A stretch of DNA of 63,299 nucleotides, counting the filler, from Rozella allomycis CSF55 (lineage: Eukaryota): NCBI GenBank assembly GCA_000442015.1. It is 7 parts of 7 records of this genome, joined end to end, with 100 filler letters (N's around TTAATTAATTAA, not from the genome) between each part and the next. Parts side by side here need not be neighbours in the genome. Positions count along the whole stretch, not along the records: positions 1 to 27,358 come from KE561039.1; positions 27,459 to 39,037 come from KE561042.1; positions 39,138 to 43,978 come from KE561046.1; positions 44,079 to 48,091 come from KE561050.1; 3 more parts are not named here. One strand, given 5' to 3'. Shown in pieces: positions 1 to 63,299 of the stretch. The stretch's first letter is position 1. Every line of letters begins with the position of its first letter. A model generated the notes under the pieces. The model searched no databases, was not told the DNA's origin, and saw nothing but the letters and a program-made list of their open reading frames with translations. Made by a program: the position numbers and the translations under genes.

Positions 1-95
1 TTGTGTATGTGCATAACGTCTATTTTAACTTTGTAAACGATAACCATCACATTTCCCAAATTCAAATTCAAATTCCCGAAATTCACGAAATTCCC

Positions 96-826
96 ATGGG
101 CCATCTCTTTACGAAATCAGCGCGCATATCGCAACACGACCGCTCCTTGCTCGACATCAAAATCCAGCGCGACAAGCTCACACAGTATCACAAAAAGGTA
201 ACAATCGCATACCGCCAACCCAGCTATCCATGATAATTGCGTGCGACCGGGCGGTAGCATTAGAGTGTCTCCGTGTGAACGACCGTGAGAGGGCGCGTCT
301 TGCGCTCCGCAAGAAAAAGTACGACGAGACGCTTCTGCAGCGGACTGGTGAGCAGCTGGCGACGCTCGAGGAGCTGGTAAGGTGATATTAAGGGGGTTAA
401 TGGTTGCGACGATAGAGTATAAGGCTGTTGAGAAGAGTGTGGTGGAGGGGCTTGAGAAGGGGAGGATGGTGCTTGAGGCGCTGAATAGGGAGATGTCGGT
501 GGAGAGGGTGGAGATGATTATGGATGATACGAGGGATGCGATTGAGTACCAGAAGGTATGAGGTTGGGTGTGTGTGGTTGTGTAGGAGGTTTCGGATATG
601 CTGGGGAATGTGTTGAGTAGTGAGGATGAGGAGGAGATAATGAAAGAGTTGGAGGATATTCAGATGACTGCTGTAAGTTTGTGGGTTGATGTTTGAGTAG
701 ATGAAGGGATTGGTGCCTGCGCCTGTAAGTGTTGAAAAGAATGAGATTGATAATGTGAGAGTAGATGAAGAGGCAGAACNTGAGGATGTTGAACAATCAA
801 CTGACGAAGTTCTCCTACCAGCCTAG
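96..826 (+). CDS. VPS20: ESCRT-III subunit Vps20/CHMP6 (5 exons)
   Basis: Spliced translation MGHLFTK..HDRSLLDIKIQRDKLTQYHKK|LSMII..ARLALRKKKY..QLATLEEL|VATIEYKAVEKSVVEGLEKG..MDDTRDAIEYQK|EVSDMLG matches the Snf7-family Vps20 pattern, including N-terminal MG. Introns 198-223, 377-402 (ends ATG), 556-585, 673-700; N at 780. Confidence 0.9.
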
Positions 827-967
827 TCAGCAGTAACGTAATAACGTAATAATCCAATTTTTAAATAAGTCAATGTTAAATATTTAAAAAATAAATTTTG
901 TTAATTTTTAATATTTAAAAAATAAATTTTGTTAATAAACCTTTATATTTTCTTTAAAAACGAACAT

Positions 968-3900
968 TTATAAACCTTTCGGCTTCTCCTTGGTAGTATC
1001 ATATTTCCTAATAAGACTAGCCTGCCCATCCTCAGTTTGCGAAAACGCATAACCGCCTACTCAAAACCCCTAAAATATTTTACGATTCCTCTTAATCCTC
1101 TGCAGCAGCCTAACTTTGTGAACTGCCTTCATGAACCTATCCATGCGTGGTCTGTAATCAGGAATATTGTATTTCTGGAACTCTTGAACAATGTGGTAGC
1201 AGGTGGGAATGTACGTTCTTTTGAAGCTAGTCGAGAGTGGAATGTGAATTGTTACTATCGCCAAGCATAGTCTCTGAGAATGCATGTGGCTGGGATGATG
1301 ATGATTGAGAACCAAAAGATGGATGATGAATATAGCGTGGGTGGCATTGAAAAGTATCTATTGAGTGGAAGGATATTAGTTACTCGTAGCCGACGTTGAA
1401 AACAGGGCCGAGGTAGGAGTAGATGGAGATGAATAGAAAGTAAAAGAGGAATGAGCCGATAAAGGCAGCGACTGCGTAGATTGTGTAATAGTCGATGAGC
1501 AGGGCCGCCTTGTACAGGACAGTGATGATTTCAGATGTGTAGATGATCAATCCAAGGAACCAGAGGCCAGCTGAAGATCCGGTTGACAGGATGATTTCAT
1601 TGAAACCCAAGTAGAACAGAAACAGGAACAGAGTTAGCGAGTGGATGATTGCATTGAAGGTCCATGTCCAGAATACTTTAACATTGAAAAAACTTTTTTG
1701 TATTCCAGATTGATACAATTGGGGGTAATTGTCTAATTGTCTAGCACCCAAATACTGATCAAATATTCCAATGACCAGGGGAGGTAGAACAGTGAAGAAC
1801 ATATTGTACAATGTTAATGTCCAACTCTCATACAATGTTTGACCACTGAAAGTGTTGTAGAATGCAAACCAAAACTGTGTGAGATACAATGTAATGTTCT
1901 TGTAGAATGAATACAAAATCAATCTGCTTAATCTTCTGTAACACCAACCCCCATGAACTAGTAATAATTTCTGTAAATATTTGAATTGTGAAATTGAGAA
2001 ATCTGAAGATCTAGAGGCTTGTAATCCTTCTAAGCCACTGATACCCACTCCCACGTGGGCTGCTTGGATCATTGAAACATCGTTAGCCCCATCTCCAATA
2101 GCCAACAAGATTGAATTTGTATTTCTCTTGACTAATTTAACAACGAGTGCTTTCTGGATGGGTGACACTCTACAACAAATAACAGATTTACACAATTTAG
2201 CCAAATTAAAGAACATTTCTTCTAAATCTTTTTCCAATGCGAATGAAAGAGATTTCCCATCAATAATCAACGCAAAAGATTCAATTTCAGAATTTGATTG
2301 TTTTGCTATTTTCATTGCTTCATTAATTGAATTCAATTTATTCATTAAACAATCTCTAGTTTCAAAATGTGTATTTTCATTTATTATTATCAAATTTATT
2401 TCTTCATTCAACAGTTTACATGAATATCCAATATTAATTGCTGTTTCTTGTCTATCCCCTGTCAACACCCATATCTTTATCCCTGCCATTGACAACACAT
2501 TAATTGTTTCAGGAACTTGGTCTTGCAGTTTATCTTCAATCGCTGTTGCACCCAACAATCTCAAATCTTTCTCTATCATTTCACACGCTTTGTCTATTTC
2601 TTCTGTTCTATTCTTTATCGTCAAACTAGCAGCATCATAAATCTTTTTCCATTCCAAATATTCTTCTTCTTCAATTTCTCTCATTGCCAAGCAAAGTGTT
2701 CTCAACCCCAAACTAGCACAATCCTCCAACTGTGACAGAACCTTTTCTTTTAAATTCCCAGTGGGACTATTCCCAGTGGGAGTATTAGCAGTAGTAACCT
2801 TTGAATCTCCCTCTCTCAAACCCTCCCGGTCCCCTTCCTTTAATCTCTCAAATATAACAGTGTCAGCTCCTTTACAATACAACTTTATTTTATCCCCTTC
2901 CTTTACAATAACACTCATCCTCTTTCTATCACTATTAAACTCCAACACATTCAATATCTCAAACTCCATCTCTTCATTCATCACTCGCACAGTCACACTC
3001 TTCGGTCTCCTAACTACAAACTTATACCCAATCAAACTCGCTCCATTCACCAACGCACCCTCATCAGGCGACGCCGCTTGATACACAATCTCCCCATCAT
3101 CTCCCCTCTCAGGAATCACCGTATGACACACAGACAACAACTTCATATACTCTTTAATCGTATCCCGACTCGCATGCATATTCACATTCTTCATTATATC
3201 CTCAAACAAATAATAACCAATCTCATAACCATCCTCATCTCTCCTATTCACATTCGCTCGGATCATCCCCTCCTCCAACTCATCAATATAGTTAATCCCT
3301 CCAATCATACACCGCTTCAACACCATCTTATTACACGTCAACGTTCCAGTCTACTAAACTCAAATAATATCATTCACCTTGTCACTAAATATATACTCAA
3401 CTTGCCCCAACTCTTCAACCAAAGACGACGTTCTAGCAACAGCACACTGGTCAGCCTCCTCATAATACATGTCCAAATCACTGCTAATCAACATCGCTTG
3501 CACAACCCTCACAACCTCCATCGTCACTATCAAACTAATCGGTATCAAATTATTATACAAAACTACAAACGTCAGAAACGTATACACAAACGAACTAGAA
3601 CTCTCCCCACTCAAATACCAATGACGCTTCTCATCCCCAACTACAAAACCTACATGCGCCATCGAACTCACTATCGACAATATAATCAATATCAAAAACA
3701 GAAAAAATATCTGCGAATTCGTCATCTTCTCAATATTCGTCTGCTTAATTGGCGCAGCATGCGCATTCCTCATCAGCTTCGAATCATGGCCTGTAAAAAC
3801 TACAACTCCATACACCCAGCGCGTGTTCCGCAACGCAGCTCCCCTCAACAACATCTGGCTAGGCTCAAGCGGTATCTCCTTTTCACCAACCCTCAACGTC

Positions 3901-4690
3901 CCCTCAAACGTATACAAACTGCTATTAGGCATCTCGCTCTTCAACACACACCCTTTCATCAACCACAAATCATATCTACCTCTCAGCAAACTCACACTCT
4001 CAGGGGTCAGCATCTCAGCAGTCTCGCTCTTGCCCTGTCTAATCTTCAAATTCGTCTCCCTAAACTCAACTCATCAAAGCAACTCCTACCCGTCCAAATT
4101 AGCAGTCTCAATATAACACAGCGCATCAGGCTCACTGCTGCTCAGCAACACCAAGTCAGCAGGAAAATACTCGCCATTCTCAACCCGCACTATATCCCCC
4201 ACACGCACCTGCACCCACATCCGCTCCTCAAACCGTCCACCAACAAGCACCTTCACAACCCGCTCATTCACCTCCATATCACTCTTCCTCCGTTTCTATC
4301 ACACAATCAAAACTACATTACCCAGTCCTCAACCGCTTCCTTCAACCCACTCGCACTCAACACAAACACAAGCGGCAGCAAAGTACTATACCTACTCCCT
4401 CACCCAAAATCCACATACTTGTTTGTCGGCGACACACCGTCAATTTGCTGGATGACACTCGTCACCAGGAAAAACACATTCGCATACTTTGAAAACTGCT
4501 CGCTCAGGAATTTAGGCAGAAAGGTTAGCAACGTGTACTTTGTCGTAGAGATCGCGTTGCTCAGGTAGCCATCGTTCGGCGAACTGATCATGATTTGCCG
4601 AAAGTTCATGCTCTCTGCTTCGCTTGCAGAGTTGCTGCCCAGGCGCTCGTGCGGCAGAGATCTTTTGAACAGCTTGTAGAGTTTGTTCAT
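968..4690 (-). CDS. DRS2: P4-ATPase aminophospholipid flippase, Drs2/ATP8A type (8 tiny introns)
   Basis: Motifs [56 protein letters not shown], and C-terminal RGYAFSQ..YDTT. All introns are GT-AG. Confidence 0.95.
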
Positions 4691-6430
4691 AGGTGGCTTG
4701 GGCGGGTCGTGCGGTGATACAATTGAGGAGAGGAAATATGAGTAGTGAGTAGTGGGTGGGTTGAAAGATTTTAAAGAATTGTAAAGAATTGTAAAGAATT
4801 GTATATTTATTGGAATCGAGTTTGAGGTGTTGGAATAGGAGAAATTTCCTTTTACGTAAGAGTGACAGTTAGATATCTGATAACTGACTGATTTTACTTC
4901 CTGTTTCGAATGAAAAAATTGAAATAGTTACTTTATATCTTAAAAATAGATATTGTCAGTGATACGAAAGTTTTATTGGATTAGGAACGATCTATATCTT
5001 CCTTTCATGATTTCATCAATTATCGATTATGCAGAATGCTAAAACAAATTCATCGTTAAGAAATGATTTTCTTTTATTCTAATTCTAAATACTAAATAGA
5101 TTAGTCTAATAGTCTATGCTACCCTTCAAACAATTTTGATGTAAATTTTAAAGACACATTTATAAAAGGTCCATATTTAATAGTCGCATCCTACATGGTA
5201 ACATACTATATATATTAGGTGCGGACTCCCACTTCCTGTTTAACCGCTACCACATCTTCTTCCACAAACCTCCATCTATAAGTCGATTAATAATCATTTA
5301 GTTCAATTGTTTTGTACATAACGCTTAGAGATTTGCAATCTTTCTCTTCTTTAGAATCCAGGATGAATTAGATATTTGGGACTTATTCCGGAAGACAATG
5401 TTCTACTTGGTAAAGACTATTGTTAGAGCGTTTCAACAATACTTCAAAGTGAGAATGAACACAGTAATTCAATATGTTTCAGACGGTAACAACTGAATTG
5501 AACAGAAGTATCCGTTCTCGCTGCCAAAGAAGGTCGATTGGGATCCCATCAGGATGCATTATCGGCTTTGTCTTTGGCTTTCCAACTTGACAGTCTTTGG
5601 CCTCTAGAACGTCCCCTATTGTTGCATTCGTGTAAGTCATTATAAATCCATAATGGTTGCTCATGTGATTAGCAAGCGAAGCATGTCACTCGGCTTTTCG
5701 TGTTTTTATTCGTTTAGATAGATAAATGACATGACGTTTACAGATTCAAAGGGGATTCATTGATTCATGAGTAGGTGGCCTAGGCCCTAGACTGTAAAAA
5801 AGTGAGATAAAAACGAAACTAAAACCTGATGTTACTAAACTCATTAAAAAGTTGTCACTCAAAATCACTGGTAAGATATCCAAAAGGAAAAGACTGTGCC
5901 ATTCATATCTTTAGTCTTCCGATTCTTCCCTAAGCGTTATCCCATTTAATGTACAAGACACAGAGTTTTTCAACATCATTATGCTGCACTATATTATTTC
6001 CTGCTAACTAAGGGAGATCTTAATTTTAACAGAAGAGTTATAGTTTGTCTAAAATTTCTCATGTTTGTCTTGTCGGTTATCTTGTCAAAGAAATCAATCT
6101 TTCCATAACAGATCTTCTTTAGCACGCTGACTATTGTCGAATAGAAGTACCAAGCAGAGTTTTGTTGCCGGGTATTATCAAAAAGAGATGAACCCATGCG
6201 CCTAGACACACGGAATCAATTCCTCTTTACAATGAGATTATAGACCAGAGGTAAACATATAAATATATAAAGAAACGAAACACTTAATGAAGTTTGCCAG
6301 CTCGGGGCAAAAAGGGATATTTTTCAGAAGCCCGGGGTCGGGGTAGCCGGCGTGTCGATTTAACCAACCCATAGCGTGAACTCATAAAATCAAATAACGC
6401 CGTAATGCTTGAATACACTTTAACATTGCT

Positions 6431-7799
6431 TTATTTCATCAATTTTAAAATAAATGTAATAATTCCAATAACAATAGTTCCAATGCCAAAGATCACAATG
6501 AATATGGAGCCGCCGTACAGGATTTTGTTATTTCCAATATGTCCATCGGCAAATGTTTTGGCCTCTAGCATATTATCACTACTTCCAGTGTGACAATGTA
6601 CCAATAGCCTCTCATTTTCAAGTTCATCATTACAAGGCTGTGTTAACTTTTCTCTTACAGCGAATATGTAGCAAAGACCTGGAAGCACATAAGCAATACA
6701 CGTTGAAGCAACAATCCCCACCAGTTCAAATGTAGATCCGAGATCATGCACAATACAGCTGACACCAACGACTGTCGCCCAAAGAACCAACGACACCACA
6801 ACCCTAGACCTTGTCCTTACAACCTCCATGATCGCCGTCCTGGTCGGATAAAACTGCGTTGGAAACACCACCATCATATCCACTGCCAAAAGCATTCTCG
6901 CAGCGATAATAAAAGAATCACCAGCAGGAAAATTGTTCAAGACGTTTCCCGCCACATCCTTCCCAAAAGCAATATAGCCAGTCAATGCGAAAGCCATTGA
7001 AACCGCCAGGGAGATTGCTGTAGAAACTAAAGTAGCGAGGAACCAGCGTTTCCGTGATGGATGTGACAATGTTGCGAAATTAATAAAGGCGGTGTGGTTT
7101 GAAACAAATGCGAATGCCATGACGCCTATATTCGTAGAGGAGAGTGATTACCGATGGCGGGGACTAGATTTGGTTCGATAAATGAGAATGAACGGTCATG
7201 GCCGCGTGCATAATGTGGACCGAAAAATGAGCGAGCGAATACTAGACAGACCATTGCTGGTAGAGCTACCAATGCAACTGTGGCGATTCGTGCTAATGAG
7301 CCTAATGATTGTTTCCATAGGAGGGGAAAGATAAAGATTAAGGATATTGTGATTATTGATATCCTTCTATCCACTAGAAATGAATCTGCAGAAAGCATTG
7401 ATTCTTTGAGGATCATAGAGATGCAATCGCCGATGATAACTATGAATAAATAATGAATAGTATACTGTTGTAAGATATCATTGAACCGATACCATTTAGT
7501 ATGATAGCTGCTTGCACGATGTATATTCCATATCTCGGCAGTGAATTTTGTACCATTGAGGAATAGTCATTGACTAGTAATATTTTGCCTGTTGTTATCA
7601 TGAGATTGAGTGAGAGAACTGATAATAAGGCAACAAGGATCATTAGGAGGATGCCCATTCCTAGACCTGATTCTGTCAGGGCAAAGGGCAAACCTATTAG
7701 CCCGGCACCTAGGGTTGAATTAGTGATGGCTATAGCTACAGCTATAATGCCTCTTTTTGGGATATGAGCGAAAATATCTATAGGGATGTCTTGACGCAT
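6431..7799 (-). CDS. Amino acid transporter, Aa_trans (AVT2/SLC38-like)
   Basis: NSTLGAGLIGLPFA and GVMAFAFVSNH motifs, many hydrophobic segments, two 26-nt GT-AG introns. The start could instead be the ATG at 7859. Confidence 0.85.
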
Positions 7800-7888
7800 T
7801 CTTGAAAATTGACAATTTGAAGTATAAGGGATATAGATGATAAAAAGTAATGATAACATATTTTATAAGTGTGTGAGAATAATTTATT

Positions 7889-9725
7889 TTATTTTTTTAA
7901 AAGTTTTTCAATTTTGGCATCTACAAGAGCTAGATCAGATTGCAATGACGCTACTTTTGAATGACGATCCTTTTTGTCTGTTGGATGTAAAACAGCATCG
8001 TATATTTGATTTACGAGATTAATTTTAGCTTTAGAGTGTCCAATGTAATCAGAAAAGTGGGAGGAGAGGAGAGAGCCAGTAGTTTTAGCGAAAGCAGCGA
8101 GGTAGTCTAATTCATCGTTGACTTTTGATATTCTTGCTTTTCTTTGTTGATCGAATTCAGAGAGATCGTTTGTTTTCTTTGAATATTCAAATGATTGATC
8201 CAACGCTTTTAAATCTGCAACAATTTTGGAATGTGAATGAGAAAGTTCATAAACACAAAGTTCAATTCTTTCTAATTCTATTTGATCTTTTGTCTGTGAA
8301 AGAAATTTGAAATTTTATTACTTTTTTGATTGACCAATCAACGTTCACTCCAATGATGGCCAAAACAAAAAGACAAAAAAATGAAAAAGAAACGTAAAGA
8401 ATTTTCTTTAAATAAGAAACAAAAGAATAATCATAAGAAATCTAATAAAGAATGAAGAATTGTTTGATTACTTTGATATTCTTGATATTCTTTTCAATTA
8501 AATTGAATTTGTTTAAAAAGAGAACATTTCTTCCAGAATAATCAAAATAAGAAAATTTGTGATTCAAATTTGATTGAAGTTCAAATGGATAATTTGATTC
8601 GATATTTCTAAAATTGATTGATTGATTAAAGTTTACGCTGAGCCTTCAGGGAAAACAATTTCCATTGAAAATTCTTCAACTGGAATGTTTTCAAAAAGAA
8701 ACGCCAACGGAAAATTAAATTCGTGTTTATTCGTTACATTTTTTATTAAATATTCATTCAGGGGTAATTGGTAGCCGCTAGTCCAAGAATAGTTCCAACT
8801 CCCATAAAGTGGATACCTTGGAACCAAATTTAAAATTGTAGATTTCGTTTCTTTTTTTATTGTAATTGTTGAAACATATCCAACTTCATCTTTAAATGTT
8901 ATTTCACTCGCACTCTTTGGCAATTTCAATTGAAGAAACGAAATTTCACTTTCACCCCTGGCCTGACTCATTGGATTATTTTTATATCCATCCTTCAATT
9001 CTGGCCCTTTATGTTGCACATGAAATGTATCATGAACTGTAATCTCATTCGTCCAATGCGACAACTCAACCACGCGGTGCAATCTAGTCACCGAAAACAA
9101 TTGGCCAGAATATTTATATTGTATTCTCATCGGCTTCAAATCCCACGCTTCTACATCTTTATACATACCATACACAATCATATTCTTCTCTTTTATTGTT
9201 TCTCCCAATTTGTCGTAAAACTTTACATCAGTCCTCTCAGGTAATCTATAACCCAATCATCCATCCCTTACTTTATAAATGTCTTTTGCTTCTCAATCAC
9301 ATCTACAGACGGCACATACCCATAAAAGTCATATCTAACATACTGCGGCTCATGTTGCTGTATCTTTTTCGGAAAAGGCACCAAACTACCAACAATAGAA
9401 AACACCACTTCCGTCTTCAAACTATCAGCCTCCACAGCATAGCATTTCCACTCCCTGTAACAATTCAACTACTTCCTTACTCTCTATCCGGACATTCGCC
9501 AACAATATACGGCAATTCTTTCCCCTGCTCATTTTTTGCTTCAAAAATAGCCACTTTGCTATCAACAGGTATCGGCACATGGAACCTTGACACATTCCTT
9601 AGTTTCACCGTCCACGCCTCTTGCACAATAGAGGTTTGGCATGATATAACTCTCTTTATAGACGCAATATCTGCGCACTCGCTGAAAATTGCAAAGACAA
9701 AAATTAGAAATATATCAGTAACCAT
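7889..9725 (-). CDS. OST1: Oligosaccharyltransferase subunit ribophorin I (Ost1), 6 exons
   Basis: Signal peptide; VELSHW, DEVGYVST, PRYPLYGSWNYSW, FPEG and FSYFD..GR motifs; one TM segment then a cytosolic coiled tail; five GT-AG introns. Confidence 0.9.
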
Positions 9726-10007
9726 CTACAACTTGACCAGGGTTGGATGGAATGGGCCTTCAAAGCAAGAATATTGTAATATACACAAATGTAATATGTA
9801 GGTATGAATTGGATTTAATCGGTTTTAATCTGTGTACTTGATCGGGTTTCAGAGACATATGTCATTGATTATTCACCAATATCAAATGCATACAAATTAC
9901 AGTTTACATATATTTCATTGATCATTCAATATTTCAATTCTCAATTTAGGCAAAATTACTATATATATTCTCACTTCTCTTTACTGACCCAAATACCAGG
10001 GTGCTGT

Positions 10008-11716
10008 ATGAGTAAACATATAGTGATAGTCGGCGGTGTAGCCGGTGGCGCCACCTGCGCAGCGCGCCTTCGCCGATTAAGTGAACAAACCAGAATAACC
10101 ATATTCGAAAAGGGCCCATTCGTTTCATTCGCCAACTGCGGCCTTCCATACTTTATTGGCAACATCATTGAAAAGGAAGACAGCTTGCTGCTAGCGAAAC
10201 CGCAGCTCTTTAAAGAGAGATTCAACATCGATGTTCATGTGAACCACCAGGTCGTGGGCATTGATAGAGCAAAGAAGGTTGTTTTGGTGAAGANAGGTTG
10301 TGGGCATTGATAGAGCAAAGAAGGTTGTTTTGGTGAAGAGCCAGGGGAGTGGCGATGTGCAGCATGTGAGCTATGATTACTTGGTGCTTTCTCCGGGTGC
10401 GGCGCCGGTAAAGCCTGTGGTGGCGGGGATGGATCTACCTGGGGATCTTTGTACTGCGTAATGTGCCGGATAGCAAGCAGATCAAGGAATGGATTCAGAG
10501 TAGAAGTGTGAAATCTGCGGTTATTATTGGAGGTGGTTTCGTGGGCCTTGAAATGGCTGAAAATCTGGTTCATTTGGGAATCAAGGTGTCTATATTGCAG
10601 AACACGAATCAAGTCATGAATCCGTTTGACTATGAAATCGTGTCGCCGTTGCACGATGTTATTAAAGAGCATGGAGTAGAATTAAGGCTTGGAACGACTT
10701 TTACTGGATTTGAACAGAATGGATCCAAAGTTAAAGTTCTTACTAAAGATAGTCAATCGCTTGAAGCTGATATTGTTATTCTTGCTATTGGTGTTAGACC
10801 GGATGTTGAAATCGCAAAGCAGGCTGGACTGGAAATTGGCTCGTTTGGCGGGATCAGAACGAATGAAAAGATGCAGACATCGGATCCTTCAATTTACGCT
10901 GTTGGTGATTGCATAGAAACTAAAGATTTTCAGACAAGAGAATGGACAAACATTCCACTTGCAGGGCCCGCTAATCGTCAAGGTAGAATAGCAGCTGACG
11001 CTATCATGGGGCGTGACGTGGCATACAAGGGCGTTCTCGGCACTGCTATATGCAAAGTCTTTGAAGGAATCGTTGCATGCACAGGTTTAAGTGAGAAGAT
11101 GCTGATAAAGAAGCAAATTCGATATCAAAAGTATTACTTGTTTCCCAACCATCATGTCGGTTATTATCCTGGTGCTGAACAAATACACATGAAGATACTA
11201 TTTGACCCTGAGAATGGAAAGATTTTGGGTGCTCAAGCGTTCGGCACTGAAGGAGTTGATAAACGAATTGATATTTTAGCGGTCGCTATTCAATCAGGAA
11301 GAACAGTTCACGACTTGGAAGATATGGAATTATGCTATGCCCCGCAATTTGGTGCCGCTAAAGACCCCATTAATTTAGCAGGAATGATTGGCTCAAACTA
11401 CATGAAAAATGAACATCCTCTTTGTCATTGGAATGATAAAGAAGTAGTTGACTTAATGAATGGTAACAACAATGGAATCTTAATCGACGTGCGAAGCAAC
11501 GCAGAGTACGAAGATGGACACGCCCCCAATGCAGTCAATATCCCTCTTCCTGAATTGAGACTCAAGCTGGAAGGATTGTCTAAAGATAAACCCTTATATG
11601 TTTACTGTAGAGTTGGACAAAGAGGGTACTACGCTACTAGACTTTTATTACTCAATGGCTTCATTGTGAAAAATGTCAGTGGAGGCTTCTTGGCTTATGA
11701 ATCATCAAATAAATGA
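10008..11716 (+). CDS. Bacterial-type CoA-disulfide/persulfide reductase (FAD-dependent pyridine nucleotide-disulfide oxidoreductase) fused to a C-terminal rhodanese domain; intronless
   Basis: GGVAGGATCAARLRR, SFANCGLPY (redox Cys), GGGFVGLEMAENL, AVGD, LAGPANRQGR, YAPQF, and rhodanese DVR..EY..GH..YCRVGQRG. The apparent break is the duplicated overlap at N10294. Confidence 0.9.
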
Positions 11717-11782
11717 TAGAATGTTCATCTTGATTTATTTTTTGAGTGAATTATTTCATTTATTTTCTGATATTGTTGCCAT

Positions 11783-12703
11783 TTATTTCTCCCTTTCTGT
11801 TGATGAGATTAATACACTGCACATCGGACAATAAGCCTTAAAGGACTCCATTCTCAAGCTTTCAATACAATGGTAGCAGAATACGTGACCACAAGGACTG
11901 CACTTTTGCCTTATGACCATTTGCTTGAGACATATTCCACATTGGTTAGGAGAAGGAATAATGGCCTCTTTGTGTGAGAAAATCTTTTTAAATTTCGATT
12001 CTATTTGTAGTGAAGACAACAAAGGCATAATTGAAGTCAAGAATTCTGACAAAACGTTCCATATCATCTGTCTGTCTGTGAATTCCAAAACTATCATTCT
12101 TTCCAAGGAGTCATCATTAACTATCGAACGGAAACCAAACAGTCTTTCAAACCATGNGGGCATAATTGAAGTCAAGAATTCTGACAAAACATTCCATATC
12201 ATCTGTCTATCTGTGAATTCCAAAACTATCATCCTTTCCAAGGAGTCATCATTAACTATCGAATGGAAACCAAACAGTCTTTCAAACCATGTTCGGTATT
12301 TCTCATCTTTAAGAAACAACAAGAAATTCAACAGCTCAAATGCACTATTAATCTCTTCATTATAATCTGCTACGAACAAAGGCATTCTTGTCTTGCATTT
12401 GGACCAACATAATGGCAAAAGTACATTCCACATGAAATAGTTTCGCTTGTCAACTGATGAAAGTCCTGTTTTCTTTGACTCTGATTTTGAATAGACCAAG
12501 TTTTGTAATTCATCGCCGTAACTTGCATTTCTTTTGGAAATGTTGTAGTAAAAGGATATACACCGAATGACAAATGTTATAATTGATTTGTATTTGTATT
12601 TAAAATTGCCATTAAATTGGGAAAGCGCATTTGATATTCTTGATTGCAAGATATTTTCCAATTCCAAGTCTAATGATTGCGCATCCAGCAGTACAGATTT
12701 CAT
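11783..12703 (-). CDS. PEX2: Peroxin Pex2 (Pex2/Pex12 N domain plus C3HC4 RING)
   Basis: LDAQSLDLEL, ASYGDELQNL, EFTDRQMIWNVLSEFL, and RING CGIC..CGHVFCYHC..CPMC. The internal ~44-aa repeat is an overlap artefact at N12157. Confidence 0.85.
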   Translation of the reverse strand: MKSVLLDAQSLDLELENILQSRISNALSQFNGNFKYKYKSIITFVIRCISFYYNISKRNASYGDELQNLVYSKSESKKTGLSSVDKRNYFMWNVLLPLCWSKCKTRMPLFVADYNEEINSAFELLNFLLFLKDEKYRTWFERLFGFHSIVNDDSLERMIVLEFTDRQMIWNVLSEFLTSIMPXWFERLFGFRSIVNDDSLERMIVLEFTDRQMIWNVLSEFLTSIMPLLSSLQIESKFKKIFSHKEAIIPSPNQCGICLKQMVIRQKCSPCGHVFCYHCIESLRMESFKAYCPMCSVLISSTEREK

Positions 12704-12812
12704 TTAGAAATTTCTCAGATCGATATCTCTTTTCTAAATCCAAGAATTATTTTTTTAACTTAATAGTTTAATTGATTTTATTCACGTGTATTTATATTTA
12801 TTTACTTGTTTA

Positions 12813-13686
12813 TTAATTTAAGAATATAGTAAACAATATTGGACCTAGTAAGTACGAACCCAGACATAGCAATGTTTTCCATCCCTTCGTTTCTAAAACT
12901 AACCCAAAGTCTGGGAACCCAAAATAATTACACAGTGAATGACACAAAATTGCACATAATATGGAGTCTTGTAAAAACAATTAATTTCACATACTTGTTT
13001 TAATGTAAAAATAGGATACAAAGGAACCAAACAATGATGTAAACATAAATTGAAGAGCGCTTTGATAAATTATACTAGAAACAGGATATTTAAGATGATA
13101 AAGCAACCATGCATGATGGAGGTGAGCTATTCGATATGATTTTCAATAATGATTACCAACGCCAAAGAAAAGGGGAGATATGAAGACCAATTGGAACATA
13201 TTTTGAATTTCTTTCCTCGCTTGCCCTAATAAGCAACCTCTAAATACAAACTCTTCAACCATTGGCCCCTAAATTTTGAAAAAAAGATGTGTTTTACTAT
13301 AACAATATTCCTAATAAACTCTATTTTCGTTAAATCCGAATGAAAGGGGACTTTAAGGACTATATTAGTCATGATGGGCCCACAAAAAAGCAGTATTATT
13401 AACCAAAGAGGCTGCATTACGTCCCAAGCATTGAAATCCCATCCAATGTCGTAAATGTTGTAAGATCCCATTTTNTAAGATCCCATTTTTTAAAGAGATA
13501 ATTTTTTACCGTTATTTTTTGAGTTATGTAATATGAAATCGGGATGTACAAAATAGAAGCCTGCAATCTTGCGACGATTGTATCGTAATCATTTCGATCA
13601 ATAGGATTTTTGACCCTTCTTAATTTAGGATACAAGTGTATTATGCAAACGAACCCAAAAGAGAGAGTCAATCCCAGCAAAAGCAT
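12813..13686 (-). CDS. RCE1: CAAX prenyl protease 2 (Rce1)
   Basis: RNIVI|GPMVEEFVFRG, FFGV|AHLHH, HSLCNYFGFP motifs. Four introns; the first (13484-13509) ends in ATG. Confidence 0.88.
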
Positions 13687-13721
13687 GCTTCGGTATTCTT
13701 TCTAAATTTGAAATTTGGCGA

Positions 13722-15109
13722 ATGTTTGCCAATGACTTGAAAGTTGCGATTATTGGAAGACTATATTATCTTACCATTGGTTTCATTGTCNTGGAAGACT
13801 ATATTATCTTTCTATTGGTTTTATTGTCTCATTATTTGTTTTAGCTTACGATACTTCGGCAGATATAGGAATAAAGGACTTGATTGGGGAGGAAAGGCAA
13901 GGTGCGATGTATTTCAACATTCTGAGACCTTGGATAAAATGGGACGCAGTCTATTTTATGCACATTCTCACAAAAGGATATGTTTATGAGCAAGAGTTTG
14001 CATTCTTTCCAATGATTGCCAGTATCGCTAAAATATTCTGTAACAATCAATGAATTAAAAATAATTAGTTTTTATTGAAAAGAATCATTTGCCGTTAGTT
14101 ACATGGATACTTTGTCAAATATCAGTGGTTCTGAGTGCTGTAATCTTTTCAAGGTAAACTAAATCATCCTAAATTCAAAGATTAACCATGTTGATATTTA
14201 AAGACAAGAAGTTTAGTCAAATATCATTATATATTTATGTATTTAATCCGGCCAATGCTTTTCTTTCGGGAATGTAAGATGAGATAAAATCATGTATATT
14301 ACAGGTACACGGAGTGTCTTTTTAACATGTTTTCAATGACCGGCCTTTTTCTTTTTTATCAAAGAAAAAACTTTCTTTCTGCTCTGTGTTTTCTGTGCTC
14401 ATCACTCACACGATCGAATGGAATTGTCTTGGCGGGATTTTTCATTTTCGCGGCTTTGCATCGTGAAATTCCAGTAACATAGTTTCATTGCGGTATTTAA
14501 GGTTTATAAAGCACTTATTTTGTGTTTTACTGTATTTATCGGGTTCATTAGTGTTCTTTGGAAAGGCTACTCGGAATTTTGTGATGATGTTAGTGCACGA
14601 GAATGGTGCTCACATAGAATACCAAACATTTACTCATTTGTGCAGAGTCATTATTGGTATACGAAATCTTTGATCTTTTGTAGGGATGTAGGATTGTTTA
14701 AGTATTACGAAACCAAACAAATTCCCAATTTTGCAATAGCATCGCCTGTCCTCCTTTTTTCATTATATTCAATTTACAGATTTATCATTCAATACCCCAA
14801 ATTATTCTTTTCTCTCGGATTTCGTAAAGACAAGGGGATTCCTGCTTATATGAATGTTGTTCTCCCTCATATTTATTTGTGGTTATTTCTGACAATATAC
14901 TCCATATTACTCATTCATATTCAAGTAATATAATCATTTCCATGAGATAGGTATCCGTAAGATTTCTGTCATTTTTGCCTGTGCTATATTGGGCTGCCGC
15001 TTACATTGTCATGCGATCAAATTATTGGAGAAAACGAATAATCTACTACATAATCATCCATTCTTCAATCAATACTGTGCTCTTCTCTTTGTTTTATCCC
15101 CCTGCTTGA
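13722..15109 (+). CDS. GPI18: GPI mannosyltransferase II (Gpi18/PIG-V)
   Basis: YDTS, KWDAVYF, YEQEFAFFP, FNPANAFLSGM|YTE, RSNG, VQSHYW|DVG, QIPNF and terminal FYPPA motifs; six GT-AG introns. Confidence 0.92.
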
Positions 15110-15259
15110 TGCGTCAAAAATGGATTATGGATCTAATTCAAAGTTTACCATGTCAGTCTCGTGAATAAACTTTAATATTTTAAGATTTTGACGATCATAT
15201 ATGAGCCTTGATGTCTGATACGAAAACGTATTCTAGTTCTGAAATTTCCCATTTAAAGT

Positions 15260-16278
15260 ATGCAGGACATTGGTAATGGAGCAATTATAGAACATCCCGT
15301 TGACAATTATAAATTCTATGTCAAATTATGGAGAGTATAGTATATTAGGAAAGAAAATAGGCAGAGAAGCCGATTGCTGGAGTTCTTTTCATCCATGGGT
15401 TGGGTGAACACATTGAAAGATTCAATGATATGTTTAATGAGTTTCGATCAAATGATATTTCAGTATTAGGATTTGATCTAAGAGGGCATGGACGAAGTGA
15501 ATCAAAAGATGGCTCAAAAATGTATGGCCATTTGGCACAACCCTCAAAAAGCATTCGTGACTCTATACAGAGTGATGTGTCATTTTTTATGGACCTCTTG
15601 TCTAAACATGTCGTAGATGTCCCATACTTTCTCATGGGACATTCACTTGGAGGAGAAATTGCTTCATATTATGTTCTTGACAGTCCTGGCTTCAATCATC
15701 ATGTGATTCTTTCAGGTAATATTTAAAGACTGAGTTGATAGCTCCAAATATTGAACCAGGAGTACCGGTTCCAATCTTTAAAAAGGTCTTTGGAAGGTTA
15801 AGTGCACCGTTACTTCCAAATTTTTGTATAACTAATGAAATCGGTATTTTTGATTTAATTTATACAATGATCCAAGTTTAACATCAAGAGATGAAGCCTC
15901 AGTGGAAAGATATAGACAAGATCCATTGATTCATCCTTATGTTACTTTAATGAGTGGTAATTTTTTATAGTCAATGTTAGTTGCAAAGTTTGGTTTGGAT
16001 GGCGGGCAAGAATTGATAACATTAGCAAAGTCATTCAAAGCGAAATCTCTTCTAGTAACTCATGGGACAGATGACAAGATAACTTCTCCAAGTGCTTCTA
16101 AAATGTTTTATGATGGGTGCAGTGAAATAGAAGACAAAGAGTACAAATCATTCCCTGGTTATTATCATGAATGTAAATTGAATCAATTATATGAATAGTG
16201 CACTTTGATTTGGGGAAGGAAGAAGTGATCGCATTTTACATTAACTGGATAAAGAAACACGCGTCTATCAATGGCTAA
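15260..16278 (+). CDS. Alpha/beta hydrolase, monoglyceride lipase / lysophospholipase (Yju3/MGLL-like)
   Basis: HGLGEH, FDLRGHGRS, GHSLGG, DPSLTSRD..YRQDPL, HGTDDKIT, YHE|LH. Five introns; 15844-15869 ends in ATG. Confidence 0.9.
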
Positions 16279-16332
16279 TAAATTATTTTTGAATGGCATT
16301 GTTCATCTAATTTTAGAATTGATTTTTCCGAA

Positions 16333-17804
16333 ATGCTTTCAATCCTCATAAGTAAAATAATAATCGTGAAAAGACCAGACAAGGCATCAGATGAAAATCT
16401 TACAGGTGAAGACTGGGCTACCATGATGGAAATATGTGATCAGATAAATTCAAAGCCAGAGTACTGTGTTAACTACTTTTAAGATAATAGCTTGTCGAAA
16501 GAATGTGTTAGTTTGGTATCTCAGAAGCTGCTACACAAAAATCCTAACGTCAGGGTTTATGGGCTTTGTGTAAACATTAATGATTTGTGGTAATTAGATT
16601 TTGGATGCTTGCATTAAAAATTGCGGTTTCAAATTCCACGAACAAGTAAACATGTTGCTATAATGTGTCAAGGTAGTTAGTAGAAGCCTTTTGAATATTT
16701 TATTATCCATTCTGGTTGATTCTAGGGCACCAACATTTCTCAAGAACAAATTGACAAATTTGATGATTGAATGGAGACAAGAATTCATGAAAGATTCAAG
16801 ATTATCATATTATGAAGAAACTTTTCAACAATTAAAAATGCAAGGTATGTTTAAAGATTGTGTTTAGACAGGGTTTTTGGCCGATAACAAAATGTCTGCT
16901 CCTATTACACCGAAACCTACCAGTAAATCAAAAGAAGAAGAAGAAGAGGAAGAATTGCAAATGGCTTTAGCTATTTCTTTATCTGAAGAAGAAAATAGGC
17001 GAAAATCCCAAGAAAAGGAAAGGGAAAGAACGAGCGGAAACGTGAGAAAGGGGAGTGTACCAAAGCCAAATGTTAAGAAAGAGCTATTTAAAGTGAAAGC
17101 GTTGTATGACTTTGTTGCACAGGATTCTGGAGAAGTTGGCTTTTTGCGTGATGACATTATAATCGTTTACGACGCTACCCACCCAGATTGGTGGGAAGGA
17201 GAAGTCAGGAATAGGACAGGGCTATTCCCTTCTAATTATGTAGTGAAACTTAACAAATCTACTGAATTTGATTTGAATTCACTTGAACAACAAGTCCAAC
17301 CTCAACTAGTTGATCAATTACTTGGACTGTTGCAGCGGGTGGATCCATCAAGAGATTCTATTGGAGATAACGATCAAGTAAACCAAAAATGAGCTATAAA
17401 TAGATTCAACATTTCTATCAATCATCGCTACTAATGAAACCCAAAGTGGTTAACTTGATTGAATTTTATGCTAAACGAAAAGATGATTTAATTATTTTAA
17501 ATGAAAAGCTGAAAATTAATCTAGAAAAATATGAAAATATTATGAAATCAAGTATGTTTGTCTTTCATGTCTATGATTAGGGCCACAGTTGAATTATTCG
17601 CCTGCGCCAACTTATCAACCTGTGCAAAACTATCCATCAATGCCTAATAATGGGATTTCACAAAACCCTTATCAGCCAAACTACCCCGTTCAAGGTTACC
17701 CAGTGAATCCTGGCAATGGAGTATCGCAAAATCCTTATCCTGCTCCAGCACCATCATTCAGACCAAATACATCTGCTCCATACTCATTTGATAGGAAAAT
17801 TTAA
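16333..17804 (+). CDS. HSE1: ESCRT-0 subunit Hse1/STAM (VHS-UIM-SH3-GAT, Pro/Tyr-rich tail)
   Basis: KASDENLTGEDW..ICD, UIM EEEELQMALAISL, SH3 ALYDF..WWEG..GLFPSNYV; seven GT-AG introns; exact start uncertain. Confidence 0.9.
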
Positions 17805-17913
17805 AAACAAAGTCTAAAAATAAATCATTGTTCACGCATTTAATGTTCTAAAAATAGATGTCACTCTGTTATAAATTAGATCAAACGTACCCCTTTGTTT
17901 CATCTTATACCGC

Positions 17914-18213
17914 ATGAAATTTTTTGAATCATCAGTTCTTTTAACCATCTTTGCATCGTTTGCATATTCATATCCAAACATTCTTAATTCGATTACAAAC
18001 GTGGACGAGTATAGAGCGCAAATAAAAACACTCCAAACAGAAATCAAAGATATCTACAAGAAGAACATGGACGCAAGAACACAGTATTTCAAGCTTGTAG
18101 ATGATTTAAAGAAAAATCTCAAACAATGCAAAACTCAACATCTACAATTAAAAACAAGACTGGATTATGCCGCTCAAATGCAAAATCAGCCATCACATGC
18201 TGAATCAATTTAA
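17914..18213 (+). CDS. Small secreted coiled-coil protein (99 aa), unknown function
   Basis: Intact single-exon ORF; MK plus hydrophobic core plus AYS signal-peptide pattern; heptad-like helix. Confidence 0.7.
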   Translation: MKFFESSVLLTIFASFAYSYPNILNSITNVDEYRAQIKTLQTEIKDIYKKNMDARTQYFKLVDDLKKNLKQCKTQHLQLKTRLDYAAQMQNQPSHAESI

Positions 18214-18275
18214 AGTTTAAATAAACAAAATTATGCTAGAGATACTCTTAACTATTATTTATTAAATATGCAAAT

Positions 18276-19270
18276 TTATTCATCAAAAACAATCTTTTTG
18301 CCTTCAAAAGGTTTAGATTTGTTCATTTCTTTCTTTAGTGCCCATGATGGATGCAATTCAGTATCAGCAGATTCTTTTTGTTTTTTCATCTTTTCCTCTT
18401 TAGCGGGCTTAGGTTTGGGTTTCTTCAAATGGTCAGCTTCATTGCCATAAAGTTTCTCCCATAGTTGTTTTCTTGCTCTTTGACCCATTCTATTCTTTTT
18501 CATTGGCTCTACATCTATTTCCTCCTCTTCACTCATTTCATCCACAAGTTCTTCTTCTTTTTGATCCTTCATTCTTCTTTTAAGCCGCTTCATTTTATCT
18601 TTCAGTGTGTTTCTAACTCTTTTCTTTGGCTTCTGTTTCTTTTTGGGTTGAGTCTCTTTGGTTTTTCTTTCTTCCAGAAATGCTTCAAAATCGCCAGTCG
18701 CGTTATCTAATATCTCGTGTAGTTTCTTGTCTTCAAGTATTGCTTGTAAAATGTTATCCTCAATCTTTGCTTCACTTTCTTGATACCAAGAAGGCTTCGT
18801 TTGTAATTTTTCCCAGACTAATCTGGCAGGATNAATTTTTCCCAGACTAATCTTGCAGGATCAACACTGGAAAGAATCTTCTCATTAAAAATCTTTATTG
18901 AAACTGCTTTCATATCAAGATGTTTAAATTTATCTAATTTTTTCACATATTTTTCATTGGAATTCGGGTAAGATTTAATGTTTCTGATAAGTTTTCTAAT
19001 CTGATTTGTTCTAATTGTCTTAACAGCAGCTTTAATCCTCAAATAAATATGGCGCTATTTTAAAAAGAGCATTAAATTTACTAGATAAAGCTTCTTTCTT
19101 TTGAAATCCTTCTCTTCTTCAGTCAGATTATCCCATTTTTGTTTCTTCGACAAAGGCGTTTCTTTTTCGTCAGAGCTGGTTTCAGAAGAATTATACTCAT
19201 CCTCTGAAGTAGCTTGCTCATCTTCTGCGGCCAAAAAGAAATCATCTACGTCTTTTTCGTCCTTGCCCAT
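18276..19270 (-). CDS. BUD22: Bud22/SRFBP1-like ribosome biogenesis protein
   Basis: C-terminal KKNRMGQRAR..WEKLYG, LHPSW, FEGKKIVFD; one GT-AG intron; overlap artefact at N18833. Confidence 0.85.
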
Positions 19271-19348
19271 TTTACGCCACTCAAAAATTTGAAAACTAGT
19301 CAAATAGTACTCTTTAAAAGAAGATGGTATTTATTAAAATTATTTATA

Positions 19349-19639
19349 TTATTGCTGTTGAATGTATGAATTCATCTGCGTTAATTCTTCAAGACAAGTA
19401 TCCATTGCCTTTTTGAGTTTAAGAAGATTTTCCTCCATCTTTGCTTGCTGAAAGTCGAATTCATTCAAAAACTTTTGCTTTGTTTTTAAAAGATCTTGTA
19501 ACTGATTCTCAAGATTTTTAACTTTTCCTGTTTGCCCGAGAGTGAATACGTTAGCTATGCCATCTCCGATTTCTCCGACAGTAACTGCATATGTACCAAT
19601 GCTCAAGATAGCGAGAGATATAAATGAAGATAATTTCAT
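19349..19639 (-). CDS. Small secreted coiled-coil protein (96 aa), unknown function
   Basis: Single-exon ORF; signal peptide MKLSSFISLAILSIGTYA; heptad helix with one Cys. Confidence 0.7.
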   Translation of the reverse strand: MKLSSFISLAILSIGTYAVTVGEIGDGIANVFTLGQTGKVKNLENQLQDLLKTKQKFLNEFDFQQAKMEENLLKLKKAMDTCLEELTQMNSYIQQQ

Positions 19640-19832
19640 TTGGGTAGTGATACTCCTAGTTTCATGTTTCTTTCTTTTATCTCCTGTAAAGTTCTATTTT
19701 AAGAAACACTACAATTTTTGAACCAATTAAGAGAGGGGACTATTTTAGTCCATGAAAACATTCTTGTCATAGTTTTTTAACGAAGTCCTATATACACAAA
19801 ATTGAAATCTTAAAATTGCTAAATTTGGTCTC

Positions 19833-20767
19833 ATGATTATACTGAAGAGTTCATTCACATTTCTAAAAGTTCCCATGATTCGTATTCCATTTATGAGATA
19901 CAGTGATATATCTGTTTTGCCGCCTGATAAGCTATCTTCAACTTCAGTGCTAACTAAAGGGTCAGCGTTTGCGAGAAACCCTAAAGCCAATGAACTCCTC
20001 CACTTTATGGACGATACCCTTCATAAATTAGCGATTCAACATAAAGTTACTGTGCTTCCTCCAAACGAGAAAAACTTGCGAGACATGTGGAAAAGCGCAA
20101 AAGGAATTGGAGAATTGCTGGGTGTAGAGATAGGTAACTATAATTCTATTAATTTAAAAAGCAAATCCAACTTATATATCAATCGTAAAGAGACTTAATC
20201 AACTGGCACATTTTATGCATGTTAAAGATGTTAATGAATTTCTAATGCATTTCACAAGAGCTCAATTTATTACTAATGATAAATTGAAACAAGATGTTCA
20301 AATTTTTAAGGGTGAAAATGGCAAATGGTTTGCGGTGGCCAAAGGCGGTCGAAAAAGTTGTAAGGCAGAAGTTACGATAGTTGAAAATGGAACCGGAGAA
20401 GTTTTAATTAACGGAATAGACGCAAGAGAAGTTGTCCAAGATTTTAAGTATTGGTATGATATAGCTAAACCGTTCATTGTAACTGGAACTATTAATAAGT
20501 ATAATGTATCTGCGCAGATAGAAGGTAGATTTTTTCGAATGCTTTAAATAAAGGTGGTGGACTTCGAGGTAAAAGCGGTGCAATCACAAATGGTATCAGT
20601 AAAGCTTTGGCCATCTTAAGGCCAGAATTTCAGACAATACTTTACCAAAGTAACAATCGCTTTATGTTAAAAAAGGTGGATTATTGATTAGAGATCCTAG
20701 AATGAAGGAAAGAAAGAAACCAGGTCAACCAGGAGCAAGAAAGAAATTCAAGTGGGTCAAACGTTAA
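19833..20767 (+). CDS. MRPS9: Mitochondrial ribosomal protein uS9m
   Basis: [24 protein letters not shown], and [26 protein letters not shown]-terminus; three GT-AG introns. Confidence 0.92.
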
Positions 20768-20834
20768 TAAACTCATTTTTATCTTTAAATTTCAATTATT
20801 TTTTAAACTTTTTCTTTATTTTTATTTTATTAAT

Positions 20835-22146
20835 TCAAGCCGGGCTATTCTCTATTAAGTCGTTGTGGATTGATGAACAGAATTTGTTCGAGTTGGGATT
20901 TTCACAAATTAGTTTAAACAATCCGCTTTCATGTACAGATAGTGTCCATTCATTTTTCCATTCTAATTTATGATATATGATATGAATACCTGGTGATATC
21001 TTTGATAAAATGAATGCTATTTCACACACAAAACCAAAGTCGCAAAATTTTAGCAATTTATCAAAAGGTTTAAACGAGAGACATAACAGGAGTTCCTTTA
21101 TATTAACAACTCAAAATTTATACATTTTGGTCGCAAAGTTTTAGAAATGACAAAAGTTTTTCATAACCACTATCAGAAGCTAAACATAGCATGAAATGCA
21201 AGAGAAAACGAACAGATGCAGATGCCTTATTATTAAGAGTACAAATCAATGAATCTATTTTTGGAGCAAGATATTCTGGACGTTCGGGGAATGCAGCCAT
21301 CATTTGAAACAAAAATTCTAACAATAGCAATGAAAATTTGACATCTGAGTCACAGTTTTCTAAGGATATTTCCATCAAAGGAAGAATATTTTCGATAAGC
21401 TAAATTGGACGCTAATGCTGTAAATATACCTTATCTATTTGACTGAAATATGTTTGTTCTAATATATCCTTGATTTCATCATCCAGAATGTGAGTATTTT
21501 CAGTGATTATTAAATGTATCTCAATTAAATACTCAATAAAAGCTTTCAATGAGCCCATATCGTCTTTTCTACCCCCAATAGCATTCTCGTTATCAACACA
21601 CACCTCATCAGTCTGTGATTCTTTAACTACAACTTCTATATCCGTAGTTTGTGCTATCTTAAATAACAGATTTATTCGTACTTTCTTCTTCTTTACTAGA
21701 ATCCAAAGTCTTGCACAGTTTAGCTCCCTTATTTGACAGATTGTTCTATCATTTCACAATATTTATTTTACATACATTCTTTTTTGTTTAAGAGCTATTA
21801 TTTTGGAATCTTTATTAGCAATATCTTCAGTTAATCGTTTCTGTTCCTCCCGCAATTCTCGATTACGCTGAATGACTTGCTGAAGGGTTTGCTGCAGGCG
21901 TTTTGATTCTCTTTTCCAATATTCTTCTGAAGATCTTAAATCTGATTCTCTTTTTGCGTATTCCTGATATTTTTCTTTCTCAAATTTGGCACACTTCGCT
22001 TGAACCTCTTCCTGAAGAACAATTTTCAAGGACTCAAGTTCTTGTTCTTTTTGCTGAAGAAATATTTCTTTTTCCTTGACTTTCTTTTCTCGTTCTGTTA
22101 TATGTTTGTACAGGATCTCCAACTCGGTCACAATTTCTGGATTCAT
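20835..22146 (-). CDS. Coiled-coil protein with helical C-terminal domain (possibly CCDC138-like)
   Basis: Exons join through about five 26-30 nt GT-AG introns. The N-terminal coiled coil (EREKKVKEKE..EEV..ESKRLQ) only loosely recalls CCDC138. Confidence 0.55.
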
Positions 22147-22290
22147 GCAGTATACGATTTTTCGAAGTCTGAACTAGAGCATCTGACCGCGATAGATTTG
22201 CATATATGGTGCAGTGATGGAACAGTTTTTAATCTAAAAATTGAGATCCATGACAAAAGTTCGATGTTAATTAATAAAACGTTTATTTTT

Positions 22291-23234
22291 TTATGCTGGT
22301 TGAGCATCATTCCACGTCAAAAATATCGCCATGATTTTTTCAAGAAAAGATTTCAAAAAACTGTAATACTGATCTATTACAACAAATGTATTTTCATCGC
22401 TTGGTACATGATACTGGTTTGAATTTGAATATCTTTGATTCATTTCAATTCAATACTTTTACCTGTGCATATAATATCTCATCAAAATATCTGCAAAAAG
22501 GCCGGCCGTAAAACAAAACACTGCAAAAACAAAGAAAAACAGATAACTTGAAAAATTGGTCGATTTCGATGTTGACTTTTCATTTGTGTTTTCGGGTTGT
22601 TTGCCCACGCTTTTCAACATATCTTTGGCCTCAATTATTCTTTCTCTTGGCTTCTCGACAGGTGATGGCACTAAACATTCCTCTGAATGTGTTTTCCAAT
22701 TGTCGATGGGTACAAAAGGAATATCATTGTCGATGGGAGAATTACTAAACTATTGTAATGAATATTTCATTAATTTACCGATTCCAAATTCAAAGTCGCT
22801 TTTTCAAGTTCTTCCTGAAGCGAAGGGGACCTGTTGACGCTCATTTTCAAGGGTTTCTCATCCCTGCTGATTGGAGATGTAAAATCCATTGACTTTGAAT
22901 TCCAATACCCTTTTGAGTTGTATTCAGGAGAAAGCCTGGGATCTACCACAATCTTTTGTTTTTAGATTCCAAACTTTACTGGTGACGATTTCGCTATTCT
23001 TCTCATTGTTTCTAGAGGTGTGGGCATGATAGATTCCATAAACTGAGGATTTTTATCAGGTATCGGAATCCTTGAAACACTTTGTTGCATCTTGAATTTA
23101 CGCGAAGGTGTTGCGTCCAACAAATAAGATGGAAGTTGTTCAGCATCGTCTATTTGATAACAGTTATAATGGATACCGCTTTTTGCGTGAATTTGGTAAG
23201 ACGATGATCTTGTTTGCATTTCACACTCGCTCAA
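22291..23234 (-). CDS. Hypothetical Ser/Pro-rich protein with one TM segment near the C-terminus
   Basis: Four exons joined in frame by three 27-30 nt GT-AG introns; TM YLFFFVFAVFCFTAGLFADIL. Confidence 0.65.
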
Positions 23235-23402
23235 TTCCTGAAAAATCGGATTTTGCGAATGCGTCGAGAATTAGTTGTACAATTTGTTAATAAATAAAAT
23301 ACTTTGCTAATGAAAAATTATTCGTTTCTATTTCTTAAGGCAGCCTGATGTCCCGTTGATAGTTTGAAATTTGGAAATTCTTAAGTTCTTAACTTGAAGC
23401 AC

Positions 23403-25234
23403 ATGAACAGATTTTTCTGGTTTATTTGCGCATGCCTCATATGTTTTCTGAGAACTGAATATGTACCTATAGTAAGAATCCTATTTTCATTATTCCAGAC
23501 GTCCTTTAAAGATGGTGAAAACAGTTTAGCGAATTTTGAACTTACTGCGCTAGAGAGTGGCAATAGCCATAATTATACAATTTCAGCTTTTATTAACAGC
23601 ATGATACTTGATGATGGCAATGAAGGCAAAGTAAAGGTCTTTGGATTTTGATGAATTAAGGCTATTTTGTATCACCGTATTGCAAGTATGGACCCTACAA
23701 ATACCGCATCGAAAATGGCTATTGCTAATAGATTGTATTATGGGCTTGGAATTGAGAAGAATTGTGATTCTGCTTATGAATACTACGAAACTGTCGCGGA
23801 GCCAGGTATAGGAAGAACCGTATTAGTTATACAGTCGTGAAAGCCTTATTAAGCAAACATGTGGGATATAGGTTCCCCAAATTCAATACGTCGTTTATTT
23901 ATGAAGATGAAAGAGATTCAACGTCAATATCATTAGAGGAAAACATGGAGGATATTATAACATACCAAAAGTACCATGCTGAAACAGGTAAAAACTTGCA
24001 TTCATTAATAAGCGTAGGTGACGCAACGTCGCTCTACGTTGTAGCTCAATATTATTTGGTTAAAACTAATCCAGATTATGAAAAGGCAAGAGAATATGCT
24101 GAAAAAGCAGCCGAGAGTGACATTCCTGGAGGATTGGCTATACTTGGGCATTTACATCTGCATGGATTGGGCGGTCTTGAAGAAAGTCACGCTCTAGCTA
24201 GACAATATTTTTCAAAGGCTGCATCAAAGGATTCTGAATTGGGTCATTATGGTCTTGGTCTGATTTATTATCATGGATTAGATAATGAAGATCCCGACGA
24301 ACATGTGGCTCTCAACCATTTTCAACAAGCTGCGAAAAAGGATCTTGCAGAAGCCAACTATTACGTTGGGAAGATATTGCTCGGTAATTTAAAATAGAAA
24401 AATTTCAATCGTAGAGCAAGGAAATGATCAAGTCTCTGCTAAAGCGTATTTCTTAAAAGCGTTGAAATTTAATCATTTGGGTGCAATGTTTGAATTGGGG
24501 AGAATGGCCAAGAGACATTTTTCATGTAAAGAAGCAACTGAAGTAACTAAACTTGGTCAATATTTCTCTAGTATATGAAAGCTGTAGCTGAAAAGAATTC
24601 ATTGGTTATAGAAGTAATGAAAACAGCTGACTCGGCGTTTAAACAAAGTCCTGAAAAATCATTAATAAATTATCTGTTTTTAGCGGATCTTGGAATAAGT
24701 GAGGCGCAATGTATCGCTGCTAAAATGATTAGATCTCATCCACAAGGAAAGAAGAACTTGGAACTAGAGTTGTGGCTTTTGGCGGCTAAACAAGGTAAAT
24801 TTAGGGAATAATACAGATTTAGACGTCGCGATAGCCAAAGTAGAAGCTGCAAATATTTATTTAGAAAATAACCCAGAAAAGTCTGCCGCTCTATACAAAG
24901 AAGCGTACTTGGCTGGAAACCCAAAGGCAGCATTTAAATTGGGCTATATGTATCAAAAAGGAATTGGTGTTTCAAAGGTATAACAATGAAAAGTTTAAGA
25001 TAGGATGTGTTCCTTGCAAAGAGGTACTATGATAGAACTTCCCAACTTAATCCTGACGCCATCTTGTGTTCAAGATTATATTTGCTATATCTTTTAATAG
25101 ATGATAAATTTGAAAACTTTTCATTTCCAGATTCAATCAAAAATGCATTTGCTTTAGCGGCCACATTTTTGACGCTATTAGGATCCTGGATATATTTTAA
25201 ATGGACAAATAGGGAGATAATTCAAATGCATTAA
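23403..25234 (+). CDS. HRD3: Sel1-repeat ERAD adaptor Hrd3/SEL1L
   Basis: Signal peptide, YGLGIEKNCDSA, several Sel1 repeats, K|DVFLAKRYYD signature, C-terminal TM; eight GT-AG introns. Confidence 0.88.
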
Positions 25235-25336
25235 ATAAATATCCCCCTTTTCTATTTTTAATGTTTCCAATGATTGGTTCAAGAATCCCCTTGTTACAAA
25301 AAATAGACCTAGGGTCCCTGTTTCATATACATTCAA

Positions 25337-26059
25337 ATGAGTTCCCATTTATTACTAGATGAATTTCATTCCCAAATTCATTCTCTAGCAAAATCAATCC
25401 AATGCTCATCTTCAAATGATACAGATCTAATAGACAATATTAAAGGTCTCGTAAGGTTCATAACAAATCTCAACAAAATGGAAATTCAAGTACATTGCGA
25501 TGATCTGAATAGAGCCATGCTATCACTAGAAATGCATGATGCCTTGAAACATCTAATTGAGTTATTAAAAGAAAACGAAAGAGATCTTGTCCTTGTCGAT
25601 GATGCAATTTCACAACTAACAGTAACCACCATGCAATACATTAAACTTTCAGGAAACTGTCCACCTAATTCTCCAGCATCACCAAGCCCGACTCTTAAAG
25701 CGCCAGTCAATGATTGGTCAGATGAAGACAAGTGCTGCTTGCTGATTCTAGAGTCAATTTATGATGACGCCACGTCCAATGCAAGGGAATTATGTCAAGA
25801 TCTTCATTCCAAGGTATCTTTTCTAGCGTTGAAGAAGAATTTGAAAATGGCAATTGACCTGTCTTCTGCACTGGCAATGAAAAGAGGATCCAAGAATGTG
25901 GCTAAATTAGTGCAAAAATTAAGGAATCAATTGTTTGACATTGATCTAAGCTATCGAAGCGTGGATCTTGATGACTGTGCAAGTGTTAGGTACAATGTGA
26001 TTCAATGCGTTTCTGATGCGCTCGATACATTTGGAGAATTATACGCCATGTTTCAATAA
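25337..26059 (+). CDS. Hypothetical alpha-helical protein (240 aa)
   Basis: Intact single-exon ORF filling the intergenic space; no recognised motif. Confidence 0.7.
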   Translation: MSSHLLLDEFHSQIHSLAKSIQCSSSNDTDLIDNIKGLVRFITNLNKMEIQVHCDDLNRAMLSLEMHDALKHLIELLKENERDLVLVDDAISQLTVTTMQYIKLSGNCPPNSPASPSPTLKAPVNDWSDEDKCCLLILESIYDDATSNARELCQDLHSKVSFLALKKNLKMAIDLSSALAMKRGSKNVAKLVQKLRNQLFDIDLSYRSVDLDDCASVRYNVIQCVSDALDTFGELYAMFQ

Positions 26060-26182
26060 AAATGCATTAAACTTCAACTTTTTTAAATGTATTTCTTTTA
26101 TTCTTCCTCATTCAAGTAATGGTACATTCTGTCCTCAGCTATTCTAGTGACTTAGCCACAACAACCCCCTGTTTTTTCCATA

Positions 26183-27263
26183 ATGCGTCCTATTACTTTA
26201 CATGGACATACACGTCCACTAACACAAGTCAAGTACAATAGAGAAGGCGATCTGTTATTTTCAGCGTCAAAAGATTTTGTACCGAATGTTTATTACTCTC
26301 ATAACGGTGAGCGTCTAGGTTCTTTTCACGGTCATCGTGGTGCTGTTCGTTCCATTTCAATTTCATGTAAATAAATCAAAAAAAATTAAGAAAGCGAATT
26401 CAGAAAGATTACTTACAGGTGCTGCTGATAACTTGTCAATAATCTTTCAAGTCGAAACGGGAAAACTATTAGCGAAATTCGAATGTTTAAGTCCGGTTGT
26501 TGCAGTTTCTTTTAGTATGGGGGATAAAGAAGCCTTTGTATTAACAGAAAACGTGATGTCTGAAAATTCTATTCTGCATGTTTTTGATGTAACTAAAGAT
26601 TCGTTTGAGTTGAAATACAAAAAGATTATTGAAACCAATTCAAAGCCTACCAATGCAATTTATGGTTATTTAAATAAAACTATTATCATTACATTCGAAG
26701 ACGGAAGTATTGCATTGTATGATGCAAAGGTATAGCTATTACGTAGTCACTATAAAGACGTTAGAAAAGATTGCTGAAACTAAGGATCATGAAAAAGCAA
26801 TCACTGATATTGAAATGTCCAAGGATTATACTCATTTTATTACGTCTTCTAAAGATGCTACCGCTAGGGTTTACGATCCCAGAAATTTAACGCTAATTAA
26901 GACTCTTCAAGCTGATAGACCACTAAATTCTGTTTCACTTTCAGCTATGAGGCCAGAAGTAAGTTTTATAATCAACAATTATAGGTTATCTTGGGAGGAG
27001 GTCAGGAAGCAAGTGAAGTGACAACTTCTGATGCCAAGGCTGGAAAGTTTGACGTTCTATTCTTTCATAAGATTTATGAAGATGAATTAGGAAAAATTGG
27101 TGGTCATTTTGGTCCCGTGAACACTTTAAGATATCATCCAAACGGCATTGGGTATCATTATTTATTTTGCCAATATAGATTTACTTCTGGTAGTGAAGAC
27201 GGAACAGTAAAAATTCACCACTTCGATCCTGACTATTTTTCATTTGCATATCCTGATCAATAA
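26183..27263 (+). CDS. TIF34: Translation initiation factor eIF3 subunit i (WD40)
   Basis: [53 protein letters not shown]; four GT-AG introns. Confidence 0.95.
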
Positions 27264-27358
27264 AGTAGATAATTAATACTCCTTTCTATTTTTATCATTT
27301 ACACATTTTAATTAATGTTGGACTCTTGCCCCTATATTTGATTATATTGCTTTGTGAT

Positions 27359-27458
27359 NNNNNNNNNNNNNNNNNNNNNNNNNNNNNNNNNNNNNNNNNN
27401 NNTTAATTAATTAANNNNNNNNNNNNNNNNNNNNNNNNNNNNNNNNNNNNNNNNNNNN
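27359..27458. other. Artificial contig spacer (N44-TTAATTAATTAA-N44)
   Basis: The same 100-nt linker with stops in all six frames recurs at 39038-39137, 43979-44078, 48092-48191, 51006-51105 and 57054-57153. Sequence across it is not contiguous. Confidence 0.97.
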
Positions 27459-28042
27459 ATTAACCTTTTCATTTGCGATAAGCAATTTAACTATTTCATC
27501 CCAAACCAAAACGAGAAGCAATCCTTATAGGATAGTTATTGTCAATGGATGGATCAATTCTAGGATCAGCTAGTATCATATCAACTATCTCCCGTAATTT
27601 ATGTTTTAACGCCCACTTAATCACATANCGCAATCCTTATAAGATAGTTATTGTCAATCGATGGATCAATTCTAGGATCAGCTAGTATTATATCAACTAT
27701 CTCCCGTAATTTATGTTTTAACGCCCACTTAATCACATAATTGTTTTTTAAAGTTGGATCGCTTTGTATTAATTCTAACACTTGCATAAACTCCTCCTCA
27801 ATGCAATGATCGTGAAGAATGTGGCATGTTTCCAATGAAAAATTCCAACCAAACTTTTGCTTCAGGTATTGTTGCGTTATATACGCGCTTTTGTAAGATA
27901 AAATAACACTCAAGTCCAGGCAAAATATAGCAAATCGGCAAACAGTTCGAACTTTCTGAGATATTAGACAAATGTTTGTAAGAGACACATCTCCTAAATG
28001 TGATACAATAAGCTTCATAACATCTGCCGTTAGACTCTCCAT
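27459..28042 (-). CDS. F-box plus ankyrin-repeat protein, 5' part (truncated by contig end)
   Basis: MESLTADVMKLIVSHL..L..ISQKVR F-box pattern, then ILADPRIDPSIDNNYLIRIA ankyrin repeats. Confidence 0.7.
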
Positions 28043-28062
28043 CCAAGTTATAAAATCAAGTT

Positions 28063-28200
28063 ACAGAATTTCGAAAATCAAACCAATTGGAAAATAGAAC
28101 ACTAGTATTAAAATAAAAATATTGCGGACCAACAGAATTTCGAAAATCAAATCAATTGGAAAAATAGAACACTAGCATTAAAATAAAAAATATTGCGGAC
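28063..28200. repeat. Tandem duplication of a ~69-nt unit upstream of the F-box/ankyrin gene
   Basis: ACAGAATTTCGAAAATCAAA..ATTGCGGAC at 28063 and 28132. Confidence 0.9.
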
Positions 28201-28919
28201 TGGATAAAGACAAAGAAAAGAATTTATCGGACCGGGAGTATAGACCTGGACTCCAGAAACGATTATGGGCATATTGAGTAAATACCATTTTCACCTTGAA
28301 TACACACAAACTCTAAGGGATTCACGACATTGACCAATGACCAGGCTTGTCGAGGTGTATGTAACCTTTTTTTGCTCCCGATTCTCCACAAACGTTGTCT
28401 TTGAACTCAGAAAATCCAATATACTGTCAAGTCATAACTATTTATCATATATTTTTTATATATAATCTTCTAAATTAGGGTAAACATATATTTGTTTGTG
28501 GCATTGCCTTAAGAAACCTCCGTCGTTAAGTCCCGTTACACAAATCCACTTTTCACCAAATAAAGTCCAGGATGTCCCCCTGTTTACAACGTACTTCTAT
28601 TTAACATATTTGAATACGTCATTTTGATGTCAAAGACTACCACTAACACTAAAGTAAGCTCCAAGTCTACCGCATTTCTTACTGTTGAGGACAAGGTTTA
28701 GGGAGTACGCTATAAAACTAAAGATACCTATCTTTACAGGTGATCCCGGAAAGGACCTTTTTGTCTGGAAAAAGGAGGTTCCACACGCAGCTAAGTTCTG
28801 CTCTTGGAACAATGTCGTCGTAATTTCTATGATGCGTGTCCGCACACGCGGCCGACATCCCTTCTGCAACTGATGCGCTAAATTTCCACGATCAACTTAA
28901 AGCTGTCTTTCACCCGCCA

Positions 28920-31900
28920 TCNTTAATCCATGCCGTCAATATAGGTAAAAGGCTGCTAAGTTCCGATCCCAGATGGCAGCTTAATGTTGGATTTATAGTT
29001 TTTTGTCCCAGACATATTGGATAAAAAGCAATTGTCTTATCACAAATCACGACGTTACGGCAAGCAGAATCCATTAGGAAAATCATATAATATGCTGACC
29101 TAAGGTGTCGATTTATCTTACGACGCATCTACTACTTATCTTGTTCCAAAGTCTTTAAGATTGAGTGCAAATTAAAAACTAAATGAATTTAAAAATCTGC
29201 AGGCAATATGTGTTGATATGGGCTCTCCTACGCTATTTATCACATTAACATCTAACGCATGTGGCTGGCCAGAAATAAAGCAATATATAAGTGTGTTAAA
29301 TGGAGGTTATATAATTTTGGTTATCTGTAAAGATTACGACTATACAAAAATGAATCCATATAGTTTCCCTGCAGTCATCGCAAGAGTGTTTGACAGACGC
29401 CTGTCCTACCTTAAGGAAACATATTTAAATAAGGTATTGGGGAAACAATGTAATGGTATTGTATGGCACTATACCTCAATTGAAGCGTCGAAAACTGGTC
29501 GTCTGCATGCACATATGCTGATAAAGACAAATGACAGCATTGAAACGTTAATACATAAAGGTAACAATTAATTATGGCGGCCATAGATTAAATTCAAAGT
29601 ACATTACCGTCTCATAATGAACCTATGCTACGCTTACTTGTAGAAAGACATCAGCTTCACATCTGGACGGACTATTGTAGTCCAGACAATAACAAATGCC
29701 GGTTCAATTTGCCACGCCCACTTTGCAAGGAAACCCAATACAGAATCGCAGACAATATGGTTGTTTACAAAACTATTACAGAGCAAGACAAACGTTGTGT
29801 TCCATACATAAAGTAATTGACCTTGTTTTGGGAGGGTATGTATGATGATAGTTATATATAGGAAATATATGTGTAGAATATATTCCCCCAATAGTGATGT
29901 ATTAAAATACATCACAAAATACACAACAAAGCCTATGGATGGCTTTGTGAAGATTGATAATCAATTATCATCGGACACAANGACGCAGACAATATGGTAG
30001 TTTACCAAACTGTTACAGAGCAAGACAAACGTTGTGGTGCTTACATAAAGGAATGGACCTTGTTTTGGGAGGGTATGTATGATGATAGTTATATATAGGA
30101 AATATNTAACCGATACATTACAAAGACTTAACAAGCGTGACAAAATCAAAACATTGATCAACCCAACAATGCGTCCTTAAAAACCTCATTCAATCTAGTT
30201 GTGCACCGAACGTCGGACAGAGCGGGTAAGTCTCAATGTGTTTATCAATGTTTTACCACTTCATGTCATACGCGAAATCGTCTTCAAGGCTCCTCATAAT
30301 TTCCATGATGTTGTCGCAATCGCAGGACACCTGCGAAGTTTTTGAATTGCTGATGACATTATTGTCGTGAGCGAAAATCCCGAGGAACATTTGATGCATT
30401 TACAGTTGGTATTTCCNCACAATAAAACATTATTTGGAGGGGAAAATCATTCCGTCTACATTGGCCGCGTATATGATTTTAGGTAACGACTTAATTATCA
30501 TATTACAAAGGTCACCAGCTTGTCCGGTCATCCCATAAAACAGTATTTTTGCCATCAGGCATTCCTGACGCTATGGACCTTATGCTAAAAAGCCCATCAA
30601 TGCTGTATTCTGCTAACGAAGANTTGACAACAACGAGCACAATTTCAAAAATGACATCAGAAACTTTTCTTTAGACCTTATAAGAAAATACCTTCTTCGT
30701 AATACCTCATTGCTGCCCCTAACTTTACCAGAATTTTATCGCCCTTATANGTAGTATAGCAAAACGTTTAATAAACAAAGTGCACGTTTTGAGAACATAT
30801 TGGTTGTCACCATTGCAAGGAGAAAATTATTATTGTCAACAACTTATGTGGAAANACTTGTCGCCTTCGTTTTGATAACGACGGCTCTTAATTTCATAAT
30901 TATTTTTTTGTGTTTAAAGCATTCAAGAATATCACCGAACATATTGCGGCGTATTAGCCTACAACTTTTGATATCTTTTCTCTCTTATTGTTAGCGCAGC
31001 GATCCTTAGACAACTACACTTTTGGCATGATTATAATTTCAGTTGCACGTGGGAGAGTAGACGTCAGCATATACCGCAAAAATGTAGCAACACTATGTCT
31101 CAAAAAGGCCAGCCTTTCAACGCATTAAACAAATCATCCAAAACTAGTGTTTTATGTGACAATTACTTTTCATCCTGTTCATTCCAAATCTCTGTGGCTT
31201 CAAAAAGGACAAAAATTGGCTTCTCTGAGACACAAGCTATACAGTCTGGATTTGGTTTGATCTGACCCTATTTTCTATATGAAGCCCTTTTTGGGTTTAA
31301 TATTCATCATGTCTAAATCAAAGATAAAAATGCTTTATGTGGCAAAAAACTTGAGTAAGCATTGTCTGCCCATAGTGAAACTTTAGCCCTATCAATAACG
31401 TTACTGTAGATCATAGTGTATCACACAGTAACTCACTGGCACGTTAAAAACTTACCCTTTTTTGGAGACAAGGAGGCATGCAGAAAGTAAATTCCCGAGN
31501 CTTTTTTCTTTATTTTTTACATCCAAACAAAATTATGGCCTGGAAATAGTATTCTATACATGTGAATTATAATGTCATCTTTTGAACGCAAGGTTAGAAC
31601 TCCAAATTGCAGTCAAGGACACAAATATCATTTCGGGATCTACATTTNACATTGACGATAACGAGATATATTGGCAGGAACTCGCTGATCTTCTGGGCAT
31701 CTCATGCTTAATACTCAATTTGACTAATAAAAAGAGATTAGATACAATGACTTTAAGACATACTTATATCTTTATTTTTTACATCGAGACAAAATTATGC
31801 CCTGGAAATAATAATCTTTACATGCAAATTATAATGTCATATTTTGGCCGCAAGGTTAGTTTGCTAAAATTCATATTGCAGTCAAGGACACAAATATCAT

Positions 31901-32906
31901 TTTGGGATCTACATCTAGACAACGCCACAAGTAGCTGACCCGGTTCAAACAAATTAACTAGATATAAATTTACTTTTGGTAGATTTAGACCCATTGATTT
32001 ATGGATTGTCATGAATGTGCAAACCATAATTGGAAATTGAATTCTATAATGACCTGAATAAGAGACGGTTTTCATTAGTCTTGTAACGTTTACTTTCCCT
32101 AAACCAGGAACAATAATTTGAATGAGATCTTTGTTTAAGGTCGCCACGTAACCAAATATCCCATTGGGGATTGTATGAATCGACATTTACTGTAAACATA
32201 ACCTGTATCCCGATAGTCAATTTAAGGCAATTTGGGAGTTGAGTGGCGCTTTGAAGCCAGTAAATATTGGACTGAGATCGTATATTATTCGGTTAGTAGC
32301 CCAATGCAAAGTAAATATCTGATACGCTGTGCCCCTTTTGACTTTGAATATATTTGTCATTTTCTGACACCACTGTTCTTTTCAAAGACGTAAGAGTAGG
32401 GGCATTTTTAAACTTTTCGTGTTGGCACAATATCTGTAGGGCGTCCACAAGTTTATGGTCAATAGATGCTCTAAACAGGTTGTCATGTATCAAAGAGTAA
32501 AAATGGGCGTCGTTCAAACCACGAAAGCATTTTGTTAAAAGATACGTTTTATATTTCAGAATTAATTGCTTANCGTAGTATTGCAAAACGTTAAATAAAC
32601 AAAGTGCACGTTTTGAGCACATATTGGTTGTCACCATGGCAAGGAGAAAATTATTATTGTCAACAACTTATGTGGAAAAAACCGTGTTCTATTGACTCAA
32701 TATATGAATGTGCAAGATCAGCTTACAAATTTGGGGAGGCAACATTCAAGGAGGCATGCAGGAAGTATATTCCCGAGGCAATAAACAACGAGATATACAA
32801 CGGTGCTTACGTCATTGACGATAACGAGATATATTGGCAAGAACTCGCTGATCTTCTGGGCATCTCACTACAAGACGCTAAAATGCTTAATACTCAATTT
32901 GACTAA
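28920..32906 (+). pseudogene. Helitron Rep (HUH/Y2 endonuclease) gene, fragmented, intron-containing, ending without a fused helicase
   Basis: RLLSSDPRW (~28950); motif 1 MGSPTLFITLTSN..WPEI (29218); motif 2 EASKTGRLHAHML (~29480); HQLH..C..CRFNLPRP; motif 3 LKYITKYTTKP (~29900); IKHYLEGKII..AAYMILG (~30420); GENYYCQQL..TFKEAC..DDNE then stop at 32906. Confidence 0.85.
31779..32572 (-). pseudogene. Second, partial copy of the Pif1-family helicase
   Basis: Near-identical to 32958-33900 (QFPIMVCTFMTIHKSMGL, GQLLVALSR) with indels. Confidence 0.85.
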
Positions 32907-32957
32907 TAAATAGAGATTAGACACAATGAATTTAAGACATACTTTTTTCTTTATTTT

Positions 32958-34739
32958 TTACATCCAAACAAAATTATGCCCTGGAAACAGTATTCTATAC
33001 ATGTGAATTATAATGTCATCTTTTGGGCGCAAGGTTAGTTTGCCAAACTCCAAATTGCAGTCAAGGACACAAATATCATTTCGGGATCTACATCTAGACA
33101 ACGCCACTAGTAGCTGACCCGGTTCAAACAAATTAACTAGATATAAATTTACTTTTGGTAGATTTAGACCCATTGATTTATGGATTGTCATGAATGTGCA
33201 AACCATAATTGGAAATTGAATTCTATAATGACCTGAATGAGAGACGGTTTTCATTAGTCTTGTAACGTTTACTTTTCCTAAACCAGGAACAATGATTTGA
33301 ATTAGATCTTTGTTTAAGGTCACCACATAACCAAATATCCCATTGCGAATTGTATGATCGACATTTACTGTAAACATAACTTGTATCCCGATAGTCAATT
33401 TAAGGCAGTTTGGGAGTTGAGTAGCGGTTTGAGGCCAGTAAATATTGGACTGAGATTGTATACCATTCGGTAAGTAGTCCATTGCAAAGTAAATGTCTGA
33501 TACGATGTGCCCCCTTCGATTTTGAATATACTTGTCGTTTTCGGCCTCTACTGTTTTTTTCAAAGACGTAAGAGTAGGAGCATTTTTNATTGTATACCAT
33601 TTGGTAAGTAGTCCATTGCAAAGTAAATATCTGATACGATGTGTCCCATTCGATTTTGAATATACTTGTCATTTTCGGCCTCTACTGTTTTTTTCAAAGA
33701 CGTAAGAGTAGGAGCATTTTTAAACTTTTCGTGTTGGCACAATGTCTGTAGGGCGACCACTAGTCTATGGTCAATAGAAGCTCTAAACAGGTTGTCTTGT
33801 AACAAAGAGTAAAAATGGGCGTCATTCAAACCACGAAAGCATTTTGTTAAAAGATACGATTTAGATTGCAGAATCAATTGCTTATTGTACATTAGACATT
33901 TACCGTTGCCACTTGGGGGTCCCAGCTGACGAAAATCTCCCACCATTACTAATGGATAGCCACCAAAATATGAGGTCTTTATATCGCTTAAATCATTTAG
34001 TTTGGTATCTATACAATAAAACAATTCATAAGATAATGTTAACACCTCATCAATAATGATTACACCCTTCGTGTCGCTTCCAATACAAGGCAAGTCGTCT
34101 AAGCAGCGTAGGTTTGATATGTGTATGTCTAAGTCTCCGTATTTTCCTTGTGACATTACCCTGAATGCTTGNTTCATGTCGTTTCCAATACAAGGCAAGT
34201 CGTCTACGCTGCGTAAGTTTAAAATATGTATGTCTAAGTCTCCGTATTTTCCTTGTGACATTACCCTGAATGCTTGGTGGATTGTGTAATTACCAGCGTG
34301 ACTACCGAATGACGCATTTATAGCGGCTACACCAATTGTACTACAAACCAGATATCTCCTATTAATAGCATTAAGGGATTTGCACAGATGCCTTACCAGG
34401 TTTTGTTTTTCCCGTGCCAGGCCCTCCAAGAATAAGAAAAGTTTTTTGGTGGCTATGCAATATTTCATCAATAATATAATTGTACTCATACGTGTCCATG
34501 CTTTTGTGTTTAGAAGTAAATATGGTCCTNATAATATTAAGGGATTTGCACAGATGCCTTACCAGGTATGTTTTCCAGTGCCAGGCCCCCAAGAATAAGG
34601 AAGGTTTTTTGGTGGCCATGCAATATTTCATGTAGCATTAAGGGAATTGCACAGATGCCAGGCCCCCAAGAATAAGGAAGGTTTTTTGGTGGCTATGCAG
34701 TATTTCATTAGTAATATATTTGTGCTCATACGAGTCCAT
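32958..34739 (-). CDS. Stand-alone Pif1-family SF1B helicase (reconstructed across N-junction duplications)
   Basis: GGPGTGKT, STIGVAA, TIHQAF, IIIDEV, FGG..VMVGDFRQLGP, LTKCFR, L.IG.QVMFTVN..NG, QFP..TIHKSMG, GQLLVALSR. Confidence 0.88.
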
Positions 34740-34817
34740 ACTTTTGTGTTTAGAAGACAATATGGTCCTAATGGTAACTAAAAACAAAACGTGGTCTTTA
34801 TTGACTTATTAGTATAG

Positions 34818-35287
34818 TTAAACGTCGTCCAACCAAGCCGGAGCATCTCGAATTGTAATTTGTGGAATGTCTGCCTTTCTTAAGTAGATATGTTTCGGCG
34901 TAACAGAAAAGTACTTTTCTCCGCTAACTCTTAATTCTCCAGCAGTAACAATTGTGTCACCCTCGTCACATTTATCATAAAAATGACTGGTTAAATCACT
35001 TATAACCACACTTATTCGCAATTTTTGGTCTGGGGTAGGAACAACTAATTCTAATGATCTAATCTCCCAATTTCCCGAGTACTCGCGTTTTTTATTAGGC
35101 GAATTATTAAGTATACTTGGNTAATAACTTTTTTTTGTTGTAGCGTCCCTATTATGCGAATATTCGCTCCAAAGATAAGTAATTTACCTCTTATTTCTGG
35201 AGAGCAATATACATCAGCATCATTTACCACTGCGTCTTTCTGTTTAAAAGCGTCTTTAATGTTAACAACTATATAACAGTTAGGCAA
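34818..35287 (-). CDS. Putative OB-fold ssDNA-binding protein directly upstream of the helicase
   Basis: RISVVI..FYDKCDEGDTIVTAGELRV..FSVTPKHIYL resembles the SSB/RPA OB-fold strand pattern; the upstream exon has a similar IFGANIRIIGTLQ. Pattern-level only. Confidence 0.45.
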
Positions 35288-36639
35288 GTTTTACCTGACG
35301 TACTTGTTTGTCCCTCCATAGTGTCCTTGTCCCTTTCTTTAGTTTTTTTCTCTTTGAGGATGTCCATGGGTCACACAAAATCAAACTGCCGTAAATATTA
35401 AGTNCTTTTTTCTCTTTGTGGTTATCCATAGGTTACACAGAATCAAACCGCGGTATATATAAGGTGAAACACGGGGTTGTTTCACCTAATTACTACCAGT
35501 TTGTGCTTAAAATAGCACTGCCTCTATAAATAGTTTAGCACTAATTTGATTGGTAGTCCCGTCTTTTGTGCGTACTGCAGGCAGGACTCTACGCGTGAGT
35601 CTCAGGCAGGCAAATGATCACATAACCTGAACACGTTGATTTGTCGGCATTAGACACCGGTTTTTACTAATCTTTAAAAATGTTTATAATAAGATATATA
35701 TTATTTTATATGATCAAGATGTTAGAAATTGCCGATTGCAAGTTTAAATAGGCGATTGCTCAGATCACAAACCCATAACACTACTTTCAAGAATATGGAT
35801 TGCTATAAGATATGTTATGGTGTCCTTTAATATAAGCGGTGTGTATGGTCTCAGGGCAAAGCTCTGTTTTTGTTAAAATGGATATGGTATGTCGATCCGT
35901 CCGGGACGGATCATCATATCAATATGGGTATCCATCCGGGCCAGATCATTACTTTAGCATGGGTATCCGTCCAGGCCGGATGTCATTTTACCATCACTCA
36001 ATGTTTGACTTTGACATTTGATCATCTGATTAGCGATGGCAGGTGGTGTCAAATAGGCATATATACCGTACTATCTTTGATGATTAATATAAATGAATAA
36101 CGAGGAACGAATTATATACGATCCATTGACGCGCTTAGAGTAATATTACCACTATATATTAATTAAGGATGCCGATAGATATGCATTCAACCATCCCGAC
36201 AGGCACGAGCTAATGCCGGCATTAGGTCCTCAAATCGGTCACTTTGCACAAAGATATAACATCGTACCTGTTGTCAACAAGCGCGACGAGAGCCGTCAGA
36301 CAGGGATAACAAGTTGGTTAGGTATATCCAAAGATCTTTAGATAATCATATTATGAACACCCCCAACAATTATGTGGCTGTAAATATTTTGAGTAATCTT
36401 AATAAGACAATTATTGCCACCTCCATAGACCAGTCAGTCTTGGACTTTATGGAGGTGTCACAGGGGGCTGTTGTTGAGAACTTNGAAATTATTTATTATA
36501 CTATTAACAACATGTCATATCAATATCTAGCAGTAAAAATGTCGCTAGTAGGTTTAAATGTTAAGCAGATACCCACGCGTACTACACGCANTTTTGCGGA
36601 CCACGATGACAAGCCTAGTAATGTTGACCATTTACCAAA

Positions 36640-36990
36640 ATATAGTGCTAGAGACAAGCCTTGTGGTGATCCCTGGGACCGGCCATTGTTTTTTCATTCC
36701 GTTGCATATCACGTTTTTGCTGATATGTACCAGCATCTGGAAGTACGTCAACAGGCTTTAAACGCTCTGATCTTCATCCGGAGTGACCCAACTTGCGTAA
36801 AAATGCTGTAATTATTAGATAGGCCTCGTATTTTAGTCATGACCTAGAACACAGATTGTACAACTCACAAATGGCAGCCGAGTCCGTCTCACGTCCGTTT
36901 TGGGCCGACGGATGTTAAGTGGTACATTTAATAGCTTACGCCTACAATTGTCCCGTATGCATTATTGAAGACTTAACCTCGGTCATCTAT
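36640..36990 (+). pseudogene. OTU-family cysteine protease (deubiquitinase) remnant
   Basis: VIPGTGHCFF, then a frameshift in a T-run, then HSVAYHVF..HLEVRQQAL; later WADG..LIAYAYNCPVCII. This fits the OTU Cys-box and variable-loop pattern. Confidence 0.7.
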
Positions 36991-37824
36991 GTACCGTATG
37001 CAACGTGTTTGAGAACAACTTTTACGAGATCAGGTAAACATTTAACACATTTATAAAAGACATTGCAATTGTACTTAACNTAACGAGCGCCACTGTTTGC
37101 CAGCGAGTCTTACCTACACATTTTAATATTACGGCAAATATGTCATAAATAAATTATTATTAATCAAATAGTATTAGTTTTGGCGTGGCGTATCAAAAAT
37201 ATATTTTCAACCTCCTAAATTACATTGCACACATCATAGGATATTCTTTACACCCAACTTCGTATAACCACATACAAGGCGGCGACGATATTAATTGAAT
37301 ATGGCAAACTATCTTTAAAATATATTTCTAACGGTTATCTGAATATAGTATAATCTAAGCCACAAATCATGGAAACGATTAATTCGTATTGTAAGCTGAA
37401 AACAACTAACCGAATGCTAAAGGTCCCAGTCTTTTGTTATTNCATGTCCTTAGTAGGTTAAAATGTTAAGCAGATACCCACGCGTACTACACGCAGTACT
37501 TCCCGCTTGACTCTCACGTAGGCGAATGATCACATAAACGAGCGCCACTGTTTGGCAGCGAGTCTAACCTACACATTTTTAATATTAGGGCAAATATGTC
37601 ATAAATAAATATTTATTAATCAAATAGTATTAGTTTTGGCGTGGCGTATCAAAAATATATTTTCAACCTCCTAAATTACATTGCACACATCATAGGATAG
37701 GCATCACACCCAGCTTCGTATAACCACATACAAGGCGGCGACGATATTAATTAAATATGGCAAACTATCTTTAAAATATATTTCTAACAGTTATCTGAAT
37801 ATAGTATAATCTAAGCCTCAAATC

Positions 37825-38604
37825 ATGGAAACGTTTAATTCGTATTATAAGCTGAAAACAACTAACCGAATGCTAAAGGTCCCAGTCTTTTGGAATTTTA
37901 TTCAAATTATTGAAGCTGCTGTATTATACGATGAAGAGAGAAATTTATTGAGAAGCTGCTCTCTACAAGCCTTTAAAGACACTATGTCTACCACCTTTTA
38001 TAAAAACAAGCTAAACCACAAAACAAAGTCCGATCTTTGAGTCTTTTTTGACCTCTTTTTAGTACCTAGTCGTAAAATGTCTTTACGACAGGTGCAAAAT
38101 ATGAATTGGGGCGTCGTGGTTTTAGAGCGAGCAGCAAATAGGGAATTATCATTGCCTTTATGGACACGATATGAATTTAAACCATCTGACTTTGACATCC
38201 TGCCCCCACATGTAATTAAACAGCATCGGAAACGTGGACAATTGTATTACATATGTGATGGACCTGGTGCGATGGTAAATCATAATTGTAGTCTTTTAAA
38301 CAATTGTACATGGGTAGATGAAAAAACGAAACTTAAGACAAAACATTTTATTCAAAACATTGTTTCATTAAGTCCATTACAGGAGCTGCGGGTCACATAC
38401 GGAGGCGATTATTTCATGCCTGGGGATTGCAAGTGCCCGAAACACAAAGTGAGATCAACAAGAACATCATCTAATACACCTATGGTCTGGCTAAATAAAT
38501 ATCAACTCTTAAATGTTATAAATTTTATTTTATATCCCCGCTTGACAACACGGAAATTTCAAATGAAAAAGACCCAGAAAAATTGCTTAAGAGGATTGAC
38601 GTAA
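37825..38604 (+). pseudogene. SET-domain methyltransferase, Set9/SUV4-20-like
   Basis: DGPGAMVNHNC, ELRVTYGGDYF..CKC post-SET; an in-frame TGA at 38038 separates the two ORFs. Confidence 0.75.
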
Positions 38605-39137
38605 AAGTGTAGATTGGTTTAAATAGGATATACATCATTACGTCATGGAGAACAACGGGGACCTCAAGAAAAAAATGAAACGCCTCCTGGACACAATTGC
38701 TTCAAAGAGGACAGTGAAAGTATTCATTTGTACACAGATGNTGACTTAGTTAAGGACTTTCGGGACCTTATGGAGAAGCACAGAAGCCCTCTATATTTCA
38801 AATACGAAAATATCCTGAGGAACATAGCAATCCAAAGGATCACGTTGGAGGGACTTACTCAGAAAGTATTCATGGAGTTAAGTGGATGCACCAAAAACAA
38901 GACCAAGTAATATATAGTTTCGTACAAGATTAGGACGTTATACCAAACGTCAACTAGACTGACCAAAGCTGTTGAGAGATTTGGACAACAAATTATGTTG
39001 ACAAATTTTGACTCAACAGTTTGTTTGTCTAAAAAAANNNNNNNNNNNNNNNNNNNNNNNNNNNNNNNNNNNNNNNNNNNNTTAATTAATTAANNNNNNN
39101 NNNNNNNNNNNNNNNNNNNNNNNNNNNNNNNNNNNNN

Positions 39138-40642
39138 TATCTAATAGCATCATTGTCGCAAGCACTTGGATCTACTCTAGAATCTGCAAGCAGCATTTTA
39201 ACAACTTCCACATGACCATTGGATGCAGCGTGTTGTATTGCATCGTTGTCGTAAGCACCTGGATCTACTCTAGAATCTGAAAGCAATATTTTAACAACTT
39301 CCACATAACCATTTTTAGCAGCATATCTAATACAATCATCCTCACAGGAACTTGGATCAACTCTAGAATCTTGCAGTAACATTTTAACAACCTCTACATG
39401 ACCGTTTTCGGCAGCATATCGAATAGCGCTGTTGTCATAAGCACTTGGATCTACTCTAGAATCTGAAAGCAAAATTCTAACAACTTCGATATGACGATAT
39501 CTGGCTGCATCTCGAATACACTCATTGTCGCAAACACTTGGATCTACTCTAGAATCTTGTAGCAAAATTTTAACAAATTCCACANCAGAATCTGCAAGCA
39601 AAATTTTAACAACTTCTAGATGACCATTAGATGCCGCATATCTAATTGCGCCATTGTTATTAGCACTTGGATCTACCCTAGAATCTTGCAGCAGCAATTT
39701 GACAACTTCAATGTGGCCTTTAGAGGCGGCATATTGAATAGCCACATTTTCGCCATCAAGTCGAAAATGGGAATTGTCACAAGCACTTGGGTCTACTCGA
39801 GAGTCTTGTAGCAAAATTGCAACAACTTCCACATGACCTTTAGAAGAAGCTCTTATAATAGCATCGCTGTCGCAAGCACTTGGATCCACTCTAAAATCTG
39901 CAAGCAATATTCTAACAACGTCCACATGACCATTATAGGCAGCTTGTCGAATAGCAGCATGTTCGGAGTCACTTGGATCCACTCTAGAATCTGCAAGTAA
40001 TATTTTAACAACGTCCACGTGACCAATAGAAGCAGCTCTTATAATAGCGTCGCTGTCGCAAGCACTTGGATCTACTCTAGAATCTTGAAGAAGCATTTTA
40101 ACAACTTCCACATGACCATATTCAGCAGCATATCGAATACAATGATTGTCGCAAGCACTTGGATTAACTCTAGAATCCGCAAGCAATATTTTAACAACTT
40201 CCACATGACCATTTATGCAGGCTATCCAAAGAGGTTCATTGTTTTTTACACTTGGGTCCACTCTTGAATCTCCCAACAAAAGTTTAACACATTCAGGGAC
40301 ACCATTCTGACATGCAAAGTAAAATGCATTGTTAACAGTTGCTGGAGACAAACATTTTTCTTGCAAGACATTAAGAAAATCAACCATCCTTTCACACCTT
40401 TTTCTGTTAATCAGGATTTCCATGCATTCTTTTACGGGCAATAATTTACCGCACCTATTATTGATTATCTTTTGAATAATGTATGGGCATCCCCATGAAC
40501 AACATGTTTCTGGCGCTTGATGAAGGATTGAATAAGAGCAATATGAACGAAGCCAACGGGAAGTTTTTGAGATTTGTTTTATGTCATTTAGGCTTACATG
40601 CGACAAAATTATGTGCCAAACCTCAAATGGGAAGTACGCCAT
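39138..40642 (-). CDS. F-box plus ankyrin-repeat protein (intronless; 3' end truncated)
   Basis: MAYFPFEVWHIILSHV..ISKTSRWLR F-box; about a dozen repeats of LL.DSRVDPSA.DN.AIR.AA.NGH.EVVK. Confidence 0.9.
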
Positions 40643-40860
40643 TTTTTGTGTGGCTAGCCTGAGGCTGAGATACACATGTACCTTAAATCTTATAGGGAAA
40701 GTCTAAAATTTTCTGAGATTTTTGTTTGTAGGCTGATGTGCCAAACCTCAAATGGGAAGTACGCCATTTTTTGTGTGGCTAGCCTGAGGCTGAGATACAC
40801 ATGTACCTTAAATCTTATACGGAAAGTCTAAAATTTTCTGAAATTTTTGTTTGTAGGCTG
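40611..40860. repeat. Tandem duplication (2 x 125 nt) covering the start codon and upstream region of the F-box/ankyrin gene
   Basis: 40611-40735 is nearly identical to 40736-40860, with no N between them. Confidence 0.9.
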
Positions 40861-41279
40861 TAGCGAGTATTTAAAGTCTGTTTTCAATTTTGAATGTCCA
40901 GAAGTTAGTATACCCTNGAGAGGACAAAATAACGTAAAGACCAACAAAACGAAATACATGAAGACATTTTATAAATAAATTGCTTTACTTGTAATCTCAC
41001 ATATACCATTTAAAAATTTCCTAGTTAGATAAATAAAAATGTAATATGTAATTACTTAGGACTATTCTCAACAATTAAATAGATCTATTTTGCATGCAGT
41101 TTTTGCATTCCACACTTCGCAAATACTCTTATCATAACTCGAAGCATTATGACGGCTTTGTTGGAGGATATTCAGAATCTGATGGTGCTGAACGTGGGTG
41201 TAGACAAATGGTCAAGGAAACATTCTGAATTGGCTAAAAGCCTTTATATTACGCAAACATGTCTTCATTTAGTAAATAA

Positions 41280-41530
41280 TGTCGCTCTATGCGCTTATAG
41301 CATCTTAATCCTCGTAAATTGGATAGTTATTTAAAAGATAAAAGAGTCAAACCAATGTCGATTGAGAATGGATTATCTCCGTTCTATTCTATTTATTGAT
41401 ATCCCTTGGAGTTTGATTTGGTTGGTTCTTTCTATAAATAGTATCAGAATACAGATCAGTCAGGAATAAAGGATCCATTGAGAATTATGACTCCTTTCTA
41501 CGATAATTGATCTAAGAAATGAGATGAGAA
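41280..41530. repeat. Dispersed repeat (probable LTR) also present at 53143-53398
   Basis: GTCGCTCTATGCGCTTATAG..GAGAATTATGACTCCT is shared; the second copy lies just upstream of the minus-strand gag-like ORF. Confidence 0.7.
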
Positions 41531-41899
41531 TCTGTTGTAAGTNTTCCTTCGCGTTGGCTGATTTGGAAGATTATTATAAATAAATACTTTAACTTCTTAA
41601 AAAAAGCTGTATCTGTTGTAAGTTGTAGACTGACATTATGACAAAGAGAATAAGTTTTTCAGACCAGGGTAAGTAAATTTATTTAAAATTAAAAAGGAAT
41701 TTTCAGGAACAATAAAAATTTTCTACAAGAGGTCCATATTGATCCTCTGGATCTACCGGGGTACTTAAAATAAAATTATTGTTAGTATTAATTTAACTCA
41801 TCAGTACCATGTTCTACGACAGAATCCCTGGTACGACATTAATGGCTCCGGTCTCTCAGCGATTCCTCCAGCCCATAATCTATCATGTTTGAATATGAT

Positions 41900-43978
41900 T
41901 AGCGGGCGGGGAGTTTACGACCCGGACTTCAAAAACCAGTATTGGCATCTCGAATTAGCGCCCTTTCGATAGATTGTATTTTAAAGAAACCACATTGGAA
42001 TATTTGTTGGGAGATTTTCGAGAGTTTTGGCAACCTCCCATATTATTTTAGTTTTTAGTCCAGCAGTGATATGAAATTCAATTTGTGAATAACATGACGT
42101 ATACTATAGTGTTAATAAAGAAAGTTATAACCAGGGGGACATCCTGGACTTTATTTAGTGAAAAGTGGCTTAGTGTGACGACCAGGGTTAGCAGGACCGG
42201 GGTGGACTTTACGACACTCTGCTTTCTTCTCTTTTTTTTCAGGCTCGTGTAAAGGTTTCTGCTTGCGAATATTGAGAATTTGAGGATGCGTTCCCATGTC
42301 GACTTGCACAGTGTTGTTGCGGAGAATTGACTTGATAAGATATGGACCATTGAATCGGTTTTCAAGCTTGTTTGGATTGTTTGATTTAATAAATACCTTT
42401 TTTCCTATTTCAAATTTAAAATCTATTCTCTTATCATTTTGACGTTCAATGTCATAAGAACTCTGCTTCTTTTTCTTTTCCTGAGCAACCTTAAGGACCT
42501 TGTCTTTGTCATTAATCAATCTAGCTTCAAGCATGTGGCTGCCAAAAACCATTTCGGACGGAGAACAATTCAAGACTCGGTGTGACGTGGCGCGGATGGA
42601 CCAAGAAATTGACTGAATTAATAAATTTGTTATTGGTTGATTTGAATTCAGTCTTAATGCATTCCCTATTGTGAGATTTATTCTTTCGACTAATCCATTG
42701 CTTGAAGGTTGAAAGGCGGGAACAGTGTGATGATGGATACCGTATGATTGAAGCAATTCAGCAAACTCATTAAAAACAAATTGCTTGCCATTGTCAGAAG
42801 AAACAGTCGAAGGTCTAGGATAACGACAAAGCCATTCAAAGTCAAACTTTCTTGCTGTCTCTTGTGCTGTCAACGTTTTCAAAGGAATTCCATACTCCAT
42901 ACTATAGCTAAACATTCATTGTCAGTAACAGTATAATTTTGTTGAGCAGGATTCAGGTTTTGACTAAAGAAGTGTAATGGTCCTGTTAAAGTACCGCCCC
43001 AACGGCATAGTCACTTGCGTCACAGTAAAGATCAAACGGCTTGGAGTAATCAGGGTAAGCCAATTACGCTTCATGTAATATTTATCAAATATTTGTGTCA
43101 ATAGATTTGTCATATCATTGGTTCAGTCAAATTTGCTTCCTTTCTTGGTCATATCTTTAAAAATGGCGGTTCGCGCGCTTAAATTTGGAATCATGTTTCG
43201 ATAAAAATTACGAAATCCGAGTATTGATCTGAGTTCCTTTAAATTTCTTGCCATTGACACATTTTTGACAACATCAGTAATTCTTTCGGCGGGAGTGATA
43301 GNGGATCCATTAAGAAATTCTAAGTTTGAATGATCAGTAGATACCCTTATTTCACACCCAAAAATCATAGTTCTCATATCTTGAAGCGCCTATACTATGG
43401 CTAAACATTCCTTTTCGGTAACAGTATAATTTTGTTGAGCAGGATTCAGTTTTCGGCTAAANACTTCCTAATTTTGATCCATTAAGAAATTCTAAGTTTG
43501 AGTGATCAGTATATACCCTTGTTTCACACCCGAAAATTATAGTTCTCATACCTTGAAGTGCCCATACTATGGTAAACATTACTTTTCGGTAACAGTATAA
43601 TTTTGTTGAGCAGGATTCAGTTTTCGGCTAAAGAAGTGTAATGGGCGACCGTCGTGTTGAAGTACCGCCCCAACAGCATAATCACTTGCGTCACAGTAAT
43701 GATCAAACGGTTTGGAGTAATCAGGGTGTGCCAATTTCGCGTCATGTAAAAATTCATCAAATATTTGTTTCAATAGATTTGTCATATCGTTGTTCCAGTG
43801 AAATTTGCTTCCTTTCGTGGTCATATTGGTAAAAATGGCGGTTCGCGCGCTTAACTTGGGAATCATGTTTCGATAAAAATTGAGAGATCCTAGTATTGAT
43901 CCGAGTTCTTTCAAATTTCTTGGCATTGACACGTTTTGGACAACATCAGTAATTCTTTCGGCGGGAGTGATAGATTCG
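41900..43978 (-). mobile_element. Ty3/Gypsy LTR retrotransposon, 3' part (RT end, RNase H, integrase, PPT, start of 3' LTR), degenerate and partly duplicated
   Basis: LG..NFYRNMIP, YCDASDYAVGAVL, FFSRKL..Y.VTEKE, TDHSNL, SDNGKQF, SNGLVER, GPY. A purine tract is followed by TGTCGTA at 42216 as the LTR start; the lower bound is approximate. Confidence 0.9.
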
Positions 43979-44078
43979 NNNNNNNNNNNNNNNNNNNNNN
44001 NNNNNNNNNNNNNNNNNNNNNNTTAATTAATTAANNNNNNNNNNNNNNNNNNNNNNNNNNNNNNNNNNNNNNNNNNNN

Positions 44079-46865
44079 CAAGAATACCAATTTTTCCTGC
44101 CTGCATAGTGTAGAGAATCCCCGCGCTAACTAAATTTTCCGGATTAGGATCGACATTCTCCAAAACACCCAATTTCAGTCCATTATAAACAGTTTTTAAA
44201 GAATCGCGATTCCAATTGCTGGAAACAGAGATCATTTTCTGGTTTTCAATACCCAGCTGCTTCCATCGTGCCAAAAAGTCGTTTGCAGAGAATACAACAG
44301 GTTCAACAAACTTTGTCAAGATTAATGGAAACTGGAGGTTGTATACAGCATTGCCTAGCGGTGTTTGGAATCCGAATTGGAAAAATAACTTTGTAGAGTC
44401 TAGAAGTTCATCAGGCTTTAGTAGAGAAAATTTGATGATTTGGTTTGGTTGAGTTTGCTTTGGAATACTTATTGGAAGGGCAGGGCCATATTCAAGTGAA
44501 CAACATGACAGGGGTGAAGGTTGAAATTTGAAGAAAACATTTGACATGTCCAATTGGCTCTTATTACCGAAAAATATTTGAAATTGGCCCTTCTCTTGCT
44601 TGAATTCTGATTTCAATCCAATTTGAATCAAATCATCTTCAAACAAAACACCCTGAGGACTATAAAGGTTTTTAATGAACCAATGGAGTGAATTTGGGGT
44701 TAAATTTGAAGTGTTTGGCAAAGAAACTGAAGATGAATAATCAAAGTTTGATGATTCTTCAGATATTCCCAATAAATCTTGTGGGGAAGTGGAAACGGGA
44801 GAAATTGTTCCAGCAGTGCTTGTTCTGTGCCTAGATTTTTCACCAGCCTTCCAAGTTCTTTTATCTTCAGTGTCGATTTCCTTTTTATTTAAACGAGATT
44901 CCAAGATTGATTCTTTGTCAGTTGAAAATGGAGGCATTTCTTCACAAACAGTTTGCAGTAATTCATCAGATGGCATATTTATTATTTGCAAGTATTCACA
45001 TGCACGTTGCTGTAGTTCAACATCCATGACGTTTTGTAACATTGAGAAAACATTGACGATTGGTTCTTTGATTTCAGGGAATAAATTGACAAGTTTAATG
45101 TAAGTGTTTAATAAAAGACAACGAGTGGACATTGAAGCTGTATGGAATTTACTGTGAAGCGCTGTGAATTGATCATACGGTGCAGCGCCAGGCTCATCAA
45201 CAATCAAATGCCCAAACTCACCCAATAAATAGCCAGCAACTTTTATTAACGATTCTTGGTAACTTGATTTCTGCAGCGCTTTGTAAACAGCCCTTGTAGC
45301 GTATTTGTGTAAATCTTCGTGGTTGACTGTAATTTGAACCACTCTGTACCAAATCTCATTTGAAATTTGATCCCCTGCAGCTGACAAGAGATTCAACATT
45401 ACATCAATGTACCATGAATATTCAGTAGCAAACTTTTCTGCTAGAATGGCAATCTTCAACACCAAATCCTCTCTAATTGAAAAATCAGCTCCATTTAAGA
45501 ATAAAAGCAATTCTTGAACAATCAATTTCACATTCGAAATATCACACATTGCGTACAACAAATCTAACGCTTGTCTTCTAACTGAAACATCTTTATCTTT
45601 AAGTGACTCTATTATTGTATTTTGATATTGTTTTATATCATTCAAATCTGATCTCACACTAGCCAAATGCGCTAATGTTTCCAACGCTAAATATCTTATA
45701 TTAGTTTCCTTTGATGTCAAAGAGTCTCCAAGTGATGCAGCTGCTGACTTCACCAATCTAGAGTCTGGATCCAAATGAATCGAAAGATTTATTGCCTCAA
45801 ACTTTATTGCATTAGACGCATTGGATTGTTGCGCATTCTTAATATTGTCAGTATTGCTAGTTGTTATTTTCTCAACAACATCCAACAACTTTGCCAACAC
45901 GCTCGGATCCTCTGGTGGTGGATAATATTGTAAAAGCCTCAAAAGCTTTAATTGGAGCCAGGGTGCTGGAACTTTATAGTAGAGAACATCGGCTGAATAA
46001 CTATTATTTACAACTATTTTGTACAGGCAGTTTACAGCCTTTGGCACACACATTTTCAATTCACTTGGATATGACTGCACCAATGTGGTTATCAAACTCA
46101 AACTAGCTGTGGCTACCCCCTGCTATGAAGAATAAATATTTCTTACGGCATCTGGCTCATCCAGTAAATTTACAAGATTTGCTCCCCATTCATTGATCAA
46201 AATGGAATCTGGCACCTTTCTAAACAATCTCAACAGACACAATGCAGCCTTCTTCTTAACAAATGGCGTAGTCCCTCTATAAATAAAATTAATCAAGTTA
46301 AATTACGGAGCAATAATTAGTCTATAAACATCAGAAGACACAGCTTCAGCAAGATCTTTTCCACCAATATTAGCAATAGCTTGCAAAGCCAAACAAACAT
46401 TAATCTCATTGACTCTATCTTCCAAATCCTTTCTCAGAGAATTAATCACCAGTCTCAGCAGATCATGATTCTCAGTCAATAGTAACGAAACAGCCAGATA
46501 CCCCTCTTCAATAACCATTCAACCGCGTACCATTTGCTTTTCCGTATACTTTGTACTAGAAATCAAAGAAATTGCTTCCAAATGACCAAAATCTATATCC
46601 ACACCAAGCATGTACATGTAGACCAATTTAGACACATATTTTTTCTTTTGATAGCCGTCCAAATTACCATCTTTTATCAACTCAACAATATTTATACCTT
46701 TGAATTTGGAGCGTATGTTTCCCATCTCCTTTTGTATTCGCTTTTCTTCCGCTTCTCTGGTTCTACCTATACTTTACACAAAAACGAACATTTACAATTC
46801 CTGAGATCAGAAATAAACAGAGTTAGTCCTCTCATAGCGTTGGTGGCATTCAAAATCGGCGACAT
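44079..46865 (-). CDS. APL3: AP-2 complex alpha-adaptin (3' end cut by contig end)
   Basis: [68 protein letters not shown], appendage DPNPEN; five GT-AG introns. Confidence 0.95.
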
Positions 46866-46962
46866 NTGGTGGTATTCAGAATCGGCGACATTGCAATGTG
46901 CAGCGAGTGGCGTCAACAGTAAACAAATTCACAAGGAAAATTCGTATTGTAAAAAGATTGCT

Positions 46963-47456
46963 TTAATTCTCTTTATTGACTGATTTGGATAAATTGGATT
47001 CATTCAATACTTGCTCAAAAATTTCATCTTCTGTTTTACTTGCACAATCTATAGTGCGTTCCACTTGTCCAACCTTTGATACCTATTTACCGTCTGATGC
47101 CAGTGTCAATTTAAGTTTTGCTTTCTGCGCCGGATCTTCTGTTACAACGAAATGCGTATCTTTATTAGCATAGTAAATTCTCGGCATGATTTGCCGGTAA
47201 AAATTTCTATGACACTTTCGGTCTGATCAAATTACCTTGCACCTTTCTCGTCTTCGGGATACTCACTGTTGTCCATCATCTCCATATTACCCAGCGAAGC
47301 ATTCGGCTGCACATTCGGTCCCTTGATTGGTGGTCTTAATGTCAAATGCATTGTTTTCACATTAAGCTTCATCAGCGCACCAACACCCTCGACTAAATTT
47401 TTCAGTTTGGGATGCAAATTGGCTGATATCTTTTTAATGCTTTTGAGAGAATTCAT
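46963..47456 (-). CDS. Mitochondrial ribosomal protein Mrp49/mL61-like (L51/S25/CI-B8 fold)
   Basis: GVGAL..V..MHL and GAR|NFYRQIMPRIYYAN resemble GARxFxxxxLPxLxYxNP; two GT-AG introns. Confidence 0.65.
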
Positions 47457-47487
47457 TGAAAAGTTTCTGCAATTTCCTAAACTGGAA

Positions 47488-48091
47488 ATGAGTGTTGAGG
47501 GATACAAGCAGGTTCTGTCTAAAATTATTTCAAAGTCTGTGAATAAAAGTGTAAGGTGGAGATGGGGTGTTGAAAGGTTAGACTGGTTGCTGTTAGCAAG
47601 ACTAAAAGTTTTGAAGATATTTTGAGAATATATGAGCAAGGACAGCGGGACTTTGGAGAGAATTATGTAATTTGATTAATTGTTGGTGATATGATCCAAG
47701 AGTTGGTGGAGAAGAGTGCTGAATTGCCGAGGGATATTCGATGGCATTATATTGGAGCGATCCAGCAGAATAAAATCAAGCAATTAGTAAAAATTATGAT
47801 TTAAATTTATACATTTATCCATTGAAAACTTGTTCTGTATTCAAGCACTTGATTCGATGAAACATGCGAATTATTTGAATGATCGATTGGCGGAGCTTAA
47901 AAGGTCGTTGAGATGCTTTATACAAGTGTGCACGAGTGGTGAATCTAGTATGATTTTATGTTAATAATTAGAGGTAAAAATGGAGTAAGGCCTGAAGATT
48001 TGATGGCGTTGGTGGATCATATTGTGAATAAATGCAAAAACATTGAATTGAGGGGATTGATGACGATTGGAGCGGCTGATGGTGATCCAAG
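47488..48091 (+). CDS. PLPBP: PLP homeostasis protein YggS/PROSC (3' end truncated)
   Basis: RLVAVSKTK, FGENY|IQEL, WHYIG.IQ.NK, QVCTSGE.|K.G, GLMTIG. Four introns, two with non-AG ends. Confidence 0.93.
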
Positions 48092-48191
48092 NNNNNNNNN
48101 NNNNNNNNNNNNNNNNNNNNNNNNNNNNNNNNNNNTTAATTAATTAANNNNNNNNNNNNNNNNNNNNNNNNNNNNNNNNNNNNNNNNNNNN

Positions 48192-48678
48192 CAATTACCA
48201 TGGCAACTCCGCTTTTAGTATTACAGATTATTTCAAGAATTATAATGATCAAAAAGAGTTAACATCTTTTTCCCCAAAAGAGTTGGATTCTCGTCTTTAC
48301 TATATGACATCAATAGTATATCCTGAAATCAATGAATTGTCAAAGCGACACTGGAAGGGGGAAATTCCTTAAATCTAACAGAATTATTCATTTTCAGCCA
48401 GGAGCATATGTCATGGTCAGGGACGAATTAAGAACAAGGAAATCTGAACCTCTATATACTGGGCCATTCAAAATAATCAGAGGATACAAAGGAGGCGCTT
48501 ATGAACTTTTAGGTCCAGATGGCACCATATATACTCGTCCTCCTCATACTTTGAAATTATTCCATGGCACCCTAGTTGACGAGGATCCAAACAGCAAAGC
48601 TGTTCAAGTCGAGAAAATATTAGAACACAGACTTAATGGTGACAATACAACAGAATATTTGGTAAAGTGGAAGAAACA
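48192..48678 (+). mobile_element. Chromovirus (Gypsy) integrase C-terminus with chromodomain
   Basis: KSEPLYTGPF (GPY/F module) and VEKILEHR..EYLVKWK chromodomain. Confidence 0.85.
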
Positions 48679-49147
48679 NATTGTTTTTTCACCAAAATGC
48701 CCCGAGTTATGAGCTTCTTATAGAAGACGTCGTCTTTCATTTATAGGCGCTTCATCTTTGTTATCATGTTGTACAGACTGAATTATTTTAGATTTTGAAA
48801 ATAATTGCGACTTATTCGTTAATGATATGTCCTTAATTTTATAATTTAATTCAAATAGATTCAGAAACGAAGGTTGAATTGTATTGTTAATTTATAAAAG
48901 TCCCATCGACAATCCATACAACATACTTTTCATGAGGCGGAACGGTGTGTNAGTATCAATTAAAAAACCAAAGGAAACGCAGACTAATTCTCTTACTATT
49001 CGTGCTCAACCCTTTCCTCCAGGGCCTGTTTCATGATGCCCTGCTCCGTCAACACTTCCAATTCTGAAAATTCAAATAAAAAACTTGAGTTTCATTTCGG
49101 CTTTCTTTCTGCTCGGCTTTCATTGTGGCTTATAAAAAATATTTTTT

Positions 49148-49889
49148 ATGGCTCCTAAAAAACTCAAATTGGAGGATCAAACCAAGGTTAAAAAGGAAAT
49201 TTCTGAAGACCAAACAAGAATATCATGGACAACAGACCTTGTCAACACTCTGTTAGAGCTACGTTACGAAGATGAAATTATTGAAAGTAAATTTCGTCTC
49301 GCCAAGAACCATTTTGACACTAACCAAGCTTACAACACTCTTTCTTTAGCGTTATTCGATAAAACCAAGGTACCAAAATAATTTTTGGAGATAAAGATAA
49401 ATGCGGGTCCCAAAAAACTTCAAGATAAACTTAACAAGTTGCAAAAGGAATACAGGGAGAAAAAAAAATGATGTGAATCACACTGGAAAACTGGAAACAT
49501 GATTGACTCCTGTTTACCAGCATATTGGGAAAAGTTAAACAGCTATTATCAGTCAAGGCCTGGTGTGGGAGGAAATATTTTGGCAGATAGGGCAGCTGGT
49601 ATTTGTGTTCCCAAAACTGAAAATTTTGAAACTGAAGCTGACTTTGAATTAATGAGTACTCCAAGAAAAAATGAAAGCAGGACCTGAAATTCTTGCAGAT
49701 TCATTTCAATCTGGATTAAACTCAATATCTGAAGCAATGATTAAACAAGCTGAAGCATCAAAGCAAAGTTTCGTTGAAGAAAAGTTTTTGGACTGCGTAG
49801 CTGACAAAATTAGTGAACGAATCGAGAGTACGTTGCAAAAAGTAAAAATTCAATTATGTGAAACATTGAGAGACATTTTTAGTAAATAA
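49148..49889 (+). pseudogene. Harbinger Myb/SANT-like DNA-binding protein
   Basis: RISWTTDLVNTLLELRY; 27-nt intron; frameshifts in A-runs. Confidence 0.7.
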
Positions 49890-49909
49890 AAATGAATTGT
49901 TTTAAACAT

Positions 49910-50967
49910 TTATGAACTTAATATGCTGTTGCAGATAAAATCTCGTTTAACTTTCGCATATGTGTTATCTTCATTGCGTGTGACTTCCAATTGGGGTATA
50001 TCAATGTCATCATTATAATCAGGTATATCATCTAGCACCGTATCATCTTGAAACTTAATACAGAGATTTCGAAGCACAAAGCACGCTTGTACAATGCTTA
50101 CATTGCCTTCCATGCTTTTGAAATCCAATGGAAGCCTCAAAATACGCCACCGATTTTTCAATCACCAAATGCGCGTTCAATTACGTTACGAGTGGCTGAG
50201 TGTATGTAGTTAAATTTTTTTTGTTCCGGGGTTGCATTTTCATGATCGTAAGGAGTAATAAGATATGGTTTAAGGGCATATCCAGAATCCACTAAAATAT
50301 GATATCCTCTAGGAATTAGCGACTTTGCAATTTGACCAAAATGACTTCGATTCCAAACAGATTGATCATTCTGGCTTCCAGATCGAATACAAAATTTTTG
50401 CGAATCACAAATAGCCATAACATTAAAAGCCGGAAAATTTTTTCTACAATACCATCTATCTGGGGGAGTTGGCCTTTCAATTTCAATTAGACTACCATCG
50501 ACTGCGCCCACCACATTTGGAAATCCTTTTAACNGGGAAATCCTTTTAACTGTTCAAACCCCGAACTTAAAACTTTCCAATGATTTTCATTAGAAGGATA
50601 TTGAATATGGTCTTTTACCAATCCAGGAATTAATTTGTATATTTGATGAATGTATCTATGTGTGGTAGATTTTGAATTCCAAACATTCAAGCGACATCTT
50701 TTTCACCTCCATTTGAAGCTAAAAATGCTAAACAAACAGCGAGACGAAGAGCAATTGTTTCATCATCAAAACGAGATGTTAGAACCCTGTTTGTTTGACA
50801 AGATTCAGAATTCTTACAAAAGTTATTTTTGAACATCGTAAGTACCGTTTAAAGTATCCGTCACCTCCTGAGTCATGCAAAGCAAGTAAAAACGCCTTAT
50901 TTGCGTATGTGTATTGAAAATAGTTCTCTTCTCGATAGGAACGATTATCAGCAATAATATTATACAA
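49910..50967 (-). pseudogene. Harbinger DDE_Tnp_4 transposase
   Basis: VGAVDGSLI, CRKNF..NVMAICD, GSQND, DSGY..LITPY, FN..HS..R..IERAFG, K.RWRIL; frameshifted. Confidence 0.9.
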
Positions 50968-51105
50968 TATTATAACATAACATGTAGAAAAAATTGCAAA
51001 AAGTGNNNNNNNNNNNNNNNNNNNNNNNNNNNNNNNNNNNNNNNNNNNNTTAATTAATTAANNNNNNNNNNNNNNNNNNNNNNNNNNNNNNNNNNNNNNN
51101 NNNNN

Positions 51106-51546
51106 TTTTTGATTCTGAAAATTCGGATTTACAACCGGAAGGATTTGCTGAGGCTACTTTTGGAAAAGAGAATGATCGTAAATCGCGTTTTAGGGTGCAT
51201 TTTTATGTCTGCTGGTTGTGCAGTTAGCTGGATGTCAAAGAAACAGTCTGTTGTTGCTCTTAGTAGCACTGAAGCCGAATATATTGCTTTAGTTGAATGT
51301 ATAAGGGAAGGATTGAATTTCAGAAATATCCTAAAAGAATTAAATTTTAAAGTCACAGGTAGTATGTCAATATTGCAGGACAACAAATCCACGATTGCAA
51401 TAGCATCCAACCCTATTCAACAATTTCGAACGAAACATATGGATATAAAGCTTCGTTTTATTGAAGACCATATAAAGAATTCGGATATGAAATTGGTATA
51501 CGGTAGAACTGATATGATGTTGGCAGATATATTAACAAAACCTTAA
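51106..51546 (+). mobile_element. Ty1/Copia RNase H fragment
   Basis: SW.SKKQ.VVALSSTEAEYIA, DNKS.I, RTKHMDIK, MLADILTKP. Confidence 0.93.
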
Positions 51547-51933
51547 AATACTAAACCGTTTATTAAATTAAGAAATTTAATCGGTATTCGTAGTTTGGAC
51601 GAATTACAGTCAAAGGTATTAAATAATGAAAATATTGCTAATTGCAGTATTACTTTAGAAAATATCAGCTAATCAAGCTTTTGCCTTATGACAAAGGTTT
51701 TAATGCGATTAGTATGATATAATAGTGATAATCATCTTCTATCACTAGCATTCCTTTTCAGCTTGAAAGGGGGTGTTGAGTTACACAAGCAAATCTTGTA
51801 TGCAATCTTCAAAGGTTGTGTTTTTGTAACGAAATCATGGATGGAAATAACTTTTATTGCTTTATCATTTTTACTAAATAAATTTTGACTCTGGCTCTGA
51901 AAGTTTTCGTTTCTATCTAGAATCAACATTATT

Positions 51934-52996
51934 TCATGTGCCACCCTCACGGGCTCTACAGTCTTTAGTATTATGACGGATTCTGGGATTGTCCTTGTCA
52001 ACCTGACAGTAATATGTCGTTTTAACCTTTTTCGTGGGCGGACTACCGGGAGCTTTCTTCTGAGCCTCCACTCTTCTCTTAGTTGGAGATCTGCTTGCTA
52101 TGTTATTTTCCGCCAAAAGGTCTTGGATTCTTCCGATGAACTCGGGAAATGTTTTCCTGCGGTAGTAATACATTTTAAAGATTTTAGAGAACTTTTCTGA
52201 TTTCCAGTAAGGTGATAGAAAATCCTTCAACAAGTCGTTCTTCAAAGTTTCCCATGTGTATTGTGGATTCAAAGCGTTGTGTCTAGTTAGCCATTGGGCC
52301 ACAGATTCATTGTTGTGCACAAAAAGCCTGAGTAAGTGTTAAGTTTGTTCAGGAGTCAAATTGTTATCCTGGAAGATTCTTTCAAACCTTTCCAAATATT
52401 CCTCAATGTTATTGGGGTCAGAAGGTTCTAATTCTATCTTAGGATACAGTTTATGGACTGCCGAGATAATTTTTTGATCCTTCTGCCCGGAGGCCGGAAC
52501 CTGAGCGATCACAGTGGGGGTATTATGTCTTGACGCCGGAGCATCATCTAATAATTCACGACTCCTCGTGCTTTGAGTAATCTCTTCTTGGAGGGTGTTT
52601 ATGCCTCTGTCCAAGGACTCTGACGGACCCTCAGCCAGGCGAACAGCTACAAGTGCAGCTAGCTTAGTTTTCAACCTTGCCATTGATGCCTGGGGGCTCT
52701 AAACTACTTGTGAGGTGTCGATTTCGGGAGTGATATCCCCGACGTCCGCATCGTAATNAGCTAACTAATTTTTTAAACCTCCCCAATGATGCCCTGAGGC
52801 TCTCAATTACTTTTGAGGTGTCGATTTCGGGAGTGATGTCCCCGACGTCCTCATCGTAATCGATTTCATCCAAAGAGTCGGTTTCCATCGCGTCGTCCGC
52901 GATGGGTTTTACTGATTCTTTATCAGCTAGAGTGTTTGGTACTTGCTGTACCGGAACTTCGAGTGAGAAACTGTTGTTGGACATGTTGTCTTCCAT
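51934..52996 (-). mobile_element. LTR retrotransposon gag-like ORF (disrupted)
   Basis: IEEYLERFERIF, QW....TWETLKNDLL.DF capsid-like helices and a degenerate knuckle YC..D....HNTKDC; LTR-like repeat upstream. Confidence 0.65.
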
Positions 52997-54199
52997 GGTT
53001 TGNTTCCATTGTTTGTTTATGGTACCCTGGCTAATATCACTAGGGCTTATAAGTGATTTGGAAATTCGGAAATTCCTCTGCCGGTAACCTTATTAAAGTA
53101 ATTTCTCTTATTTGTCCAATTCTCTTCTTCAATCAAAAAGATGTCGCTCCATGCGCTTATAGTATCTTAATCCTCATAAATTGGATAGTACATCAAAAGA
53201 TAAAAGAGTAAAACTGATGTCGATTGAGAACGGTTTATCCTCCGTTCTATTCATTGGTATCTCCTTAGAGTTTTATATGTTTGGTCCTTTCTATAATTAG
53301 TATCAGAATAGAGATCCGTCAGGATTAAGAGATCCTTTGAGAATTATGACTCCTCTCTTTGATAATTATTCTAAGATTTGTGGGATGAGAGGCTAACAAC
53401 AAATTTACCCCGGGTGTGCCACACCCCTTGTAGAAAGCCGGGACCTTATTGGTTGAATTCTTGTCACGGTAGTGTCACGTCATTGTTACAGAGGCTTGGC
53501 GGGGAAGGTATAAATAGATATAAGGAGCTGTAATTTCGATAAAGGGGAATATATTTGAAAATAAAAAAAAATATATATTAAAAGTCTTAAATACAATTGA
53601 TGTTTTTGTTCTGAATATCGACCATCATCAGTTCAAGTTGCAGTGGATCGTCCGAAATCCGTTAATCCATTTCCATTACCCTCAAATCAAGAAATTTCCT
53701 TGTGTGCAAGCATGTTGAATATTGGCCTTCTACTATTTAAGTGATGTTTACAACATTAGCAAACAAACATGACATCAATGGCACAACCATACTGATACCG
53801 TGTTGGTAAACAGGAACTTGACTGGGTGACAAACATATTTGTTTCACTAGGTCTATCATCGGGAGTTGACTACATGTTAAAATTAGCAAAAAACATGAAG
53901 GTCTCAAAGTGTTTTATTACCTAGTTGAAGATCTAAAAGCACTATCTCATTGTGATACCTATGGACTTTAAAATTAAATCTATTTGGATAAACATCACTA
54001 TATAAGGGGAAACATTAATTATCTTAAAATATTTTTATGCCATGTTTCAGAAAATCATTGAAGGAATCTTTTTGCTAATGTGAAAGTTAGCTTTATTATG
54101 GTATACCACATCGATGTCGATATTTGTCAATTCTTTCAAAGATTATAAAGAGATTACGGTTAGGGCCGGCAGTCCAAGTACCAAGACAACGACATATCA

Positions 54200-55288
54200 A
54201 AAGAAAGACAATTCATCCATCAGATGTAAGACACAGCAACATTATGGTTGGCAAAGCTATTGCTGAGGCAGTAAGAACCGGTTTAGGTCCTAGAGGAATG
54301 GAAACGATGATCCAAAAATGATTGTTGAGGTTGGTGACGACGACATCACTGAACTTTAAAGTGGTGTCTCAGTTGGCGCCTATCGCTGTAGATGCAGTTT
54401 GAAGGTGATTGATCCTAAGACAGCGAATAATGTCGATTTGAAGGATATAAGATGTGTTCAAAAGTTGGGAGAGACTATTGATGATAAAGAGTTAATTAAT
54501 GGACTTATAATGACTCAAACAGTGACCAAGTCAGGCAATAAGTCAACTGGAACGGATAAGGCAAAGATTAGATTAATTCAATTTCAGCTGTCACCAGATA
54601 TGGACAATACAATTATTTTTTATGATTATCGCCAAATGGATAGTATTTTGAAAGAAGAAAGAAAATATCTCTTTGATATTTGCAAACAATATGTGGCTGC
54701 AGCGTTCTTTTGATACACAAAAGTATTTTGCGTGATTCAGTCACTGATCTCCATTTACATTTTCATTCTAAATTTTTCTAAAACTACTGGATGCAATCAA
54801 TTGCTGATATTGATTCATTCAATGAAGATAAACTTGGCTACGCTGATCCTATAGAAGAACTTCATGAACATGGATCTAGAATCGTGAAATTGACTGGATT
54901 AAAGAATCAAAACACTGTTATTCTATTTAATTCTCTTTCAAACAGTTTCTGTTTTAATTTGAGAAGAAGCGGAACGTTAGTCTAGTTAAGAATAGAGCAT
55001 TTGAAAAAAACAAACAAGGGAGATCAATTCTTATGTGCACACAATGTATGGCTAAGCTGATATAATGCGTGATAGAAAGGCGTGACGTGTATTGGATCTT
55101 CAAGATATTTGAAGAATCTTTTTCGAACTGGATATGCGTTGTCAATTGAGAAGACAGATAATTTTGAAGAAGAGTCATTTTTAGCTCTATTTTTAATAAG
55201 TAGGATATAAATGCAAAGATAGGGTTACACTACAGAATCGGCCACAGAAACTATTGCCAAAATTGACAACATTGTTCAAGCTCGTTAA
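54200..55288 (+). pseudogene. CCT4: CCT/TRiC delta subunit pseudogene with deletions, stops and frameshifts
   Basis: [79 protein letters not shown]. Confidence 0.85.
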
Positions 55289-55529
55289 TCTTTTTAGTCA
55301 AAAAAAGAAAATAGATTAAAACGAATCGAAAAGATCTTTTTAATAAAGTACTTTTTTAATGATTAATTTCTTCTTCGAAACTTCAACAGCGTAGGAATGA
55401 GCTTTATGTCTTCGAAGGCTTCCCTAAGTTAAAAGTTTCCAAGATCATGATGAGACTGGACTCTTGCAATTGAATATTCAATTTTTCATTTATTTGATTT
55501 TCAAACGATATAATTTTGATCAAAATATA

Positions 55530-56450
55530 TCAAAATGTCCCATACACATTTTTTTTCGAATTTTCACTAGAAAAGCTTCCACATAAAGATCTGATGGGTT
55601 GGGTGGAAGGTCTTGCTTCTAACCATATCATTTGCCAAATTAACTTGTTAAATATATCATTCTGAAATGGCAGATCTACAACTGGTAAAGGATTTAATAA
55701 TTCTTTACACTCTCGATCTACCAATTTTCACATTAAACTCTTCTAAATGCAAATCATTAATTTTTTTTAAATATATCAACATTTTTTATTGATTAATTAA
55801 ATTTTCAGAATTGATCAAGGCTATGACCTGGTTCTCCAACAAATTTCTTTTGAAAGCTTCATGAATATAGTACAAAATTCGTTTTCCACGAAGTTTGATG
55901 GAATCTTCCGTTTCAAGAAGAAACAAGTACAATGCCCGTGAGTTAGGAGTTTCTGGGAAGAATGTAGACCAAATTCTTTTTGAAAAGATTCGCAATCAAA
56001 AAATCTATGAAGCACTGTTTCATCTTTAACTTGACATTTTGAGCACATTGCAGAAACATCACTAAACCTTGCGAATCTTTTATTAGTTAAATATACTCCA
56101 TGATAAATTTTCCATAATAACTGAGAGTAATACCAATTGGTCCCACTTCCCCAAATTCCTTCCCAGATTTTTCTTGAAGTGATATATTAATTTCTTGCAT
56201 TGAATGAGGAGTTTCACTTTCATGAACTAATAGTGATTTCATCAATCCTGAATTCTTCATTAGCATTCTCCTGGAATTTCTTAAATGAAATTCATTATAT
56301 CTTAGATATTTGAAGTAACATAATTATCATTTGAATTGAATAGAAGTGTAGAACATTAATAAAAGTATGATCTAAATATCCAGAAGAAAAGAATCTAAGA
56401 TTTCCTCTTGGATTGACCAAGAGGAAATATAATATTGATGAGTATAACAT
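55530..56450 (-). mobile_element. Non-LTR retrotransposon (L1/Tx1-like) 3' remnant with zf-RVT
   Basis: IWEGIW..LLWKIYHG..CSKC..ETVLHRFFDC..IW CCHC motif; frameshifted. Confidence 0.75.
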
Positions 56451-57153
56451 GTTTGTTTTTTTGGATTTTGAGTTGAAAAATTATTTTAATAATTAAGTTG
56501 TTATTATAAAAACTAGAAATAGGATTTGTTTTTCGAATAGGCATGAATCATGCTTCGAAATGTTGACGACAAAAAATATTCTAAGTCGAAAGATATTTTT
56601 AGACAATGGTATAAGCCTCGCAACTGCACATACAAAATGACGTGACATGTGACATTTTGGCGCAGCCCAGCATCCCCCAATCATACTTCTTCATTATCCC
56701 GACAAGTTATGCCAGGGGTGAAGCACACCCCGTGTGTAAATATTTCTACCCGGGATGAGAATCCCTGGTACGACACATATTTCATGAAAACAATTAATGA
56801 ATTTATTTATATGTGTCACAACTGTAAAGTGCAGGAGCGAAAAATATATTCATTGACATCTGCAATTAATTTTTTTGATAATGGTTTGCAGTGGATTTGC
56901 ACAAAGTGTTTGGTATTAAAGTTGAGAAGGATAGGTGGACACCTGTAGTAAGGTCACAACTGATAAGTTCAGGCGCAAAAAAAATATATTAATCCACATG
57001 TGCAATGAATGTTCCTGATGGTGGTTTGCGGTGGATTTGTAAAAAGTGTTTGGNNNNNNNNNNNNNNNNNNNNNNNNNNNNNNNNNNNNNNNNNNNNTTA
57101 ATTAATTAANNNNNNNNNNNNNNNNNNNNNNNNNNNNNNNNNNNNNNNNNNNN

Positions 57154-57394
57154 ACCAAATTATCACACCGTTTAAATACTTGACACCGCCGCAACCGATA
57201 TCTATACCATTTAAGATGAGTATTTTTATAGTAAAATGTATGAACACAAGAATCAAAACGCCTATTTGAGCTTTTCGTCCGGGAGATTTGTCTTTTTGAA
57301 TATAGAGGAAGGATTCAATAAGGAATTTTATAGTTAACACTAAATATAGAGGAGCCAAAGTACGCAAGCTATCATTAAAGGCAAGGCCAGCCAT
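57154..57394 (-). CDS. N-terminus of a multi-pass membrane protein (truncated by contig end)
   Basis: ATG-initiated ORF with two or more hydrophobic segments. Confidence 0.5.
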
Positions 57395-57544
57395 TTCAAA
57401 GTGAAATATATTTTCCGCATATATAAATAAAGTGAGCAGCTTGGATGATTTACTTGACCTGCGGTTTTACGTCATTTTTGAAGTTAAAAAACCAAAAATT
57501 CTTAATAATCAAGATTTATTGATGAGATTAACCTTTCACAAGCC

Positions 57545-59067
57545 ATGATTCGATTACAGTCATTCACAGGATTGATTTGCAAGAAAGTTAAGCCATTTTA
57601 CATTCCCTCAAGTAATATTCTATTAAAGTATTACCAGCAAACTTGTCTCGTGCAAAGGAGGAGGACCCCGTTGACCTAGCGGAGAAAGTCAAAGAAATGT
57701 ATTCCACAGGTAAGGAGAAGGTGAAAGAACTTATTAAGAATTCAACAAACGCGCAAGGTAAGTTTCGTACAATATCCTTACTAGATGACATCCGTGAAAC
57801 TTGCGAAGATGCAAAAACAGCGTCAAAAATGGCAGAGAAATCTCTAGAGGAGCACAATGAAACCTTGAAAGATTATATTAAAAACACAATCAGTGAAGGA
57901 CTATCAGCCGCGAAGGAAGAGTTACATATTCCAAAGCCAATTTCCACAAGAATTAAGGAAGGTTACGTCGGGATTTCACATGGGGTGAAAGAAACTTTAG
58001 TGGACCCGGTAAAGGATATATACAGAGCGCATGATCCTTTGGAAACTGCGATAAATGGCATTCACGGAGCTCCATTTGTGATTGAAAAAGCCAGTATGAA
58101 TTTGAAACAACATGCCAAGGAAATAGTGCAATCAGCAGAAGAAAGTATACAAACGAAAATTGAAGGGCTTAAGGATGATGCTAAAAGTGCCAGAGAGGCA
58201 GCTCACATTACATTTATCGATCCACTGAAGGCTAGTATTTTGAAAGCGGAAGAATCTGCTAGTAGTTTGAAACAATCAGTTAAACAAAAAGTAAGTCACG
58301 CGTATACTGGGGACACAATTGATGAATCTAAAATCCCAGATGAAGAACACCAAAGCACCAGAAGTGTATATGATGACATGAAAGAACAGGGAAATTCTGT
58401 TTCCAAAATGGGATCTGAATTTGTTGAAAAGGCTAAAGAAAAGTTTCAAAAAGGTGTCCATGACGCATCATCGATCAAAGAAGAGGTAAAGCATAAGATT
58501 GAAGAAGGAGCGAACAAAGTCTCTGATATTAAAGAAAATGTTGCAGACAAGGCAAATGACGTCAGAGGCAACATTGCTGATAGAGCCAAAGGGGTTAAAG
58601 AATTTTTTGAAGACAAATTGCACAAAGGGATTGATGATGCTTCTGACATGAAAGATCGTGTTTCTGAAAAGGTAAGCCAAGGTGCCTCTAAACTCGGTGA
58701 TATTAAAGAAACTTCAAAGGATTTGGGAAATCAAGCCAGGGAAAAGGCCCAAGGTTTTAAGGAAAAAACAGAAAAAGTTGTTAATGAAGGCGCAAATAAA
58801 ATGCATGAATTGAAAGATGCCGCCATAAACAAAGGAAATCAAGGCAGGGATAAAATGAAGGAATTCAAGGATGATGCTTCTGATACTACTAAAGAAAAGA
58901 TTCATCAAGTATCTGAATTGAAGGATAAAGCCAAAGATTCTGCTCATAATGTCAAGGAAAAGGCTACCGATACAATGGATGATGCCAAAAACATGATCAA
59001 GGGCATGAAAGATGAAATTGAAAACCGTGATAATGAAAACAAACAGGAAGAAATTTATCGTCCTTAA
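57545..59067 (+). CDS. LEA-like hydrophilic helical-repeat protein with possible mitochondrial presequence
   Basis: Short basic first exon (MIRLQSFTGLICKKVKPF), 26-nt intron, then K/E/D/A-rich 11-mer-like repeats (KEKVxxGA, KDKAKDSA). Confidence 0.75.
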
Positions 59068-59184
59068 TTTATAAATAAATGAAAATTTATTTTCAATTCC
59101 ATTATTTTTCTTAAATTCATGGATTCAAAAGAGCGGGAATTTCCAACTTGAAAATTCAGTATCAACCCTGGCCGCAATTAAAAG

Positions 59185-61692
59185 ATGTTTGTAGTGAAAA
59201 GAGGTAAAAATGTGTGAAACACGGTAAAACAAGATGGCAGAAGAGAGAAAGTAGCTTTTGACAAGATTACAGCGCGTATCAGCAAGCTGTGTTATGGACT
59301 TGACACTAACTATGTTGACGCGTGTGAAATAGCGCAAAAGGTAAGATGACTTTTGTGGGGTGAGAAGGTTGTTAGTGGGATATACCAGGGAGTGACGACT
59401 GTTGAGTTGGACAACTTGGCAGCTGAGACTGCTGCCTATTTGACTACCAAGCACCCTGATTATGCGTTGTTGGCAGCCCGTATTGCGGTGTCTAATTTGC
59501 ACAAGGAAACTACTAAAGTGTTTTCTGCTGTGATTGAGCAGTTGTATAACTATGTGAACCCCAAGAATGGCAAGCATTCACCCATGGTGTCTCAGGCAAC
59601 TTATGACATCATCATGAAGAATGCTGATAGATTGAATTCAGTTATTATCTATGATAGAGATTTCAACTATAACTATTTTGGATTTAAGACGTTGGAGAGA
59701 TCATATTTGTTGAAGATTGGTGGAAGACCAGCTGAGAGACCACAGCATATGTTGATGAGAGTATCTGTTGGTATTCATGGAGAAGATATTGACGCGGCTA
59801 TTGAGACTTATAATCTGCTTTCTGAAAAATTCTTTACTCATGCATCTCCCACTTTGTTTAATGCTGGTACGCCAAGGCCTCAATTGTCTAGTTGTTTCTT
59901 GTTGACAATGAAGGATGACTCGATTGAAGGTATTTATGATACATTGAAGCAGTGTGCGATGATATCAAAGACAGCTGGAGGGATAGGATTGAATGTTCAT
60001 TGTATTAGGGCAGCAGGTTCATACATTGCAGGTACTAATGGATATTCCAATGGATTAATTCCAATGCTTAGAGTTTATAACAATACTGCTAGATATGTTG
60101 ATCAAGGAGGTAATAAGAGACCAGGGGCGTTTGCGATTTATCTTGAACCATGGCATGCAGATGTGTTTGACTTTTTGGATTTGAGAAAGAATAGTGGAAA
60201 AGAAGAAGTTAGAGCGCGTGATTTATTTTATGCATTGTGGATCCCTGATTTGTTTATGAAGAGAGTTGAGCAGGATGGAGATTGGTCATTGTTCTGTCCA
60301 GCTGAAGCACCGGGATTGGCAGATGTGTGGGGTGATGAATTTGAAAAGCTTTATGTTGATTATGAAAGACAAGGAAGAGCAAGAAGAACAGTTAAAGCTC
60401 AAAAATTGTGGTCGGCGATTGTTGATTCACAAATAGAAACAGGCACTCCATTTATGGTCTACAAAGACGCATGCAACAGAAAGAGCAACCAGCAAAATTT
60501 AGGAACAATTAAATGCAGTAATTTATGCACTGAGATTGTTGAATATTCCAGTCCTGATGAAGTCGCTGTGTGTAACTTGGCATCAATTGCACTTCCAGCT
60601 TTTGTTGATAAAGAAAATTTTGATTTTAAACATTTGCATAAAGTTACTAAAGTTGTTACAAGAAATTTAAATAAGATTATTGATATTAACTATTATCCTG
60701 TCAAAGAGGCTGAGCGATCTAATCTACGTCACCGCCCAATAGGAATTGGTGTTCAAGGATTGGCTGATGCTTTCATGTTGATGAAATTGCCTTTTGATTC
60801 TTTAAAAGCAAAAGAATTGAACAAGAACATTTTTGAAACTATTTACCATGCGGCTTTAGAAGCATCTTGTGAATTGGCTGAAAAACAAGGTCCATATGAA
60901 ACTTATAAGGGTTCTCCTGTTAGCAAAGGAATTCTTCAATACGATATGTGGGGTGTCACACCATCCAACCTTTGGGATTGGAAATCTTTAAAAGAGAGAA
61001 TTAGTCAATTTGGTGTTCGAAACTCACTTCTCTTAGCTCCAATGCCAACTGCTTCTACTTCTCAAATCCTTGGTAATAATGAATGCTTTGAACCTTACAC
61101 TTCAAATATTTACACTCGTCGTGTTTTGGCTGGTGAATTTCAAATCGTTAATCCTCATCTATTAAAAGAATTAACTGAAAGAAATCTTTGGAATGATTCT
61201 GTTAAGAATATGATTATTGCTCATGGTGGTTCAATTCAAAAAATTCCTTCAATCCCCGATGACCTCAAATCTATTTACAAAACTGTCTGGGAAATATCTC
61301 AAAAAGCTGTCATTGACATGGCTGCTGATCGTGGTGCCTTTATTGACCAATCCCAATCTTTAAACATTCATTTGGCTGAAGCTAACTTTCAAAAAATCAC
61401 CTCAATGCATTTTTACGGTTGGAAGAAAGGTATCCATTTCTTCTTTTTAATATTCTAGGCTTAAAGACTGGAATGTACTATCTCCGTTCTAGACCGGCTG
61501 TTGACGCCATTCAATTTACTGTTGATCAACTTAAACTAAAATCTGATCTTGAAAATACCGAAGATGAAAAGCCTATGGGTTTCGCTTCAAAGGCTGAATA
61601 TGAAGCTGCTAAATTGGCTTGCTCAATAGAAAATAAAGGTACAAACAATCCTCCCTACTCATCTAGATGCCTGCATGATGTGCTCAGGTTAA
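59185..61692 (+). CDS. RNR1: Ribonucleotide reductase large subunit (class Ia)
   Basis: MFVVKRDG ATP cone, [49 protein letters not shown], terminal CMMCSG; four GT-AG introns. Confidence 0.98.
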
Positions 61693-61716
61693 TCTTAATA
61701 AATTCAATTTTATTCT

Positions 61717-62035
61717 TTATTTGTTTAAAAATTCTGCTAATGTATTAGTTTCTATTGCCTCGTCAAAGTCTTCGTAGACCTTTGAAATATAACCAATCAA
61801 TTTACTCCTTTATATTCATCATCAACAAATATTTGAGGAATTTCATTTCTTTTGCTAATTTCTTTCATCTTGTTTCTAGAATCAACATCCGATGCTATGT
61901 CTACAAGAGTAAACTCCATCTTTTGTGCACTTAGAACATCTATTATTCTCTGCTGCTGCTTTTTAATCTCTATTTTCAAATAGCATAATTTACCTTTATA
62001 TTCCCAGATACACTAGAATAATAAACTATGATCAT
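61717..62035 (-). CDS. SH3BGR / glutaredoxin-like protein
   Basis: VYYSSVSGNIK|IKKQQQ..VDI..PQIF..YKG|VYEDF.EA.E; two introns. Confidence 0.85.
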
Positions 62036-62074
62036 TCCTGAAATTTCATGAACACCGATTACTAACGTGGCGCA

Positions 62075-63155
62075 ATGTCATATTCTATATTTTCCTGTGT
62101 AATCTATTTTAAATTTCTTTCATAGAAAGGGTTCAAATTCTTTTGGGCAGTGCGGCACAAATGATACCGTAGACTATACACGCTTCAAAAAGGTGCTAAC
62201 CATAAATGAAAAGATCTTAAAAATCAGTCACGGTGGTTATCACACCTTTCTAATAACTGAATCTAAATCTGTATACGGCTGTGGCGGAAACGACAAGGGG
62301 CAGCTTGGAATCACCGGTTTGAAAGAAAATCTGCTGCAGTTTACTCTATTAGAGAATGTCAAGGCTGACGATATTGCGTGTGGTTGGGATCATTCAATTT
62401 TATTGCTTGATGGTAGAGTGTTTGTTACTGGTAGCAACTCATTTCATCAGCTGGGTGTTGAAAAAGTGAAAAGGTTGGATACATGGACGGATTTGAGTAT
62501 TCCAGAGAGTATCTCAAAAATTTCGTGTGGTCTTCGGCATTCTATGGCGCTGACAACGGAAGGATCTGTGTATGTTTGGGGAAATAATTCACATTATAAA
62601 TGCTTTACGTGGGAAAAGCATGTGATTGTGCCGACAAAAATATCACTGGATGCTTATTTAGATGCAGACGAAATAGTTGTCGATATGGCTCTTGGCCAGC
62701 ATCATTCTTGTCTGCTCACATCAAAAATGAAGTGTTTGCTCGCTGGCAGGAATAAGTTTGGTGAATGTTGTGGTCTAGCACCAAATCAAGACGTATTCTC
62801 GTGCGTTATACCGAATTGTTTAAAAGTGTTTTGCGGATGGAATACCACTATTTTTTATTGCATTGATAAAAAAGTTTATGGGACTGGCCGAAATGATTAC
62901 TTCCAGTTAGCTATTGATGAACCCCAGCAAGTGAATCAACTTGTACCGATGTTGGAAGATGTTGATTGTATTTCTGTTGGATCGGAACATTGTTTGTTTC
63001 TCAGAGAGGCAAAAGCATTTGCTTTTGGGTGGAATGAACACGGAAATCTTGGAGTTGAACATCAAAATCGTGACATTTTTCGAGTAGTTATAGGAAACGC
63101 GTGTCTTGTCTCGGCAGGATATGGAAATTCATTCGTTGTGGTACTTGATTCATAA
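62075..63155 (+). CDS. RCC1-repeat beta-propeller protein (Ats1/SERGEF-like)
   Basis: Repeats of GSN.FGQ.G, IACGWDHS, CGLRHS, GWNEHGNLG; one intron 62099-62129. Confidence 0.88.
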
Positions 63156-63299
63156 TGCAAACAATTGAGATTTATAATGAAAATAAATTAAAGATCTATT
63201 TTTGAAATACAATATTTGTGAGAGTCTTCAAATTTAGTTATTTGACTTTGCAGTTTGAACGTTTTCGTAAATTGCATTCCACAAATTCAAGTGTGAATA

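Follow-up and report, generated by a model that had tools for sequence, protein, structure and literature searches.

Candidate non-AG 3' splice sites in the very short introns of Rozella allomycis

The terminal AG of introns is near-universal and ranks among the most constant signals of gene expression in eukaryotes, and TG, where it is known to act as an acceptor, is a rare by-product that relies on a nearby AG. Genomes with tiny introns confined to a narrow length range are found in Paramecium, Stentor, chlorarachniophyte nucleomorphs and microsporidia; these share with Rozella, a parasite related to fungi, very short introns of sharply bounded length and GTA donors, but to our knowledge all of them keep AG, unlike the Rozella candidates described here. 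AT-AC introns (U12-type and, rarely, U2-type) are likewise non-GT-AG, with end bases that co-vary. Of the five sites considered below, two can be read in that way and three cannot, and all five donors lack the U12 consensus, commonly given as RTATCCTT.

The human U2-type TG-AG tandem acceptors offer the first comparison: TG there follows a pyrimidine and acts neither as the sole nor as the main acceptor, and of all candidate TGs about 0.01% are used (Szafranski et al. 2007, PMC2374985). These tandems resemble the Rozella candidates in their GT donor, 3' TG and an AG within 28 nt; they differ in that the Rozella TG form would be productive alone, is always preceded by A, and would occur in several per cent of introns, at about 26 nt. 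In the microbial eukaryote Micromonas, the introner elements IE-B and IE-D are constitutive GT-TG introns (Verhelst et al. 2013, PMC3879977), as the Rozella candidates would be. They are, however, mobile repeats of 100-6,494 nt, whereas each GT..TG candidate of Rozella occurs once, measures 26-27 nt and lies in a conserved gene, and, unlike the Micromonas repeats, the similarity among Rozella introns barely exceeds that of shuffled controls (13 vs 12). Rozella introns themselves have been described as '~30 nt' in one source (PMC6349667). The initial annotation had regarded non-AG acceptors as undescribed for this lineage, and our literature search, which extended to sources other than supplementary gene models, likewise found none for Rozella.

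The window, a stretch of 63,299 nt, was drawn from the draft GenBank reference assembly of Rozella allomycis CSF55 (GCA_000442015.1). It contains the following five candidate introns:

377..402, plus strand: intron 2 of a VPS20/CHMP6-like gene (CDS 96-826); 26 nt, GTAAGG..TTAATG (GT..TG)
13484..13509, minus strand: candidate intron 1 of an RCE1-like gene (about 12819-13686); 26 nt, GTAAAA..AAAATG; indicated by a frame change only
15844..15869, plus strand: intron 3 of a monoacylglycerol-lipase-like gene (alpha/beta hydrolase; CDS 15260-16278); 26 nt, GTATTT..ACAATG (GT..TG)
47667..47693, plus strand: intron 2 of a PLPBP/YBL036C-like gene (CDS from 47488, truncated at the contig end, 48091); 27 nt, GTAATT..GATATG (GT..TG)
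47787..47814, plus strand: intron 3 of the same PLPBP-like gene; 28 nt, GTAAAA..TATACAT (GT..AT)

Direct reading of the window bore out the coordinates, lengths and ends that had been reported for all five stretches. Each opens with a GTA donor, and their lengths (26, 26, 26, 27 and 28 nt) fall inside the range of the canonical introns described below, while their 3' ends are TG in four and AT in one, in place of the AG of U2-type introns. The reported recurrence of ATG at modal length, in four of the five, proved to exceed chance when the expectation was drawn from intron base composition (P = 1.3e-6). Within the window, the top intron-intron similarity score of 13 linked lipase intron 3 with PLPBP intron 3; one canonical pair reached the same score, and the shuffled controls comprised 3,384 pairs.

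As a reference set, we used 44 GT-AG introns in the window, about 17 of which were checked against homologues or motifs, the remainder coming from a frame and coding-potential finder that required a GTA donor. All 44 measure 26-31 nt, with a mode of 26 nt (15 introns). Their donors, conditioned by that requirement, were GTAA in 27, GTAT in 11, GTAC in three and GTAG in two (43 introns), and their acceptors included TAG in 26 and AAG in seven of the 44. In every one, splicing takes the first AG whose end falls at position 26 or beyond. A further 20 AGs, with ends at positions 18-25, are passed over, 15 of them in a different frame from the AG taken, and together these features support a length limit. 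Three introns illustrate this pattern:

47948..47973, plus strand: PLPBP intron 4; 26 nt, GT-AG; TAG at 24 passed over, GAG at 26 used
61968..61993, minus strand: SH3BGR-like intron 1; 26 nt, GT-AG; TAG at 24 passed over, GAG at 26 used
59341..59367, plus strand: ribonucleotide reductase intron 2; 27 nt, GT-AG (GAGAAG); GAG at 24 unused

The skipping of TAG at 24 in favor of GAG at 26, previously noted in the first two, was upheld by the reading frames: in PLPBP intron 4, splicing at GAG gives TSGESSKNGVRPEDL, and splicing at TAG runs into a stop four codons on. The splice of the ribonucleotide reductase intron leaves no extra residue in comparison with seven aligned homologues. Counting against TG acceptors, a GTG or CTG ending at position 27 was left unused in two of the GT-AG introns originally found, one of which (44252-44219) is unverified and was excluded from the 44. 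From the 44 introns, the earlier proposal of length-measured acceptor choice is retained as a 26-nt minimum followed by the first AG, but not as distance alone setting the 3' end.

The downstream exons are conserved and intact at each candidate site, and therefore a productive splice must exist. In the VPS20-like gene, residues 14-50 of exon 2 (224-376) correspond to positions 33-69 of the Snf7 profile, which places residue 51 at position 70 by an extrapolation of one residue, and residues 3-51 of exon 3 (403-555) correspond to positions 73-121, which places its start at position 71 by an extrapolation of two. The intervening stretch contains an in-frame TGA. In the PLPBP-like gene, the last residue of exon 2 corresponds to residue 70 of 1ct5_A (FGENY), a chain of yeast YBL036C used here as the solved orthologue, and exon 3 starts at residue 71 (VQEL / IQEL); intron 2 also contains a TGA in frame. 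Exon 3 in turn ends at residue 101, and residues 3-43 of exon 4 match residues 104-147, so that its first residue falls at 102. This second junction lies in a loop where a shift of one residue is possible, and its end is uncertain for that reason: introns of 25, 28 or 31 nt (ending in TA, AT and TA) could all apply. The ACAT end is a single base away from a normal ACAG.

For the lipase-like gene, splice variants were scored on a profile made from 41 homologues. The GT..TG splice was gap-free and scored 234.6 bits, while neighboring non-AG ends reached 228.9 and 225.1 bits. Exon 4 aligns from its first residue with positions 146-169 of both Hydrolase_4 and 6qe2_A. Exact removal of the GT..TG or GT..AT stretch thus makes the exons contiguous at four of the five sites, against either a family profile or a solved orthologue; as judged from these alignments, the splice that homology requires at the four sites is the removal of exactly these stretches. 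The initial annotation had extended this requirement to all five introns, and it holds for VPS20, the lipase and PLPBP introns 2 and 3, but not for RCE1, for which a homologue of the exon was not found.

The AGs at 417, 15890 and 47702 and the RCE1 CAG, named earlier as ends that transcripts might use instead, are indeed present and in frame. It could be proposed that these more distant canonical AGs are used (377-417, 15844-15890 or 15797-15876, 47667-47702 and the 98-nt RCE1 intron), that the proteins are 3-18 residues shorter and that the homology is coincidental; all these options are GT-AG introns that keep the frame, and the GenBank lipase models from two assemblies both take the 80-nt one rather than the 26-nt intron. 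They would, however, measure 36-98 nt, against 26-31 nt in all 44 GT-AG introns, and their AGs are not the first from position 26 in VPS20, the lipase and PLPBP intron 2 (where the first, out of frame, end at 39, 33 and 34), so that they break the length rule as well. They also carry a cost in protein sequence. The 41-nt option of VPS20 removes VATIE (Snf7 positions 71-75); the only near GT-AG option for PLPBP intron 2, of 36 nt, removes IQE (VQE in 1ct5_A); and the lipase options of 47 nt (211.8 bits) and 80 nt (203.7 bits) fall 23 and 31 bits below the GT..TG splice. For PLPBP intron 3, no frame-joining GT-AG or GC-AG intron was found below 100 nt, the first AG after its donor ends at position 59, out of frame, and no canonical option is thus available. 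We consider this explanation quite improbable.

The AT-AC reading concerns two sites, VPS20 (385-410) and the lipase (15840-15865), where 26-nt introns of this type would preserve the frame and protein length and alter one or two residues. VPS20 would carry VRW instead of VAT, and the lipase readings differ in one codon, I vs N (GAA ATC GAT for GT..TG, GAA AAT GAT for AT-AC), the AT-AC option scoring 231.9 bits, 2.7 below the GT..TG splice. By a rough estimate, two such coincidences in five sites have a chance of about 2%. Nevertheless, the 5' ends of these introns (ATATTA and ATCGGT) are unlike both the local GTA[AT] donor and the U12 consensus, whereas the two sites, read as GT introns, open with GTAAGG and GTATTT, and no AT-AC equivalent sparing conserved residues was found for PLPBP introns 2 and 3. 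We regard AT-AC splicing at these two sites as very improbable.

The RCE1-like gene constitutes the weak case. Homologue searches with its exon found none, and Pfam gave no match. An N join at 13475 lies 9 nt past the claimed acceptor with a 14-nt duplication in its flanks, and an A6 run closes the candidate intron, which matters because the assembly contains a 1-nt indel error elsewhere. Here, there may be no intron, the A6 run being off by one base and the 26 nt being coding, or the intron may be the in-frame GT-AG one of 98 nt (83 nt without the duplication). The 26 nt are stop-free in the upstream frame, and the same contig has been shown to carry a spurious 1-nt insertion next to a G run; against this, the stretch exhibits the GTA start, modal length and AATG end of the other cases, and human and yeast RCE1 presumably favor keeping the IGW segment of the gene. 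These readings of RCE1 are a serious contender, to which we grant somewhat less than an even chance, and RCE1 should be removed from the count of supported non-AG introns.

A further possibility is that the bases are wrong or represent a single allele, the functional copy having AAG or CAG and the reference carrying miscalls or a defective haplotype. Assembly errors have been shown: N joins with duplicated flanks are present, and a 1-nt insertion at about 10437-10440 disrupts a gene. The window differs by 1-2.7% from contigs of sequencing runs, with both alleles visible in run X2, and the lipase protein of a single-cell assembly is 94% identical over exon 2. Moreover, a single substitution would turn any of the non-AG ends into a normal acceptor, ACAT vs ACAG being the most suspect. 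Random change would, however, yield mostly TTG, GG or AA ends rather than four ATG ends; a decayed or miscalled AG would be mostly TTG, because TAG so outnumbers AAG among the 44 acceptors, and four ATG ends from AAG would have a probability of (7/44)^4, about 6e-4. When the window is compared with run X5, A>T makes up just 22 of 71 A>N changes, and among the differences listed (40 of 455, plus 12 of 23 indels) none fell at the VPS20, RCE1 and lipase sites. Neither stop codons nor frameshifts were seen in the exons of the four genes. The choice of the 80-nt lipase intron on two assemblies gives a weak hint that neither has an AG at the 26-nt end. Taken with these points, erroneous or allelic bases appear unlikely, though they retain some weight. 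A search for RNA runs containing the region found none, and matches of RNA run X12 to it were of 18-24 nt only.

On balance, the sequence evidence inclines us modestly to the view that non-AG acceptors at these Rozella introns are real. The candidates would be ordinary spliceosomal introns, with a GTA donor and modal lengths of 26-28 nt, ending in ATG (well supported in three cases, doubtful in one) or AT (one) in place of AG at the 3' splice site. In so short an intron, the 5' splice site, branch and 3' end would have scant room to move relative to one another, and the catalytic center for the second step could then be reached only by nucleotides lying about 26-31 nt from the donor. Inside that reach AG would be favored, and ATG, which retains the terminal G with its A one place further upstream, would be taken where no AG is both in reach and in frame. 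That the 3' splice site is picked mainly by reach, opening exactly 26 nt from the donor, with ATG and occasional G-less ends constitutive in about 5-10% of introns, is a tentative proposal that we place close to, yet short of, an even chance. The next AG lies 13 nt beyond the TG in VPS20, 7 nt in the lipase, 7 nt in PLPBP intron 2 and 72 nt in RCE1, hence within the 28 nt of the human tandems in the first three. Because an AG at 7-13 nt from three of the four TG ends recalls those tandems, the three sites may be spliced in two ways, productively at TG and with a frame shift at AG; at none of the three is the nearest AG in frame, and therefore TG would be the productive form.

Both public annotations, which use canonical sites only, appear to mis-model at least the lipase, and comparative studies that employ Rozella as the sister of microsporidia would consequently inherit wrong proteins. 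If the non-AG ends are true, Rozella would become the first case, within the fungi or next to them, of a lineage that routinely uses non-AG 3' splice sites, and it would offer a natural system for studying how the 3' end is read in the second catalytic step. Productive ATG ends in several per cent of introns, along with a hard limit of 26 nt, would bear on the docking of the 3' splice site and on the dependence of the second step on geometry vs sequence.

The set of 44 GT-AG introns used as background came from an intron finder that demanded a GTA donor and permitted 20-45 nt, whose output was corrected against homologues and supplemented with hand-added introns; about 17 of the 44 were checked by homologues or motifs, and the others are based on frame and coding potential. 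One entry, 59251-59282, was removed as coding sequence, further introns of this finder, the second one tried, were false or mis-bounded (59341-59364, 1716-1676, and 10458-10500), and it missed AT-rich genes. An unverified intron of 34 nt at the end of a contig and two ambiguous ones, at 24795 (22 or 28 nt) and 15957 (24 or 27 nt), were left out of the 44. An earlier gene finder and a census of ORF pairs proved too noisy for an unbiased count of non-AG introns, and the GTA..AATG candidate at 31549-31574 was rejected, as it lies within repeats and in no gene. The regions 27459-39037 and 48192-57053 contain transposon-like repeated ORFs and internal repeats (e.g., 31500-31900) and not conserved genes.

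These introns span 26-31 nt (26 nt in 15, 27 in 6, 28 in 7, 29 in 8, 30 in 7, and 31 in one), and in none of the 44 does another AG that ends at position 26 or later precede the acceptor (43 as computed, and the 44th once its coordinates, mis-indexed by one base, were corrected). Another 20 AGs, with ends at positions 18-25, are skipped, and 15 of them would shift the frame relative to the AG that is used. Since the first AG from 26 is used and the 20 earlier ones are passed over, the lower limit at 26 nt is sharp. The selection of acceptors by measured length, put forward in the initial annotation, is supported in a narrower form, as a 26-nt minimum plus the first AG; the cases it had cited, in which a TAG at 24 is skipped for a GAG at 26 (PLPBP intron 4 and SH3BGR intron 1), are among the 20 unused AGs. 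No branch-like YTRA motif recurs at a constant spacing from the 3' end of the introns, and pyrimidines are not enriched near that end (T 0.40 in the last ten positions vs 0.39 overall). Lipase intron 4 (15954-15980) may have a GTG donor, giving 27 nt, which scores 3.7 bits above the GTA donor, giving 24 nt, and with the GTG donor the sole intron shorter than 26 nt would disappear. An Rfam scan of the window yielded no RNA family, hence no snRNA.

Against this background, five introns had been reported to restore the expected protein only with a non-AG end, and the sequence carries the reported ends and lengths at all five:

377-402, VPS20, ending in ATG
13484-13509 (minus strand), RCE1, ending in ATG
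15844-15869, lipase intron 3, ending in ATG
47667-47693, PLPBP intron 2, ending in ATG
47787-47814, PLPBP intron 3, ending in AT (ACAT)

All are 26-28 nt long. Counting from position 26, the first AG ends at 39 in VPS20, 98 in RCE1, 33 in the lipase, 34 in PLPBP intron 2, and 59 in PLPBP intron 3; four of these five AGs are out of frame. Homology supports the need for a non-AG end in four cases (VPS20, the lipase, and both PLPBP introns), leaving RCE1 without such support. The VPS20 model was as follows:

96 (plus strand), start codon ATG of a 206-residue Snf7-family protein
198-223, 377-402, 556-585, and 673-700 (plus strand), its four introns

Residues 14-50 of the 51 in VPS20 exon 2 match positions 33-69 of the Snf7 profile and residues 3-51 of exon 3 match positions 73-121, which places the junction between Snf7 positions 70 and 71 without a gap. 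Similarly, exon 2 of PLPBP ends at residue 70 (FGENY) of yeast YBL036C (1ct5_A), exon 3 corresponds from first to last residue to 71-101, and residues 3-43 of exon 4 match 104-147, so that exon 4 starts at residue 102. Both PLPBP introns are thereby fixed to the residue, with possibly one residue of slack, in a loop, at intron 3.

For the lipase, splice variants were scored on a profile made from 41 homologues. The GT..TG splice reached 234.6 bits with the match ungapped through LLPNFCITNEIDPSLTSRDEASVERYRQDPLI, compared with 228.9 and 225.1 bits for the adjacent in-frame non-AG ends. Exon 3 had no match in the PDB, and exon 2 found 23 loci at 29-40% identity in metagenomes, with no close Rozella relative and no orthologous introns among them. 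The public lipase models, EPZ33779.1 of this assembly and RKP19951.1 of a single-cell assembly, have an 80-nt intron at this place and a second, doubtful intron. Both are ab initio-like; EPZ33779.1 (15260-16278) misses exon 1, and its GTG..AAG 26-nt intron at 15703-15728 is 10.5 bits worse than 15716-15741. Likewise, EPZ33437.1 reads through the last intron of the ribonucleotide reductase gene (61639-61666, 28 nt), and its C-terminus is false. The GenBank models at 15260-16278 and 61639-61666 are therefore wrong, and because the models are ab initio-like, with doubtful introns and read-through, the annotation is no evidence either way on non-AG ends.

The RCE1 exon had no relatives in a word-indexed library, a 1.84-billion representative library, or a family scan. 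Its candidate intron ends in an A6 run, in an assembly with a proven 1-nt indel error, and an N join whose flanks duplicate 14 nt begins 9 nt past the candidate acceptor. The frame is also preserved in RCE1 by a 98-nt GT-AG intron.

Every GT-AG, GC-AG, and AT-AC intron linking the same frames was enumerated as an alternative. In-frame GT-AG introns that the cell could use further on exist at VPS20 (41 nt, losing 5 residues), PLPBP intron 2 (36 nt, losing 3), and the lipase (47 nt, losing 7, or the 80 nt of GenBank, losing 18); however, they exceed all 44 introns in length, none ends at the first AG, and the two lipase variants scored 211.8 and 203.7 bits, respectively. At PLPBP intron 3, no GT-AG or GC-AG option occurred among the frame-joining introns listed, and its AT-AC options delete the conserved N of NLF. 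The sequence also allows 26-nt AT-AC introns to be read at VPS20 385-410 and lipase 15840-15865, which would change the proteins little (VAT becomes VRW in the first, I becomes N in the second), but the lipase reading scores 2.7 bits lower and the 5' ends resemble no known donor, whereas the GT readings open with GTAAGG and GTATTT.

The window comes from the reference assembly of R. allomycis (Cryptomycota) in GenBank, which is a draft; its pieces are joined by N-TTAATTAATTAA-N linkers, and its ribonucleotide reductase ORF, of 701 residues, matches a protein of R. allomycis CSF55 with 100% identity. Flanks are duplicated at the single-N joins at 10294, 12157, 13475, 13791, 18833, 39585, 43302, 43462, 46866, 50534, and 53003. 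These direct repeats are unmerged contig overlaps, and contigs from public runs jump the duplications (12129>12265, 13753>13792, and 29 nt omitted at 18805). Genes that cross single-N joins contain artificial insertions. At 10430-10445 the reference has one surplus base beside a G run, which makes a CoA-disulfide-reductase/rhodanese-like gene read as two overlapping ORFs; this base is absent at ~10437-10440 from the contigs of the sequencing runs X1 and X2, and its removal restores AGMDLPGIFVLRNVPDS. Over 1-20000, contigs from three DNA runs differ from the window at 455 positions, one run shows both alleles, and lipase exon 2 is 94% identical in the single-cell assembly; the strain appears to be heterozygous or a mixture, locally at 1-2.7%. 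Among the differences and indels listed for 1-20000 (40 of 455 and 12 of 23, respectively), none falls at the VPS20, RCE1, or lipase sites, and seven of the listed differences fall within 54-543. No RNA run was listed as containing the region, and of the RNA run X12 only pieces of 18-24 nt matched 1-20000.

Random decay or miscalling of AG sites does not explain the recurrent ATG ends. Random A>T change should yield ends that follow the acceptor spectrum, which in the 44 GT-AG introns is TAG 26, CAG 7, AAG 7, and GAG 4, and therefore mostly TTG; four ATG out of four has P ~6e-4 under that process, and A>T makes up 22 of the 71 changes from A between the window and sequencing run X5. Given junctions fixed by homology, the intron composition yields P = 1.3e-6 for at least four of five introns ending in ATG. 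A Fisher test of donors vs acceptors was set aside, since the finder demands GTA. The 10-mer ATGATCCAAG covers both the ATG acceptor and the AG that follows it in the lipase (15867-15876) and in PLPBP (47691-47700), unrelated genes in which it is read in different frames (rough chance estimate 1e-3). Additionally, lipase intron 3 and PLPBP intron 3 have TGATTTAA(A)TTTATACA in common, and form the best-scoring intron pair, barely above shuffled controls.

According to PMC2374985, verified TG acceptors in humans come from 36 genes and occur only as an alternative to an AG at most 28 nt away and after a pyrimidine, and AG>TG mutants switch on other AGs. Three Rozella TG sites resemble these in that an AG follows 7-13 nt downstream, but in Rozella the TG form is predicted to be the sole productive one, and an A always precedes it. 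Two introner-element classes of Micromonas are described as having constitutive GT-TG introns (PMC3879977), but, unlike those of Rozella, they are long repeated elements. Rozella introns receive a passing remark (~30 nt; PMC6349667) and a density of 2.5 per kb (PMC8476143). Curated Rozella gene models from unpublished RNA-seq appear in a supplementary table of PMC13393502, whose acknowledgements credit T. Y. James with providing R. allomycis RNA-seq data. The Rozella literature searched contained no account of non-AG splice sites and, beyond "~30 nt", nothing on splice sites; the word "intron" is absent from PMC5701793, and "GT-TG" and "Rozella" from PMC7072748.

A possible mechanism lies in intron length. 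An intron of 26-31 nt would be stretched almost taut between its 5' splice site, its branch, and its 3' end, and only a narrow window of nucleotides could enter the catalytic centre when the exons are ligated. An AG would win where present, and otherwise A-T-G would be tolerated, which retains the terminal G with an A one place upstream. In solved yeast spliceosomes, the terminal G of the intron pairs with its first G. The AT end of PLPBP intron 3 is the least secure case, because it is one base off ACAG. The use of non-AG acceptors in Rozella is the best explanation of these sequences, with confidence in it only a little above even.

What the first reader, a model, noticed from the sequence alone, without database searches (positions are those of the whole stretch)
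28920..34739. Split Helitron: Rep and Pif1 helicase are separate, convergent genes
Seen: the + strand Rep runs through HUH motifs 1-3 and the post-Rep region (GENYYCQQL..P..TFKEAC..DDNE). It then stops at 32906 with an overlapping AATAAA. A Pif1 helicase on the - strand stops at 32958, 51 nt away. This tail-to-tail junction lies in N-free sequence (32574-33587) and recurs in a second, diverged copy (31649-32572), so it is unlikely to be a scaffolding artefact. Known: Helitron, Helentron and Helitron2 transposases are single RepHel fusions, while Replitrons have Rep without helicase. Inference: an undescribed rolling-circle element family with unfused modules, either an ancestral pre-fusion state or a fission with helicase replacement.
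Basis: partly seen in the sequence, partly recalled or inferred. Interest (0 to 1): 0.85.

Follow-up and report, generated by a model that had tools for sequence, protein, structure and literature searches.

The report
Rolling-circle Rep and Pif1 genes, unfused
In a badly assembled repeat of the fungal parasite Rozella allomycis, a Helitron-type replication-initiator gene and a Pif1 helicase gene really do lie tail to tail as separate genes in several decayed copies, which is unusual because all described Helitrons fuse the two, but the copies seen are broken and no proof of a working split element could be obtained.

Summary
A Helitron_like_N Rep with HUH motifs 1-3 lies on the + strand. Its reading frame ends at 32904-32906. 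A Pif1 helicase on the - strand ends at 32958-32960, 51 nt away. The junction is not an assembly artefact. It occurs in two window contigs that are 91% identical. Independent public contigs bridge it: two variants in run X1 and a 952-nt contig in X6.

Corrections:
- The window is several Rozella allomycis CSF55 scaffolds joined by stop-codon linkers.
- The locus is a pile of short variant contigs.
- The duplications across single Ns are artefacts.
- Every copy seen is a pseudogene, with nonsense codons, frameshifts and a broken P-loop.
- An OB-fold ORF sits just upstream of Pif1.

Pif1 shows moderate purifying selection between the two junction-bearing copies (dN/dS 0.37-0.51, p=7e-4). The Rep variants look neutral. 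I found no co-linear RepHel and no relatives outside Rozella, but those searches were weak.

Verdict: this is a real, recurrent unfused Rep | Pif1 (+OB) unit of a decayed Helitron-like repeat. Whether it was ever an autonomous split element is open (about 0.4). If so, secondary fission or helicase replacement is likelier than an ancestral state.

The parts
28923..29980 (+). Contig with the Rep catalytic core (Y2 HUH endonuclease). Motif 1 is at 29233-29256, HUH at 29500-29526, the CRF..P block at 29694-29720 and YxxKY at 29905-29931. It is broken by frame changes and a TAA at 29814.
   Evidence: Pfam PF14214 E=1.1e-17; motif coordinates; translations; TAA versus GAA in the sister variant; P0005 aa195-407 map here
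29982..30105 (+). Variant contig of Rep segment 29747-29868 (93% identical), from another copy
30418..30854 (+). Continuation of the Rep ORF across three short contigs (STLAAYMILG..., LPEFYRPY, GENYYCQQL). The last contig, 30751-30854, duplicates 32575-32678 at 96%.
   Evidence: P0005 aa407-459 and P0003 aa17-107 map here
30856..31499 (+). Variant contig. Its last 31 nt equal 32747-32777, but the sequence to the left is unrelated to Rep. This is a copy with a different left flank (truncated or interrupted at about 32747).
   Evidence: the X1 loose end 'before 32747' has the same letters (table 7); translation
31501..31647 (-). Third variant fragment of the spacer's right part and the Pif1 C-terminal end (93% to 32942-33093)
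31649..32572 (.). Copy 2. It holds the DDNE tail of Rep (+), the same stop and spacer, and the Pif1 C-terminal half (-). It is 90.9% identical to 32813-33587 and has a 16-nt deletion and a frameshift.
32574..32906 (+). Copy 1 tail of the Rep ORF (GENYYCQQL, TFKEAC, DDNE, NTQFD-stop). It has an in-frame TAA at 32592-32594 where the sister copy reads L. The terminal TAA is at 32904-32906, overlapped by AATAAA.
   Evidence: P0003 is 97% identical and ends at the same residue
32907..32957 (.). 51-nt convergent spacer. AATAAA overlaps the + stop, and a second AATAAA lies on the - strand right after the Pif1 stop. Both are kept in copy 2.
   Evidence: sequence printed
32958..34499 (-). Pif1-family SF1B helicase gene. 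Candidate start MDTYEY is at 34499, the P-loop at 34404-34427, motif Ia STIGVAAINA at 34313-34342, IIIDEV at 34043-34060, GDFRQLGPP at 33914-33940 and the LLVALSR motif at 33093-33113. The stop is at 32958-32960. There is a +1 frameshift just after GKT. The duplicated stretches 33589-33721 and 34173-34276 are assembly artefacts.
   Evidence: Pfam PIF1; PDB Pif1 hits; coordinates; artefacts shown by contigs that skip 134-135 nt and 105 nt (table 5); frameshift read, 70 by comparison with variant 34536-34631
34531..34772 (-). Two further variant contig pieces of the Pif1 N-terminus and P-loop region. Both are defective (one has lost a base in the P-loop, one has a deletion). They were placed in series by the scaffolder.
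   Evidence: X1/X4/X6 contigs skip 241-279 nt here (table 5)
34818..35367 (-). OB-fold ORF(s) directly upstream of Pif1. They form the N-terminal 125 residues of gene model O9G_005252. It is either a separate ssDNA-binding gene or an N-terminal exon of the helicase.
   Evidence: P0001 aa1-125 map to 35367-34902; Atlas structure search gives tRNA_anti-codon/RPA2/Stn1-like OB folds at TM 0.45-0.55; no Pfam or PDB sequence hit

Best explanation
The locus is a heap of variant contigs from a decayed, multi-copy Helitron-like rolling-circle repeat of Rozella allomycis.

Its unit carries three parts. The first is a helicase-less Rep gene: a two-tyrosine HUH endonuclease of about 640 aa, judging from the two gene models P0005 and P0003. 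The second, 51 nt beyond the Rep stop and convergent with it, is a compact Pif1-family helicase gene. The third is an OB-fold ORF just upstream of the helicase.

The unfused, tail-to-tail layout was already present in the common ancestor of the copies seen. It was probably the working layout of the family.

Inferred mechanism: Rep nicks and rejoins one strand at the element ends, the separately made Pif1 unwinds 5'-3', and the OB-fold protein coats the displaced strand. This is the same trio that canonical Helitrons supply as RepHel plus, in plants, an RPA-like gene.

Shown: the domains, the junction, its recurrence, and moderate past constraint on Pif1. Inferred: that the three genes form one mobile unit, that they cooperated, and that the state arose by fission or helicase replacement rather than being ancestral. 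All copies visible here are dead.

My confidence is about 0.9 that the junction is real and recurrent, and about 0.42 for the whole statement including a once-functional split element.
For: Domains: PF14214 at 1.1e-17 and PF05970 at 8.9e-10. HUH/Y2 motifs and helicase motifs were located. PDB Pif1 hits reach 2.8e-11.

Junction real and recurrent:
- Two window contigs are 90.9% identical over 776 nt.
- Three bridging public contigs lie in two runs with different study codes (table 8).
- A gene model from another assembly (P0003, 97% identical) ends at the same residue.
- The stop codons and both AATAAA signals are kept in copy 2.

Selection since the junction-bearing copies split:
- Pif1 C-terminal half: dN/dS 0.37 (207 codons, 19 synonymous and 27 non-synonymous changes).
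- Pif1 middle: dN/dS 0.51 (104 codons, 12 and 24).
- Pooled excess of synonymous changes: p=6.6e-4.

Not two opposed RepHel elements. tblastn of the Rep and Pif1 pieces finds only + strand Rep and only - strand Pif1 in the window. No other Helitron_like_N or PIF1 ORF appears among 67 of the 74 ORFs of 110 aa or more. The other 7 were the locus's own ORFs, scanned.

Not a simple inversion of a canonical Hel domain. Only 24 codons precede the P-loop before stop codons and an OB-fold ORF. The helicase scores no better against Helraiser (7lcc, 2e-5 for the C-half, absent at E<=1 for the N-half) than against yeast, human or Bacteroides Pif1.

No long RepHel relative: 'longer' searches with the Pif1 C-half, the Rep core and P0005 returned only the locus's own models plus one 422-aa bacterial-type Pif1.

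Mean word depth is similar across the Rep tail, Pif1 and OB in X1 and X6, at roughly 90-170 (table 2). The tool warns that depth is no copy number.
Against: Every copy in view is broken:
- Rep has TAA at 29814 and 32592 and at least 2 frame changes.
- All three P-loop variants are defective.
- Copy 2 has a 16-nt deletion and a frameshift.

Rep variants look neutral, with 2 synonymous, 7 non-synonymous and 2 stop changes in 74 codons. The Pif1 N-terminal 24 codons show 3 synonymous and 5 non-synonymous changes. Differences in the Pif1 C-half are spread 11/17/20 over codon positions 1/2/3, a weak third-position bias.

A variant contig (30856-31499) and an X1 contig have a different left flank from about 32747. 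So some copies of the Pif1 side are not joined to an upstream Rep.

Missing data: no element ends, target sites or copy counts (no genome held), no RNA, and no relatives outside this species.

The Rep is so divergent that only the Pfam profile recognises it. Helraiser does not match at E<=10. The claimed post-Rep homology to RepHel linkers is recalled, not shown.

The searches for RepHel forms rest on shared 5-residue words and on gene models of fragmentary assemblies. A blank there is weak evidence.
Confidence: 0.42

Rival explanations
1. Rearranged derivative. A canonical RepHel Helitron of Rozella suffered an inversion, or a deletion plus insertion, that removed its helicase domain and placed a Pif1 gene in antisense. 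This dead composite then multiplied by segmental duplication, or as a non-autonomous element moved in trans by an intact RepHel elsewhere in the genome.
For: All copies seen are pseudogenes. The Rep variants look neutral. Helitrons are known for capturing genes in either orientation (established knowledge; abstracts listed). The Rep ORF stops about 20 residues after DDNE. From recall of canonical RepHel proteins, that is roughly where the pre-helicase linker would continue.
Against: No RepHel relative was found in three 'longer' protein searches. Pif1 shows dN/dS of 0.37-0.51 after the junction-bearing copies diverged, which pure dead-DNA duplication does not predict. The helicase is not Helraiser-like, and an OB fold rather than a RepHel linker lies before its P-loop, so a simple inversion does not fit. 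The stop codons and poly(A) signals on both sides are conserved.
Confidence: 0.27
2. Two unrelated neighbours. A helicase-less Rep remnant happens to abut a separate multi-copy Pif1+OB gene, which could be another mobile or virus-like element or an expanded host gene family. The pair was co-duplicated. Rep and Pif1 never worked together.
For: Constraint is detectable on Pif1 but not on Rep. Some copies have another left flank from about 32747. The nearest non-self Pif1 relative is a compact 422-aa bacterial-type protein (41% over 116 aa). The Atlas neighbours are bacterial and giant-virus Pif1 clusters. The public annotation treats OB+Pif1 as an ordinary gene (P0001).
Against: The same 51-nt junction occurs in at least 3 sequence variants. 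The Rep frame stays open for 53 codons past the about-32747 point to a stop shared by P0003, so the boundary of a foreign unit there is unlikely. Rep plus SF1B helicase plus OB-fold protein is exactly the rolling-circle toolkit (established knowledge), which makes chance adjacency less likely. Word depth is similar across the three parts (with the tool's caveat).
Confidence: 0.2
3. Assembly artefact: the convergent layout is a chimeric join made by the assembler or scaffolder.
For: The locus is a series of 100-1000-nt contigs separated by single Ns. It contains demonstrably artefactual duplications. The window itself is a concatenation of scaffolds.
Against: The junction lies inside N-free contigs, recurs in a 91%-identical variant, and is bridged by contigs of two other runs with different study codes.
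Confidence: 0.03

Closest known systems
Helitrons / Helitron-like elements (HLE1 Helitron; HLE2 Helentron, Helitron2)
   Same: The Rep matches Pfam Helitron_like_N and has the HUH and two-tyrosine motifs. A Pif1-family SF1B helicase is encoded in the same repeat unit. The repeat is eukaryotic and multi-copy.
   Different: Rep and helicase are separate, convergent genes rather than one RepHel polypeptide. The helicase is compact, with about 24 residues before the P-loop, and is no closer to Helraiser than to cellular or bacterial Pif1. Helraiser does not match the Rep at pairwise level. The HLE2 marker DUF6570 was not found in P0005 (the marker is named in the HELIANO passage). Termini are unknown.
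Replitrons
   Same: A eukaryotic HUH-Rep transposon whose transposase has no fused helicase (passages of PMC10288648).
   Different: Replitron Rep has one catalytic Tyr and associates weakly with CRESS-DNA Reps, and no helicase gene is described for Replitrons in the passages read. Here the Rep is Y2 and of the Helitron_like_N family, and a Pif1 gene sits 51 nt away.
Plant Helitrons carrying an RPA-like single-strand-binding gene (e.g. the Mothra family)
   Same: An extra OB-fold or ssDNA-binding gene lies beside the replication genes. The abstract start of PMC4683698 in the search listing mentions such a gene. The OB fold here rests on the Atlas structure hits.
   Different: In plants the partner is a fused RepHel. 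Here the OB ORF is a small RPA2/Stn1/Ten1-like single OB fold recognised only by predicted structure (TM about 0.5). It may even be an exon of the helicase gene.
IS91/ISCR and rolling-circle plasmids and phages that rely on a separately encoded helicase
   Same: Division of labour: the HUH initiator and the helicase are separate proteins. IS91 lacks a helicase domain (passage). The dependence of rolling-circle plasmids on PcrA or Rep helicases is from my own knowledge.
   Different: Those systems are prokaryotic and use a host UvrD-type helicase, not an element-encoded Pif1. No sequence link to them was found here.

Membership tests
Helitron-like elements (HLE1/HLE2) | Rep domain of the Helitron type: HUH motif plus two catalytic tyrosines (Y2) | tested here: met
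   PF14214 at E=1.1e-17, 65 bits against a cut-off of 28.9. HAH is at 29500-29526 and YITKY at 29905-29931.
Helitron-like elements (HLE1/HLE2) | Rep fused to a Pif1-like SF1B helicase in one RepHel polypeptide | tested here: not met
   The Rep frame ends at 32906 and Pif1 is on the opposite strand, ending at 32958. This holds in 2 window variants and 3 bridging public contigs. No + strand helicase remnant was found.
Helitron-like elements (HLE1/HLE2) | Characteristic termini and target (HLE1: 5'-TC...CTRR-3' with a 3' hairpin, inserted between A and T; HLE2: short terminal inverted repeats, T-T target), with no target-site duplication | not testable with these tools
   No genome is held. Only one scaffold of 11,579 nt is available, and the repeat runs on past 35500 in at least two variants.
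Helentron/HLE2 | DUF6570 domain in the N-terminal region (marker named in the HELIANO passage) | tested here: not met
   P0005 (459 aa, includes the N-terminal region) scanned against Pfam at E<=10 gave only Helitron_like_N and a weak REP_ORF2-G2P match.
Replitrons | Y1 Rep associated with CRESS-DNA Reps, plus an adjacent putative oligomerisation domain | tested here: not met
   The Rep here has two tyrosines (YITKY) and matches Helitron_like_N. Replitron features are taken from the passages.
Pif1 family helicases (SF1B) | Walker A, DExx, the GDFxQLPP motif and the C-terminal 2A/2B domains with profile-level similarity | tested here: met
   PF05970 at 8.9e-10. PDB hits: yeast Pif1 5o6b 2.8e-11, Bacteroides 5fhd 1.6e-9, human 6hph 1.8e-8. 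Motifs located. The window copy is frameshifted after GKT.
RPA-like / OB-fold ssDNA-binding proteins | OB fold with sequence or structure similarity to RPA, Stn1 or Ten1 OB domains | tested here: inconclusive
   The Atlas model of P0001 aa1-125 aligns to tRNA_anti-codon, RPA_C-cluster and Stn1-cluster OB folds at TM 0.45-0.55. Feature scores are 0.83-0.87, below the 0.9 bar. No Pfam or PDB sequence hit.

The most novel reading that the evidence does not exclude
Rozella allomycis harbours, or recently harboured, an autonomous rolling-circle transposon lineage. In it the Helitron-type Y2 Rep, a compact Pif1 helicase and an OB-fold ssDNA-binding protein are separate genes, with Rep and Pif1 convergent and sharing a 51-nt bidirectional terminator. 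It would be the first eukaryotic Helitron-like element without the RepHel fusion. It would show that the fusion can be undone or the helicase swapped, most likely by replacement with a prokaryote- or virus-like Pif1. It would also give a natural system for asking what the fusion is for.
Probability: 0.35. Interest if true: 0.8.

Novelty: new variant of a known kind. Interest (0 to 1): 0.52.

Why it matters
The RepHel fusion is treated as the defining trait of all Helitron-like elements. It is also built into the tools that find them: HELIANO pairs Rep and helicase HMM hits by their distance (legend passage). How and when Rep met its Pif1 helicase is an open question. Heringer & Kuhn argue for a fusion before entry into eukaryotes.

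A lineage with the two activities on separate genes would do three things. It would show the fusion is not obligatory. It would offer a natural trans-complementation system for dissecting the roles of the nickase and the helicase. It would also imply that current annotation pipelines miss such elements in early-diverging fungi. If it is only a rearranged dead copy, it is an ordinary piece of transposon debris.

Tried and rejected
- **Whole genome.** Not held, so no copy census, termini or host Pif1 comparison.
- **Earlier findings.** Three look-ups returned nothing.
- **Exhaustive phmmer.** The 103-aa Rep tail against 1.84 billion representatives gave 2 hits. One was P0003 from the same species. 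The other was a repetitive 1499-aa protein matched in 9 short stretches, which I dismiss as spurious.
- **Word-based homologue searches ('longer').**
  - Pif1 C-half: 2 of 186 candidates.
  - Rep core: 1 of 177 candidates.
  - P0005: 0 of 4936 candidates at E<=10.
- **Locus scans.** Metagenome scans with P0005 and with the Pif1 C-half confirmed 0 of 105 and 0 of 73 pattern matches. Viral-contig scans confirmed 0 of 4 and 0 of 6.
- **PDB sequence searches.** P0005 had none at E<=1. The Rep core and P0003 gave only chance-level hits at E<=10, with no Helraiser. The OB ORF gave nothing meaningful.
- **PHROGs and NCBIfam.** Only a weak Dda-like helicase match for Pif1.
- **AlphaFold2 of P0003 without an alignment.** Mean pLDDT was 44.7, too poor for a fold search, so none was run. 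The homology of the post-Rep tail to RepHel linkers therefore stays untested.
- **RNA.** No RNA holder was listed, and the one RNA run laid (X13) gave 0 contigs. This says nothing about expression.
- **Complex prediction.** No job was sent. Neither partner has relatives for an alignment, and P0003 alone folded poorly.
- **Splicing of the OB ORF to Pif1.** A 46-nt GT..AG interval joins it to the wrong frame. A 65-nt one with a weak donor would join it to the P-loop frame. This was read by eye and is unresolved without RNA.
- **Rejected: two opposed RepHel Helitrons inserted tail to tail.** No - strand Rep and no + strand helicase were found.
- **Rejected: Pif1 nested in an intron of RepHel.** There are no downstream + strand helicase exons.
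- **Literature.** Searches, and 'find' passages in four papers, showed no description of a split Rep/helicase Helitron or of Rozella Helitrons. The library lacks most subscription journals, and no supplements were read. The HELIANO and Heringer & Kuhn supplementary tables could list Rozella or unusual architectures.

Full report
**What the window is**

The 63-kb window is not one molecule. Six times it contains N44-TTAATTAATTAA-N44, a six-frame stop linker used to concatenate scaffolds. The finding lies on the piece 27459-39037, which is 11,579 nt. That equals the contig length recorded for protein P0001 (hypothetical protein O9G_005252 of Rozella allomycis CSF55). The exons of P0001 map at 100% identity to 35367-35296 and 34009-33599. 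So the window is R. allomycis, and the neighbouring housekeeping genes, such as eIF3i at 26319-27263, are on other scaffolds.

Between 28922 and 35404 the scaffold is a chain of contigs of 100-1000 nt separated by single Ns. Self-comparison shows that many of these contigs are variants of one another laid end to end:
- 29747-29868 matches 29984-30105.
- 30751-30854 matches 32575-32678.
- 31650-32409 matches 32813-33587.
- 32277-32577 matches 33589-33889.
- 33455-33587 matches 33589-33721.
- 34068-34171 matches 34173-34276.
- Three versions of the P-loop region lie between 34370 and 34772.

**Check of the observation**

On the + strand, ORF 29176-29571 matches Pfam Helitron_like_N (E=1.1e-17). 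The three Rep motifs are present: LFITLTSN at 29233, RLHAHMLIK at 29500 and KYITKYTTK at 29905.

The frame is not continuous. It shifts at about 29571/29592 and again after 29816. It carries TAA at 29814 where the sister variant has GAA.

Two gene models from another assembly of the same strain give the order of the pieces. P0005 (459 aa, partial, Helitron_like_N) maps with residues 195-459 to 28962-30605. P0003 (182 aa) maps to 30626-30854 and 32577-32903. Loose ends of public contigs before 32575 read the codons that P0003 has at that place (table 7, my reading). The Rep gene is therefore co-linear from the HUH motifs to the tail ORF 32595-32906, and it ends NTQFD-TAA with an overlapping AATAAA. 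The window copy has a further in-frame TAA at 32592.

On the - strand a Pif1-family helicase (PF05970, E=8.9e-10) runs from the P-loop (34404-34427) through IIIDEV, GDFRQLGPP and the C-terminal motifs to a stop at 32958-32960. The spacer is 51 nt and carries AATAAA on both strands.

**Is the junction real?**

It lies inside the N-free contig 32574-33587. It recurs in contig 31649-32572, which is 90.9% identical, has a 16-nt deletion before the Rep stop, and keeps the same stop and the same spacer.

I laid public contigs of four coded runs on 32574-35500. Among the 20 pieces listed (189 more were not shown), three bridge the spacer:
- X1 record 2: 357 nt, 0 differences.
- X1 record 1: 344 nt, 23 differences and 19 gap letters, so a second variant.
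- X6 record 15: 952 nt, covering 32774-33530 plus 33666-33861, from a run with another study code.

The same call shows that the tandem duplications across the single Ns are artefacts. Contigs skip 134-135 nt at 33530/33537, 105 nt at 34067/34121, and 241-279 nt between 34364-34529 and 34632-34809 (table 5). The convergent junction is therefore a property of the organism's DNA in at least three sequence variants. The apparent tandem structure of the locus is not.

**What else belongs to the unit**

Directly upstream of Pif1 on the - strand lie ORFs 35290-34818. The public gene model splices these to the helicase. The model skips the P-loop and includes one of the artefactual duplications.

These 125 residues have no Pfam or PDB sequence match. 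The ESM Atlas model of this part aligns to OB folds of the tRNA_anti-codon, RPA2 and Stn1 kind at TM 0.45-0.55. This is a lead, not proof.

Only 24 codons (MDTYEY...FLIL) precede the P-loop before stop codons. The helicase is therefore either compact, like the 422-aa bacterial-type P0002 (41% identity over 116 aa), or it is spliced to the OB exon. I could not decide this without RNA.

**State of the copies**

All are dead.
- In the main window copy an extra base after GKT shifts the frame. I read this against variant 34536-34631, which keeps GKT-YLVRHL in one frame but has lost a base inside the P-loop. The third variant has a deletion.
- Copy 2 has a frameshift at about 32178.
- Rep has two nonsense codons and several frame changes.

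Some of this may be sequencing error in homopolymers, but the nonsense codons are not.

**Selection**

Both copies 1 and 2 carry the junction, so their divergence post-dates it. The figures are:
- Pif1 C-terminal half: 19 synonymous and 27 non-synonymous changes in 207 codons, dN/dS 0.37.
- Pif1 middle: 12 and 24 in 104 codons, dN/dS 0.51.
- Pooled: the excess of synonymous changes has p=6.6e-4.

The signal is moderate. Differences fall 11/17/20 on codon positions 1/2/3. The N-terminal 24 codons show 3 synonymous and 5 non-synonymous changes. The two short Rep variant pairs show 2 synonymous, 7 non-synonymous and 2 stop changes in 74 codons, which is what neutral decay gives.

So a helicase with the junction downstream was under constraint for part of the copies' history. 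No such constraint can be shown for Rep, where the sample is small.

**Relatives**

I could find none outside Rozella.
- Exhaustive phmmer of the 103-aa tail found only P0003 and one spurious repeat protein.
- Word-based searches among longer proteins found no RepHel.
- Metagenome and viral-contig scans confirmed nothing.

The Rep is recognised only by the Pfam profile. Helraiser (7lcc) does not appear even at E<=10.

The helicase C-half scores 2.8e-11 against yeast Pif1, 1.6e-9 against Bacteroides Pif1, about 1.7e-8 against human PIF1 and 2e-5 against Helraiser. The N-half does not reach Helraiser at E<=1. Atlas neighbours are bacterial and giant-virus Pif1 clusters. On this thin evidence the helicase is not a typical HLE1 Hel domain.

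Their resemblance to the GE.YY...TF.EAC...DD.E stretch of canonical RepHel proteins is something I also recall, but I could not test it (AlphaFold model pLDDT 44.7).

**Interpretation**

The simplest reading that fits everything is one repeat unit carrying a helicase-less Y2 Rep, a convergent Pif1 and an OB-fold ORF. Functionally these are the three activities of rolling-circle replication: initiator nickase, 5'-3' helicase and ssDNA binder. Canonical Helitrons supply them as RepHel plus, in plants, an RPA-like gene (abstract start of PMC4683698).

- A pair of opposed RepHel elements is excluded for this scaffold.
- A simple inversion of a Hel domain fits poorly, because an OB fold rather than a RepHel linker lies before the P-loop and the helicase is not Helraiser-like.
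- A rearranged, dead composite that was then copied remains quite possible. Every copy is broken, Rep looks neutral, and at least one variant has a different left flank from about 32747.
- If the split layout was functional, a secondary origin (fission or helicase replacement) is more likely than an ancestral pre-fusion state. The analysis of Heringer & Kuhn places the RepHel fusion before the entry of Helitrons into eukaryotes (PMC8788227, passage).

**Comparison with the known**

The locus works like a Helitron but fails the defining test of a single RepHel polypeptide. It is not a Replitron, which has a Y1 Rep associated with CRESS-DNA Reps, and no helicase gene is described for Replitrons in the passages read from PMC10288648. 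In the papers I could search and the passages I read I saw no Helitron-like element described with Rep and helicase as separate genes. I also saw no account of Rozella Helitrons. I read no supplements, and the library lacks most subscription journals.

**Verdict**

- It is a real and recurrent unfused Rep | Pif1 (+OB) arrangement in decayed copies of a divergent Helitron-like repeat.
- Whether it ever was an autonomous split element is undecided. I put that at about 0.35-0.42.
- I score interest at 0.52 and class it as a new variant of a known kind if it holds.

Noticed in passing
window 27359-27458, 39038-39137, 43979-44078, 48092-48191, 51006-51105, 57054-57153: Each of these six places is N44-TTAATTAATTAA-N44, a six-frame stop linker. 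The window is therefore a concatenation of at least 7 separate scaffolds, and gene neighbourhood across these points is meaningless. The finding's scaffold is 27459-39037 (11,579 nt).
   Followed up: yes
window 32958-35367 (-): The public gene model O9G_005252 (P0001, 476 aa, named an ATP-dependent DNA helicase by UniRef) is a chimera. It splices the OB-fold ORF to the Pif1 body, skips the P-loop, and translates one of the artefactual duplications twice (VEAENDKYIQNR... appears two times).
   Followed up: yes
window 30107-30416 and 30856-31468: Two contigs inside the Rep region match neither Rep nor Pif1 nor anything else in the window. The first sits between Rep residues that P0005 joins directly, so it could be an intron, an insertion or a misplaced contig. 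The second is an alternative left flank of the Rep tail from about 32747.
   Followed up: partly
window 43582-44022, 48317-48709, 50161-50553, 55824-56186: Other transposon debris lies on neighbouring scaffolds: an RT RNase H fragment (PF17919, 9e-17), a chromodomain fragment, a DDE_Tnp_4 transposase fragment (1.7e-18) and a zf-RVT fragment.
   Followed up: no
window 28534-28625 and 42091-42180: A 92-nt inverted match (83% identical) joins the Rep scaffold's left part to a different scaffold. It may be a short dispersed repeat.
   Followed up: no
window 38041-38604 (+): An ORF on the same scaffold ends with a stretch (..VNHNCSLLNNC...ELRVTYGGDYF..C.C) that I recall as resembling the C-terminal end of SET-domain methyltransferases. 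Pfam gave no hit at E<=1e-5.
   Followed up: no
window 35464-35485: A perfect 8-bp hairpin (GTGAAACA-6 nt-TGTTTCAC) lies upstream of the OB ORF. It is not conserved in the X1 variant contig that continues past 35403, so I do not take it for an element terminus.
   Followed up: partly

Follow-up and report, generated by a model that had tools for sequence, protein, structure and literature searches.

The window analysed here is a stretch of 63,299 nucleotides from Rozella allomycis CSF55, a fungal parasite that stands near the microsporidia. It is broken up by six linkers, each built as N44-TTAATTAATTAA-N44 (27359-27458, 39038-39137, 43979-44078, 48092-48191, 51006-51105 and 57054-57153), and thus consists of separate contigs joined in a row; any gene that lies at a linker is therefore cut, and there is no physical linkage between neighbours on either side of one. 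Mobile or repeat segments are found at 29176-29568, 33563-34558, 39138-40702, 42154-42915, 48193-48709, 50161-50553 and 51937-52338, and their content comprises Helitron_like_N, a PIF1 helicase, a 521-aa ankyrin array, an rve integrase, an integrase tail with a chromodomain, a DDE_Tnp_4 transposase and a retrotransposon gag. Fragments of a TCP-1/CCT chaperonin lie at 54091-54985 on the plus strand, where one ORF covers PF00118 positions 150-249 and about 100 profile positions are absent between adjoining ORFs; this is probably a decayed copy, and a zf-RVT (LINE-like) ORF is present at 55824-56186. The gene under study here, a member of the PLPBP/YggS family, occupies 47488-48091 on the plus strand of the contig at 44079-48091 and is itself truncated by the contig end. 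Its neighbour on this contig, encoded on the minus strand, is an AP-2 alpha adaptin that is 100% identical to a Rozella allomycis CSF55 protein.

The PLPBP gene has four introns that start with GT, of 26, 27, 28 and 26 nt, all on the plus strand like the exons that they separate. Exon 1 (47488-47550, MSVEGYKQVLSKIISKSVNKS) provides an ATG with an open frame, the start codon being a predicted one. Intron 1 (47551-47576, 26 nt, GTAAGG..GAAAG) is canonical and unites frames that are open for 108 and 32 codons on its two sides. Exon 2 (47577-47666, VRLVAVSKTK..GQRDFGENY) contains the VSK lysine motif and is aligned to yeast residues 43-71. Intron 2 (47667-47693, 27 nt, GTAATTTG..GATATG) is of the form GT..TG, and reading through it keeps the frame and meets an in-frame TGA at 47673-47675. 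Exon 3 (47694-47786, IQELVEKSAELPRDIRWHYIGAIQQNKIKQL) begins with IQELVEK and ends with ..KQL. For intron 3 the best fit is 47787-47814 (28 nt, GTAAAAAT..ATACAT), of the form GT..AT; read-through meets a TAA at 47802-47804 and would in addition require a change of frame, since exon 4 (47815-47947, LSIENLFCIQALDS..CTSGES) is in a frame different from the read-through of exon 3. Intron 4 (47948-47973, 26 nt, GTATGA..TTAGAG) is again canonical, and exon 5 (47974-48091, ..KNGVRPEDL..ELRGLMTIGAADGDP) stops at the contig end at 48091, where the reading ends after residue 165; a complete PLPBP/YggS protein is a single domain of about 220-260 residues. The 497 exon nucleotides contain neither a stop nor a frameshift, and the probability that the 83 codons of exons 4 and 5 would stay open by chance is about 0.006. 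Introns 2 and 3 thus have the GT 5' end of U2-type introns (GTAATT and GTAAAA), but their ends are TG (47692-47693) and AT (47813-47814) instead of AG.

The assignment to the PLPBP/YggS family, made on homology, is sound, as the original prediction had it. The product of exons 2-3 retrieved yeast YBL036C (PDB 1ct5/1b54) as the top PDB match with an E value of 3.5e-12, E. coli YggS with 5e-7 and PipY with 1.2e-5, and the spliced model with introns of 27 and 28 nt reaches 178.5 bits on a profile made from 120 YggS proteins. A database search with the same two exons gave 7384 matches at E<=0.001, the best 120 of which are bacterial or metagenomic YggS proteins that carry PF01168. Those with names among the best 120 belong to Bacteroidota/Chitinophagaceae and show 61-69% identity; for the spliced model, the JGI protein P0018 shows 56% identity over 145 residues, whereas the three distinct homologues that follow it reach 44-47%. 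Scored by parts, the YggS profile gives 60.2 bits for exons 1-2, 53.3 for exon 3, 15.4 for exon 4 alone and 41.3 for exons 4-5, and exon 5 alone matches Pfam PF01168 with an E value of 7.3e-4 and 19.7 bits, under the cut-off of 24.1. AVSKTK pairs with VVSKLK of yeast, and FGENY/IQE, read across intron 2, with FGENYVQE; we take the lysine of the VSK motif to be the PLP-binding one and FGENYxQE to be a family motif. No second PLPBP-like piece was found in the window by tblastn with the 120 YggS proteins, for which this locus is the sole match.

Homology also places the junctions. When yeast PLPBP is aligned to the read-through of intron 2, with X at the stop, the gap is exactly 9 residues, between FGENYV and QELIEK, and GENYVQE is uninterrupted in 120 of 120 homologues. 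Both observations bear out the proposal that removal of 47667-47693 gives FGENY/IQEL. For intron 3, yeast residue 101 is matched by the last residue of exon 3 and yeast residue 104 by the I at 47821, and because of these two pairings exon 4 must start at 47815 for the yeast alignment to be gapless. We scored alternative spliced models on the profile built from the 120 best matches to exons 2-3. The model with 27 nt for intron 2 and 28 nt for intron 3 reached 178.5 bits, and lengthening intron 2 to 36 nt, where an in-frame AG is available, lowered the score to 161.4. Intron 3 lengths of 25, 31 and 34 nt gave 176.5, 178.2 and 183.3 bits, respectively. The bacterial loop is shorter at this site, and the profile therefore does not settle where exactly intron 3 ends. 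The position 47814, put forward originally as the best fit, is thus the one supported by the gapless yeast alignment, while the profile also allows 47817 and 47820; none of the three candidate ends is an AG. Taking out the 27-nt and 28-nt segments restores the conserved frame, and in length and composition both segments match the introns of the organism.

Mechanisms other than splicing were considered for the two segments and set aside. DNA excision of the ciliate type, bounded by TA, would have to operate in a fungus and at cuts that are unambiguous, and a 31-nt TA-TA cut suits intron 3 only. For ribosomal hopping there is a TTA..TTA pair at intron 3, but the TAT pair at intron 2 is out of frame, and we know of no precedent in the eukaryotic cytosol. 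Reading TGA as a sense codon would still require the frame change at intron 3, and A-to-I editing would create AG from AA, whereas the ends are TG and AT.

A scan of the sequence found no AG within 47667-47693 or within 47787-47814, and no G at all in 47800-47823. Downstream of intron 2, an AG pair at 47699-47702 on the plus strand, in the layout of a TG-AG tandem, offers ends at 47700 (34 nt, frameshift) and at 47702 (36 nt, in frame, with loss of IQE). Past the donor at 47787, the nearest AG has its end at 47845, giving an intron of 59 nt that is out of frame, as had been proposed together with the TAA met on retention; the second ends at 47895, giving 109 nt, in frame. An in-frame path that uses GT..AG introns only therefore exists, with introns of 36 and 109 nt and at the cost of 3 plus 27 conserved residues, and the original statement that one of the introns has no workable AG at all does not stand in that form. 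Canonical splicing along this path, to 47702 and 47895, would yield a shortened protein without IQE and without 27 residues of exon 4. The path is open, still scores 135.0 bits, and has TGAT-like branch candidates, located by eye, 9 and 14 nt ahead of the AG at 47702. Its score is, however, 43.5 bits below that of the best-fit model; it drops the conserved ..ENLFCIQALDS.., which is still a clean open frame, its 109-nt intron is 3.5 times as long as the longest of 41 canonical introns in the window (31 nt), and in both introns an out-of-frame AG (47700 and 47845) precedes the in-frame one. We consider this outcome very unlikely.

The canonical introns used for this comparison come from a survey of the window in which genes were identified by Pfam and introns by chaining and frame inspection. 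The survey was non-exhaustive and covered 44 introns, of which 41 are GT..AG; 34 of these are in genes identified by Pfam and 7 come from coding-potential chaining alone. The canonical introns measure 18-31 nt, with 40 of the 41 in the range of 24-31 nt and a mode of 26 nt. They start with GTA in 37 of 41 cases and have A at +4 in 30 of 41, and at position -3 they carry T in 26, A in 10, G in 3 and C in 2. PLPBP introns 2 and 3, with GTAA starts and AT contents of 0.74 and 0.89 (mean of 0.72), match this pattern in all but their last two bases. Each non-AG end is moreover one mutation away from a canonical one, the ends ..TTACAG and ..TGATAG being present among the 41. The shortest intron seen is an apparent 18-nt GT..AG intron, GTGAGGGAGTAGGTATAG, in a P4-ATPase (flippase) gene at 4403-4386 on the minus strand, where read-through meets TGA; in the alignment rows Drs2 structures align to the P4-ATPase exon as far as ..YVDFG, and the downstream TLLPLVF presumably fits P4-ATPase sequence. 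About 20 further 'introns' produced by a length-maximising GT-AG chainer were judged to be artefacts on frame inspection (e.g. 10458-10500, 15876-15970, 26233-26318, 20676-20700 and 7553-7534), some of them crossing conserved coding sequence.

A third candidate for a non-AG end was seen in a Hydrolase_4/monoglyceride-lipase-like gene at 15844-15876 on the plus strand. From its GT donor at 15844 the sole AG (15875-15876) defines an intron of 33 nt that leaves the frame wrong, whereas an intron of 26 nt would end with ..ACAATG, similar to the ..GATATG of PLPBP intron 2. This case would be explained equally well by a one-base error, an extra A in the A run ahead of the donor, combined with a canonical 33-nt intron. 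Relaxed acceptors had been suggested, with PLPBP as the strongest single-gene case. Since 41 of the 44 introns examined are GT..AG, and the 15844 candidate may be a homopolymer error, a general relaxation of the acceptor in the organism is not demonstrated, and the occurrence of two non-AG ends among the four introns of one gene points to a gene-specific cause or to lesions. A gene finder based on codon log-odds that admitted GT..NN introns (0.11 nats per codon) called 0 non-AG ends among 23 introns; it missed PLPBP and so gives no evidence either way.

The bases at the two intron ends were compared with contigs from the X4 sequencing run. All 30 bins across the PLPBP gene are covered by X4, with word depths of about 170-290, and no 1-nt insertion or deletion in the gene is reported in it. 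The X4 contig record 9 (47702-47877, depth 94) shows 0 differences from the window, T at 47814 included, and because of this exact match the T is no assembly error. X4 possibly shares its source with the assembly, but k-mer depths of about 90-190 provide read-level support regardless. There are 49 X4 variant places, of which 38 are given by position and 11 by kind alone (two A>G, one A>T, one C>A, two G>A, two T>C and three T>G). The sole T>A among the 49 is at 47969, and therefore no X4 contig has AG at 47692-47693.

These data also bear on whether the genome in fact carries AG at each of the two ends and the window is in error. The assembly is indeed poor: 7 of its 38 single Ns are inside tandem duplications, a G4 run near 10441 interrupts a gene, and X4 departs from the window at 46841, where it lacks 26 nt, and at 47912. 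An artefact at both ends is nevertheless highly improbable, given that over intron 3 an X4 contig of depth 94 agrees with the window base for base and that X4 has neither an indel nor a T>A at 47692, with a bin depth of 251 that accounts for all haplotypes. On the read check proposed originally, which asked whether the reads show AG, record 9 has T at 47814 and no X4 contig has AG at 47692-47693; a second X4 contig, record 10, for which 7 of 10 differences are placed directly, may have G at 47814.

Several irregularities of the assembly were recorded along the way. The single Ns at 10294, 13475, 13791, 18833, 46866, 50534 and 53003 have near-identical tandem copies of 12-45 nt on both sides, which look like haplotype overlaps put head to tail by the assembler and which repeat codons within genes, e.g. 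VVGIDRAKK twice near 10294. The G4 run, at about 10438-10444 on the plus strand, breaks the frame of a Pyr_redox_2/rhodanese gene between ..GMDLPG and IFVLRNVPD.. and is either a homopolymer error or a true frameshift. At 47912 all X4 contigs have T (166.5 of 166.5) against G in the window, changing R to I in ..RSL[R/I]CFIQV..; in this buried-strand-like stretch the change may reflect either a wrong base in the window or variation between strains. Finally, to judge from bin depths of 29.9 and 42.4, no X4 contig covers 47182-47399 between adaptin and PLPBP, where the haplotypes may be too divergent or rearranged, a matter irrelevant to the introns.

Record 10, with a depth of 83.5 about equal to that of record 9, differs from the window at 10 places in 47702-47877. 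Because each of the two X4 arms differs from the window at 47939-48082, the window is a haplotype mosaic, and Rozella allomycis is described as non-haploid, 'triploid', in PMC6784888. Seven of the 10 differences of record 10 are placed directly, and bubble geometry puts an eighth at the four-fold degenerate site 47847; by the same k-mer bubble geometry, the two others must be in 47806-47846. The 4 haplotype differences in exon 3 (47732, 47738, 47762 and 47765) are all synonymous. Three differences fall inside intron 3 (47796, 47804 and 47805) and one inside intron 4 (47969), and those of exon 5 are synonymous at 47987 and 48008 and conservative at 48024 (V>L) and 48052 (R>K). Over the exon sites with complete variant lists (S = 58.3, N = 235.7) there are 6 synonymous and 2 non-synonymous differences. 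The resulting pN/pS of 0.08 (binomial P of 0.0012, or 0.0018 with the two unplaced differences taken as non-synonymous) between haplotypes means that the exons have been under purifying selection. 3' of intron 3 alone the ratio of synonymous to non-synonymous differences is 2:2, or 3:2 with 47847, and is without significance, and the selection signal may be older than the acceptor changes. Variants occur at 4 of 45 intron sites and at 8 of 294 exon sites (P of 0.06). A protein search for ORFs of the second haplotype across exon 3 and intron 3 (42-aa query, targets of 23-74 aa) gave no candidate, and an exact 30-mer scan of metagenome contigs for this haplotype gave 0 matches.

The selection signal has to be weighed against the possibility that the gene is a young pseudogene, lost recently in all its copies in a parasite that sheds genes, with splice acceptors hit first. 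Two independent hits on essential splice signals of one gene are what such a loss could leave behind. By standard rules both introns would lead to frameshifted or truncated mRNA, and no annotated protein of at least 124 aa that includes exons 2-3 is present among the best 120 of the 7384 matches. The lesions are confined to the splice signals, however: the 497 exon nucleotides are free of them, all conserved motifs are present and the score is 178.5 bits. A rough Poisson estimate puts the likelihood that neutral decay produces two acceptor hits and nothing else at about 0.001-0.03, and pN/pS is 0.08 and not neutral, though this value possibly dates from the time before the death of the gene. 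We hold a loss in all copies to be unlikely.

The presence of two haplotypes allows for a mixed case as well. Intron 2 would be spliced as a TG-AG tandem, at TG or at the in-frame AG at +9, and the AT of intron 3 would be a lesion on the haplotype of the window, sheltered by other copies of the genome that keep ..ACAG in a non-haploid, probably asexual organism. The near-equal depths over 47702-47877 (94 and 83.5), the reported ploidy and the mosaic nature of the window are all compatible with this idea, as are the TG with AGs at +7 and +9, a layout already known in the parts of the tandem literature available to us, and the two differences of record 10 inferred in 47806-47846. With three T>G among the 11 variants known by kind alone, the other haplotype may carry G at 47814. 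The neutral chance that one of two unplaced differences is a T>G exactly at 47814 is, however, a few percent, so that the idea of a null haplotype leans on the very hypothesis it is meant to support. Moreover, a pN/pS of 0.08 implies that individual haplotypes are not freely decaying, and the first AG past the TG (34 nt) causes a frameshift, and AAG is a more frequent acceptor than GAG here (10 against 3 of 41). Such a combination seems to us rather unlikely.

We tentatively favour, as possible rather than probable, the reading that both introns are still removed at their old positions despite their non-AG ends and that the gene is functional. Introns 2 and 3 would then be ordinary ultra-short spliceosomal introns of a PLPBP gene that still works in Rozella allomycis. 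The AG of intron 2 would have been lost through a change of ..GATAAG to ..GATATG, or through insertion of a T into ..GATAG, and that of intron 3 through the single change of ..ATACAG to ..ATACAT, with cutting still taking place at the old 3' position or a few bases from it. In introns of 24-31 nt the 3' site would be held at a short and nearly fixed distance from the donor and the branch region, and exon ligation at a non-AG end could thereby be possible, if probably inefficient. What the analysis shows is the DNA sequence, the junctions set by homology, the intron-like build of the two segments and purifying selection on the exons between two haplotypes; splicing at the non-AG ends and the role of distance in setting the position are what we infer. 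Both ends look like fresh single mutations, which fits lesions as well as it fits tolerated variants. At a rate of 2-3% non-AG introns, finding two among four has a probability of about 0.002-0.005, which counts against continued splicing; unless a few percent of introns are non-AG, it is equally as unlikely as decay by lesions only. The weights given here to the different explanations rest on our own rough likelihoods. A wider claim, that the Rozella spliceosome sets the 3' cut by distance and ligates constitutively at TG or AT, with a small percentage of genes, overlooked by GT-AG-only annotation, depending on AG-independent ligation, we regard as rather doubtful.

If the ends are used, these would be natural U2-type introns whose sole productive 3' site is not an AG, against the rule that the second step of splicing requires AG. 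The choice of acceptor would then be tied to the geometry of ultra-short introns in a lineage adjoining the microsporidia, and gene finders restricted to GT-AG would break or drop such genes in Rozella. If the ends are lesions, the locus would be a clean case of something ordinary, the decay of a gene in a non-haploid parasite at a very early or allele-specific stage.

Splice-site lesions occur in unitary pseudogenes and in null alleles. The Rozella gene resembles these in that each end is one base from canonical and that the organism is a reduced, non-haploid parasite, and differs from them in its intact exons and in a pN/pS of about 0.08 between haplotypes. U12-type introns have donors of the type GTATCCTT/ATATCCTT and a branch motif near the 3' end. 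Compared by eye with this consensus, the Rozella donors GTAAAAAT and GTAATTTG are unlike GTATCCTT, and in intron length and in their neighbouring introns, which are of the ordinary U2 type of the organism, they also depart from this class, which we set aside on the basis of the donors. There is some likeness in intron 3, since the only GT..AT pairing described is that of U12-type introns, which tolerate such ends according to Parada et al. 2014 (PMC4176328), where pairing of such an end with a 5' G is given as possible.

Our literature search turned up neither an earlier case of a U2-type intron with T as its last base nor a report of non-AG acceptors in Rozella; James et al. 2013 (PubMed 23932404), which was outside the search, may give transcript data. 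The nearest parallel for intron 2 is the TG-AG tandem of human genes. According to Szafranski et al. 2007 (PMC2374985), human U2-type TG 3' sites are always beside an AG no more than 28 nt away and are never the sole acceptor, and human AG>TG mutants switch to neighbouring AGs and not to the TG. Intron 2 of Rozella, GT..TG with AGs at +7 and +9, is inside this 28-nt limit and shares with the tandems described there a pyrimidine, here T, at -3 ahead of the TG and a purine, here A, as the first exon base. It differs in that the TG junction is the one demanded by homology, the nearest AG shifts the frame and the intron has only 27 nt, and intron 3, with an AT end and its nearest AG 31 nt off, is outside the class. 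For fungi, the study of Frey and Pucker 2020 (PMC7072748) reports that the 3' splice site is the more flexible one and that pairs other than GT-AG, GC-AG and AT-AC make up 0.257% of 2.3 million introns. Two adjacent introns of this kind in a four-intron Rozella gene are far above this figure, which is based on annotation and does not include Rozella.
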